A stretch of 64,000 bases of DNA from Vitrella brassicaformis CCMP3155 (GCA_001179505.1 CDMY01000439.1:12272-76271), one strand, 5' to 3'; numbered from the stretch's first letter, positions 1 to 64,000 are shown. The notes: a model not told the origin generated them from the sequence alone. Numbers and translations: made by a program.

Positions 1-2810
1 ATATACCCCCGCTTTGCTGCTTCCCAGTCTCACATCCCTTCCCCAAGCACACCGCATCCACACAGACAGACGCTAGTTCCACATGAATCTCTCTCTGTCC
101 GTGTGTGAGTGTGTGATTGTGTGTGTTGTGCGTCTCTGGGTGTTGTATCTGAAAGGGCCATCTCATTCGCCATCCCTCTCGCCAATCACACTGACTGCGC
201 CTCCTTCCCTTTTTTCAGCGAGCCTCTGCTCATACTCTCTTCTCTCCCGCTTGTACTCGTCCACCTCTCTCTCGAGATCTCCCACAGCCTCTAAGAGATT
301 CATCATTGGATCGGGCGGCGACAACGGGCTGCTGTAGTAGAAAAGCTGACGTCCATGTCGCTGAGGTACTGGAGCGCCTCGTTCATTGCCTCGTCCCCAG
401 TCTTGTTGCCGATCCACCTCTTGAAGGCCTCCGGTCCTCCCGTGATAAAGCACGCCGCGTGGATGTCCATAGTCCCGTATTCCCACTGGCCTCCGCCCAT
501 CTCCGCATTGTACGTCCATCCCCTCATCCTGTTCTTGATCAGCATTGTCTTGTCAACCTCCTTCTGCAGCCGGCCAGTGTACCAATCCCAGCTGATGGCC
601 CTCGTGTCGAAGCCCTTGTGTGCCACAAGACTCGTCATCTCGTCCTCGTCACCGGGGTCTGTCTGGATCAGGTGGCTCGAGTGCCTTTCCCTCAGTCGCA
701 ACCAGCTGGCCCGTTCGCCGGTCGCGTAGACAATCATTGGCGGGTGCGCATCAGCCACGGCTTCAGTCGTACAGCCCGCCATCTCCAGCGCAGCGAGGAA
801 ATACCGCGCCTCCGAATCCACCAAATACCACGGTGGCTCTTGGTCATCCTGCCGCAAGTAACGATACCACAGGACAGTCAGCTGGCGCCACGTTTCTGTT
901 CTGTCTGGTTGCTCTTACGTGCAGCGTCTGCCGCGCAGTGACGTGTCTGGGCGAGCGTCTGGCGAGGAGTCTTGTGGCGGGATGCCGCGAGATGAACGCA
1001 GCGCCGGCAGCTCCCGAAAAAAAGAACCCAATGGCGACGATGACGTGCAATATCGTTGTCAGACAATTCTCACGCGCGACGATGCACCAATCATGAACCA
1101 TCCCTGTCCGCCGAGAAACAGGCCCCTCAGGGGTGTCCGTAAAACAGTAAAGGCGAACGTTTAGGAAAGGCGTGAAACCGGATGGGATTGCCATCGATTT
1201 TCTCAACCCACCCTCCCGGTGTAGGGAGGGGTAGACAGGCCGTGTGCATGCTTTGCATGTACATGCTGCTAGTTTAGTGCGTGAGACAGACAGGATCCCT
1301 CCGGGGTTACAGACACGAGTCTCGCTCGTTAAACACAATAACCAACCAACCATCAACGTTCGGGTTGTACCCTAAAGTTTGCGGGTGATAGCTACGTTAC
1401 AGAAGCACGTCCAGACGTCAGCAGTGTGTCCAGATCATGCAAGAAGGCAAACAGGTTGCTCTGAGAGGCAACAGACACATATCCACTCACAAAGGGCCTC
1501 TGTCAATTCACGAACAACGGGGTACCCACACACTCAGTCTCACATCCCGTCCGCAAGCACACCGCATCCACACAGACAAACGCTCGTCCACAGGAATCTC
1601 TCTCTGTCCGGCTGTCTCTCCAGAGGGGAGATTATCCCAACCAACCCCCGACATCAGACGCACGCAATCGATCACGCTACACACACAGACAAGCAGACAG
1701 ACAGACAGACAGACACCCGAAAGCACACCGCAGCTACAGACACACGCTCGTTCCTCAGAGCTCTCTCTCTCTCTCTCTGTGCGTGCGTGTGTGCGTGTGT
1801 GTGTGTGTGTGTTGTGCGTTTATGTGTGTTGTACCTATAACCGCTATCTCACTCTCCATCCCTCCCCAATCACACCGACTGTACGGCCGTCACTTTCTGT
1901 GCTCTCTCGTCCAAATCCTCGCGCTCTCTCTTTCTTCTCTGGGCTCGATCGGCGCGCCACTGCTGAAAGTCATGGGTCGTTGACCTCTCAGCAACCCACT
2001 GCTCATACTCGTCCTTCTGCCGGCCGATCTCGGCCAGCCTTTTCTTGACACTTCCCATAGTCTCCATCTGGGTGCTCGTGTCCAGCGAGAAGGGGCTGCT
2101 ATAGCGCAAGAATGGGCCGCTATAGTAGAAAAGGCTGACGTCCCTGTCGCTGAGGTACTGGAGCGCCTGATTCATTGCCTCGTCCCCAGTCTTGTTGCCG
2201 ATCCACCTCTTGAAGGCCTCCTCTCCTCCCGTGATAAAGCACGCCGCGTGGATGTCCATAGTCCCGTATTCCCACTGCCCTCCGCCCATCTCCGTGTTGT
2301 AGGCCCATCCCTTAAACTTTTTCTTCAACAACATCATCTCGTCAATCTGCTCCTGCAGCCGGCCAGAGTTCCAATCGTCCTTGATGGTCCTCATGTCGAA
2401 GCCCTTGTGCGCCACAAGACTCGTCATCACGTCCTCGTCACCGGGGCTTGTCTGGATCAGGTGGCTCGAGTGCCTTTCCTTCAGCTCAGACCAATCATCC
2501 GGCCAGCCAATCGCGTAGAGAATCACCGGCGGGTGTGCAGGATGTATCCATTGAGGTTCGTAGCCGGACCATTCCACTTCACCGATGAAAAACCGCGCGC
2601 CTCCCGATCCGCCAAATACCACGGCCTCTCTTCTTGGTCATCCTGCCGCAAGTAACGACACCACAGGACAGTCAGCTGGCACGTTTCTGTTCTGTCTGGT
2701 TGCTCTTACGTGCAGCGTCTGCCGCGCAGTGACGTGTCTGGGCGAGCGTCTGGCGAGTAGTCCTGTGGCGGGATGCCGCGAGATGAACGCAGCGCCGGCA
2801 GCTCCCAGAA
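1..2810. repeat. Tandem segmental duplication, unit about 1.75 kb (about 1-1020 vs about 1540-2810)
   Basis: Near-identical coding blocks, intron and downstream flank (cacatccc..caagcacaccgcatccacacagaca at about 33 and about 1541). Confidence 0.9.
163..1101 (-). pseudogene. Putative plastid-targeted protein of unknown family, tandem copy A; 2 exons, 1-bp deletion frameshift near 345
   Basis: Exon 1 (1101-919) encodes a hydrophobic leader ending GAAGAAF followed by an R/S/T-rich segment (ISRHPATRLLARRSPRHVTARQTLH). A phase-0 GT-AG intron at 918-849 joins it to DDQEPPWYLVD.... Against copy B, AGC CTT TTC reads AGC TTT TC here; the homologous C-terminus (LFYYSS...EYEQ) continues in ORF 163..519. 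Confidence 0.6.
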
Positions 2811-2835
2811 TGAACAAGTCGATGATGAGGCGCAT
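1870..2835 (-). pseudogene. Putative plastid-targeted protein of unknown family, tandem copy B; 2 exons, 2-bp insertion frameshift near 2597
   Basis: ATG at 2835 (MRLIIDLFILGAAGAAFISRHPAT...QTLH) and intron 2709-2643. Exon 2 starts DDQEERPWYLADREAR, then GCGCGCGG (vs GCGCGG in copy A) shifts the frame. The conserved core HSSHLIQT.PGDED.MTSLVAHKGFD...EMGGGQWEYGTMDIHAACFITGG is in ORF 1870..2622. Confidence 0.6.
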
Positions 2836-2895
2836 CGTTCCCAGACAGTTTCCACGCGCCGAGCACGCCTTTGCTGGTCGAGATTCATTCAGCGA

Positions 2896-3700
2896 TGTCC
2901 TGCACACACAGTCACACCAGACAATGGAACCACTCCGTGAATGATGATATGCTGTGTCAGTGTGTCAACGGATTGACTGCCTCTCTGTGTGTGTGGCCGT
3001 TACGTTGCTTGAATGCGGGCCAGTCACTGGAGAGCGGTGCGCCCGATGGGATGCCGCAGTGAAGGAAGAGGTTTTGTCCAGTCCACTCGACAGATACGAC
3101 CGGCAGACACACGTGTGCTGCAGAAACAGACAGATCTCACTCTTCCTTTACGTAGCGTTGAGGCGGTTGGATCTCTCACAGATCAGGCAGGCAGGCAGGC
3201 GAGCATCCCAGGGGTTCGCTGGTTGGCGTTGTCTTCTTTCTTTCTTTCTGTCTACTGAAGTACGTCATAGCCTCAAGGCCTTCTCACTCTTCCTCCTTTC
3301 CTTTTGGTTTGCGAGCTCCTTCGACACACGGCAGCAGGGGCAAAGATGGAAGAAGAACTGGGGCTCAGGAGCGGAGACGCACGGCTTTGGTTTCTCCAGT
3401 AGGATACAACGAGGGTTTCGAGAGCCGTGGTGTCGCGGAAGCTCGCAGAAATCGACCAGCCCATCTCGACGCAGATGTGACCACACGTCACTCATGGCCT
3501 CCATCGAGGCTTGGGATGAGCTCAGAGGGCCATCAAAATCGCCGGAAAGGGCTCATTTGCCAATTGGATCGAGTGAGGATCGAAGTGCGGGTTTTCTCAA
3601 ACCTGGCATGAGTCGCTCCGCACTGAGGCCACACGCACATAAAGGCAAAGAACGAAGCGAAACAAACGCCCAGAAGCTTCATGTCGGAAAATGCGAGCTT
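2896..3700 (+). repeat. Dispersed non-coding module (CCAATTGG core plus leader-exon/intron arm), copy 1; candidate bidirectional promoter cassette
   Basis: Block 3400-3700 matches the reverse complement of 26620-26981 and 32230-32590. Block 2896-3340 matches the reverse complement of 27790-28232. Lies between divergent genes (copy B on -, QRT3-like on +). Confidence 0.85.
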
Positions 3701-3873
3701 GAGTATGATCACAGGCTGAGAGGCGTTCCAAGACGGCTTACAGAGCTTGAGAAGGATTGTGCAGTTGCTGAGGAGAGTCCTCGTTGCGTCGTCGTGCGCT
3801 ATCGGTGAACGGTCATCGGAGGCGTTAACGCCATCGACCATGGACGTCACGGCGCCTTATCCCGCAGGCCATC

Positions 3874-5958
3874 ATGCTGGTCCCCTTCTCCGGCCGATGC
3901 GTCCCTCGGCTCCTCCCCTGCTCGTCCCATCTCTGCCTCGTGGCAGTCTTCACCCTCGGCGCTATCGCTCAAGCGGCGCCCCCGAGCAGCTTCCTGTCGT
4001 ATGTGAAGGACAACAACCTCACGATGACCGACTTTGCACCGCCCCCGTACGCCTCGCACCTTTCAGGTGCACCAGACCAGCGCAGACGCAACCACCTGGA
4101 CGACTTTCTTTCTCCCTTGCCGCAAGCACCCGCCATACTGACTCCTGATAATGACACGCCGAGCTATTATGTACGGCGCCATTCCTGGGGTTTGTTGACC
4201 TCTCCCTTGATCAGCCCGAGTCGAGATGAATGCGCTGGAAGTCGTGGTGATCTCATTTCGGTTGCTGCCTTTGGTGGTGACCCCACTGGCGTTGCGGACT
4301 CGACAGCCGCGTTTGCCATGGCCATGGGCGCGGCACTGAAGCGCTGGGACGGCAGCTACTTGGCCGAGTGAGTGAGCCATTGAGCGACTGCATCCAAAAT
4401 TACTTCATCTCTCGGTGATGGAATTGGCGCCTGTCTGCGTGTGCAGGGGCATCAAGAACTTGGGCGGTGCGGTGATCTCCCTCGGCGGCGGCCGGTATTC
4501 GGTGTCTGCGCCCGTGGTGATCCCCCGGGGCTATGGTAACCTCCACATGCGTGACGGCACCATCAAGGCCAGCGACACCTTCCCACACGACTGCTATGTG
4601 GTGGCTGCTGGGAGCGACGGGTGCACGGGGGATGACGAGGACCTCGTCAACTTCAACGAGCACCTGTCCTTCTCTAACCTCATGCTGGACGGCAGCAACG
4701 TTGCCTATGGGGTGCTGTGGCTCCACCACACCATCGGGGCGGTGGTTGGGACGAACCTGTTCTTAGGGTTTCAGCAGAGGGGCGTCTATATCCGGCTCGG
4801 ACACGAGGTGACAACAGCCGAGCACCCATCGATCCCTCACAAACAGACATCGTTTGTGTGCTGTTGTGGCGGTCAGGTGGTGGTCGAGTCGACGTGGATG
4901 GGTCAGTATCTGTTCTCGGACGAGCGCAAGCAGACGAGCCAGACGGCGACGGCCATCTACATTTCGGCCAACGACCATGTGGTGTCCAACGTAGTCATAT
5001 TTTCGGCCCTCGTCGGAGTAGTCGACAAGTGCGTTCTTCGGATCATCCGTCACTCCGGATCACTATCATGTGTCTGATGTCATTTGTTTAGGGGTGCGGG
5101 CAACACCTTTGTGGGTCTGCACAGCTGGAATGGGTCGGGGACATCTTTCATCTCAACGGGATACAACACGCGCATTCTCGGATGGTACATATGCACACAG
5201 GGAGCGACCCAAACGGTGTGGCATGCATGGTGTGTGTGGTGTATGTGGCTATGGCTGGCAGCTACCCTGACTTCAACGACGTCATATTGGAGAACCCCTA
5301 CCACGTCACCGTAAGCAAGAATGGATGGACGGCAGTGCATTCACGGTGCTCACTCCTGCCACATGTGGGTGCGTGACCACTTAGGTGACAAACAGTTTCT
5401 TCCTCGGCGGTGCGCAGATTGTGCTGAGGGCCAACAGAGACGAGAAAACCGCCCGGCGGCCGCCTGTCATTCGGGTGGGTCCTGCTGCCTCTGCCGCACC
5501 TCCAACACACAGCGAATCTAGCTTCATGTGTGTGTGAGAGTGTGTTTGTCGATGGATTGGTGCATATTCAGGGGTTGATCATCCGCACCAACACCTTCGA
5601 CTTCAGCGACGAGAGCATCATTCAGCTGCATGGCGAGTTCGACAGTGTGTCGGACACCTTCATCGGCGGCAACATCGTCAGCAACAACATGACGGCCGTC
5701 AGCACATCGTCCACCAGACAGCTGCACCTCACAAACGCCACCGAATGGGAATTCGACCTGTCCGATGAGCTGCTGTTCGCGACCATCCAGAGGGTGCAGT
5801 ATTCTCTGGAGCTTGACGACGGCCAGCCGCTGGTGCGGCATGCGTCGCGGCCGGCCCGGGGCAATCGGGTGGTGGTCGAGACGGATGTGCCAGTGAGCGG
5901 CACTGTGACCATCGCCGTCGACCAGAGCAGGCTGACAAAGGGCGGCCTCTCGGCCTGA
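3874..5958 (+). CDS. QRT3-like polygalacturonase / pectin-lyase-fold (right-handed beta-helix) protein with N-terminal hydrophobic segment; multi-exon
   Basis: ISVAAFGGDPTGVADSTAAF (Pectate_lyase_3-type start), GIKNLGGAVISLGGGRYSVSAPVVIP, GTIKASDTFP and C-terminal WEFDLSDELLF..I..VQYS...VVVETD.PV...V...VDQS resemble plant QRT3 as recalled; GT-AG introns link the ORF pieces. Start could be at 3840 via a short intron. Confidence 0.75.
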
Positions 5959-6265
5959 GGGACGACTGTGGGAAACGCATCAGTGTGTCTGTGTCTGTGG
6001 GCTTACACTCGACTCAGCTTAGCTCGTGTGTCTTTGTGGACAGTGTGTGTGTGTGTGTGTGTGTGTGCTGGTTGGTGTTTCGTCTCGTGAGGTAGAAGAT
6101 CGAGACGGTGTCAAGTAGGCTGGTGCACACAAACATAGATTTGTACGCCAGCCACATGTCTGTATATGTTGAATTCATTTGTCTGTCAATTGCACACATC
6201 GTTCGTACGATCCCTATCAAGTATGTTCCCTCGTCTCACACGCACACACCCGTTGCCGCCTTCAC

Positions 6266-9200
6266 TCATCCCCTGACCTGCACCGCCTCCCCCTCCCCAT
6301 TCCCTCTGAACGAAAACTTGCCCATCCCTGTCGCCACGTCGGGCGGCACAGGCGCGCCCTCTGAAAACACTGACGTCTCCCCGCCTGACAGCATGCTCTG
6401 CTGCGTCACTTCCTGAGAGATCTCAGGGGCCGCCGGGGTGATCGCCGTTTTCTGGGCGTGTGCCGTTGTCCTCTTGGTGAGGGTGTCCGGGGGAAGGGGC
6501 GCGTTGGGGCCTAGCTTCTTGGCGATTGCCTTGGGATCGGACACCACCTCGATGGTCTTCTTCAGCAGAGGGCGGCCTTGAGCGCTGCGTGCAGACCAGA
6601 CGGAGACACGAGGCCATAGAGAGATTGCAAGTGGCGTGTTGTTTCGTCCTGTCCGCTCACTCTATCATCTGCTCATGCAGTCGGTCGAACTGTTCGGGCT
6701 CGAGCACCTCGGCGATCACCGGCAGCTGGAGGATGTGGGCCTTGTGTCGCACCGACACGATCTGCTCCACACGCGCAGCCACAGTGGCACAGAGCTCGAC
6801 GGTCACCGGCAGGGCCAGCCCGGGAGGCACCTGCCCATGACACACACTCATTATGGCTGGTTTGTGGCCATGTGTGTGTGCGCTTCACCGCCTGTGGTGT
6901 GTAGTGTATGTTGATGAGGTTTGACTGCGGCCCCTTGACGTTGAAGCGGCACACGTCCACATCGAAATTGCGCAGCTTGAAGTGCAGCCGGTAGATGTGC
7001 CCCTGACGCAGAGGACCGAATCTGAGGGACGGCGGCTCCACCTGCACCAAGGTGTTGGGGTCGCCCAGGCCCTGCAGACAGACAAGACAGACAAGACAGA
7101 CACACAGATCGATGCGTGTCTGTATGTCCCCTGCTCAGCCCGCCCCCCACCTGCATGGATGCGGTGCGCATGAGGTCCATGTTGCTGTCGACGTGGCCCT
7201 TGAGGGCGTTGTAGGCGACCATCGACAGGTGGGGGGTGTCCTTCGGCACCGACCCACGTTGCATCGCCGCACACAGGCCAGCACCCGTCATCCTCAGCGT
7301 AGAGACAGAGGGCGCCTTCACACACACACACACACACGCACACACACAGAGGGAGAGAGAGAGGCGTAGTAATTCCAAGGCTGCCTCACCTGCGCGGCGT
7401 TCTTCCTGCTGGCGACGGCGGCCACCCTCACCCGCCGATCCACCGGCCCCTCCACATACATAGCGGGGTTGAGCGTCATGAAAGGCCTCTCTCTCGGCCG
7501 CCCCACCTCCCTCGGTCGACCGTACACATCAAACGACGCGCTCTTCTTGTTCGGGTGAGGCGGAAAGGGGTTCTTCTTGGGGGCGGCCACGCCAGGGATG
7601 GGCAGAGTGCCGGTCCGGAACGGAGACACAGGCGCTTGTGGGGGCAGCACGAAGCCTCGAGACACCTGCAGAGGTGGGGGAGCTCGCGGCTGGGAGGGAG
7701 GGGGCGTGTCGAAGTAGGAGGTGGGTGGGGGCGGGGACGATTTGGTGACAGGACGGGTGCCCTCAGCAGTGAACGGCTGGCTCGGCGGCTGCTGGACAGT
7801 GGACCGAGACGGCGGCAGCGGCGCCCAGATGTCGTCATCGCCGCCATGCCCCGTCCACCTCTCGGCCTCCTTCCCCATCGACCTCTTCATCTCTCTGTCC
7901 TCCCGCACTCGTGCGATCTCCGCCGCTGGCGTCACCATGGGCATTCCACTCGTCATGAGCCACTTGATGCCCTCCTCAGTCTCGAAATACTTGAGCGACC
8001 GGCCCGCCTTCAACACGGGCACCCGTCTTGGCAATGCCGCAGCGGTCTCGTCGACCCCCAGGTCCCACTGAGGCGGCACTTGGCCTGGTGCGGGTGAGCT
8101 GAGCTGGGAGAGGGCGATGGATGGCTCCCGGGGCAGCCCCAGCTGCTGGGAGGATGGCATGAGGTAGCCGTCCAGGTTAGCATCGCCGTCACCAACTTCT
8201 CGGAAGGTCTCTGCGAGCGGGGCTGCATGGGCAGTGATAGTTTGCGCGGCGTCCTGTGGCTCATGTGGGCTTAGGAGGCTCCGCAGGCAGGCGATGGCTT
8301 CGTCATTCCAGTCAGATGCACGCCGGTCCAGTGATGCCCCCGAGCGCACCGTCAGGCTCTCCAGCTCTAGCCCCAGCGGCATCGGCACTTCCGCATCAGC
8401 CAGCAGGGCCATGGCGGCCTCGCTCTCGCCCTTGGCCTTCTTGCCGCCCTTCTTGCCCTTGGCGCTGCCGCCGTTCTTGTCTCCTTTGTTGTCGGGGCTT
8501 GCCGAGTCGAAGTGGTGCGGCGCGTTGCCGTAGTGCTGCTCCCACGCTGCGTAGGTTTGCAGGGCCTTGGTGAAGGCCGCCCACTGGTCCTCCGACAGCT
8601 CCTGATACTCCAACAGATGCCTGCACACTCACACAGAAACACACACAGATGAGGCACGTGACAATGGTGGGCAGCAGTGGCCGCCCACCGCATGACGAGG
8701 GCGTCCTTCCCGTTCGCATTGTTGTGGTCGTCGGTTTGCTCATCCACGCCGGCCACCACCGGCGGCAGCTTGAGGGGCTGCATGGGCTGACGAGGACCCT
8801 TGGCACACGCGTAGTGGTAGATCGTGTGCAGCCTGCACCCTGCACAAACGAGTGGGACACAGAGACACGAGAAATGCATTTCCCACTTCTATCCCATCTT
8901 GGTGTTCCACCCACCCTCAAAAGGAGCGTCCAGGTCTCTCGCCGGCGGCACAATCATCTCGGGGTTATCGGCCGCTTTCTGCAGCACGTTCCCGGCCTCT
9001 TTCTCATGCAGCAGCTCATCCGCCTCGCCAGTCTGCCCATACACGACGAACAGCCGCGGCCTTGGTGCTTCGGGTGGCAGTGGGAGGAAGGTTCTGTCTG
9101 GATGGCAGTAGGGGGTGTTTGGCACACGGCATCGCGGCGATGACGGCTCGCCACTGATGGCCACCGCGAGCTCGACATTGGAAGAGCCATCGCCGATGAG

Positions 9201-12200
9201 AGTGAACTTGTTACGCTCCGCGTCCTCGATGCGCACCAGGTTCTCGTCACAGTGGGCCACGTACAGGCCGATGGGGTCGCTCTCCCCCTCTGTGGTGCCC
9301 TCTCCTTGCCACGCCACCCTCACATTGCCGCACCCATTGGACCGCACGAGCGTGCCGTCGGGCCGGCGGAGGCAGGCGCGCGCTGACTTGGGGACCAGGC
9401 GGAGAGTGGGACGCGCGGATGAGAGGAGGGCATTGTTTGGGTCGAAGTTCTCCACCCTCTCCGCTATGATCTCCCGCACCACCTGAAGCTGCGTCTTGTC
9501 CGGACAGATGACTCGCGCCTGCATGCACCACACACAAACGGCGGTGAAAGAATGAATGCGTGTTTTTCCCATGTAGCACCTCGGTGGTCAGTGCTCCTGC
9601 ATCTCCTGCCGCGCCGGAGGGGTATGTCCTTTTGAGGACTGTCTTGGCGTAGCCCTCCTTCTCGACAGTGATGGTCGTGTTGTCGGGCAGCCTCCATGCT
9701 GCCGCCGAGGTGGGGGGGTGCTGCGGTATGGGGGAAGATGTGACGATACGGGTGCCGTCGCCAAACAGCGCCACCTGAAGAAAGACATCAGACGACAACC
9801 ATACAGGAAGGAAGCGGAAGCGAGTGCGTGGGTGGCGAAAAGGCGTTAACTCACACGCTCATCTTTGCCATCGGTTGGTGGGCTCTGCACGATGGCCACC
9901 TCTGTCTCGGCCAAAACGACCTTGTCATGAGTGTGTGGGTCCCTCTGGATGGCGATGGACAGCTCACCCAGAGGGTACTCCAGCCACCCGCCCTCCACCA
10001 ACACAGCCCCAAAGAACACCTGCGGGTGGTATACGGGCTGCTCTGCCTCTCCCTGTGTCTCTGCCGCCTGTCCTTCGGCAGCTTCCTCCCCCTCGCTCTC
10101 AGCTGCGGGCCCCTGCAGCGACGTCTGGTCTGGATGGAACCTGCCGAATCGCCTGGCGTCAGGCCGGCACACCAACCAGTGCCCGGGCACCCCCTGCTCC
10201 ACCCTCCCCAATCCCCACGGGTCTTCACGCATGTCCTCGTGAGCGCGCCAGATGTTCTTCTCGGTGTCGACCTCGCCCATGCCCTCCAGAGTGTCGCATG
10301 CACGTGTGTCGAGGAGGGAGATGAGGGCGTCGAAAAGGGGCAGGGTGGACGGAGGGGCAGCGCTGCGGCGACTGGTGAGCTCCGCACGAGTGGGGTTGCG
10401 CGATGCCAGTGTGCCGTCCTGAATGAATGAATGAACAGCGGGCAACCGATCACATTGTGAGCGGATGATTAGTTCCTTACCGGGCAGAGCGTCTCGAGTC
10501 TCCCCGACATGAGTTCCCTCACCACGACCCCGCTGCCCAACACCCGCCTCCCGACCTCCTCATCCTCAACACACCCGAAGTAGTAGCGAGCACTCGTCAA
10601 TCGGCTCCGCGGCTGCTGCCCCTCATCGGTCCCCGGCACCTCCCCCTCGGACATCTGCAGCCGTGCCTCAATGAGCGCCACTCGAGTGAGCACGTCGTGT
10701 GGCGAGGGGAAGAGAAATGGCAGGGCAGTCGGGGGCGTCATGGCGACCGAGCCGTCCGGCATGCACTGGATGGTGAGGCCTGTGAAGGACGCGTAGGTGA
10801 GAAGCACGCCCAGCGGGGAGGTCTGTTGGGGCCACGAGAGACACGGCTGCTTCAGCTGATCCAGGTCCAGCTGAGGGGCGGGAGGGGCATTCTCGTCGTC
10901 GCCAGTGGCCTGCTGCTGCTCTTCATTGGATTCAGAGGGGGCAGGCAGATCGTCGGGTGTCCGCGTGACCGCATAGTGCTGACTGTGGTGCATCTGCACG
11001 GTCAGCCGCGAATGGTTGTCGAACGTCAGCCAGAACACGCCATAAGACAGGGCGGAGAGCTGGTCTCGTTCCTTTGGCCGGGGAGGCTCCTCATTGCTGT
11101 CTTTGGCCGCAGGCTGCTCTGCCGGTGGTGTCTCCTCAGCAGCTTCTTCGCCCTCATTCTCTTCCTCCCCCTCTGCGGCCTGTTCCCCAGCTGGCGGGGG
11201 CATCAGCTCCTCGACAGCAGCGTCATACGCCTCCACCGCCTGATCAAATACAAAATAGAGCGAAGAACACTCAAAGGTTTTCCTGACACCTATTCTTACT
11301 TGCAAGAGTTGTTCTTTGCGTTTGGCCCAGGTCTCGTCCGAGTAGATGCCCATAGTGAGGTCCTCCTTGTATATCCTGCCCCACCGCACACAGTGCGTGG
11401 CCGGCGGGTCGTAGCCCGGCGGGACCGGTGGAGGCGCCAGCGGGTCCTTGGGCACCTCACTCTCCTTGGCCGACTTCTTGGCTGTTCACAGGGGAGGCAA
11501 GGCAAGCAGATTGTAACGGCCGCTTTTGCGTTCTGACGTCTGACCTTTCCTCTTTTTCTTTGGGTCGGTTTCTTCCTTCGGCGGTGGGGGAATGGGCGTT
11601 GGGAGGAATTCGTGAGTGCGCTGGGCTCCGTGCTGCTGAGTGGTGACGACCATGATGGAGCCGTCTGCCGGCGTGATGACCTTGGTTGTGTGGCGCAGGT
11701 GGTGGTAGCTCTGGGCGGGCAGCTCGTAGAGCATTGAAGGCACTGGACCTCCCTGGGAACAGAAGACAAAGCCGAAGGAGTGCGAGACATGAAATCAAAA
11801 CAGTGTTGCACCTACCTTTATGAAGTTCCGCCATTCGATGAACGAAGGTCTCCCAAGCCACGGTGCATTCCAACAGTGCCAATAACAGCGCCCAGGCAAC
11901 GCCCTTAATGCAAGACACACGGAGAGAAGAAAAGATGTCGATTCCGCTCACAGACCCATCCACACTTGCACGCCAAGTGAGCACCGCACCTCTGATGGAA
12001 GACCACAAGCAGGGCGTCCATTCGCGGGACGTACTGAGTGGCCATGAGCCAGCTGTCGCGGTCCACCACACACTTGCCCATCGCCTCGGCCACAATGCTG
12101 GCCGACACACGCTCACGAAACCGCCAGCTCTGCAGCCCCCAACAACGCTCGGGCTGGACCTGAGGAGTTGTCAGACACAGAATACGCGAGCAGCAGCGTT

Positions 12201-14135
12201 CGGGCAACCGTACATGCAGCTACCTGATTGAGCAGAGTGGTGAGCTCATGCAGCAGAAGAGCGTGGTCAGCGAGACATGCAGGAAGGAAACCCAGAAAGG
12301 GCATCAAACGAGACCTCAAAGCGGACCTCCTCTCGGGCAGCAGCGTGGCCCACTCCGGGAATCGCCTCCTGTCCGGCCCCGGCACGAGCACGTTGTCAGT
12401 CATGCGATGACAGACATCCACCAGATGGGGGCCGCCGGAAAATGTCTGGCCCACATGCCGACAAGAGCCCTGGTCTCGATGGGCTATGACGGGGCAGCGG
12501 GCGATGGCACCGACTGAGCCGCCTGTTGTGGGAGGGGGAGGGGGGCAGGGGGGAGGGGGCGGTGGCAAAGAAGGCGCACTCAGCCGACTGCAACGACCCG
12601 ACCCAAGGGGTGTGGCTTTCAATTATTTTCGTCTTCTTCTTCTTTCGTAAGGCTTGCTTACTTTTGTGCGACGTCTAGGTATGACCTTAGCGTGTCGATC
12701 TGATTCTCTGCATCTGCCGCCTCAAGCGCTGCTGAACCCTGAAAGAGAGAATACATACAGGATGACCACGATACACGTCCCAACGGGTAGTCGCCTGGGT
12801 CGACCTCTTGGTTGACGGCCACTTGCTCGACAAGGCAGTGAAGCAGGACGGGCACATCGTGCTGAAAGGGATCAATCGAGGACACCAGCCGCTCATATAC
12901 CCTGTTGCCAGCCACCAAAGAGACAAATCAACTCGCGTGCCCGTTGTGTTCGGCTTTTCACGTCTCTACCTCTGGTCGCTCTCAACCTTGGCCGTCTCAT
13001 CCTTTTCCGCTTCTTCGGCCTTCTCGCCTTCACCTTCGTCCCCCTCCCCGCTTTCGTCAGCACCCTCGTGTGCACGGTCATCCACAGCCCCAGCCCCTTT
13101 CTCGAGCGACTGAATCGCCACCGACGCCATAAAGGCCTCATACTCCCGCCTGTCGTCCTCGATAGCCGCAAGCTCATCGCACAACATGTCCACGAGAGCT
13201 TTGGGGCCACCAACAGGCTCGTCGCTTTCAACAGCCTCTTCTGCCGCAGCAAGGACCCTGGCAGACAGATCCCATCGCTGTATGTAGTGAATCGTTTCGG
13301 TTTATTCTCACCTTGCGCAATTGGGTATTACTGAGAGTGTGGTGTCGGCCGCTTTGGCCCCCTTAGTGATAAGCTCGTCAAGTGTGAGGAACAGGGAATC
13401 CAGCCTCTCTTCTTCAGGCAAATTGTCCTCGTTCTCATGAAGGGACGCGTATTTCACGTCTGACAGCCCCAGCGGCTCCAGGTGGACAATACCCGAGAAG
13501 GGGAGACTCTCGGTGCCAATGAGGCTCTCCAGCTGCTCCTCAGTGGCCGGCAGATCTTGGGCGATGATCAGTAGGTCTAGTGATGGCTTCGACGCGTCAG
13601 CAGCAGGCTCCTCGGCAACTTCCTTGCTTTCATCGGCGTCTTCCGCCTCTTTCTCTTGCTGCTGTCTATCCATTGCATCTTTCTTGGCCTTGTTGAACTT
13701 GCTCCTCCGCCCTGCCGCCACGTGGTCTTGCGTCAGCCTTGTAAGCACCTCGCCCATCGTGTGTCCAGCCATCTCTGTGGAGTCTTTCGCATCCCTCATG
13801 CCCGTCTCCACTGCATACTGCACCAGCATGTCCTTGGTCACCACCAGGGTCTTCATCGGCACCTCTGCTGCAGGCTTGTCTGCCAGATTCTCCCTCACGT
13901 ATCCCATCACCGCCGCCAGAACGTCTGTCGCCTCACCCGCCGCTTGGGCGTCCTCTCCCTCTTCTCCTGACAGTGTGGCCTCCTTGATGTCGGTGGGGTC
14001 ATAAGAGCGGGAGAAGAGTCTGATGCAGCTCGAGAGGAAGGGAGGCTCCTCCAGTGGGAAGTCGACGGTGAGCTCCTCCTCCACATCAGGGACGAGCTTC
14101 GCCGCTCCTCCCTTAGGGGCGGCCTTGGGCGCCAT
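6266..14135 (-). CDS. SPAG17: Large flagellar central-pair protein, SPAG17/PF6-like; many exons
   Basis: Start MAPKAAPKG at 14135. Beta-rich repeats LTYASFTGLTIQCMPDGSV, RRVLGSGVVVRELMSGRLETL and VITPADGSI; C-terminal LRFGPLRQGHIYRLHFKLRNFDVDVCRF.VK...YTP..VAPGL...VEL matches the recalled SPAG17 C-terminal Ig-like module. Exon ORFs run colinearly over about 8 kb. Confidence 0.7.
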
Positions 14136-15139
14136 GACGCGCTGACGATATCAACCAGATGGGCCCCAGAGGAGGTTTGTTTGAGAAACGAGGAGACTGG
14201 GGGCGAAGGGGGGCTGATGATGCAATTAAGTTTGCAAGTGCGATCACAAAACCACGGCCCGGGCACCTCTTCCGAAACGCTTACGGAGCAATGACAAGGC
14301 GCCGTGTCGGCGAGATTTCTCGACGCGCGAGAGACAAGACATTTTATTTTCTGAATTCACCCATCAGATTTTCCAGCACCGCCGCGCTTTTCCTCCTCCT
14401 CGGCCTTCTCGCGGCCACATCTCCTCCTTTTCATTTCCTTTCGGGCTGCTTGTCATCCTGTGTGGCTCGCCCAAGCCCCTCCCAGGCCCTCCCGCTTGTC
14501 CGGATGCCAGCCGCCACTTCTTGTTTCGCCTCCTGTAGACGGGCAGCCCTCCGCCATTGGCGCCCTGCCGCCTGCCGCGCCCTAGGCGTGGCGTCTGCGT
14601 GGCGGCTGCGGGAGAGTACCCGTGCCTTCTTTCTTTCTCGTGGAAGCCTCCGTCAGGTCAGTGATGTGGTGTGAGCCTGAACTGTGTGTTTGTGCATGGT
14701 GCGAGCGAGGCCCTTGTGCGTGTGCACGCGCCCGTGGCCATTCCTCACGTGTGCGCTCATGCACGGCGCTGATACGTCTGTGTGCAGGTGAGTTTTTGAA
14801 AAAACGCCGTCTCATTTTTCGACACGCTTTGCGACAGGGGAGAAGTGTATCGCCAAGCCGTGTCTTCATTGTGGGTATAGAGGCCGATTCTTCCTGTGCC
14901 GCCTCGGAGATTTATTTTTTCAGCGCCCGCTCGGCCCTTCTGCCCTTCAAACTATCGATGCAGTGCCGAGTAAACATTCAAAGTCAGAGTACTCGTCGCT
15001 TCGTCTTGTTCAGGATTGTGTGCAGAAGGAGAGCTGGTGTCTGAGATGTTCGACGCAGGTCTTTTTTCCTTTTTGTTCCCCTTTTTCTCTCTCTTTTCTT
15101 CTCTTTTCTTTTTTGCTGGGCTTCTTTGACATTCCTCGT

Positions 15140-17570
15140 TCCTCAGCCACGGGGTGGGGTCTCTTGTCCTTCTTTCGGCGTGGAGACCGGCTGTCGGCTC
15201 ACACCCGTGAGTGCAGGAACAGGTAGGTAGCCACCCTCAGCACACTGGGAGTGTCGGCGGAGTTTTCCTGTCTCGTTCAGAGGTGTGTGCGGGGGGCTCA
15301 TCTGTCTGTGAGATGTCCTCAGAGAGGAGGGACGAGGGAGACGGCAGGGCTGCCTCGTTGTCAGACAGCAACACAGGTGGGAAAACAACAGCTTATTCTC
15401 ATCATTCGCGTGTGCCAGCTTTCTCTCTGTGTCGATGTCTTCAGGGGCTGAAGAGCAGTCTGCGGAAGCTCTTGAGACACAGCCGATGGAGCTCGTCCTC
15501 GTGCCAGGTACGATGCGATTGCTTCCTCGGTGCCTGTCATTTCTCCATGTGGTCGCCTTTCTCTCAGATGGCCAGCCAGCCATGGCCATGGATCATCAAG
15601 AGGCGAGCCGCCAGCTGCCCTGGGCCGGCCTTGCGGACGGCTGGAGCCCAGAGACGTACAAGGCGACGATGAAGGGTAACAGCAGTACCTCATCAAAAGA
15701 ACGAACAAGCGTATTGTCTCTTCTCTTCTCTGTTTGTAATGGATTCGTCAGCCTATGAGCAGTTCTGGCACAACCCCACCTGTGACCCCACATGGCCATC
15801 CGACTGCACCGATCCCGTCTCATGCTTCCTTCAGGCAGAGCTCAGCATCATCATGTAGGCAAAGAAACAAACCAAACAACCGAATTTTCTCTCCGACTGT
15901 CCCTTTTCGCACGCTCCTCAGCGCATTCAATTACTTTGACAAGGCACGCATGACTCGTGCGAAAGACCTGCTGGGCATGTCACTGCAGCTGGCCGAACAG
16001 GTAATGCCAACCTGGTAGACACAGGGGCTGCACCATTTCAGCTCGAAAGAAGAAGGCGCTGCGGGCCAGCGAGGCAAGGTAATGAGCACGTTGAGCGGAC
16101 ACAAAATCATTTGAGATACGTTCTTTCATGTGTATGAAGTGTCTCTGAGGATGACGGGGCTTGGTGGATCATGCAAAGGAACATGGACGATAGCCTCGAC
16201 TTCCTTGATGGTGAGTGGCGGAATAGATGGGAGAAATGGGGAGAGAGTGCCTGCGTCCCTTAGGCATGATGACAGCCCTCTCCCTCTACCTGTCGCCAGG
16301 ACCTGAGGCGAAAAATCTAAAGCTCCTCCGAAAGGTGGACGAGGTGTTTGGTTTATAGTAGCAATTTCCTGTCTTATCCTCTTTCCCTGTCAGGAGTTGC
16401 GGCGGCCTCAAGGCGGGTACGCTATCATTCGACTGGGGCTGTGATCGCCGAGTACGTCTCGAAGGTGAAGGCCAAGAAGAAGCTCAGTCTTGAGGAGCTG
16501 GATCAGCTGGTCTGCAGAAAGACAAAGAGCTTCAAGCGCATCCGTTGCTGTTATTTTTCTAGATAAAGACGCTCCCATCACGGCTCCAGACATACATGGG
16601 ATTCTATATCGCGTAAGCGCCACGTATAGGCGGATCCTTCTAATCTGTATAGGCGTGAAGCGGAAGACTTCAGAGGAGCTGTCAACATCTTCAAAGGAAG
16701 CCGCCTAAACGAGTAAGAAAAGAAAGCCAAAAGTGGCCTTCTGACGGTGATTGTTGTTTGAGTCCCTCCCCTTGTTAAGGAGGGGAAATTTGAGCGAATG
16801 GCTCTACAGGAAGGAAAGAGCAACTTACTTCTTGGAGCCCTTCATCATATAGCACTCTTACAACGATGTCTATGCAATGCTGAGAGGTGAGTCCAGGTTT
16901 TGTCGCCTTTGTGTCCAGCGAAGGCCTTTTGGTATTTGCAGGCTGATCATAGATGGTGCTGAAGAAGACATGAGCGACCGCCGGCGGGTAGTGTTTTGTG
17001 TGGTCTGCTTCCTCAGCGGCCACCCAGAAGAAGGCATTGAGATACGCAAGACATTCCTACACGTCAGCAGAAGTCAAAGCTATGTATCATGTAAACCTCT
17101 GTCTGCATTTCAGCGCTGCAAGGTACCAAAGGGCTCACTATGACAACAAGACGTCTTGAGAATGCTGGGTGAAAAGCCTACGTAAGACAGGCAGGGTCCC
17201 ATTCACGCCCACAGGCGCCATGTGCAGAGCTGATGTCGCTTGTCCTCTGTGCAGACCACAAGACGCTCTCCTGGCATGGGTACATGTGTTGTACCACTGC
17301 AAGCTGCTCCCAAAAGCCACAGGACACCTGCCCTTCATATGCACATTTCTCGATGGGGTAGAGGGAAACAAGAGAGCATCTCACTTGATGCTTGCAGGCC
17401 AAATTTGCGGCTGGTCTCCTTTGATGTCTCGGTCAGATGCAGAAAAAACTGTGTGCGGCATGGCAGAAGTCCGAGAATTATGGGCGTGTGCGGCCCTTCT
17501 CCTCAGTAAGCCATCAGTGCTTGAAATGCTGTCATGCATCGTCTCTCTGTCTCGTCAGCGCTGGCGATGG
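15140..17570 (+). CDS. Orphan multi-exon gene or decaying gene (exons such as LPWAGLADGWSPETYKATMK, AYEQFWHNPTCDPTWPSDCTDP, FNYFDKARMTRAKDLLGMSLQLAEQ, LIIDGAEEDMSDRRRVVFCVVCF)
   Basis: Series of short exons with canonical cag|...|gtaag/gtgag boundaries. Some junctions do not keep phase, so it may be a pseudogene; no family recognised. Confidence 0.4.
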
Positions 17571-18250
17571 GTGAGCCAGAGGAACAAGCAAAATGGGGAC
17601 ACAGCAAGTGCCAGGCATACCTGCTGCTCACCATATTAAGTCATCATGCGGAGAGCAATGTAAGCAATTTATCTTTATTCTTTCGTGCTCTATTCTTCTG
17701 TCGTTGTCTTGTCATGCTTCGTGCTTAGTGCGATTAGGTCGTGCCGTTGGCTTTCAAGGGACTTCTCATTCTACCGCAGACCGACGAAAAAGCGCACCGA
17801 ATCCTCGACAGCTCGAAAAAGTAATAATGCACGAGCGGTGTGCAGGATTTCAATCTTGCAACCTTGATGTATGCAGGGGAGTGGGGACGATTGTTTCAAA
17901 CGACATCACAAATGAGCTTCGAGGGACATGACCTGGGACGGCCTTTCGGATGGCTGGAGCCCAGAGACAAACAAGGCGACGAGAAAGGGTGAGCCATCGC
18001 CAATCAAAAGAATGAAAGAGCGTATTGTGTCCTGCCTCCTTTCTTTGTAATGCACTTGTCAGCCTGTGAGAAGTTCTGGCGCGACCCCACCTGTCACCCC
18101 ACATGGCCATCTGAGTGCTGCGACCCGGTGTCATGCTTCCCCTACGCAGAGCTCAGTATTACCATGTAGGCAAAGACAAATGAGACACTCGAATCTCTCT
18201 CGACTGTCCCATTGTGTGTCCTTTTCAGCGCATTCAACGACTTTCGGGTA
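15590..18250 (+). repeat. Direct repeat pair: about 15590-15930 and about 17915-18250 (four small exons plus introns)
   Basis: gacggctggagcccagagacgtacaaggcgacg vs gatggctggagcccagagacaaacaaggcgacg; ccccacctgtgaccccacatggccatc vs ccccacctgtcaccccacatggccatc. Confidence 0.85.
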
Positions 18251-18356
18251 TCAAGTTTGGTGACGAAATTGGCGGCGACTGCTCCTCATCAAGGCCGCCC
18301 GCCAGGAACTGCGCCCTTCACGTCCCAGTAGAGGGAGAGGGGAGGGGGGGGGGGGG

Positions 18357-18656
18357 NNNNNNNNNNNNNNNNNNNNNNNNNNNNNNNNNNNNNNNNNNNN
18401 NNNNNNNNNNNNNNNNNNNNNNNNNNNNNNNNNNNNNNNNNNNNNNNNNNNNNNNNNNNNNNNNNNNNNNNNNNNNNNNNNNNNNNNNNNNNNNNNNNNN
18501 NNNNNNNNNNNNNNNNNNNNNNNNNNNNNNNNNNNNNNNNNNNNNNNNNNNNNNNNNNNNNNNNNNNNNNNNNNNNNNNNNNNNNNNNNNNNNNNNNNNN
18601 NNNNNNNNNNNNNNNNNNNNNNNNNNNNNNNNNNNNNNNNNNNNNNNNNNNNNNNN
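18357..18656. other. Assembly gap (300 N) flanked by G runs
   Basis: Run of N in the sequence. Confidence 1.
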
Positions 18657-18764
18657 GGGGGGGGTGATGGGTGGTGGAGAGGTGAGTGACGGAGAGAAAG
18701 GGATGGAACAGAAGGGACCTTCCTGTGCACACATGTGGTCTGCTTTCTCTTTGTGTGTCTGCAG

Positions 18765-21700
18765 GCGATGCTGGAGACGACAGGTGAAATCGCTGTCTAC
18801 ATTTTACATCTGCGGGCTTATTCTTCTCCCTTTTCGACGGACGAAGTGCGCAACCTCTGCCGACAGCGAATGAGAGACGACTGCGATGCTGTGATGCCTC
18901 TTCGGGCTGAGGTTCGCAGGTAGGTGCGGCTTGTCTAGAGAAATAATGGAAGGTGTGGCACATGTCATTCTCGTTTGCATGTGCCATCTGCAGATTCTGC
19001 TGACATTGGGTCGCATCAGGAAATCGCCATCTCTCGTCGCCTCGTCGCCGTTGTCCTCTCGTTCCGCACCGCACCGCATATTCCATCTGATCAGATACGG
19101 CACGCCATGGGCAACTTCTCGTCCGCTTCGGAGTCGGACATCAGACTCAAGCGGGAGCCTGAGGTCGTTGAGATTTCTTATATGACCATCGTGCTGCGCT
19201 CCCATGACTTCATGACGCGCGACCTCGCATTCAAAAAGATCGTGGCGGTGGGAGGGAAGGGAGAGCAGCAGATCAGACATGGAACAGCATCATCCGCATG
19301 ATGCTGTCTGTCCGTCTGTCTGTTTGTCTGTGTGTGGGTGAGCAGGAGTGCGACCCCGCGAGGGGCGTGTTGGCAGGGGTCGGGCCGGCGTTCCCCTCCC
19401 CTAACGACCCGCAGGTGCTCATGGTGGGCGTGACGCCCGTGGGCGACAAGTACGTCAAAAAGATAAAACACATCGTGGATAACCTCCATCTGGTCGGCCA
19501 GCCCTTCCGGGCACCGCTGGAGGCCGAGATGTTCCACCACGTGCGTAGGCCACCACACAGACACACACAGACTCATTCTAAACAGATTGGCTGGTTGGTT
19601 GGCCTTGCTGTCTTTCAGGAGTTACGGTCCATCAGTTTGTCGAGGTTCTCTCCGGTAAGAAGAGACGGACCACGAGAAGGGGAGGCAGCGACAAGTGTTA
19701 TGTTGTCTGTCGTCTGTGATTGTTCTGCAGATGCAGATGACGGTGCCCTTCGCGGTGAGAAGACGTCTGGCACGGCTCAACTCATTGATGGCCACACGTA
19801 GACGGCCGGCATGCACCGCCTTTCTTTCATAGATACCAGCGGTGACCTGCGTGGGGCCGACGGTTTCGACGCCGCCTGCGTGGAGCAATGTTCCGCCTGA
19901 GTTGCTTGAGTGGAGCGGACACCGACGGCCGCCTTTATACAAGCTGTACCTGGTTGTGGTGAGGTGTGAGGAGGACCACAATCGCATGCAGGCTTACCAG
20001 GCCATCACTGCCGTAAGCAGAAGGAGAGAAGAGATGTCGGGATGGGTACACGGCATGATGTGCAATGCATGTGTCTGCTGCTGGCTGTAGGCACACAGGC
20101 CGGCGAGCGGGTTCCAAGGCACCGTGTTTCCGCCCGAGATCGTCGTTACCCCACCAAGTGGCTCATCAACATCAAGGCGCCCAAGGGGCGGGAAGCCGCC
20201 ACTCTGATTCAGAACGTTGTCGACAACATGCACCAAGAGATGCGGATCACGAACAAGGCGAGCATCAAACTATACTGACAGGTGAGCAATTCCATTCACT
20301 GAGACAGACGGAGCAGACGCACAGGTCGCCTTCTCTGTCCTTGTGCCCCTCAGAAGTTCACAAAGATGTCGAACATGGAGCTCTTACCGACGGTAAGCCA
20401 CAGAGACCACAACCGTCGTTGAGCCGCCTTGTGCTGTTGTGGCCCCTGGCCATGTGTGTGCTTCTTGGCCCATTCCAGGGAGACGGCCAAGAAGATCGCA
20501 CGAGAACAGACGCCACCATGACGGCGTTTCAGCGAGTTTTCGCGCCCATCGCCATCGACAGCAGGCAATTTCCTTTGCTCGGGGACGGGGAAGCAGCAAC
20601 AGCAGTCATGGCGGCGGAGGAGGAGCAGCGCAGGCGGCAGTGTTTGTTGTGGATGAAGCCGGAGGATGTAGAGGTGGCGATGGAGGCGTAAGAAGCGCAC
20701 TGCAGGGGAGGTGAGCGGGCAGCTACGCAATGGCCAGACAGACAGACAGACAGGCAGACAGACAGACAGACAGACAGGGAGACGGCTGCCAGGGTGCTGG
20801 AAAAGGGCCGGGCCCGGCGGAGTGGGTCGCTGCATGGCATCTGCTCTGCGTGTCCTGTCGTCTTTTGCAGAGGCTTGAGGCGGCCAAAGCCCTCGAGACG
20901 GCCAAGGTGAGTCATCGGCCAACGCCAATCAGTGGAGAGCGCTACGGCCAAGATCGATTTCTGTCCTTGTCTGCAGGCGGCCCTGTACCACCAGACGGGG
21001 CTCCAGGTGCCCACGGGCGAGACCCACACCTTCGGTGGACAGGGCAGTCTGTGGCGATGCGGGCGGTACATGGTCAAGATCCTGGACACGAAGTGCTCCA
21101 GAGGCGGGGTATGCAACGAAACCACACACGAATGGGACAAGCACACAATAGGCAGTCACTTATCGTGTCTGCTTGTCTTTGTAGCCGCCCACCGTACACG
21201 CACTGCTATCAGATCTTGCCGGAACAGCGACTGCTGCGGGCTGACGTGGAAGTGCAAGAAGCGTGAGCTGTGCTGCGGGAGGAGCGTGTGGTGGGTGGCA
21301 TGTGAGAAGCGGGCAGGGTGATGGAGCGGGCACAGAGGGGGAGTGTCACCGACCACCGACAGCCGTGTCTCGTGTCTCCGTGTCTCATTTCCCTCTCCGT
21401 GCGTCCGTCAGGCATCGCTGGCTACATTTTATATCTCGTGGTCTCTTTGTCACGTCGCAAAACGTCTTTTCCTATACAGACGGAGAGGACAACGCCTACA
21501 GGTAAGCATGAAAGCAGAGAAGGACGACAGACGGAGATGCATGTGCCGCACACCTCACGGTTGCGTATGTGCGTGCATCTTATGATGCTCAGCGGCCCTC
21601 GTCAGTGAGGGCTTGAAAAGGTTGGAAGATCGAGCTCACATTTGGCAGGCATCACCTACTCACCCACTCATCCGGCCGGCCGACGGTCTCTTTCTCGCCG

Positions 21701-21830
21701 CTTCCATCGCATCCTGGACATCGCCCTCGGCCAGTCTCTTCGGAGGTAGAGTGGTGACTTTAGCAGAATGCCGTCGTGCGTCTTTTCAGCCCCTATTACC
21801 ACCACGTAAGGCCGCACACATACCGAGACG
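18765..21830 (+). CDS. Orphan multi-exon gene with an internally repeated alpha/beta domain, followed by kinase-N-lobe-like exons
   Basis: Exons YMTIVLRSHDFMTRDLAFKKIV / PQVLMVGVTPVGDKYVKKIKHIVDNLH and YLVVVRCEEDHNRMQAYQAIT / PTKWLINIKAPKGREAATLIQNVVDNMH share a pattern. Later exons read TFGGQGSLWRCGRYMVKIL and RILDIALG. Confidence 0.4.
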
Positions 21831-23340
21831 CTGAGACACACGTGTCCCTTGTGAAGTAATACTGGTTGCTGATTCTTTCATTTTGTATCTCGTGGACGCT
21901 GTACCCATATTGTTGCCCCGATGGTCAAGGGAGGCGGGAGGCAGCCACGTTGGATTGGCTTGGGTACCGAGTTTGAGGAATGGTGGAGGGGAGCGATGCA
22001 TACAGGAGGGGTAAGAAGCTGGGTGACGCCGTCTGTATGCATCGCTCTCCATTCAGAACATCGCCGTTTTGCCTGTAGCCTTCAAAAAGACATGGTAAGA
22101 AGACACGATAGGTGTCGATATGTGACCTGTCTCTTCTCTTGTCTGTCGCTCATATGTGTATCATGCAAATGCAGGTGACCGTGCCCTATTGAGATTCGTC
22201 CACATAGATACGACTGCAGACGGATGGGCAACACGCAAACAACGCCCGAGGTGGTTCCCTTCATACTGACCCCACTCAAAAATGCTGTTCCAGAAATGGA
22301 GTGGCTGCCGGTCTGTCTGTCTGTCTGTCTGTGCAGCGGGATGATGCTGACTTGTACAGGTCGCCACGATAGCCTTCTATATCCTGTAAGCAGTACTCGA
22401 CAAGGGCAAAGCCTCGATCGTATCAATCGACACCTCGTCCTTTGTTGCCTGCCTGCCTCCCTGTCCTGCCTGTGTGTGTGCAGGGATGGGTCGTAGCTCC
22501 TTCATGCGTGTTCCACACAGCCCTCCCCCTCCCTCTCTGCCTGCTCGGTGCATGGTGATGCTTTCTTTCCTTTTTGAGTGACTGACTGTAGCTTAGTAGC
22601 CGGGCGAAACTGGGCAAACACAGGCAGACAGAGGGAGATACAGACAGAGGGAGATACAGATAGTGAGCGTGGGTGATTCCTGTTGCGTGTCGTCGTTTGA
22701 TTGTGCGTGAAAGACATGGGACTTGGCCGTCAGGCCGCTTAGGACATTCCGTGAAACCGCGCTCTCTCGCCGGAATCGCAGGAGTAGCAATGTTCCGCCT
22801 GAGTTGCCTGAGTGATGCCGACGATCTTTTTCCATACAAGCTGTACGTAGTCGTGGTGAGGTCTGAGGAGCTCCACAACCGCATCCAGGCCTGCCAGGCC
22901 ATCACTACCGTGAGTGGAAGGAGAGGAGAGATGCCGGGATTGGTACACGGCATGATGTGGCTGCTGGCTGTAGGCTATCAGTCCGGCCAACGGGTTCCTT
23001 GTCCAGGTCTTGCCACCAGAGAGCGCCGTGGATGACCCCACCAAGTTGCTCATCTACATCAAGGCGGCCAAGGGGCGGGAGCACGCCACGATGATTCAGA
23101 CAGCTGTGGAGACTATCCACCAGGACATGCGGATCACAAACAAGGCCAACATCACACTCTACGCACAGGTGAGCGATTCCATTCACTGAGGCTGACGGAG
23201 CAGACGCACAGGTCGGCTTTCTCTGTCCTTGTGCCCCTCAGAAGTTCACAAAGATGTCGAACATGGAGTACTTACCGACGGTAAGCGACGAGAGACCACA
23301 ACCGTCGTTGAGCCGCCTGCCTATGTTTCTTCCTGGCCAT
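19860..23340 (+). repeat. Direct repeat pair: about 19860-20460 and about 22780-23340
   Basis: KLYLVVVRCEEDHNRMQAYQAIT vs KLYVVVVRSEELHNRIQACQAIT, and DMRITNKA; introns near-identical (gacggagcagacgcacaggtc...cctcagaagttcacaaagatgtcgaacatggag). The second copy has an in-frame TGA (RERRG*). Confidence 0.9.
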
Positions 23341-23550
23341 GTGTGTGCAGGTTGAGTACTCACAGGTAACAAGAGCACCAACAGAACTCACATTACATCC
23401 TCACCGTGTTCAGTGCTGTTTCCCCCCTAATCTGCGCGCGTCAGCCGGCGATAGCTGAGGGGACTCAGGTACAGAGGGAAGTCCAAGACGCCAAAACACT
23501 TGTGCAACGGCGTGTCTGTGTCTTCGTTCTGTGTCTGTGTGTGGTCATAG

Positions 23551-24560
23551 ACATCGCCGCCTCAGGTGCTGCCGTTTGCGAGTCCCATCAACATGGTGGG
23601 CGCTGGCACAAGTGCAGGGAGGCCACTGAATACCTCTTTGCCACTCTCTTTCTGGGCAGGCTCCCCACCGCCGCGGGCTGCCACCGTCCGGTCTACAGCC
23701 CGTGAGAATGCAACACGCTCACACGCAACACAATGCACTTGGTGATATATTTCTATGGATGGGTGGCTGCCTGGTGGCACCTTTCAGGAGTGTGGGTCGC
23801 TGGTGGGCCCAAAACGAACGTGTGCCTGTGGATGTCACTCTCTCGCCATGTTGTGTGTGGTGTATGCAGCCGTATGGGGGCGGGCCGTACCCGACCGTGA
23901 TGCCGCCAATGGTAGGGCAGTGGTGGCAAGGGTCCCACATCAATCGCATCACATGATGGCATCGTGCGTGCGTGTTGGCTGTCTGTCGTGTTTGGTGCAG
24001 CGCCACGGAGCGATGGTCCGGCCTCCTGTGAGCGACGCCATTGAGCCGACACTCACATGAACGTCTCTCTGTCGTTTGTGGTGCGTGTCAGCAGATGGTG
24101 CATACGCCGAGCAGCCAGAACCTACCGGCCAACATGTACCCACAGTGTAAGCAGACCAACTCGTTATGAGATGGGTGTGGTGGGTGACACGCACATGGGG
24201 TCGCTGGACGTGTGCATCTGTCCGTGTGTGTGTAGACGGTCACGGCGTGCCGCAGTGGGGGCACAGTGGCTAAACTCAACACAAAACAGCCCAACGAAAC
24301 ACCAAGAAGCGGGCAAACGAGAGGTGTGGGGTGTGGATGCATCGACGGGTGTGGTGTGTGGTACATGTGGCCTCGTGTGCAGATTGTTGCCGAGTTGTAC
24401 AGGTTGAAGATAGCATGATGGTCAAGTAAGTGGCAGAGGAGCGAAAACACACGCGGCCGACTCCACATCGATCAATCAATAAGTGTCTTCTCTTCTGTGC
24501 CTGCGCCTGTCTGTCTGTGTGCAGGTATTGGCCCGCCGCCAGCCCTCGGCGTGCTAGTGC
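23551..24560 (+). CDS. Short Pro/Ser/Gly-rich exons (TSPPQVLPFASPINMVG..., PYGGGPYPTVMPPM, RHGAMVRPP); possible low-complexity tail of the 22.8 kb unit
   Basis: Canonical splice sites around short open exons; no homology recognised. Confidence 0.3.
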
Positions 24561-24846
24561 GTGTGCATACGATATGTATTGACGGGGCGGGGTGTATCAT
24601 CGATGTTGTGTTGGTGGGCGGATGATGACATGGATGGATGAGCGGTAGGTTCACAGACAGACAGACAGATGGGAGAAGGGGGTCGTGCGCTGCCTGCCTG
24701 AGCCTGCCTGCCTGCCTGCCGTTCGGTCACTATGGTGTGTGACTGACTAAAGTGGAATCCGATGTGGTGCCCGGCCGAATGTGTGGTGTCTGGATGGATG
24801 GGTGGATGGACTCAGTGACAGATAGATACAGACAGATACAGACAGA

Positions 24847-24957
24847 CCGCCCCTTTCGATGATTGCTGTGCGTCTATCCTCTCTTATCTACAGCCTGCTG
24901 CTGCTGCTGGCTGTAGATAAGAGAGGATAGACGCACAGCAATCATCGAAAGGGGCGG
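24847..24957. repeat. Perfect inverted repeat: 49-bp stem, 13-nt (TGC)n loop
   Basis: 24847-24895 is the exact reverse complement of 24909-24957. Confidence 0.97.
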
Positions 24958-26399
24958 GCAGATTGATTCGTCGGCTCATAGGAAGCGCGCCAGCGTGGCA
25001 TCATAAGCCGACGGACAATCCCTTCCATGATCGACGGACAGACAGACTGACTGACAGACAGAAATACGCATAGCTCTATGTTTCTGCCTGCCCACCTTTG
25101 CCTGATACCTGGGTGGGTGCCTTTGTGCATAGTCTGGTTGGCTGCTGTGGTGATGATGTGCGTGTGGGTTTTCGGCTCGGCTGTCTGTCTGTAGTATTTC
25201 CGTGATTAGCGATGGATTGACTGACGGCTGAATGATGGACAAGCTCGATGCTCACTATTGCACTGCAAAGAAGTGTCTGATCCATTCAATGAATAAATGA
25301 AGGCGGGGCAAAATCACCCAGACACAGACGCGTTAAACACCACCTCTCCGTCCAGCTGCCTCCCCCGCTCCCAATTTCACTCATTCACTCATCCACTCAT
25401 TCACTCGACCATCTTTCGCTTCCCTCCTTCCTCACTGCTCCGCCTCTATCATCGGTATGCCGAACCACTGCTGGAAAATAGCAGCTGCAGCGGCCGACGC
25501 ATACCTCTCATGGTCATCTACATATCTGCACAGAGGGATGCGCAATGAGTCCGAACATCTGGACGTCCAATACACAATCGCACAATTGCACTCACACGCA
25601 CACAAGCACATCTACACACACGACGCAAACACAGAATCACACAACAATGGACCCACCCGACACCTCCACCCCCCACCCACCCAGATGCACATCTGGGTGC
25701 ATATCATCCATCCACGCACCCACACCTACACTGATGGGTGGATGGATGGATGCCTGTGCGCGTCCTCGAGGCAAGCCGCGAGCGGCCAGCATGTATACAT
25801 CACATATATCCACACACCAATACCCAAGCGCATCAGCAATTACACATAGAGACCGGCAGCTGTCACGCCACTCCTTTGGGACCCAACGAAGGTGCAGGGA
25901 AACCCTTTCAAGACGCCCTGACGTGACGCTTATCGAATGGTCTTCCTGAAGGGCTTCCAACGCACCCACGGTGCCTGTGAGAGTCAACCCAAATGGAACG
26001 CAGCATACAATACCTACACTGCACCAGCACCAGCCGCCCAGACGGCCTCATGCACATGGTGCGCATCGATTCATCCCTCGGTAGACGACTCGTGGTGCAT
26101 GCGAAACGCTGCGAAGAATCACACAACGGCGCTTTCTTCCTGCCTCCCTTGATCAAAGTGTGTGATGGGCCAACCGTCTCACTCACCGCTGCGCATGGAC
26201 GAGGAAGGTAACAGGGCGCGGCATGGCGCTCAAGGCCTGCACGCAGAGAACAGAGCAGAAGCATAAATTCTGAGAGGCGGTCAACACAGCGTAAGAGTGA
26301 CTCAGTCCATCAGCGATGTAGCGCCACCCTCTCACCGTGCGATGCGCTTGCAGCACAGCCGCCGGCTGCTCGTCACCAGCCACGCCACAGGAGCTGAGA

Positions 26400-28232
26400 G
26401 GTGGACAGGCATCTGCCGTTTCACTATCTTTCACCTGACAGATCAGGCAGAAAGCCATCCCGATGATTCATTTCCATTCGCTTGACGTTGTCTTCCTTCC
26501 TTTTCCCTTTCTTTGTTCCCTTCGTTGCCTACTGACGCACACCACAGCCTCAAGGCCTTCTCACTCTTCCTCCTTCCTTTTTGCTGCTGATTCCTGAATA
26601 AGCGAACAACCCGAATCTATCTCGAGGCCGTTCTTCCAGCCCTTTCTCCTCTCCTTTCTCCTTTGCGAGCTTGTGGTTCGAGCTCGCATTTCCTGAAATG
26701 AAGCTTCTGGGCGTTTGTTCCGCTTCTTTCTTTGACTGCCGGTGCGTGTGGCCTCAGTGGGGAGCGGCTCATGCAAAAAAATCGCAAAACGAATTTGCCA
26801 GGTTCGAGAAAACCCGCAATTCGATCCTCACTCGATCCAATTGGCAAATGAGCCCTTTCCGGCGATTTCGGTGGCCCTCTGAGCTCATCAGGAGCCTGAA
26901 CGAAGGCCGTGAGTGACGCGGGGCACGAGTTTGGAGAAACAAGTCATGCGAGCTTCTGCGACACCGCGGCTCTCGAAACCCAAGAGGATTCGAACAAGAC
27001 GGCAACCAAGTGGATGACGTCTTTTCCCCTACGCCCTCCTACCACATTGTTCGATCAGCGTTTGCCCTGGCGAATCAACTCAACCTGGAGATACATCAGA
27101 TGGACATCAACACAGCATTTCTTAACGCCCCGCTGGACAAGCCTGTCTTTATGCGGTGCCCACCTGGATATGAGAAGCCCGGCCATGTTGTTCGTCTACG
27201 GAAGGCATCGTGGATGTGTTGTGATATGCTGTAACTGTTCCATCTGTGCACACACCACACCATTCGTGCTCATGCTTATGCTGATCTGTGCACTTGTCCA
27301 CTGTGTGTGTGCGTTCGCTACCCAATGGTCATCTTCTGGATGCCTTTGTGCTTTCTTCGTGATTTTCTTTTCTTGAGCACATGCCGTGATGGTTCGTCTT
27401 GAGAGGGGGTGTCAGGATTGCCAGCTTGGCAAGACGAACCAGTGCGAGCTTGTGAGCTAGGGTAGATTGCTGTGTAACGGAGAGAGAGAGGTGAAGACAA
27501 GGAAAGACAAGGGAAGCGTTCTGAGGAGACACGATCTTATCAGCCATCACCGAAGTGAGACCTGTGTTGACCACCCTTCATGATGCCATACATGGACAGA
27601 AACAACTTTGACTGACTGGCCAGTCCATTGGTCTTATTAAAGTAAAAGGCACTCTTACTCTGGGACTTACCGCCCAGCAGATCCTCTATTCAGCTAACTA
27701 CAGGAAAGGTCCTCACCGGCCTTTTTCTCACATTGTATCCTAGTGTAGAAAATTAGAGCCGTGTGTCTCCGCTCCGCGAGTCTATCAAATTCCCCCCTGC
27801 TGCCGTGTGTCGAGGGCGCTCGCAAACCAAAAGGGAAGGAGGAAGAGTGAGAAGGCCTTCAGGCTATGACGTACGTCGGTAGACAACGAAAGAAAGAAAG
27901 AAAGAAAGAAGAAATAAGACAACGCCAACCAGCGAACCATCGGGATGCCTGCCTGCCTGCCTGATCTGTCAGAGTAGAAACGACAGAGAGAATGTCTGTC
28001 TGTTTCTGCAGCCCACGTGTGTCTGCCGGTAGTGTCTGTCGAGTGGACTGGACAAACCTCTTCCCTCACTGCGGCATCCCATCGGGCGCACCGCTCTCCA
28101 GTGACCGGCCCGCATTCAACCAACGTAACGGCGACACACACAGAGAGGCAGTCAATCCGTTGACACACTGACACATCATATCATCATTCACGGAGTGGTT
28201 CCTTTGTCTAGTGTGACTGTGTGTGCAGGTCA
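26400..28232 (-). repeat. Dispersed module copy 2, with arms on both sides in inverted orientation and interrupted by a copia remnant
   Basis: Core 26620-26981 plus 27733-27790. The arm motif aaggccttctcactcttcctcc is on + at about 26550 and on - at about 27840-27860; CCAATTGG at 26837-26844. Confidence 0.85.
26982..27732 (+). mobile_element. Ty1/copia LTR retrotransposon remnant: RT fragment, polypurine tract and 3' LTR (27410-27732)
   Basis: RGFEQDGNQVDDVFSPTPSYHIVRSAFALANQLNLEIHQMDINTAFLNAPLDKPVFMRCPPGYEKPGHVVRLRKA is RVT_2-type. PPT gagaggggg (27401-27409) directly precedes TGTCAGG; the LTR ends ...CTCACA where the host module resumes. Confidence 0.9.
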
Positions 28233-29633
28233 TCGCTGCTCGAGCTTGGCCTTGGCGCCCAGACGAGTGATGAGAATGCGGTCGTCCCGCTGGAGGGGTG
28301 CGTGGCGCCGACGGAGCCGCTCGACCCCTCCCTGGGGCAGGAGTCACGCTCGAGCATCGCCATCAGGACCCCCACCCTCGCCCACTTCCCCTCTTCACTG
28401 CTGGGCGTGCGGCACCACATTCTCGCAGCTGCTCGCCACAGCCAGACCCATTTGCCCCTTCGTTTCAGTGTGGGTGTGCTGCCGCTGGGACGTGTCTGTT
28501 TGGCAAGAGGAGCTGCAAGGAGACGGCGGAGGCCTCTCCCGCCATGCAGGCGCTTGTCGCGCGTCGGATGGTCGAAGGTGAGTGGGTCGGTGGGGTGGGG
28601 CGGATCTGTGGCTCCCCATCACTGCATGAATCTCTGTGTCTGTGCGGCATGGCCAGAGTGGGATACGGCCAAGAGCACTCTCTGATGGTGTCCGAAGCCG
28701 CCGAGCAGCTGCACCGTCGCGGGCAGGGCGACCTGCAGTCCTTCGCCAACAAATACCTCAACAAGGACAACCAACAAACGGTATGTCAGGCAGCCAGATG
28801 ATACGTGCACGACTGTTGATGTCGATGCGGATGTGTTTGGTGGCTGTGATGCCCGCCTCCAGTAGGTCGGCATTGGGTGCTGTTCCTCTGGCTCGAATGA
28901 GGGAACGTGCACAAGAATTCGCACAAGGTGAGACCCAGATTCCCTTCTATCGTGCACACATATCCCAATCTCCCCTTCTCGCCCACCCATTCAGAGCTAT
29001 CGAGTCTCTGGCATTGACCAAGGACCTCCTGGAGTGCTTGAAGAGAGACTTGTTCTCCTGGGTCGATTCCCTGCAGTGCGACCTGTGCGGAGGCAAGACG
29101 TCAGCTGACCCCTGTGAGGAGGATTTGGGGCGGGCTGCACAAGTGCCAGGCACTGACATGCGGCCACACTACGCGATCCCCAAGGTGACGTCACGGCAAC
29201 ACACAACACATGGCAGGAATGATGGATGGATGTGTGTGCGCGTGTGTGTGTGTGTGTAGATGATGTGTGGGTCTCGCGAACAACGACGACTGGTGTGGGT
29301 ACAGCCGTGACGGTGTGGACTGCGTGTGCAAGGAGCACGACCGATGTCTGTCTGTACCAACATGGATACCACAAGTGCGGCTGGTGAGTTGGGGGAGGGG
29401 GGGAGAAGGCAAGCAGCACGGCACCTGAGCATTCCCCCTTTGTGATGTCTGTCTGTCTGTTCCATGATTCAGCGACTGGCACTTCATCAGGAATCTCGCT
29501 GGCGCGTCGTGTTCCAAGCCAGAGTGCCACTTACAAGGCCGCTGCACTTGCTGTCTTCCAAAGAAAGCCCTGTGAATGCCGCTGGGAAGCACTGCGTCCA
29601 TATCCGTTTCGTCGCTGGAAACCCAACCGCTGA
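28233..29633 (+). pseudogene. Chimeric relic: N-terminal peptide:N-glycanase (PNGase/NGLY1) exons followed by secretory-PLA2-like exons with frameshifts
   Basis: SALGAVPLARMRERAQE and LLECLKRDLFSWVDSLQCDLCGGKTSADPCEEDL resemble the PNGase first CxxC region; the catalytic region is absent. Next exon: WCG...DGVDCVCKEHDRC, then a TCTG duplication, YQHGYHKCG|CDWHFIRNL and YKAAALAVFQRKPC. Confidence 0.6.
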
Positions 29634-30279
29634 CCACCTCTCCTCAACTCCGCTTGTAGGTGATCAGGCAGGCAGCCATTCTCGGCCCCAGCCGAATCCT
29701 TCACCTCTTTTGTCTGTCGCTATGGGCAGGTGGCTGTCCAACGGGCAGGAGATGGCTGGTCAGCTCAGATCGCCGTCTGCCCGTGCCGATGAGAAGATCT
29801 GAGTTTTCTCTGTGTTGTCACGACTTGTGTTTGTTGTGCCTGCCTTGTGCATGCATGAGTACTTGCGTGAGTTGATGGACTTAGGCAGGCAGACAAGTGG
29901 CGGCAACTAAGCTGGAATGCTCTCATGTGAGTAGAAATTGAAGGCATTGTGTCTGCCTGTGGGTTGGTTGCTGTTTTTTGGAGTCAAGAGTTCGCCTGTC
30001 CGTGTGTGTGAGTGTGTTTGTGTGTTGGTTCGCTCCTGAGACACCACGATCACATCCATTCATTCACTCATCCATTCAGCCAGCCAGCCAGCCAGCCATC
30101 TGTCCATCCAAGACCTCACACAGATCGATCACAGAGGCGCACCGACACGTACACCAAAAAAGGGGTTCAAGGCAGAACCAAGCATTGGCAAACAACCGAA
30201 ACGCAGGCATAAAGCTGCATCCTTCGCGCTGCAACGTATCTAACAGCCGTAGATCCGTACGCACAGCCACTTCGGTCCT

Positions 30280-30370
30280 GCGGCTGGCGGTGAAATCGAA
30301 TCCACCGATCGTTTGGGTGGCTCCCTCCCGCCCTGTCCGATTGACCGGGGGGAAATGAACCGCCAGCCAC
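30280..30370 (-). other. Conserved 3'-flank stem-loop, copy 1 (second copy 61936-62022)
   Basis: On the minus strand, gtggctggcgg pairs with ccgccagccgc (11 bp, one G-U). The enclosed sequence is nearly identical in both paralog flanks. Confidence 0.45.
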
Positions 30371-30454
30371 TTCACTTGTCAATCCAATCCCACCGGCCAG
30401 CAGGCAACACCACAACTCCCCCATACACATAAGTGCCCAACAGCGTGCAATCCA

Positions 30455-31999
30455 TCATACTACCGATGGCTCTCGCTGACAATTATCACACACACAGACA
30501 GCACGAGATCTTCTGCTGGCCTCACTGTCGTTTACGGCTCGCTCCTCTTTGCTCACCTTGTGAGTACTGCTCGGTGCGGCCGCCGCGACCTTTCGCTGCA
30601 CATGGGTGCGCCATGCAACCGTCCCGAAGCGGGATAGAACCGTCATAATAGTGAACAGGGCAGACACAACGAAGAGAAACGGATTTCTGGCCTCCGTCGC
30701 CCACATGATCGTCAGCACCAGGACCGGCACTTCCAGCAGGGCAAGGAAAGCAATCCAGAGGTGTTAGCAGAGTGAGGGAGAGCCGCGGATCGAGTAGTGA
30801 AGAAACAGCGACACCACGTCAGCCAACGATAAGCCCAGGATGATCAAGCCGACAGTTTGGTGGCCTTGCGCTTCTTCTTCCAGACGGCTCCTTGTTGTAT
30901 CGAAGCACTCCTCATCAGCATCATCCCACGGCGAACCGATGGGGGGGACCCCACAGATGGATCTTGCACGACGCCATGCAGTGTCCACCATCGACCACCT
31001 GATGAATTCCAGCCCCACTGCAGCATCGGTAATGAAGTCCATGGCCATTCCCACAACGGCCACCAGTTTATAGAAGCGAACGAAGGTGAGAATGTCCATC
31101 CGTTTGAGCCGCCGCTTGACCACCGAGTGGTACAGGATGGGCTCTATTTGCCGAGCCTTGGCTATTCGCTCGGCCGTCGGTGAGGGTCTCCACTCCGCCC
31201 GACGGCCGCAGCATGAGAGCCGGTTGTGATCGACGTCGAGTTTCCTCTCACCCGTCGGGCTGGTCGATGCACGGACAATGCGTGGCTCCGACAAAACGAT
31301 AAAGAGGGCCAACTGAAGAGAGACCGCACCAGCCACCCACGCCAGTGTGCCGAAGCGGCCGGGGCCAAAGGGATCAGGTTTCAATGACACATAAACCGCG
31401 GTCGAGAAGATGCTCCCGGACAGGACGATGGCCAGAACGAAAAAGAAGTAGATGATGCATAGAATGCCCCACCAAAGAGGCGGCGTGCACAGACTTCCCA
31501 GTCCAACGAGGACCATCAGAGAGGGCGGCCCCAAACCCACAATCACAAAGGGAACGAACAACAAACTTCCCTCGTGCTTACGGATGACAAAAAGCAAGTA
31601 GCTTATGCCGCCCCACCACCAGACTGCATAGATCAGGACGAGGCCGATGATGAGAAGGAAATGCCTCATAGGGTAGTCCGTCAGCCACAACATCACACAG
31701 TGAGTCTGCAGCACCAGAAAGCCCCACGCATCACCCTCCTCAAGCGAAGCATCCCCGTCGCCAAGCGGAGCCCGGCCGTCAACTGCAGGGGTGGAGACCG
31801 GTGTCGAGGTGGTGGTGGACACGCCTGAGAGCCGAGCGCCGCCCTCGCCATCTCCTTGAGCCTCCGGTTGATGCTTCGATGACTTCGCTGACCTTGTCGT
31901 CGTGACGTCCACTTCAGAAGCTGATTGTCTGAGGACGTCTGTGTCTGGGGGATCAGCCGTGGCGGGAGGAGCGACGGTGACGAACGTGGGCGGCTCCAT
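30455..31999 (-). pseudogene. Intronless multi-pass membrane protein paralog 1 with premature TAA at 30764-30766
   Basis: ORF 30764..31999 aligns with 62151..63656. TGC TAA CAC here vs TGC CAG CAC in the paralog, and homology (LEVP.LVLTI.WATEA.NP) continues in frame to 30455. Confidence 0.8.
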
Positions 32000-32229
32000 G
32001 CGTGCGTCTAGTCGAAAGGACGATTGGGAGCCGTGCGAATAGACGCGATGCTTGAAGGCCGCTGTTGTAGATCTGCTGTCGAGGAAGTGAGCTCGGCAGC
32101 CAAATCACGGCGGCTTCGCAAGGAGGCAGATGCCTGCGTCCACTCGGAGAGCCGATTGGGAGACGAGATCCGTGCGAATAAACGCGATTCCTGACGCAAA
32201 GGCCGCTGCTGCTGATCTCAAACGCACTT

Positions 32230-32857
32230 CGAAGCCCTTTCTCCTCTCCTCCGGTCTCCTTCCTCCTTTGCGCTTGTGGCTCGAGCTCGCATTTCCTCGA
32301 ATGAAGCTTCTGGGCGTTTGTTTCGCTTTTTTCTTTGACTGCCTGTGCGTGTGGCCTCAGTGGGGAGCGGCTCATGCAAAAAAATCGCAAAACGAATTTG
32401 CCAGGTTGGAGAAAACCGGCAATTCGATCCTCACTCGATCCAATTGGCAAATGAGCCCTTTCCGGCGATTTCGGTGGCCCTCTGAGCTCATCCCAAGCCT
32501 CGATGAAGGACGTGAGTGACGCGGGGGAGGAGTTTGGAGAAAAACAAGTCATGCGAGCTTCTGCGACACCACGGCTCCGGAAACCCTCGTTGTATTTCAC
32601 TGTAGAAACCCAGAGCCGAGTGTCCCCTCTCCGCCACCCTATCAAATTGGGGCCTGATGCCGTGTGTCGAAGGTGCTCCAAACCAAAAGGGAAGGAGGAA
32701 GAGTGACAAGGCCTTGGCTAACGTACGTCAGTAGATGTTTTTGGATCCTATCGTGGTCAAGGTGTGTGACCGCAGTGGCGGCGCAGAAGTCACCAGGATG
32801 ATCCAGGTCCCGCCAACGTGGCAGGTAGGTGAGATACACTGACTGATCTGCCTGTAG
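32230..32857 (-). repeat. Dispersed module copy 3, between the membrane-protein gene (-) and a + strand gene fragment
   Basis: CCAATTGG at 32440-32447. Arm gggaaggaggaagagtgacaaggcctt at about 32690 is followed by gtacgtc...ctgatctgcctgtag, an intron-like segment ending just before ATG 32858. Confidence 0.85.
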
Positions 32858-33990
32858 ATGGCAGATTGGGATCCGCTCGCCTGGATCGTCGTGTGTTTGT
32901 TCGTTTGTTCGTGGTGCCTGCAGGAACCACAGTTCGTTCAGTACGTCAAAGACTTATTCAACATCCAGTATGATTTCCTCGTGAAGGACAGCACAGGTAG
33001 GCACAGACAGGCGGACAGAGAGCAGACAGACAGCACACACCAACGCGCAAGTTAGAACCGAGACCATCTGTGATTCTCGTTCTCGCTCAGATGTGTTCAC
33101 CCCTGTGGCTTCCTTCAAGGAGGGCGAGACCTACTTCATCGAGCGCACCGGCACTTCGGCTGCGGCTGCAGCTGATACAGTGGCTGCGTCGGGGCCGTCA
33201 CAGACACCTGCCTGTCTGACGTAGGCGATGTGTGTTGCTTTGGTCTGCCTGAACAAACCTGGTCTCTCCTGTCTTCTTTTTCGTTCAGACCATCTGCACT
33301 TGCGCCTTCCGGACGCAGAGAAGCTACTCCTGGTTGGGGAATTCTTCAACTGTGGCCTCGGCCTCTTCGCCTTCAGCGTGTGCTTCCTCTGTCGTGAGCC
33401 CATTCGGAAGGCTGTGGGAGAGGTCCTTTGGGACCTCACGCTCGTCTTCAAAGGACCCAGCACCTGTTTCTGCCCGCGTCCGTGGGTGCGATCCTCTCGG
33501 GGATCTGCCGCTGCTGCTGTCTTTGCCGGACACCGCCAGCAACCTCGCCAGCAGCAAGAATCGCTGTCGAGTCTGACAGACATGCGGGAACAGCTTCTGA
33601 GCATGCCGCAGACGAAGTGTCCGTCGAAGCTACCCTCCTCATGAGCGAGGAGCCTGTCGGCCCGCTCGACAACGAACACGCCATCGTACAGTGAGATCTA
33701 CCGGCTGCTCTATTCGTTGTCTGGTTGGTGACGAGGAGCCGGCGGCTGTGCTGCAAGCGCACCGCACGGTGAGAGGGCGGCGTTATATCGCTGATGGACT
33801 GAGTCACTCTTACGCTGTCTTAATTGCCAGCCTCTCAACAGTCCTTCCCGTGCTCGGCTCTCCCGTCCCGTTTGTGTTCAGGCCAAGCTCCTTCGCCCAT
33901 CCGCACCTCCAGCACGGCGAGGTGGGCTCGCCGACCCCGACGTGCGTCCCATCTCCCACTGCAGTCAGACACTACCTACCGTAGAAAATG
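32858..33990 (+). pseudogene. Multi-exon gene fragment of unknown function (MADWDPLAWI|EPQFVQYVKDLFNIQYDFLVKDSTG|DVFTPVASFKEGETYFIER...)
   Basis: Canonical splice sites in the first exons; the frame later breaks. The segment at about 33725-33820 recurs inverted at about 26290-26385. Confidence 0.3.
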
Positions 33991-34629
33991 GCGTTTGGGC
34001 GCAGCGGCAATGACCCCTCGCGCAGCACACCAAGGGAGAAGGTGAGAGTGAGGGCGGGGTGGAAGTGTGTGTGGCACAAACAGGCAGGTGGCTACAATAC
34101 ACATCTATGCGTGTGATGATATTCGTCACTCACGGGTTCTTTATGAATCGACACATGTACTGAACTTCTGTCGCTGTCTGACGCATCCACTAACGTCATC
34201 GTGTCCGAAACATGTGCGTGTCCCTGCGTGTGTCGCACGGATGCCATCTTTGTTGGTTCCGTTCTGTGTTTCCTCTGTGTGTGTCAGGGCTGATTGGTAC
34301 ACGCGGCTCGGCTGGGGATCCTGGTGTGTCGCAGAGGCTTCGCAGAGTCGACGTGAAGCCGATGGCTTGCGGCACCGACGAGAAGGCTCACCGTTTGGGT
34401 ATTGGGGCTCATTCCCCTTCCCCAAGACAGACAGATCAGGGAGGTGTACATTGTACATCTAGCTATCTATGTGTGTGTTTGACGTGGTTGGCTGGCTGGC
34501 TCTATGGGTCCATCTACGACTGGTTTCATGGATGCTGCGTAGCTAGCTACAGACATTTAATTATGCTACGTGCGTGTGTAGCCGATAAAATGCCCACCTA
34601 CGTACGCAATGCTACACTATGGTACTCTA

Positions 34630-37600
34630 CTACACGCCAGGTATCAGCTCCAGCGGATTCAGCTGCACGCCGGCAAAGTCAAGCATACCTGAATCCCACA
34701 TATCATATCATGCCACACACCACACCATAGGCACACATCACGAGCAAAATCCATGAACACACATGCATCTGTTCATTCGTTTGTTCGACTGTGCTGACCC
34801 CATCCGACGATTCCGCCGTCCGCTATTGCACCCAAGTGAACAGTCAGCTCCTGAACCGACCGAGCGCCCGACCTGCGCAATCAATCGCACACACCATCAA
34901 TCACAAAGACTCACAAGCACATGACACTCACTCGGCATTGCATACCAGGAGAAGTCGAGGTAGCCGGGGAATGCGGCAATGAAGCTGTCGAACATGCCCG
35001 TCCTCACCACACTCATCACCAGCACCCCCACAATCAAAAAGTGCAGTAAGGGCTCTATGATCAGCTGCAGAAGCGTCTCGAGCGTGCTGCAATTACATAA
35101 TGCGGGAGGGAGACACTTCGATCCAATCCATGAGGCTGTGAATGCTGTGAATGGGTGGCTGTCGTGTTGTGTTGCGTGTCGATCCGTAGTTCCTACCAGG
35201 TGACGAGGAAGTCTCGGTAGACGACTCTCTCGTCATCATCGCCTTCGCCGCGGTCGGCCAGCCAGTCGGAGAAGACAAACCTGCACGAGACATGTGGGTG
35301 CATTCATGGCGTGTGGGAGTGTGTGTCTCTTGAGGGACCGCCCAGCCAGCCAGCCGGGCTTGGCTTACATGAGTAGGAAGTACACGCAGAAGGAGCACCA
35401 CAGGGCCGCCAGCACATATCCACACCGATCTCGCAACCGCCATATCGACAGCCATCGCAGCTTCTGCATCAGCAGAGAGTGCATCGAAACAGTCGGTCGA
35501 CAGTGCATCAAAACAGTCGGTCGACACACAAAAAGTCTTTCGCCAGTTTGTCTGTCTCTGTGTCTCCTCCTCTCTCCGTCTGTCCGTCACCTGCTGCATG
35601 GGGAACAGCCCGCTGTGTTTGCCCAGCACGGCGGTGTCAAGCGAGCCTTTGGCTTTGGACGTGAAGTTGGCCGATTGATGCCGTCGATCGCCACCCGTCC
35701 CTCCCAGCCCTGTTCCTGGTCGGATGGCTCCGGCGTGAGCGGGGTAGATGCACGGGGTGCCCTTGCGGAACAGGAAGTAGAGAGTAAGCGGAATCGGCTT
35801 GATACCAGAATCACACACACACCATGTCATTGATAAAGCAATGCGTCCGTCCTCACACCGTCACCGTTACCTTGGCCAGTATAACCGCCCTGATACGTGA
35901 ACACAATCCATCCATCCATTCAGAATATGTGACCGTGCAGTGCAAAAGGCTGGCTGGCGTCACGTCCCCCACCATATCAGTATGGCGAATTGGCGGATGG
36001 TGAAGGTGACCTCGAACCCTTCCGCCAGCTTGAAGTCCGCCAGGTGTCCGTCTCTTGTGAGGTCTCTCTCTCCGTATTGGTAAAAGAATGCCGCGACCAA
36101 CAGCAGCCCCAGCACCACCGATCCGAACACCAACGTCCTCTGCACGGCTGCAAGCGAAAAGACATACAGAAGAAACAAGCTTTACTTTTCTCGGCCGGCT
36201 TGATGCCTGGCTTGGTGCATGCCTGTGAGTGAGGGGTGAATGATGAACAGCTGCAGAAGTGGGTGATCCCGACGACACACCTCGCTGAAGAGGCGGGCCT
36301 TAGGCCACTCGATGTACTCGATTCGCCGCAGCGTCCTAGCCGTGATCGCGTCGACCTCTCTATTCACCTCCTCCCACGCTTCCTTGGCCGTCATGCGTAT
36401 GGGCGCGCTGATGGTGTCTCGCCGCCCGCCTCGCTGCGCGGTGGGTTTGGTCGGGGGCTTTGTGGGAGGGGGTGGCTCTTGCTCTGGGTCGGGGAGCGAC
36501 CGCTGCGTGTGGTGGTCCTCTTGCGCATTGTCGTGATTCTTGGGACTCAGCGGCTCCTTCTCCGTGCGCTTGACTGGCGAGCTGCAACCAGACAGGGCAG
36601 GCACCGGTAGACAGCAATGAATGCGATGCGCCTGTTCATCGACCCGTCCACCAATCCAACCTACCTGAGAGAGAGAGACGAGAGCATCTCCAGCACCTTC
36701 TTTGGTTTGCCTTCGCCTTTCTTCTGCCGATCATCCTCATCGAACACAGCCACGCTCAGCCGCCCTTTGCCGCTCTCGCCGCTTTGAGACGCACGCTGCC
36801 GGGAGACATAGCCCTTGATCGCGTCATTGAGGTGCCGGTCGTCGCGTGCGAGGCCGTAGCTGGTCGGCTGTGCGGGATCTGCCGCCGACCGACTTGACGA
36901 CATGACCTCGGATGGCTCGTCCTCGGGCTGCCTGACAGCGCCTATCTTGACTGACAGGAAGCTGACCTTGCCCCGCCACCATCGCTGGATGAGCAGACAG
37001 GCGGCTTGCTGCCGCTGCACTTCTGTTCACAACAAGCAAATGTAAGCACATAAAGCACATGTACACAGATAGTATACGCAAGAAGTGACAGTGTATAAGC
37101 GAGGTCCAAAGGCAGCAGGCAAACAGACCTAGCAGCAGGCGGGCACGCAGGGCATCCCGAAGGACACCAGATCTAAATAAAGAGACGGTACACCCAGCAC
37201 ATGCAGATGGGGATGTGCCTCGCCATTGATCGTACCTACCTGAGGAGATCGACCTCTTCTCGGTTGCAGCAGCCCTCAACGAAGTCATATTCCTCTTCTG
37301 CGTGGTGGGGCTGGTGTTGCTTAGGGCGGTGTGCTTGTCCATGTGCGTGCTGGTCGACCCCCCTCTGGTCCCTTTGACGGTTGCTCTCCATTTCGGGTCT
37401 CACTGCTGTCGACATCTGCATCCCTCCCGTCCTCTCCTCTTCTGACGACGCATCCACGTCATCGTGACTGCCCCTCAACCGCCGCCGCGGCTCCGTTACT
37501 CGCACAGAAAGGCTCTCAACGGGCTCAGTCTGGTCGGCCTCGGTCTTCTCCTTGCTCATGACATTGGTGAAGTGAGACGGAAGCCCCCGAGTCTTCTCTA

Positions 37601-40600
37601 AGTGCTCGTGGAAGGCCTGAAACACCATCTCCTGCAAGGACGGTACGCTCGACTTGACCCCCGCTATGATGGACCGGCGGCTCTTGGGCATGTGAGGGCC
37701 TCTGCGGGGGGTATTGGCAAACTGCGCAGCGATGCTGCCGAAACGGCGACTGCATCAGACACAGGCGAGAGATTGTGTCTCCGTGTGTGCAAGGAAGCCC
37801 TGACCTTCGTTTGGGAGTCTGCATGGCCACCGCGGGATTGATGGTGGCCTCCATCTCCTGCCGGGCCTGGCTGAACTGCACCGCCACCAGCCTTAGATCG
37901 ATGCCCTGCTCGAGGCTCACTGTGATGTACTGTCTCATAAGGCGGATAGTCTGGAGCTCCTTGAGGTGGAGGGTGGCCTGTCTACCCGTTATGCGGTTGA
38001 AGGTCAGCTGCAGAGCCTGGCAGGGGTAGCTGTTGCAGCAGCAGTCGTAGCACCGACCGAAGCACTCCTCGCGCTGCTGACGGAGATACATGTCCTGTAA
38101 CCATGGGAAAGAAACAAAGGATGGCGTCGATGGATGCTCATCGATGAACATCCGTTACGGCCTTTTACTTGTCTGTATCTGGCCTCAAGCAGCCGATCAG
38201 ACAGGTGCAAGTCCACTAGGTCACTATCAGACACCTTGTGCCGCATGTCGGACCAAAAGGCGAGGAGGAGACATATAACCAACACTGCAGCAACGAAAAC
38301 AAAACACAATTCCACCTTTTCTTTCCCATTTGTTGTCAGCTCACCGCCGCCCGCCACCGCGACGAACTGTGCTGCTGCATTCTTGTTCCATGCCGCCGCA
38401 TCACCCAGCCGTTTGACTGAGCCCTCGCTGCCTTCAGCCACCGACGTCACACTGCTGTCCTCTATCACCGTACGGAACAACACACTGAACTCGCTCAGAT
38501 GATGGCATTGGCAGACCACCGCATCAGCCGTCGAGGCGTTGGTATCGACCACACAACCTACAAAGCACAACACACCTTGCATGTATACGGGACGCATGTG
38601 GTGTGTTTGTGATACCATGGTGACTGACCTTCAGCGCTCCATGCCTTGTCGCTGGTCGACCAGAACCCACATCCCACTTCATCCCGCTGCACCAGGGACC
38701 CGTTGGCAGTGAGGTTGACCACACGGGCAGCCACATTCGCCGGACGGGGTAGCGTCAGGACAGCAGGCGCCGACAGTGCGCTGCCGTCCAACTTGACCTC
38801 TTGATTGCATCTTCTCACAGCCACGGTTGATGAGCCGCCCCTGGCTGACCAGTTGGTCGTGTTGGTGTCATTCGTCTGAAAGAGCCCCTGCTCCCAGAAG
38901 ACAAGCTGGGCGGTTGGAACGGGCAATCCGCCACTGATGACAGCACAAGGATCAACTGTTCCGCCGACCTGCAGCCGCCTCACTGACAGGCGGCTTGTGT
39001 CATTCAGAGAGGGCAAGACCACCCCCAGATTGGCGTTGTCCGAGCTCGAGAGGCTCAGGCCATTCTGCGGATCCAGGAATGCGAGAGACATGTTGCAACT
39101 CTCTCCGGCCACTTCAAGCTGCTGCGAAGGGCCGCCACCGAGCGCAGAGAGAAGGACGTCACCCAATCGACCTGTGGACTCCCCAACACGCTCGGCAATC
39201 TCATATGCGCTGCTGCCGTCATGCATCAGCATCGCGTTATGTAGTTCCTGCGGTATCGCAGCTGCAGACGAGAGAAGCGCCTCGGCGGACTCGCGGACTC
39301 TGGTCTTGTCGCGGGCTGTGAGAGAAGAGGGCGCCTGCCACTCAGAGAGGGTCTGCCGCTGTTGTTGCTGCGTCTGGAGGGCGGGGAGGGACGCGGATGT
39401 CTCGACGACGCTGTCGAGGATAGACGCACTCTGTCTGGCCATCGTCGCGTCATATCTGAGCTGGCCACGGTTGTCTGAACGACAAAGGGATGGCTGGAGC
39501 GTACAAGGGCATCGAATTGGGTGGCTTACTTGATTGTCTCACGGAGCCGATGGTGACATTCAGGCTTGTTGCGGCAAGCAGGACCTCCCCTGCTGTGGTC
39601 GGCCGCGATGTGAGTCCACGCCGGCGACCCGCAAGAGTCTGAAAGAACACACATGCGTACACAGGAAGGCACACATGACTGTCACACACAGATGGATGTA
39701 CGACAGCACTCACTCTGTTGAGGCTCGCAAGCACCGTTTTGATGACTTGCTTCTCCTCTCTCTGCAGCAAAGACGGGTCCTCCGCGGCAGATGTGGCCAC
39801 GGTAATGGTCGCCAAAAGCTTGTTTTGATACTCCACAAAAGCCTCGTCGCTATCGTTTCCTGGGGTGGTGGGAGGATCCTCGTCTGGTGAGAAGATCAGG
39901 TCCTCTGCCCTCTGGATCTCTGCTTTCTCAAGCCGACTGACGTCCTGAGAGACAGCATCCAATGCAACACTGGGCTGTCTCATTGCTGCACTCAGTGCAT
40001 GACCATACCGTCACCCACCGTGAGACGATCCACGTCATCCGCGATAATGTCAAAATCCAACACTGGGGGGCTTGTGGTGGTCGAGGGGGCCTCTGTGGTC
40101 GTTGGCTGTGCACTGGTGCTGGTTGATGTGCTGGGCAAGGGTGTGGTTGTGACTTGAGCAGTGGTACTGGGATCACTCGTCGTCGTTGTTGTACTTGTGC
40201 TGGTGGTGCTGCTCTTGGTGGTTGTCGATGTGCTTGTCGTGCTGCAAAAAGGGGGACATTTCATGCCTGTGTCTCCCGCCCACACAGGCCCTCTCGCAGC
40301 TGACCTTGTTGTGGTTGCTGGGCTGGGAGTGGTTGACGGAATGACAGTCGTCACCTGACCGAGAACACACACAAACGGTGTGGCCGGTGGCTGACCGCAT
40401 TTGCGCATATGTCCCACAGGTTCAGGTGTGGTGGAGACACTCAATGGCAGAGAGGGGCCGGCTGCACAAGAAAGCGGGCATCTCACCAAAACACAGACAG
40501 GCAGTGGTATGCTGGCTCCCTCACCATAGTGCAGGGCTATGACCGCCGATCGGTTCTCCGCAGCCAGCTGGTTATCGGCGAAGTCAACAATGGCATGCGA

Positions 40601-42607
40601 TTTGTTGAATTGGAACAGGAACATACTCCCGTTCTTCAATGCTGCCTCTGTGACGTTCACATCCACCCGTAAAGCCTTCAGGGCCACAAGGGCCCTGGGC
40701 GAGCTGACGTCGGTCACACTGTAGTCGAACGCCGTGCTGTTGGCCGCCGTCATGTTGACCAGGCGCCGTAGGTCGGACACGGATCGGCGGACCAGCTCGT
40801 CGAAAATGATGTCGACGCTGAAAGAGGTCGTGTTGAACGAGGTGGCATTCTGGGCAATCCACGCATGAGGCTCGTTTACATCTGAGGAGCGGGGGCCAAA
40901 GAGGAATCTCACCAAATGCGAAAGAAAGCAGTACACAATGCAGTCAGTCCACGCCAGTGTGTCTCCCCACCGTGGACTGGGCCGCACGAAAGGAGTTCAG
41001 AGACCGCAGCGTCAGAATGCCCCTCCTTGCTGATGGCCCCCGAGTGCAGATAGCAGCCATTCGAGGAAGAGCCAACGGAGTCACTCTTGACTGTGTAGTG
41101 AGTGCAGCCGCTGAAAGCACACACATACACACACAGATGCACCCTGTTGTTTGGCGACTCTCTGGACCGGATACCTTTTGTGGTGGCACTTGAGTGCGCA
41201 GTCGAAAGGCTTGAGCACCTTGGGGTAATGATCCAGCTGAGTGGCCGTAGACCACTCCTGTCTGTCGATGCGACACCCCCTGTGAATGACCAGCGGCATC
41301 GACGGCAGGCTCCCCTGTCCATCGCTTTGCCCATCAGCCAGCCCCTCAAGAGCCATAAGCGTAAACAACCCTTTCGCAGGGGTCGGATCGATGGTGACCG
41401 TGGCTGTCATGTCACTCTCAGGCCAGTCTGCCACCGAGACGTCAGCACTTGTGGTGCCGAGCACCACAAGCCGCTCCGGTCTGAATGTGCCCTGGTCAAC
41501 TGGTACGGAGAACTTGACAGTGATGCTGAAGGATCCAGTCGAGGCGAAATCATTCACGTTAGGCACCGTCAAAGCGACAGCTGGAGCAGGGGCTGACAGA
41601 CACAAAAATTTTCTCGCCAAATGGAAGGCAATTTGTGTCTCTCGGCTTACTGCATTCGCCGGCTGGGGACGGCTCGACCTCACAAATGTAAGGCTCCGAC
41701 GAGCCACAATCTTCAGAGAGCAGAGCCGCCATGTGTCCGTGGTCGTGCTCATGTGCGTCCCAGTGGATCGCTGCGCAGTCGTAATCGCTGTCGCCGTGGG
41801 GATGGTATGGCTCCCATTCGGCCTCGTGGATGTTAGCCTGGTGGTACTCAGAGCTGGGCGTCCAGCTGCCTGGCGTCAGGATGCCCTCACGGTCTGCACG
41901 AGGGAGGGCACACAAAGGAGACACCCGTGGTCCTGTTTCTGTTTCAGTGCCCGGCCTTGCCATCCTGCTGCACCTCTCTCGGCGCCCCCGAAGTCCGGGG
42001 TAGAGGGCTCCGAGAACGACCCACTCTCGTTCTGATGCCACCAAAGAGAGGCCAGGCCAATTGATCGTCGCCACATGACGCCATCCATCCCAAGAGTGTC
42101 CTTACTCGTCTGTAGTCAACCCATATGTGGGCGTGTGATGAAGTCTGCCCCCTGATGAACTCCTGCAGCCACCACAGCTCGGCAGGGTCACTCAACGTCA
42201 CCTGCACGCGAAGGATGCATGGATGGCTCGTCGAATGAATGGCGATTTCTTGGCTTGCCTACCAGGTGGTCATAGTCTCCGGCGGCCCCTGCCACATTGC
42301 AGGCTATCTTTGCACCGTTGAAGCTCTTCTGCGGCGACGTGAACAGCTTATAGCAGCTGCAGGAGCCCTTTCGATGACGAAAACCATTCGGGCAAATGCC
42401 AGTGTGGGGCGTTGCCGTGGCCGCAAACACTCCACAGCGGAAGCCTGCAGTGCAAAAGAACAACACGAGGTGAGGCTGGGAGGGAGGGGGGCGGGTGTGT
42501 GATGGATGGATGGATGGACGGCACTTGCCATAGATAAGATACTGGCCGATGATGAGCATCGACACGCTGTAGGCCCAGAGAAGGCCCTCCAACGTCAGGA
42601 GGTCCAT
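34630..42607 (-). CDS. Polycystin-1-like receptor A: leader, C-type lectin-like domains, Ig-like domain, Thr-rich stalk, GPS, TM1, IQ motif, TM2-5 block
   Basis: CPNGF...CYKLFTSPQKSFNGAKIAC, WVDYR and DCAAIHW...EDCGSSEPYICE (CTLD-like); T-rich tract 40040-40350; CGFWSTSDKAWS..G / VCQCHHLSEFSVLF (GPS); QQAACLLIQRWWRG (IQ); RDHPLL..F...VQRTLVFGSVVLGLLLVAAFFY (PKD1 TM2-like). Last exon GMLDFAGVQLNPLELIPGV*. Confidence 0.75.
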
Positions 42608-45516
42608 GATGGCCCGCCAACTCTGATAAAGATTACTACACAAGATGGGGGGAGTGAGGGGGGAGCGTCGAGACGCGAGCTAACGCGAGAAACCCTGATG
42701 AAGGGAATTTCTTTTGTCCATCCATCCATCCCTTTTCATCCATGCGTCATCGTCGTGCGTCCAAAAGCATCCACCACACAAAGACAAAGCCGCTCACTCA
42801 CCATGCAAGCAAAGCAGTGAGTGGCCAGACAGCTAGGCACAGGCAGGCAGGCAGGTAATTAAGAAAAGCACAACCGCCACCTACCTAAATGGAGGAAGAG
42901 AGAGAGAGGGATGCCGGCAGAAGGGGGTGTGGGAAAAAGCGGTCGTCCGTCCGTCCATGATTGCTCCCGTCGTGTCGCAAAACTGCCTCCTCGCCCCAAC
43001 AGACAGCCACTCACAGCCAGCCAGCCAGCCGCCAACACGCCCACAGACAGACACCCACACTCACGCGCACACACATGTCGTGCAGCCACTCAAACAGCAG
43101 TCCCCAGGAGCGCAGTGCCATGTCACTTCGGATCGCTCACCACTGCGCCCTCATTACACACACACATCACAAGACAGACAGACAGACACACATGTATCCC
43201 TCTAGAAGTGCGGATGGACGATGGACACACCAGGATGGAAGCAGAATCTCACGACAGGTAGGTAATACAGAGGCGAGAAGAGGCTAGACGAGGAGAAAAA
43301 TCAGCGGGCGGGCGAGGCGAGAGAGAAAAATCTGTTGTTGGTCTGTCTGGTCGGCATCAGTCGTGAGGCAGTCACCCCGGAGTGGCATCCCCACCCGCCT
43401 CTCGCACAAGCACCCACACATACACAACACTCCAACGATTGGCTGGCTGGCTGGCTGGCTGGCTGAGGGGCGGGCCTGCCTTTGGGTCGCTGACAGACAT
43501 ACACGCACGTGTAGGAATGCTCTCTTCGGCTCTCTTGTGCAGGTGAGTGACCTGGGATGCCTCTCACCTCCCCGTCGCAATCCCGGATAACAACGACTGA
43601 CTCTCTCCCTCCCTCCCTCCCTCCCTCTCAACAGTGTGTATACGCATTCGATATTCGATCCAGCTGCTTTGTCCGCGCGCCCTTCCCCTGTTCCTTGAGC
43701 CCCTGCTCCTTCACGTCAGATGGCATCACTGCAGACCAAGCGCTTGGCTGCGTTGCCTGGCACGTTGGTCTCCAGCCACGGCCACCGTACGCAAAGGGCC
43801 AGGAGGCTCAAAACCACACGACTCGTCGTACGGGACGCCAGAAAAATGACAGCTCATGGTGTACGCAGCAACACGAGACGGACCCGGGCACGAGAGAGAA
43901 GTAGACGGACGACGTGGGTGGATGGATGGATGGATGGAGGTATGAACGACACGCGACGCCACCACATCACAGCACAAGAGAGTGGCAGCAGCCCGACCTG
44001 GGTGAGCCGGTCGGTCGGCGGTGTAGGCTTCGAGTGGAGTGGTGTCCGTCAGCAGCACACAAAACTCCATCGTCTCGACGACAGACACTTTGACACCCAC
44101 TATACCATGCAGACAGGCAGAGAAAAGGGAGAAACAGATAGATAGACAGACAGACGGAGGTTTCCACTCGCAGCGACAGACAAAACCGATATGTGTGTGT
44201 GCATCTAAGTATGTATGTGTGAAGGATTGGCCGGCCTGCTCCCTGGACGTCGCCGGTGCGACCCTCACCAACCTGAGAGCGAGAGGTCCCATGTGTGGGG
44301 AGAGGCACACACGGCCATCTCAGCTTCAGTCAGGAGAGGGGCGAACGAGCGATGAACCACGAGCACATGGCGGCAGTCTGACTCTTCTACATACCCAAAC
44401 CACTTTCACGCACGCACAAAGAGAGGAAGACCAGGTCACGACACGATGCCCTCAGCCACCCACACGCAGCACTCACCCCCCCACTCATCCGACCATGCCC
44501 CCCCCCCTCACTCCTTTCTCCAGCGCCTGTCTGTTGGATAAATTGCACCCATTAACATACACTCAGACAGGGATGCTGGATCGGCTCAGCAGTTCGGTTG
44601 ATCCACCAAAGGCCAGCCAGAGGTCATGTGTGTGTGGTGTGGTGTTGTGTGTGTGGATGGTTGTGGACGGACGAGGCTGTAGCCTTCCTGCACGCGTGAA
44701 TGCAGCGGATAGTCACCGGCCGAAGGTAGGGAAAGGCAGAACTCTTTTGCAAAAGCAAGGATGCGATGCGATGCACTCACACATGTGGATTGGATGGATA
44801 AAAGAGGTCGATCGCCGCTTGCACTCTTGGGCGAGAGAAGCCAGCAGCAATACAGAGAAGAAAAACCTCCTCTCTCTCTCCCTCTCCCCCTCTCGCCTCA
44901 CACACAGTACAACTTACAGGAATACCGTACGTACAGAGGAAAACGAGAACGGGCAGTAATGTTCCGTGCCTGCCCTGCAGAGAGCCAGCCCTGTGTGTGT
45001 GCGCAACCAGCTGTTGTCCCTCCGTCACGACCTGCACACGGCACCACTCACCGCCAGGACGCTGGAGTGAGTGGTCAAGTGCGCAGCTGGCAAGGGACAA
45101 CAGCCAAGTCGCACTGGGCTGGTCTGTGTAGCCTGACTGTATGGTATGGATGTGTGTGTGTATGCGCTCTGTTGGTTGACGACCATACACACACACACGC
45201 GCAGCTCTCATATGTACAGACACCAACAGAAGGATAAAAGCACTTCATTCAGTGGGTTGCCGTGTCAGTCCCTCCCCACCCTGCCCCGCCCTGCCCTGCC
45301 CCCCACGCACACACATGACATGCAAGTATAGGAAGGACACATCAGATGAACGAAAACCCTCTCATCCGTCCCTCCATCCCTCTCTGCCTCCACCCCCTCA
45401 CCTCGACTACATGCACTGCCCCCTACACCCCCACATACACTCACCCAAAGATTCTCACGCCCACCATGGCCATGGCCACCCACCCAGCCACGCCCCGCCA
45501 CGCCCCCCCACTCAGA

Positions 45517-46657
45517 TCACATGGCCTGGATGGGCGAGTCGGTCAAGGCAGACTTGTTCTTGATGACCATCCAGTCGCCCGAGAGCCGGTCGCTGTCGGC
45601 GTGTGAGATGGGGCTGTTAAAGGGGCTGGGGAGGAGGAAGGTCTTGCCGCCCTTGGACGACTTGCCGGTTGTGTGGGGGGCCATCTTGGCCTTGTTGGAC
45701 TTGCTGATCATGCCCGTCACCGACGGCAGGTCGCTGCCGTCGTCCACGTCGTAGTCACCCTCAGACGACTTGTCCTTCTCCTGACACACACACAGACATA
45801 CATACAGACAGACCGACACACATGCAGAAAGAGGCCGATGCACGATCGCCCGTCGTGTGCTCTCTCCCCTCCTCACCTTAATTTCTCCCTCGCTGACGAC
45901 GAGCCAGTCGCCCGACACGCGATCGCTGGTGGCCGACTTGGGTGTGCTTGGGAGTGAGGGCGGGGGGCTGCCGCTGGTGCTGAACATGCCCTCGTCGCCC
46001 AGGATCTGCTTGGAGATGGCCTCCGCGGAGTTGCGGAAGAAATCGGTCATGTTCTTGAGGACCTCGCCGCGGTTGGCCGACGGGCTGAGGGGCGGGCGGC
46101 GGTTGGAGGGGCTGCCGTGCTGCACCAGGTCGTTGCCTAGCGTGAAGTATGGCTTGTTGCACGCCACGCTCTTGCCCTCGCCGGACACGTCCTCGCCAGT
46201 CAGGACGATCGTCGAGTGGTGGCTCTCGCTCCCGTGCATCGACGACACGCTCCGGAAGTTGGCGCGAGGGCCGGCAGCGGGGTAGCTCGGGGCCTCAGGA
46301 CCGTTGACCTCAACCTCGCAGCAGCACGTCCTGAACACCCACAAAGACAAGAGACGTATGGCGACACGTGTCTCGTGCCCGTTTTGCCTGCCCTCCGCTC
46401 TGTGTGTCTGACCAAAGGTAGAAGCCCGGGATGGTCGCGGTGCGGGGGCGCACTTGTGACGAGTCGATGAAGGGTGCCGTGGAGGACGTGAAGAGACCCG
46501 GTGAGGGCAGCGTGGTGTTCTCGGCCCCGTCGAACCCGCTGTGTGCCGAGCCCATGTAGCTGGTCAGGTGATCTCCATCTTTGTAGTGCGCAGGCTGTTG
46601 TGGCGGCGACTGCGTGTCCAAGAGCATGGTGCTGGCCATCTCGGGGGTTGTGTCCAT
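45517..46657 (-). CDS. Ser/Pro-rich, probably disordered protein with two repeated SDRxSGDWxV[VI] motifs (Atg8-interacting-motif-like)
   Basis: Three exons joined by GT-AG introns; SDRVSGDWLVV (about 45895) and SDRLSGDWMVI (about 45562). 5' end uncertain. Confidence 0.6.
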
Positions 46658-47046
46658 GATCACACAACACAGCACACGAGCCCAACCTGCAGGACGACGC
46701 ACAAACAAGACCTCAGCGAAGCCGATGCCGCCGTGCGTATGCATCCAGGCGGTGATGCAGGGCACACCTGGCGACTCTGCCTGGCTGATCTGCCACCCCC
46801 TCCCCCTCCTCCGCCTTCCAGTGAGCCCGCCCACCTTAAAGTGTTTCTTTTTTTGGAGATGCAACGCACAGGATGGCTCTGGCTGTTGGAGAGAGTCGCA
46901 GAAGGGGAGAAGAAAGGGGTGGGGAAAGAAGAAAGTTGGTGGGGAAAGAAGAAAGTTCTGGAAAAGCTCGCATTACGAATTACGGATACCCTGACCCTAC
47001 TACCCAAAATCTCGACGTTTCATCTTCACTCCCTTCCTCCGCGTGA

Positions 47047-50000
47047 ATGCAGCGAACCGACGCCTTCCTCGCCCTGTTTGCCTTCAGTGCCCTTCTTGCT
47101 CTCACAAATGCTGCCCCCTCTGTCACGATTTCGCTTCCGGAGGGCAACGTCACCAACCAGCAGTCTGTCCCCATCGACTTCCGCTTCTCGGAGCCGGTTC
47201 GCCAGTTCAACGACTCGGCAACATTCATCGACCTCAAGTGCAAGCAGTGCAGCATTGATCTCACCGAGCTACCCGACGGGCGGTCCTTTTCGGCGACGCT
47301 GAACATCGAACACAGCGAGACGGAGGATGACCTCATCACCGTCACCCTGACCGACGCTGTCACCGACCTTGCGGGGAACCCCCTCGAGCCTACGAATGTG
47401 ACCATCGCTTTCAGTGAGCAAGGGGCCCGGCCCTGTGCATCTGGCGGCAGCGAGGGGGCACCATTTGCATTTCTGTTTCTCATGCGTGCCATGCAGGTGG
47501 AGCTATCGAGATCGAGCTGCTTTCCGATCCTGCTCTTCCGCTCTACAAAAATCAATACTTCACAAACGGGGCCACAGTCACTGCCATCCTCCGCTTCGAC
47601 ACTGACGTGGTCGATGCCGTCATCAGCTTCCAGAACGGTCTACGACTGATCGAGCCTGATGGGACCACGGTGTCTTCACAGACGCCCGTTTTCTCATCGG
47701 AATACACGGACTGTGGGGAGGCGTCAGCAAAGAAGGCGTGTCTCAATGTGACGTATACCGTGCTGACCGAGGGACTGTGGACGGTGGAGCTACCCAAGGA
47801 CAGCGTTGCTGACATGGCGGGCAACCAAAATGACAAAGTAGACATCGTCTTCTCTGTGGGTAAGTCAGAAGAGCCTGTCTGAGCAATCTGTTGCTCTGCT
47901 GTTCCATCTTGTTTTCTTGCTCAGATAGGACAGGTCCGGTGCCGCGGTTCTACTCTCTGCTTTCAGACGTGGGTCTGCCGGACATGTCCGTCTCAGTCAA
48001 TTTCCAGGAGAAGGTCACCGGAGTGACAGTCGATGATTTCACCTTCACCGGCCCACTCACGTACACCAATCTGGCTGTCAAGGAGCGGCTGGACGAGGCA
48101 TGGACCTTCTCGTTCGACGCGACGAATGAGGGGTCGACCACGATCGGGGTCGTGTGCGCCGGTAGCGATATTGTTGATGTCGCTGGGAATCCATGCGTTG
48201 ACGATGCAGAGAGCTCCATCAATCTCACCTACAGTGAGCCAATAAAGAAGCAGACAGAAGAGATATCACATCGTGCTAGATGACGAAGACCGTCTGTGTC
48301 TCGCCATTTGTAAAACAGACTCCAGTATTCTGACCTTTCTCTGGGAGGGAGGCTGGGACAAGTGGACCAACCAGCAGACATATACGCGAAATGGAACCTT
48401 TACATGGGCTGTCCAGTCGTTCCCGGTGGGCATCTTCTCTTCTGACGAGGCCACGCTTGTCGACGCCCAGCTGAATGCCGCGAAAGACGAAGTTGTTTTC
48501 ACAATGGACTTCGATCAGCCTCCAGAGGACACGACGCTAAACGCTACGCTTCTCGTCTATGGGGACATTGACGACACTGCCGGGATCACTCATCTGGTTG
48601 GTGCGCGTACACGAGTGAAGTACGACCCTTGGCCGCCCGATGCACGCATTGAGATCGAATATACGGGAGAGGGCAAGGACCCCAAGGACAAGGACTTGCC
48701 GTATTCCGTCTGTCCCCCAAACGACCTGCAACTGCGATTCTTCTTTTCTGAGGACGTCCGCGACTCGATCAGCCTCCAAGGTGCAATCGGCATCAGCGCT
48801 TCGGCGGGCGCCGAAGCCATCGCCCCCCAAGTGACAAACAACTTAGCGTCACCGCAGGCTGGCGAGTACGCAACAGAGCATACCTACACTGTGCACCTCG
48901 CTCCGGGTAATGCAAAGGCGATCAACGGATTTGTCGACTTCATTTTACCGGAAGGCTCAGTCTCCGACCGGGCTGGCAATTCAAACAGAGCAGAAAACAA
49001 GACCCTCTTCATCGGTGAGCAAGGCAGTTTATTCGTCGAGGAGAGGAAAAACATGGCTTTCTTTGCACTTAGATGGTGTTAATCCTGACTGCGCCTTGTC
49101 TCTCCTCGAGCCGGCCTCACCGGATTCGTTTGTCGTGGAAGCTGTGTCCAGCCTGGCTTGTAGCGAGACTATCAAAGACTGTCGAGATCACGCGTTCCTG
49201 CTCATCATCCTCGACCAGCAGGGCCAGCAGGTTGTCGGCACAGAGACAGAGCTCGGAATCGGGCAACACGTTGACAGGACGGAGACAGGGGAGAAGCTGC
49301 TGGTCAACAGGAAACTGCATGAGGACCAGCTGCTGAGGGTCAAGAAGAAGGCTTGCCGCGACTATGCTGGCAACCGGGGACCAGCGGCCAATATAGAAGT
49401 GGTCATACCGAAGCTCCCTCCAGGGGCGACCCTCCCTCCAGCAAGTGGGCGAGAGCACTTTTGTCCACGACCATTTTTGCCTCATTGCGCTCGCGTCTCC
49501 ATTTAGACACCTTCAGTCTGGTGAAGAACCTTACTGGGCCTGGTGGGAGAACTGACGTCTTCGACATTGATATGGAAACTGTAGGTTTTCCAAGAAGCGA
49601 GACATGTGTTCACGTCTGCGTTGCTTGTGTTTTGAAGGTTACGGATGATATCGATGCCATAAGTGACCCGGACGGCATTGCGGAAAGCGAGATCACCCGA
49701 AGTGCAGATGTGCTGTTCGAAGACCTCCCCCCTGATCTGGGCAGCGCATTCAGCCTTCACACACACAAGCTATATGCTGCAGTCACACTGGTACGCAAGG
49801 GAACGGGCCGAAGTCCCAGCCATGGAGATGACTGCATTTGAATCAGGCAAGCACAGCTAAATACAGGCCGGATGAAATTCCTGAAGGCCGGCCGCGACCC
49901 ACAGGATCGATAGGCAAAGGCGAAGAGGATGGTGATCCTGTCTATATCATGGCTCGAGACCTCTTCAGCTCGCTCATTCAGGTATGCACTCATGCACACA

Positions 50001-53000
50001 TCGATACCCAGAGCGTCGCATGCATGTCAGGCGTATCGGCTGCGCACGGCGAGCTTGACGGAGGTCCCCATATCCTCGGCTGAAGCTCTTCTCTCAGCCA
50101 AAGCGGTGGAGACAGCCGTGGATCTCTTCGAGTCCACGACAACATTTGACGTGCCATCGGGGCAGAAAGGGGCGGAGATATTCGATCTCCAGGTCGACAT
50201 TACTCGCCAAACAGTGGAATCATGGCGACTTGAGGACTGGGTACAGAATGTCTCGAACCCACGAATGACCCCCGTAACGCTCAGCCAGAAGGAGCGCAGC
50301 AAGATCCGCCAGGCTGTAGAAACCTCACTTACGTCTGCTGCCTCCCTCGGGAGACAAATCGGAGGCCTCCCAGCCACCGTGGGACCAAGCGAGACCGCCA
50401 CCCTCACACGAAATATCGGCGAGTCTACTGGCCGCCTTGGCGATTCCTCTCTCTACCTGCTGGGTGATCCGGAAAGCACTCTGGAGGTGTCAGGGAGGTA
50501 AGACGCAAAGAGGCTGCATTCGCGAAAGCTGTAAAGATGATGTGTCATTGATTGCAGCAAGCTGGACTGTCAGATGGCGCTGCGGGTGGTGAATACCTCA
50601 TCAAGACTTGCTCTTAACATCTCGGGCACGAATGTCTCAGTCGCGGTACCAAATGTGACGATCCCAGTCCCAAGCGCAAAATCATCACGCCGCCTCCGGC
50701 GACATCTTCAAGCAAGCCAGCCTCCCCAATGCGCGAGTCAGCTTTCAACTCCCTCAGGGCAGTTAATTTGGTGGCGAGATGGTCTGTACTCGGGCGGCAG
50801 ACAGGACGACACAGCGGCGGTCGACGCGACGGTCGAGAGCATGCTGAACAAGCCACAGAGGGAGCTGGAGACAAGCGCTTGGGAGGGCAAGGGCGGCACC
50901 CTCACGGCCGCGGTGAGATGCATAGGCAGATTCACCAAAGGCCCGCACCTCCAGTGTCTCACCGTATGCAGGCGAGATATTGCGACGAAGAGGTCCCGTT
51001 GCAGCTGCAGAGGACGGAAGAGCCTATTGTTTTGCACATTCCCAGACCTAACTCCGACAGCAACAGCCGCCAGGGCACTTTTGGCGATGAGTACGGGGTT
51101 GTGAAGATCAACGGGCGGCTGGAGGTGATGAACACGACCCAGGCAATGAAGCACGGGCGTCCATTCATCATCACGACGCAGCTCGCATGTGGGTACTTCG
51201 ACTATGCAACACAGCAATGGAGCACGGCAGGTACAGACGGTCAGACGGGGAGCAGCGGTATCTCTACTTTTTACCATCGTCGTGTCTCTGCTTCCAGGCT
51301 GTTATCAGAACACCTCCCTGACAACCGCCGACACAATCGTTTGCGAGTGCTATCACCTATCAGACTTCAGCGTCGTGTTCAGGTCCACCTCACCCCACAA
51401 ATGCAGGCAGAAATGAGTGGCTCCCGCATGTTTGGCCTTCTGTGCAGTACGGTAATTAGGGACAGCAGCTTCGCCAGCGTCATTGCTGAATCACAGGAGG
51501 CGCTTAAGCGACTGGCAGATACCCGCGAGTGGGAGAAGAATGTGGCTGCACGATTCATCCTTTTCGAGGTAGCGATCATGCTGCTCTTCCTCGTCCTGGC
51601 TGTCTGGTGGGACCGCACGCACAAGTGAGCAAAGCTCAGCCAGCGGAGGCATCTTGCACAATCTCCAGATGTTGTCAAAATGTGAACGTGCAGGATGTCA
51701 GACGATGATCTGATGGACATGTGGATGACCGACCCCCTTCTGGACAGCAGGTTCGCTTGCATCTCGCTACACCTCCCTTTGACACGTTTTGTTGTCGATT
51801 CAGGTTCCGCATGGACCAGTATATGAGGCGGCAACGAAAGCGATGGCTCGGGCCAGTCTATCGGTGTTGTGGGGCCTGCTGGGACGGCCTTGCATGTCGC
51901 TTTTGCCAAGCCGTGTGCAACCGCCTGTCGGGCCGGCAGCCGACACTGCACCTCACAGAATTGAGAGCGATCAGAAGAATGAGGCAGCAGATTGTCTTCA
52001 GCTTGCGGAAGGGCGATGACCTCCGGAGGGTCGCGGATGGGTACGGCAAGTTGCACGATAGCAAGGACGGGGAAGTCCTTGACGCACTCGCAGCTGCATC
52101 ACTGTATCGCGGCGAACAAGACGACCTGCTGCCCATCGGCAGCAGCAAGAGCGCCAAGTGAGTGTCAGATTCAGCGAGTCGAGCTGAGCGATTTCCCATT
52201 GTGTCTCTTGGCCTCGTCAGATGGAGGGCCACCCCACGCAAGGCGTCGTCCATGCTGCCAAAGAGCCGTCGCTCCATCATTTTCAACCTCAAATCAAGTG
52301 TGCCCAGCCTTCCAGAGCTGGTCTTCAACCAGTTCCACGACCACCTGGAGCGCAACAGACTACTCGCGCCGCCGGCAGCCGACCCCAAGAAGGACGACGA
52401 CAACGCCATGATGTCTCCCGCCACACGCAGTGTGGTCCGTTCACCGCCACAGTCGGGCAGTGACGAGGCTGCTGCAGAGCAGTCGCCGCGAAGGAGGGTC
52501 AGGCGGAGCCATGACGAGATCCAGGCTGACACTAGCGAGGGAGAGGGTATCGATACTGACCTGTCCCCCACACACACTGCGGAGGCCGAGCCGGAGGTGT
52601 ACAGGGGGGACGCTGTCGAGCAAACCCAAAGGCGTGAGTGGGTGGAGGCGGATGCCCAGCTGCCGGCAAGGGAGCACAAGATCTCCGACAGATTCCCGCT
52701 GCTTCGGTGTTGTCGCAGGGAGGGACGTGTCGACCTTATCAGGTGCCCCTAGCCTCTTCCAGACAGAGGAAGAGTGTTCATACGTCTCGCTCCACTTCTA
52801 TGCAGTACCGGTGTCCTTCGCGAGGCGATACGTAGCCGGCTCTTGCTGCAGGTCCAAAGGCAGCAGGCCGCAGCCGTCTTGATTCAACGATGGTGGAGCA
52901 AGGTTCTTGCGGCTCGCCCGGTAAGGCAGCACCCCACATTCCTGTCCGGGCGCGGGTCCGTTGCCCGATCGGAGGCTGACTCCACTCTCTCCGACGGGGA

Positions 53001-55318
53001 TCGCTTCTCCGCCTGGAAGACCCTTAGCCGGAGATACATTGAAGACATGGGTATGAGACACCCACGGCTGAGCACCCTTTGACCTCTGTGTGTGCGCTGC
53101 CTGCAGCTGCGCGCCGGGGCTCAGTGATGTCTATCTATGAGTCGGAGGCCACCGGCAGAACTGGTACTGGCAGGAGTGCGGCCTTCTCGCCCGCATTTCC
53201 CGAGTCCCGGGGCGGCCGCCGCACGTCTCTTCATCTGAGCGTTAGCTCCGTGCCGTACAGGTCTGGGGAGGCCACGCCCGCCTCCATGGCAGCAGCCACG
53301 CCCCAGTCACAGGGCTGCCCACCGTCAGCTGGAGACACGGACGATCTGCACGGCGAGGATGCCGGGGAGGCAGTTGTTGGCGACACTGATGAGCTCCCTC
53401 GTGCGCCGATGCACAACCTCTACCCCCCCAGGCAGGAGGAGTCGGCAACAGACCATGACGATAGTCCGAATGACGCCATCGAGGTTGAAAGCAGGGTCGA
53501 GCGAGGCACAACGGCCGCCGAGACCCGGAGGGTGGGCTTCGAGGAAATCGGGGACGAATCGCCTTCTTCGCTGTCGGGCTCGACAGATGACGCAGGCAAG
53601 ACAGGGCAGGGCAGGGAGGTGCTGTCTAGGGGGACCCCACGTGTACAAAGGAGGAAGAGTGCCGTTGAGCTGTGGGAGGAGGTGCGACAGACAGACAGAC
53701 AGACAGACGAGGCAGATGAATGAAGAGACAGACAGGAAAGCACACATTACATACCGCCGTTCCTCAGGTCAACATTGAGGTAGACATGATCACGGAGCGG
53801 ACGATGCGGCGCCTCGAGTATGTATATCATACACTCGAGCACATTGGCGGCATCCCTCCTCTCCGAGGCACCATGCATCATCATGTTTGTTTGACCTGAC
53901 TAGGTATATTGAATGGCCGAGAGGGAGGCTCTTCCAGCAGGTGCTCCGACGAGACCACCCCCTTCTGAGCATTTTCATTCTCAATCCCGTCCTCACTGGT
54001 AAACGGCGGACGAGAAACACGCCCAGCACCTAGCTAGACCTTGTTGGGCCTCTTCTTCTGCATGTGCACAGCTGTTCAAAGGACGTTGGTCTTCGGTGGT
54101 ATCCTGTTGGGTTTGGTGATGGTATCTGCGGCCTTTTATCGCTACGGCGGTGCCGATAAGACGGAGGAGGAGGTGCTCTTCGAGATGCATCTCGGGAGGA
54201 GCGTCAGCTGGCCCATCACCGTCAGGCAGCTGGCCGTCTTCGTCTGGGCAGTGTTCATCAGCAAACCGGTAAGCCAGTGTGTTATATCCGTGGTTCCACA
54301 ACGGATGTGTGTGTGTGTGTGCGTGTGTGTGTGCGTACAGGTGCCAATCATCATGTACATGTTATTCCGCAAGGGGACGCCTGTCATAGCTCCCGCAGTC
54401 AAGCGGGGTCAGGGCAGTGGCGACCCGTCCTACTTCGCTGACGGCCAGCCTGGGAGTGAGGCCACCCCACCCGGCCCGGCCACACTAACCCAGCGATTCT
54501 TCCAGTCGTTTCGGCCAGCACCAGCCTTCCACAAAGCCACCCACAAAGCGGCAGTCGAGGAGCTCTACATCAGGGAGAAGCGGAGACGCCCTACGGACCT
54601 CCACTATTACACCGAGTCGGCGTTTCGGCACTCCGACATTTTCCCACTAGAAAAGGTGAGAGAGAGACACATCCTCCTCGTGTCCCCTGTTCCACGTCTG
54701 CCCTTGTGTGTCTGTGTGTGCGCAGAAGCTTAAACGAATTGAGATCTGGCGGCGTCGGGAGACAGTGGGCTACACGCTGGCCTTTGCGTGGTGGGCGTGG
54801 TGCATCTACTTCATCGTCGCCTTTGTCTTCTCCTCCCGACTGGCGGAAATGGGCGAGGACGAAGTGGCGACGCCGGAGCCGATTTACCGGGACTTCATGG
54901 TCACCGCCCTCATCGATTTGATCGGGCACCTGCTGCTGCAGCCCATCCTTCACTTTCTGGTCGTCGCGTGCCTCGTGGGCAGTGTCATTAAGACCGGCCT
55001 GCTGGACGGCTTCATTGCCGCGTTCCCCAGGTACCTCGACTTCAGCTTCGCTGGGGCGCGTTCCATCCACGAGCTGACCATCCAGCTGCATGTGATAATG
55101 GATACACACATCATTGGATGGGGTCAGTGAGCACACACACAGGGAGGGGAGGGGAGAGGAGACATGGCGGCTGTCCATCCATCTCTGTGTGTCTGTCTGT
55201 CTGTCTATCGGTGTGTGTAGGTCTGTTGGGCTTTGCTGGGCTGTCTGTGGACCCCTTTCAGGCAACGGGGGACCTGCTGGATTTGGGTGCTGCCGGCCAC
55301 CTGATTCCTGGGCTTTGA
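47047..55318 (+). CDS. Polycystin-1-like receptor B: signal peptide, about 5 bacterial-type Ig-like repeats (DxAGN), REJ-like region, GPS, TM1, IQ motif, TM2-5 block
   Basis: MQRTDAFLALFAFSALLALTNA signal; DLAGN/DMAGN/DVAGN/DRAGN/DYAGN repeats; CGYFDYATQQWST / VCECYHLSDFSV (GPS); QQAAAVLIQRWWSK; RDHPLLSIF...VQRTLVFGGILLGLVMVSAAFY. C-terminal half colinear with receptor A; stop at 55318. Confidence 0.78.
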
Positions 55319-55716
55319 GCGGTTGGTCATTTGGTCACTTGGTCAGTGTGTTCTGTAGCTACGGAGGAGTCTGTGTCTCTCTCTTTCCTTCATATGGGCA
55401 GTGTGTGTTGGATGTGTGGGCGCCATGCGTTCATGGAGGCGTCATATTTGGCCTTTGACCGATTTTGTCCTTCCCTATGTGTGCATTATGGTGAAAGCAT
55501 AAGCCAGTCCATCACTCAGCACATGTGCAGGCCTGTTGCCCTCAGCTACCGATGACGATCTTGACAGCTGCCAATGGCGCTTTCCGGCACAGTTGTTGCA
55601 GCTGTCAAGAACACACCATTCGGTGCCTGAGGGCAACAACAGCAGCCGACTGACACAGACAGAAACCCTCAGCTCATCTACTCACACACCATTCCTCCCC
55701 GCTAGCTATCCCCCTC

Positions 55717-56753
55717 TCAATCCTGTCTCCGCTCCATGGTTGCACAGAAGAAGCCGTCCATTCCCTTGGTCTGCGGCAGGGCGTGGAAGGGCGGCTCGGT
55801 CATGACCAGCCCGTGCTTCTGGCAGAAGTACTTGAGCTGCTGCACATTCTCCTCGTCCAGCACGCTGCACGTCACGTAGACGATCCTGCCCTTGTCGGGC
55901 TTCATGTACCCGAGGGCCTGCTCGAAGATCTCCCGCTGCTGGCCCACCAGCTCGAACAACCGCGCATCCGAGTAGTTCCACTTGATGTCGGGGTTGCGCC
56001 TCAGCGCGCCTGTGGCCGTGGACGGCACATCGCACACCACCCAGTCCATCTGGCCCTGCAAGCGGGAAAGGTGGGGGTGGCTCGGCGGCAGCAACACGTA
56101 GTTCGTGATGCCTGCACAGCACACGAGATGGGATGACAAACAGCCGGGGGTAGGTGGCTTGGCTGTGGTTTTTGTTTGTCTGACTGACCTGCCTTCCTGA
56201 GTCTGATTTTGGCGACGTTGAGCATGTACTCTCGCGCGTCGTGGAGGTAGATCTTGCCGCTGTTCTCCATCTGGGGGCCGAATGCGAGAGTCTTGCCGCC
56301 AGAGCCGGCACAGTAATCCAGCACCTTGTCGCCTTCACGTACACGCAGAAGCAGACACTTATCCATCGATCCATCTGCGTATCTATCGTGGGGCATTCCC
56401 CCACCGGGCATGGCCTGGACTTTGAACGAGACGATCTGCGAGGCCTCGTCCTGGATCTCTATCAGACCCTGCTTGTACTCGGGAAGATCCAACAGACGCT
56501 GAAAACACAGAAGAACAGACAGCCGAAGTGTAGACGTCCACAAGGACAGACACGCGCTGCCTGGCCTGTCACTCACAAGGCAGCCTGACCTGACCTGTTT
56601 GTGGTTGAGCATGAGTCCGTATGGGGAGTTGACGCACTTCTCGACGTCCACCCCTTTGGACTGCAGGAACTTGTACACACGATCCCGCGTGATCTGATTC
56701 GTGTTGACGCGAAGGAACGTCGGCGGCGCCTCGTTCAACACATTGCACACCTG

Positions 56754-56786
<33 letters not shown>

Positions 56787-57277
56787 CCTGTCCGCCCCGT
56801 TGCCCTCTCTCTCTGTCTCTCTCTGCTTGCCTGTATGGCTTTTTTCGTCCCGAGGGCGTTTTCTATTCTTCTGAAGAGGGCCTCTGGAAAGGAGCACCGG
56901 ATGTGCGGCGGGAGTCTGGGGTTCATGGTGTGTGCGCGCCATCGGTCTGAGATGAAGAAGGTCCGCAGCCTGCTGGACCAGGTGCTGGGCGGAGGCGTCA
57001 CATAGTCCAGCAGACCCCGCCACCGCACCAACTCGTAGATCTGCACACATGGCAAGTTGAACCACACACAGACCCATTCACTCATCTCATCTGCTCGCCT
57101 TGCTTCACGTTCCTTGAGGCTTGCCTGAGTGCATATCCAGGCCCTGTCGGCAGATCCCAGCTGCCTGTGCGCCTGGAAGTACCGCTTCAGGTGCAGGTCC
57201 AGCGGCTGCTTGAGCGACGTCACTTGCTCAAAATTCAACAAGGCGTTCTCCAGATGACGCACCCGGAACGCATTCAT
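55717..57277 (-). CDS. RsmB/NOP2/NSUN (Sun) family RNA m5C methyltransferase; multi-exon
   Basis: LRVNTNQ, GLIEIQDEASQ, VLDYCAGSGGKT (SAM-binding), DVPSTATGALRRNPD (motif IV), IVYVTCSVLDEEN (motif VI), MDGFF. Confidence 0.93.
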
Positions 57278-57467
57278 CCCTTGCACATCAAGGAGAACTT
57301 GGAACGCTTAGCTTCGAGCGCGAGCTTGGGTATTTCGGGAAAGGATTTCGCGCTCTGTTTGGGTATTGCATGGCTGCTGCTTGTCTGCACAGTGAGATCT
57401 CCGCCGTTCTTGACAGTTTTGTGTCGTCATTTCTGAAGGAGCCCGATCGTCAGTCGTCGTCGCCAGC

Positions 57468-60264
57468 ATGGCGATGAACAGGCGACAGGCCAAGTCTTGG
57501 CTGAGGACATACATGAGTCCATCGGTTCCCAGATCGGCTCGGAGGTGAAACACTTGCCTCATAGACAAAAGCGGTGGGAGTGAGTCTGTCAGTGTGTTGC
57601 TGTCTGTCTGCCCGTGTGTGTGCAGCTCTCCGAGCACGACGCAGAGGCGGCCCCACACGCACTCAGACTGGGACAATGACGGCAGGGAAAGCCCACTCCT
57701 CAGATCTGTCCTCAGGTGGCCTTGGGGACAGTCAGTCACCCCGAGCCTCCCTCGCCACTCACTCTGTTTCTCCATCTCTCCCTGTTTTCCTCTCTCTTTC
57801 CTTCAGACCTGGAGAGGTATCCCCGTCTGTCGTCAGGCAGGACGGCCTCCAAGACAACGGGCGGCGCGTCAAGGTGGTCGTCTCAGAGTCTGGCACCGTC
57901 GAGCCGGCGGCAGCCGCTGCGGCCAACCGTGAGTCATCCTCCACCCCTGCCATGGGCATTGGGCGCATTACGACCTCTGAGCTGTCGGAGGCCATCCGTG
58001 TGGTGAGGGGCCGGGCGGCTGAGGAGCCGCCCGGGCCGGCGACGAGGAGAGATGACTCTGGCTATGGGGCGTTTTGGTCCAATGAGGTCAGGGGGCTCAA
58101 AGGCATCATGTTCAAAGAGGTCAGTCAGTCGGTGGGCCGGACGGCACAGGCAGGCCGAGAGGAAGGGGCGCTTTCCTCTCATCACTCTCCCCCCTCCCTC
58201 CCTCGTGGTGTCTGTCAGATTCACGTGCTGCTGGTGGTTGTGCCGCTCGGCTACCTGGCGTATTGGCTGGGGTGGGGTGCCAAGTGGGTCTTTTTGCTCA
58301 ACTTCATAGCCTTGGTGCCGCTGGCGGCCCTGCTGGGCTTCGTCACCGAGGAGCTCGCCGAACACACCGGGGAGATCATCGGAGGCCTGTAAGCTAAGCT
58401 AAGCTGCCTAAGCTGAGGGCGAGAGGGCTGCTGGGATGCTCGCAGAAAGGACAAGCACATGTGGCTGTCCAAATGCTTTACCCAGGTTGAACGCGACATT
58501 TGGGAATGCGGTGGAGCTGATTCTGACGATACAGTCCCTCAGGAAAGGGCTGCTCACCGTCGTCAAGGTCAGCTGAAGACCGACTGACCTTGACGATGTG
58601 TGCGTGAATCCCTCTCGATCCCTCCCTCCGTCCCTCCCTCCCTCCCTCCCTGTTTGTTTGTTTGTTTCAGGGCACGCTATTGGGGTCGATCTTGTCTAAC
58701 CTGCTGCTGGTGCTGGGCATGTCGTTCTTTGCGGCCGGCGTGTTCTACAAGGAGAGCGAATTCAACGTCCAGGGCGCATCATCCAACACCACGCTGCTGC
58801 TGCTGTCCAGCCTCGGTGAGAGAGAGAGGGGATGGATGGGCTATCGACCCATCAACACACAACGGCCACGTGTATCTCCGTCTGTTCCTGTGTGTGTGTG
58901 TGTGTGTGTTGGGGTGTGTGTGATTAGGTCTTGCGGTGCCGATGGTGTTTCATTTGCAGGAGGGTGTGCACTCTGAGGCGGTGCTGGAGGTGTCGAGGAT
59001 ATCAGCCTGCGTCCTCTTCACCGTCTACATCATGTTCCTCCTCTTCCAGGTGACAAATGCGCGGGCTGGACGATACACACTGCTACCGGAGACGCACCTG
59101 TGTGTGTGGTGGTGCATTGCATGGGTGCGTTTGGTGCAGCTGGTGACGCACATCCACCTCTTCCAGAACGAGGAGGAGGAGGAGGATAAGACGGCCACTC
59201 TGTCCACCGGTTTGAATGCCTGTGCGCCCGTCTGCCTCACTTCAGCCAGGCGACTGACTATGGCTTGATCAATCCATGCATTGCAATGCCTCTGGGTGAT
59301 TGGCTGGCTGCATTGCGTCAGATCACACGATGACTGAGCCCGTGGTGGATGAGGGACTACCGATCGACGAGATGCCGCACGTCTCGCTCTGGACGGTACG
59401 TCACGTGGGCGCCAAGGCGCAGGTGCATGTGTGTGTGTGTGTCTTGTTCGTTCTGTCGATCTGTCAGAGCATAGTGATGCTGCTGCTGGTGACGATCTTC
59501 GTGTCCATCAGCAGTGAGTACCTCGTGGGCTCCATCGAAGCCGTCACCAAGGCATGGGACGTTCCACAGGTCTGCTCGCGACAATAATCCGCCTCATTGT
59601 GTCCTCATGTCAACAACGGGCTCTTATCTCTTTAGATGTTCATCGGTGTGGTGCTGCTGCCTATTGCCGGCAACGCCGCGGAGCACTGGACGGCCGTCAG
59701 CGTGGCCGTCAGGAACAAGCTCGACCTGACCATCGGTAGGTACCCCAGATACACACACATACACGAGACGCACTGGCAGTGGTCCTCCACTCTGTGTCGT
59801 ATATGTGTGTGTGTGCAGGAGTGGCTGCCGGCTCGTCCACGCAGATCGCACTCTTCGTCGTGCCATTCGCCGTCCTCATGGGTCGGTGGCTGGGCCTGGG
59901 TTGCCTTCATCAACTTACCTCAGGAGCATATGTCTGTGTGTCTGTGTGTGTGTGTCCCTTTGTGTAGGTTGGGCGTTGGGTCAGCCGATGTCCATGGATT
60001 TCAAGCCTCTCGAGACGACCATCCTGTTCATTGCCGTCCTGATCGTCATGGCCGTCGTGGCAGACGGAAGGTCCAACTGGTCAGCTGCACTGCACTCCCA
60101 CAACGACAGCCGCTGTCTCTGTCTGTGTTATGGGTGCACTGCACTGCACTGCCGGCAGGTTAGAGGGCATGATGTTGATGGCGGCCTATCTTCTGGTGGC
60201 GATCGTCTTGTGGTTCTCGCCCATCAATGGCGACGACGGCCTGCTCGAGATGGCCTTCGACTGA
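57468..60264 (+). CDS. CAX: Ca2+/H+ exchanger, CaCA superfamily (CAX/VCX1 type); multi-exon
   Basis: LGFVTEELA, GGL|LNATFGNAVE and GSILSNLLLVLG (alpha-1 repeat); FIGVVLLPIAGNAAEH and GSSTQIALFVVP (alpha-2 repeat); acidic loop EEEEED; DGRSNW|LEG.ML..AY. Confidence 0.96.
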
Positions 60265-62150
60265 CCCCTTCCACAACACACACACGTCTGTCTGTCTGTC
60301 TGTCTTCATTGTATACATCTACGGTGATTTTTCTTTGCCCCCATTTCGTGTGTAAGATCGATGGGCTCTGTTGCCAGGGGGTGCACTCACTGCGGGGGAG
60401 GGGCCATGCGTAGAAGTGCCTATATAGGGTACATATGGGACCACACGTGCTATGTAGAGGGAGTGACGGAGGGGGAGGGACACAGTAGTTAGTAGGGCTG
60501 GCTCTGTAGGGCTGTGTAGGGTGTAGCAGACGAGCAAAGAGAGAGATGTGTTGTGTTGTTCGTATTTACTCCTTTGCTTTTGATCTCTTTTCTAGTCGGC
60601 GGGATCTCTGCTGCTGCACGTGTGTATACTCTGTCTGACGGGCTAAGGGGTTGGTGGTATTGTTTTCTAACCGACCGGCTTCACACTTGACCACTTTCTG
60701 CTCCAATTTGTGGTGGATGAACGAACACTTTTTAACACTTACCGTTGTGTGTGTCTCTCTGTGTGATGGGATGTGATGTGATGGGCGGCGTGTGGTGTCA
60801 TGGGTGTCATTGTGGGTGAGTGTGCCATTCTTCGATCGTTGTTCATTGTATGTGACTTTAAGTAAATGGGCCGGGTGGGGTGGGTGGCGCACGTCCATTC
60901 GTGTGCACGGCATGGCACGGCATGGTGTGTGGTGTGGTGCGTGTCACTCATACAGTGACCACCCACCGGTGCGGTGCGTGCCTGCTTACCGACCGGCCGA
61001 TTGACACCACACAGACCTCATCTCTCTCTCTCTGCTTCCTTCATTCCTTCCTTCCCTGCCTGCGTCCGGATCCATACATCCTCATAGCGTGTGGGCATGA
61101 GGATGTGGTGTCTTCTTTCTTTGGCGGCACGATTGAGCAGCTGCATGTAATGTATCTTCTGCGGATCTATTCGTTGTGCGTGTGTTGACTGATGGCAGAC
61201 AGACTGGCGTCTTAAACAAACAACCGCTTCTCGGCAGCCAGACACACACTCACACTCCGAGAGCCAAGACGAAACGAAGACAGAGCACTGATGGCAACTT
61301 GGAGACTCACTCAGACAAACAGACAGGCCACCCCCATTGAGTGCAGAGACGAGCGCAGCGAAGCAAGCTACGGAGAGAGTGTGGTTGATAGGTGCCAGTG
61401 GGTGTAATGGGTAGGTGGGTCGGTCCGATCGACTGTGTGTACACCACGCCAAGGACAGACAGGAGTGAGTCCCTAACTTTGTTTGTTCGTTTGGGGTTGT
61501 GTGTGTGAGGCACACGCACGCAACACACAGGCCACACAGACGGGCAGCTAGCCGAGCAATAGACACCAGAGCGATGGGTTAACTGCGTACACGACTGAGA
61601 CACGCAAGCAGACAACACCCTCAGGGGGGCATCCATCCATCAATCCAGTCATCCGATCGCTTTCAACAAGACACACACCACGACAAGATCCGTGCGTCAT
61701 GCCATCCATCCGTCCATTCAGCGGGCCATCGGCCTCCACAGCACATCAAATCAAAGAAGTAGATCACACGAACGTAACGACACACATCACATGTCGACGA
61801 GCAAAAGAAGAGAGAGAGCCTCAAGGCAAGAAAGACTAAGCAACCGAAAGGCATGAAACTACACACCTTTGCTGCAAAACGCAAACGAACATGTGACTGC
61901 CATGCATGGACCCGGGCACAAGTCGGTCCAGTCCTGCGGCTGGCGGTGGAATCCACCGATCGTTTGGGTCCCTCCCTCCCGCCCTGTCCGATTGACCGGG
62001 GGGGAAATGAGCCGCCAGCCACTTCACTTGTCAATCCACAACTCCCCAGGTGCACTGCACACACAAGTGCCCAACAGCGTGCCGTCAGTCATACGACCAA
62101 TGGCCCTCCCGACATCAAACATGCACACAAGATGACGTCTGTTGTTGGCT

Positions 62151-63656
62151 TCACTCTCGTCTCCCACTCGCCCTTCTTCTCATCACCTTGTGGTTTGTAT
62201 TGGTCGCGGACGTCCCGTTTTTCCACCGCACATAGATGGTCCATGCAAACGACCCGACTCGCCATGAAACCGTCACCAGAGTGAAGAAGGCCGAAACGAT
62301 AAAGAGCATCGGGTTGCTGGCCTCCGTCGCCCACACGATCGTCAGCACCAAGATAGGCACTTCCAGCAGGGCAAAGGCCACAATCCAGATGTGCTGGCAG
62401 AGGGAGGGAGAGCCGCGGATGCCGTAGTGAATGAACAGCGACACGAAGTCAGCCAGCGATAAGCCCAGAATGACGCTGCCGACAACTAGATATCCTTGCT
62501 CTTCTCGTAGGTCTTGCGCTTCACTTTCTAGACGACTTCTCGTGGTCGCCACGCACTCCTCATCATCATCACTCAACGGATATTTGGGGTACCCACAAAT
62601 AGCAAATGCACGAGGCCATGGATCATATTGGAACCAGCTGCTTATTTCCACCCCCACCGCCGCATCGGTAATGAGGTCCACGGCCATTCCCACGACGGCC
62701 AGCAGTTTATACAACCGAATGAAAGTGAGATAGTCCATCCCTTTGAGCCACCGCTTGACCACCGAGCGGTAGAGGAAGGGCTCTGTCTGCCGAGCCTTGG
62801 CTATGCGCTCGGCCGTCGCCGAGGGTCGCCACCCTGCCCGACGGCAGCGGCACGAGAGCCGATTGTGATCGACGTCGATTTCCCTTCCACCCGTCGGGCT
62901 GGTCGACGCACGGGCAACTCGCGGCTCCGACAAGACAACAAAGAGAGCGAACTGCAGAAGCACCGCACCAGCCACCCACGCCAGTGTGGCTAAGGGGTCA
63001 CCTGATTCGTTAGGACGACCGCCGTCCCAATAGAATAACTCCTTGTGGAGAGGGTTGAGCTGCTGACGAAACAAGAAATAGATGACAATGATGAGGACAA
63101 TCGAGCAGTAGATGACGCATCGGATGCCCCACCAAAGAGGCGGTGCGCACAGACTTCCCAATCCAATCAAGAGCATCAGAAAGGGCGGTGTCCATATCAC
63201 AAACGCCGACTCGGAAACAACGAGCAGCCGAATATCCTCCTCGTGCTCCATGGCAAAGCGGAAGAAGTAGAACCAGCCACCCGACCACCAGAGTGCATAG
63301 ATCACGACGAGGCCGATGATGAGAAGGAAATGCCTCAGAGGGTAGTCCGTCAGCCACAAGGTCACACAGCCAATCCGCAGCACCAGAAAGCCCCACAGAT
63401 CGCCCTCCTCAAGCGAAGCATCGCCAAGCGGAGCCCGGCCGTCCACTGCAGGGGTGGAGACCGATGTCGAGATGGTGGTGGGAATCTCTGAGAACCGAGC
63501 GCCGCCCTCGCCATCTCCTTGAGCCTTTGGTTGATGCTCCGGTGACTCCACTGGCCTTGTCGTCAAGACGTCCACTTCAGAAGCTGATTGTCTGAGGACA
63601 TCTGGGGGATCAGCCGTGGCAGGAGGAGCGACGCTGACAGACGTGGGCGGCTTCAT
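62151..63656 (-). CDS. Intronless multi-pass membrane protein paralog 2 (intact), unknown family
   Basis: Long open frame from MKPPTSV (ATG 63656) with about 8-9 hydrophobic segments; extensive similarity to 30455-31999. Confidence 0.8.
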   Translation of the reverse strand: MKPPTSVSVAPPATADPPDVLRQSASEVDVLTTRPVESPEHQPKAQGDGEGGARFSEIPTTISTSVSTPAVDGRAPLGDASLEEGDLWGFLVLRIGCVTLWLTDYPLRHFLLIIGLVVIYALWWSGGWFYFFRFAMEHEEDIRLLVVSESAFVIWTPPFLMLLIGLGSLCAPPLWWGIRCVIYCSIVLIIVIYFLFRQQLNPLHKELFYWDGGRPNESGDPLATLAWVAGAVLLQFALFVVLSEPRVARASTSPTGGREIDVDHNRLSCRCRRAGWRPSATAERIAKARQTEPFLYRSVVKRWLKGMDYLTFIRLYKLLAVVGMAVDLITDAAVGVEISSWFQYDPWPRAFAICGYPKYPLSDDDEECVATTRSRLESEAQDLREEQGYLVVGSVILGLSLADFVSLFIHYGIRGSPSLCQHIWIVAFALLEVPILVLTIVWATEASNPMLFIVSAFFTLVTVSWRVGSFAWTIYVRWKNGTSATNTNHKVMRRRASGRRE

Positions 63657-63920
63657 ATCTGCCTCCACTCGGAGAGCCGATCTTGGAGATCGAGAGCCGT
63701 GCGAATAAAGATGCCTTGCGCGAATCTCTCTCTTGCCTTTGGGCGTTAGGGCAGACGCCGTATAACGCGCACACAACTCAAACCACTAAAAAGAGACAGT
63801 TCCACCTTAGATCAGTGGGCGCTCGACGTCGAGCTCTCTGACTAGCCTCTGGGTGTCTTGCGTATGTCTGGCTGTCATTCTCATATACCTGCAACCGTTG
63901 TCGACAGCGATTTTCTGACC

Positions 63921-64000
63921 TGTCAGGATTGCCAGCTTGGCAAGACGAACCACTGCGAGCTTGTGAGCTAGGGTAGATTGCTGTGTAACGGGTGGAGAGA
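63921..64000 (+). mobile_element. Start of a second copia LTR (5' or solo LTR), truncated by the window edge
   Basis: tgtcaggattgccagcttggcaagacgaacca.tgcgagcttgtgagctagggtagattgctgtgtaacgg is near-identical to 27410-27480 and is not preceded by a PPT. Confidence 0.9.

Follow-up and report, generated by a model that had tools for sequence, protein, structure and literature searches.

Three homologous noncoding stretches in the window (the whole 64,000-nucleotide piece of Vitrella brassicaformis CCMP3155 DNA analysed here) are members of a genome-wide family of intergenic units. The family comprises at least 65 copies of a unit of approximately 280 bases, located in this species where back-to-back genes start. 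Judged from its sequence, the unit is most likely a shared promoter unit that owes its many copies to duplication and recombination; we disfavour reading it as a classical jumping gene or as a device for gene birth. The original prediction of a mobile bidirectional promoter cassette was correct in part: the reuse of noncoding sequence and its head-to-head placement stand, whereas the palindromic core and the idea of gene birth do not.

Chromerid algae are free-living relatives of the malaria and Toxoplasma parasites, and gene switching in these algae is almost wholly uncharted. The unit is a ready-made, testable regulatory element with a core long enough (72 nt) to fish for binding proteins. 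The approximately 65 unrelated gene pairs sharing it constitute a natural set of probably co-regulated genes, and the unit would supply a defined promoter for Vitrella transgene work.

Anatomy of the unit

Copies were gathered via motifs of the core. In the 72.7-Mb genome searched, the core profile (R1) yielded 75 matches, of which approximately 65 are full cores, and two core motifs, at a fixed spacing of 41 nt, occur 58 and 36 times (versus 0–2 occurrences for reversed controls). The unit is approximately 270–300 bp long and is centred on a near-invariant 72-nt core, which consists, in order, of an A-rich block ending in AATTTGCCA, the motif GAGAAAA, two TCGATCC half-sites 11 nt apart, and a TGACG-type motif. 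The stretch 3' of the core is variable among copies in both sequence and length; throughout the unit, discrete motifs are kept at fixed spacing and the stretches between them vary. Among 32 aligned copies, 17 of 77 columns are invariant and 24 of 77 nearly invariant, with differing flanks, but this invariance is partly a product of the search route because the copies were gathered via core motifs. In young subfamilies, the core is no more conserved than its surroundings, a uniformity that neutral decay of copied elements fits as well as local constraint does. The unit is rare, with approximately 65 loci among 22,817 genes.

The unit is bounded by the 8-mer TGCGAGCT / AGCTCGCA at approximately -145 and +125 relative to the core, and the left occurrence is often doubled to form a palindrome. 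The hexamer GCGAGC is found at the left position in 23 of 36 copies and at the right position in 18, with a spacing of 268–298 nt; only 14 of the 36 carry both boxes. The 8-mer may be a general promoter word, a reading with which two enrichment counts agree: the 300 nt around cores contain 49 occurrences versus 2 in 76 kb outside, and the window contains 12 (3.0 expected), 9 of them inside modules. Homology between subfamilies ends at the boxes.

In the window, the unit forms the first of two layers of a larger module. The second, here called the arm, is confined to five loci and resembles a 5'UTR exon followed by an intron, as the original prediction had proposed.

The three copies in the window

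The copies were compared by self-BLAST of the window and by a repeat search. All three are real and homologous (E 1e-66 to 1e-158): A at 2890–3703 on the minus strand, B at 26636–28238, and C at 32234–32735. Copy A matches copy B in two segments (2890–3409 to 28238–27733 at 83%, E 1e-158, with the final 185 nt 96% identical; 3413–3702 to 26981–26678 at 76%), as does B copy C (26650–26981 to 32255–32586 at 92.5%; 27733–27883 to 32590–32735 at 82%). Outside the window, contigs C592, C318, C845, C27, and C544 account for five more partial copies. Identity is mosaic: in the left part of the unit, it is 95% between B and C and 87% between A and B; in the right part, 87% between A and C592 and 77% between A and B; and in the distal intron, 95% between A and B and 84% between B and C318. 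An assembly gap (18357–18656, both edges poly-G) is part of no copy: 14.6 kb separate it from A and 8 kb separate it from B, and only the distance between A and B is uncertain.

The sequence CCAATTGG, the purine-rich leader, and the GT donor are indeed present in A, B, and C. However, CCAATTGG, which had been taken as the conserved core, is found only in the subfamily of A, B, C, C592, and C318; the part conserved throughout the family is the 72-nt block just upstream. The arms of A and B both finish in tgtgtgcag followed by G[AT]CATCGCTG, likewise as described. A protein-coding exon was considered and rejected: an ATG-led frame that is open in B and C is interrupted by stops in both A and C845, other subfamilies do not have it, and the variable positions fall in contiguous blocks.

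Copy A (whole module 2890–3703, minus strand) has its unit, box to box, at 3440–3699, with TGCGAGCT on the minus strand at 3440–3447 and on the plus strand at 3692–3699. A 24-nt deletion has removed the first core block, leaving a core remnant at 3564–3608 (minus; 39.6 bits, model positions 31–75). The arm comprises a candidate 5'UTR exon 1, which includes the purine-rich leader, at 3264–3439 (minus; GT donor 3263–3262) and a candidate intron 1 at 2900–3263 (minus), which ends in tgtgtgcag. Ten bases after the putative acceptor (2890–2899, minus) are common to A, B, and C318, and at their end the homology of A to the other two stops. The start codon of the gene beyond is at 2835–2833, and paralogues of this gene have neither unit nor arm. 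Copy A is a single chimeric junction at which unit and arm have been set before a gene whose paralogues carry neither. A gene that already existed would here have captured a promoter and 5'UTR, the break falling ten bases inside exon 2; this would be a concrete case of such capture in a eukaryote with no recognisable transposon involved. The birth of new genes from the module, as originally proposed, finds no place here: the genes served are existing families, and that of copy A has module-free paralogues. The claim that the module is reused before unrelated genes holds, although the arm diverges into unrelated genes at one junction only, that of A; B and C318 share their downstream gene.

Copy B has its unit at 26664–26954 (plus strand; boxes at 26664–26671, 26681–26688 [inverted], and 26947–26954) and its core at 26768–26840 (plus; 81 bits, E 2.6e-24). 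It had been correctly recognised as a copy, but the range assigned to it takes in an unrelated 751-bp insertion at 26982–27732 (plus). This insertion is a retrotransposon fragment with a copia-type RVT_2 piece (26983–27231, E 1.8e-15) and an LTR-type repeat (approximately 27200–27725); the repeat has at least 40 copies at 93–98% identity and flanks an rve match on contig C515. The arm follows at 27733–28238 (plus), with the leader, a donor at 27871–27872, an acceptor AG at 28227–28228, and the shared ten bases at 28229–28238. To the left of the unit lie an inverted leader and arm start (26435–26583, minus; 76% identical to 27828–27972) and a relic exon (26271–26382, minus) paralogous to 33722–33837 in the gene to the right of C. 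To the right, the PNGase relic (28239–29272, plus) is homologous to the 5' third of the PNGase-like gene on C318 and is missing the catalytic exons. Its identification as a PNGase relic was right: the gene that follows the arm on C318 has Rad4/transglutaminase-like and PAW matches, and B retains only the 5' third of this gene. Synteny between B and C318 extends over the arm, the 5' part of the PNGase gene, and a neighbouring gene. Copy B originated from the C318 locus by segmental duplication and has decayed; the copia-type retrotransposon fragment that splits it would be a later insertion. In the subfamily seen in the window, the unit is accompanied by what are probably the 5'UTR exon and intron 1 of a PNGase-like gene, here termed the arm.

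Copy C is homologous to A and B over 32234–32735 (plus strand, by self-BLAST), with its unit at 32284–32559 (plus; inverted box 32284–32291, right box 32552–32559) and its core at 32371–32443 (plus; 81.7 bits, E 1.5e-24). Of the arm, it has just the initial portion in common with the other copies, as far as 32735. A candidate intron at 32723–32857 (plus) begins with GT at 32723–32724 and ends with AG at 32856–32857, after which the sequence passes directly into the ATG at 32858, as had been noted. Copy C would retain the unit and exon 1, with a different intron and a different gene.

Placement between divergent genes

The placement of the module between head-to-head genes was borne out in the window. 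Coding sequence leads away on both sides of A and C, and relics flank B; the gene diverging from A on its other side has its first open reading frame (ORF) at 3874–4371 (plus; away score 46.5), and that diverging to the left of C occupies 30764–31999 (minus; ATG 31999–31997) and belongs to an orphan family with Vitrella paralogues. Among copies across the genome, by codon-usage scoring, 41 flanking sides lead away from the unit and 5 toward it (23 versus 3 at loci outside the training set), although paralogy among many of the loci means that these orientations do not count as independent observations. Conserved coding segments or ORFs in the flanks point away from the unit at all loci except one (C600). 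Ankyrin, TLDc, and PNGase-like genes are among the flanking families, of which there are at least nine, unrelated to one another, and one gene family lies to the left of the core at some loci and to the right at others.

The unit thus has the position of a bidirectional promoter, between genes pointing apart. We infer from sequence that it has promoter activity and start sites, that the arm is spliced, and that factors bind. The unit would act as a shared two-way promoter filling the gap between two diverging genes, its core serving as a docking platform for sequence-specific factors and its boxes marking the two start regions.

A quite different role for the core, as a small RNA gene or a polymerase III/TFIIIC-type site (a short-transcript promoter or an insulator) instead of a protein-gene promoter, appears to us highly improbable. 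Extra-TFIIIC sites of yeast do lie between divergent genes, the core contains the B-box-like strings GGTTCGAG and TTCGATCC, a T-run precedes the right box in several copies, and a tRNA-Gly gene directly follows copy C338. However, the B-box match is imperfect, a tRNA is nearby in only 1 of 36 copies, the post-core stretch varies in sequence and length, and there is no tRNA-like fold. A search of Rfam gave no match at E values up to 1, and RNAalifold on 32 cores gave -1.5 kcal/mol with four invariant pairs and no covarying pair, i.e. neither conserved structure nor covariation. As a weak further point, the core pattern is unmatched in the JGI contig collection, which includes Vitrella-like cDNA contigs.

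Transposon hallmarks

The unit could also be a transposable element, non-autonomous and from a class that has decayed or escaped recognition, that prefers promoters, possibly inserting at TGCGAGCT and duplicating an 8-bp target, with the genes as incidental neighbours. We regard this as unlikely, but several observations agree with it: the approximately 65 dispersed copies fall into subfamilies, unit-level boundaries are sharp, one pair of 94% identical copies has the unit alone in common, decay is uniform within subfamilies, and TGCGAGCT occurs at both ends in direct orientation. Additionally, Vitrella carries 12.97 Mb of unclassified repeats (Woo et al. 2015, supplementary file 2; PMC4501334), although SINE and hAT elements amount to 0 bp in the same account (Woo et al. 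2015).

The absence of a transposase, terminal inverted repeats, and target site duplications, reported in the original prediction, was upheld. No inverted termini of a DNA transposon or MITE were found in 36 box-anchored copies or in the cleanest unit-only subfamily, and no variable target site duplications just outside the unit; the sole direct repeat at the ends is the constant TGCGAGCT, present at both in the minority of copies counted above. Nor is there a tail or a pair of Helitron ends: read by eye, the ends misfit 5'-TC ... CTRR-3' with a 3' hairpin. A solo LTR was rejected on the right end of the unit, which is not CA, and a SINE on the lack of any ARAGORN hit in the window, of an Rfam match, and of an A-rich or simple-repeat tail, the B-box likeness being imperfect. 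As for LTR retrotransposons, the 100 kb around each unit contain no reverse transcriptase or integrase (0 of 146 matches, 64 rve and 82 RVT_1, against the 75 unit matches). Real transposons in this genome are 93–98% identical over their whole length, whereas the unit is conserved motif by motif, in clear contrast to the genuine LTR found in this window. Finally, most subfamilies share a flanking gene, which indicates that units were copied along with genes.

Transposon-derived promoters, such as solo LTRs, MITEs, and SINEs, are likewise dispersed repeats, a few hundred bases long, that lie close to gene starts and fall into subfamilies. The Vitrella unit differs from them in having no terminal inverted repeats, target site duplications, tail, LTR pairing, or linked reverse transcriptase or integrase, and in its motif-wise conservation.

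Origin of the copies

As a promoter unit, it has probably multiplied by ordinary segmental duplication, after which ectopic recombination or gene conversion between copies would have reshuffled units. Both the gene order shared by B and C318 and the segment-by-segment mosaic identity are as expected of segmental duplication with later recombination, and in most subfamilies the members have one flank in common over more than 1 kb. These processes account for the copies with no special copying of a cassette, contrary to what had been proposed, and evidence of mobility is limited to duplication and mosaic recombination. One young pair, C482 and C878_22128, nevertheless looks like cassette-level copying: the two are 94% identical, but only across the unit, their flanks are unrelated, and plain segmental duplication leaves the pair unexplained.

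This pair favours a self-propagating promoter cassette that moves or flips via recombination or gene conversion at the short TGCGAGCT boxes that most Vitrella promoters would carry, a transposase-free swapping of cores. The halt of between-subfamily homology at the boxes, their often palindromic form, and the mosaic identity among A, B, C, C318, and C592 would fit, as would the comparison of C570 with C279 and C738, in which the unit has the opposite orientation with respect to one gene family and the breakpoints fall close to the boxes. On the other hand, no event is represented by both its donor and its recipient state, eight bases are very little homology for recombination, and the subfamily with the cleanest unit-only copies has no left box; we consider such a cassette very unlikely. 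A distinctly unlikely, if slightly less remote, extension is that such a self-spreading, transposase-free cassette, being copied, flipped, and swapped through recombination at its terminal promoter words, brings fast-evolving, species-specific gene families (F-box-like, TLDc, ankyrin, and others) into a common regulatory programme whose reader would be an expanded family of DNA-binding proteins, for instance ApiAP2.

Relation to known promoters

Like bidirectional promoters of eukaryotes in general, the Vitrella unit occupies a short gap between head-to-head genes, and it has start-region words at both ends and may face either way with respect to a given gene family. What ordinary bidirectional promoters have in common is short motifs; copies of the Vitrella unit, in contrast, share approximately 280 bp of homologous sequence, and their 72-nt core is nearly letter-perfect at approximately 65 loci serving unrelated genes.

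In Plasmodium, an alveolate relative, the ups regions of var genes are long conserved 5' flanks within fast-evolving families that are reshuffled by ectopic recombination, and ups types serve one gene family. Both systems thus have conserved, recombination-reshuffled 5' flanks, but the Vitrella unit serves at least nine unrelated families.

In prokaryotes, ‘putative mobile promoters’ have been described as highly similar promoters that stand before unrelated genes, apart from the downstream gene, and many bacterial cases of promoter reuse are tied to insertion sequences (PMC3575422). If the Vitrella unit spreads on its own, ‘promoter reuse’, so far bacterial, would extend to the eukaryotic nucleus. 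The unit likewise stands before unrelated genes; unlike the prokaryotic promoters, it is nuclear and eukaryotic and, in one subfamily, is accompanied by a 5'UTR exon and an intron.

Copies of the module and anatomy of the unit

Comparison of the window with itself and a repeat search bear out the three module copies, which are homologous to one another. Copy A (2890-3703) is on the minus strand, inverted relative to copies B and C; copy B is split into two stretches that match A and C, 26650-26981 and 27733-28238, by 751 bp that do not; and the matching stretch of copy C is 32255-32735. The features originally described are all present: the palindrome CCAATTGG, a purine-rich leader, GT donors, in A and B a tgtgtgcag acceptor followed by ten common bases, and in copy C a continuation into the ATG at 32858.

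A BLAST search of copy A against the genome (72.7 Mb, 1064 contigs) returned five further partial copies, all including the stretch around 3490-3608 of A, and in their alignment this block is far better conserved than its surroundings. Two core motifs at a fixed spacing of 41 nt have 58 and 36 genomic occurrences, compared with 0-2 for reversed controls. Of the 77 columns in an alignment of 32 copies (A2), 17 are invariant and 24 nearly so, an invariance that is in part a product of how the copies were collected. A profile of the core built from sequence only (R1) has at least 75 genome matches, a lower bound because 150 candidates were scored, and about 65 of these are full length. The CCAAT-containing CCAATTGG, proposed as the core, instead follows it, and only in the subfamily formed by A, B, C, and the copies on contigs C592 and C318; in other subfamilies the bases at this place are unrelated.

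Numbered from the start of TCGATCCTCACTCGATC, the unit begins with a left box, (T)GCGAGCTCAA, at about -145 (23 of 36 copies), followed by a T-rich and GT-rich stretch of weak conservation, the 72-nt core with its 3' end at +17, about 105 variable bases with GCCTC and a TGACG motif, and a right box, TTTTGCGAGCT, at about +125 (18 of 36 copies). The two boxes are spaced 268-298 nt apart, and homology between subfamilies ends at about -150 and about +125. Within 300 nt of cores there are 49 occurrences of the 8-mer of the boxes or its complement, versus two in 76 kb outside, with peaks at -200 to -100 and +100 to +150; the window has 12 where 3.0 are expected, nine of them in A, B, and C and two in a long terminal repeat (LTR)-type sequence. 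Two candidate features of the unit were rejected: GTGAGT at about +78 is not a conserved splice donor, as A and the C318 copy have AT there and the conserved element is the TGACG motif, and an ATG-led frame is not coding, given stops in A and in the copy on contig C845. On contig C27 (cut-out L027), cores at 95661 (plus) and 95932 (minus) belong to two units in facing orientation, 270 nt apart, with a single palindromic box, GCGAGCTCC..GGAGCTCGC, in common between them.

Placement at gene starts

The prediction that the module is reused at the starts of head-to-head genes holds. Where the flanks of different copies match each other at the protein level, the matched segments run outward from the unit on both sides, with the exception of contig C600. 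A codon-usage score, trained on the protein-matched flank segments and two window open reading frames (ORFs), places 41 sides away from the unit, 5 toward it, and 26 as unclear; these orientations are not independent trials because many loci are paralogous, and the flank-based results cover all but about 30 of the 75 R1 matches. At loci outside the training set, the score is 23 away versus 3 toward. At least nine unrelated clusters are represented among the away-pointing flanks. Ankyrin-repeat, TLDc, and PNGase-like genes are among the flank genes identified, all of which lack a transposon domain. Several gene families are found on either side of the core, left or right depending on the locus, and on contig C570 the unit is flipped relative to its gene, compared with contigs C279 and C738, with breaks near the unit ends. 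The flank genes of two unit copies (L048:1687-2919 and L062:84-821) have an F-box-like motif at the N-terminus.

Promoter capture at copy A and probable exchange among copies

The arm, a candidate 5'-UTR exon and intron joined to the unit, had been described as diverging into unrelated genes after the ten-base junction in two copies. Divergence is found at A; B is not a second case, since its sequence beyond the junction is shared with the C318 copy and A alone departs, so that the two diverging arms amount to one event. The gene at A has paralogues at 323-1077 and at C439:8968-9318, on the window's own contig, whose alignment with it starts about 60 nt before the ATG and whose sequence further upstream is different; a protein search with its large exon finds paralogous MMETSP proteins only. 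Copy A is thus a capture of predicted promoter, 5'-UTR exon, and intron by an already existing gene, not the gene birth that had been proposed, which makes it a clear example of promoter capture in an apicomplexan relative that has been little studied.

Copy C retains the unit and exon 1 and has an intron of its own. An exon of its gene (33722-33837) is found again, inverted, left of B (26271-26382), and an inverted piece of the leader (26435-26583) adjoins this relic exon. Identity among copies is a mosaic by segment: B is nearest to C in the unit, A is nearest to the C592 copy in the right part of the unit, and in the distal intron A is nearest to B (95%, versus 84% for the C318 copy). This pattern points to recombination or gene conversion among the copies.

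Copy B, its probable PNGase-like source, and a copia-type insertion

On contig C318, an arm like that of A and B leads into an intact-looking gene on the minus strand (L013:4158-5505), the exons of which match Rad4/transglutaminase-like and PAW domains. These matches are sub-threshold per single exon, the exons having been searched singly rather than as a spliced model; taken together, they would fit a PNGase. The same unit and arm are predicted to drive this gene, from which the relic in the window probably derives. Copy B matches the C318 locus at 77% from the arm through 29237, after which the catalytic exons are missing, and the match resumes at 30302-30389 in the neighbouring gene; coding signal by the codon-usage score is scarce on both sides of B. 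Judged from this alignment, B is a segmental duplicate, now decayed, of the unit, arm, PNGase, and neighbour, and it was later struck by a copia-type element.

The insertion itself has an RVT_2 match at 26983-27231 (1.8e-15), the only Pfam match among 25 window ORFs around A, B, and C, and is continued at about 27200-27725 by the LTR-type repeat of a copia-like element. Copies of this repeat, many of which lie at contig ends, number at least 40 and are 93-98% identical; the window's contig itself ends inside one (63921-64000), at position 64000, and on contig C515 an integrase match is flanked by the repeat on both sides. By these hallmarks the insertion is a true transposon, and it shows, within the same genome, what a genuine mobile element looks like in Vitrella.

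Mobility and promoter function of the unit

The unit may itself be a transposon of an unrecognised class, since 12.97 Mb of Vitrella repeats are unclassified (Woo et al. 2015 [PMC4501334], in which SINE and hAT account for 0 bp each). Consistent with this, the copies C482 and C878_22128 are 94% identical over the unit alone and have unrelated flanks, and within young subfamilies the core is conserved no better than neighbouring sequence. However, the unit ends lack inverted termini and variable target duplications, as well as a tail; ARAGORN finds no tRNA-like head in the window, Rfam (E up to 1, whole window) has nothing in the modules, and RNAalifold recovers no conserved structure from 32 cores. 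Furthermore, no unit has any of the 146 reverse transcriptase or integrase matches within 100 kb. For the same reason, several same-strand unit pairs 3-9 kb apart are not read as LTRs, and the stretch between B and C contains host genes. A dedicated mobility mechanism is therefore not borne out; duplication and ectopic exchange are what the sequences indicate. A link to Pol III or tRNAs was likewise rejected, the sole tRNA near 36 copies being a tRNA-Gly(GCC) (L028:1288-1359, contig C338) that starts about 30 nt past a box-like GCTCGC at the right end of a unit.

The best reading is that the unit would serve as a shared two-way promoter for its flanking genes, with promoter activity, start sites, and arm splicing all predicted from sequence. 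The core would be a platform for factor binding and the boxes would be start regions; the unit would spread along with its genes through duplication, and its copies would be reshuffled by ectopic exchange. A long, testable promoter element would thereby be gained in a little-studied relative of apicomplexan parasites. Our literature search turned up nothing published on promoters in Vitrella or on the unit repeat; conceptually, the reuse of promoters in prokaryotes (PMC3575422) comes closest.

The core pattern has no match in JGI metagenome contigs, although this set holds Vitrella-like cDNA contigs, an absence that fits a non-transcribed core, though weakly, as closely related sequences may be missing from the set. 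The leader pattern has one match there, in an unrelated contig of 38% GC. Three cDNA-like contigs (L079-L081; JGI samples 3300017148 and 3300017297), one of which begins with a remnant of a SMART-type adaptor, encode only paralogues (74-88% nucleotide identity) of the gene at 30764-31999 and thus establish that Vitrella-like transcript assemblies exist in the set.

Other features of the window

An N run (18357-18656) has poly-G at both edges (18297-18356 and 18657-18664). Its position inside a poly-G tract makes a sequencing drop-out more probable than a missing repeat; no module-like sequence occurs on either side, and no copy touches it. The distance from A to B spans the gap and is an estimate; this distance alone is affected, the other results being independent of the gap. 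A near-perfect hairpin at 24847-24957 (55-nt arms, 96% complementary, 1-nt loop) has sub-threshold microRNA-type matches in Rfam (best 45 bits, versus a gathering score of 84). Local gene duplications, with identities of 76-84% across the set, pair 323-1077 with 2111-2859, 15616-15937 with 17929-18244, 19884-20461 with 22786-23348, and 30275-32041 with 61931-63707, and the region holds many tandem and dispersed paralogues of orphan families.
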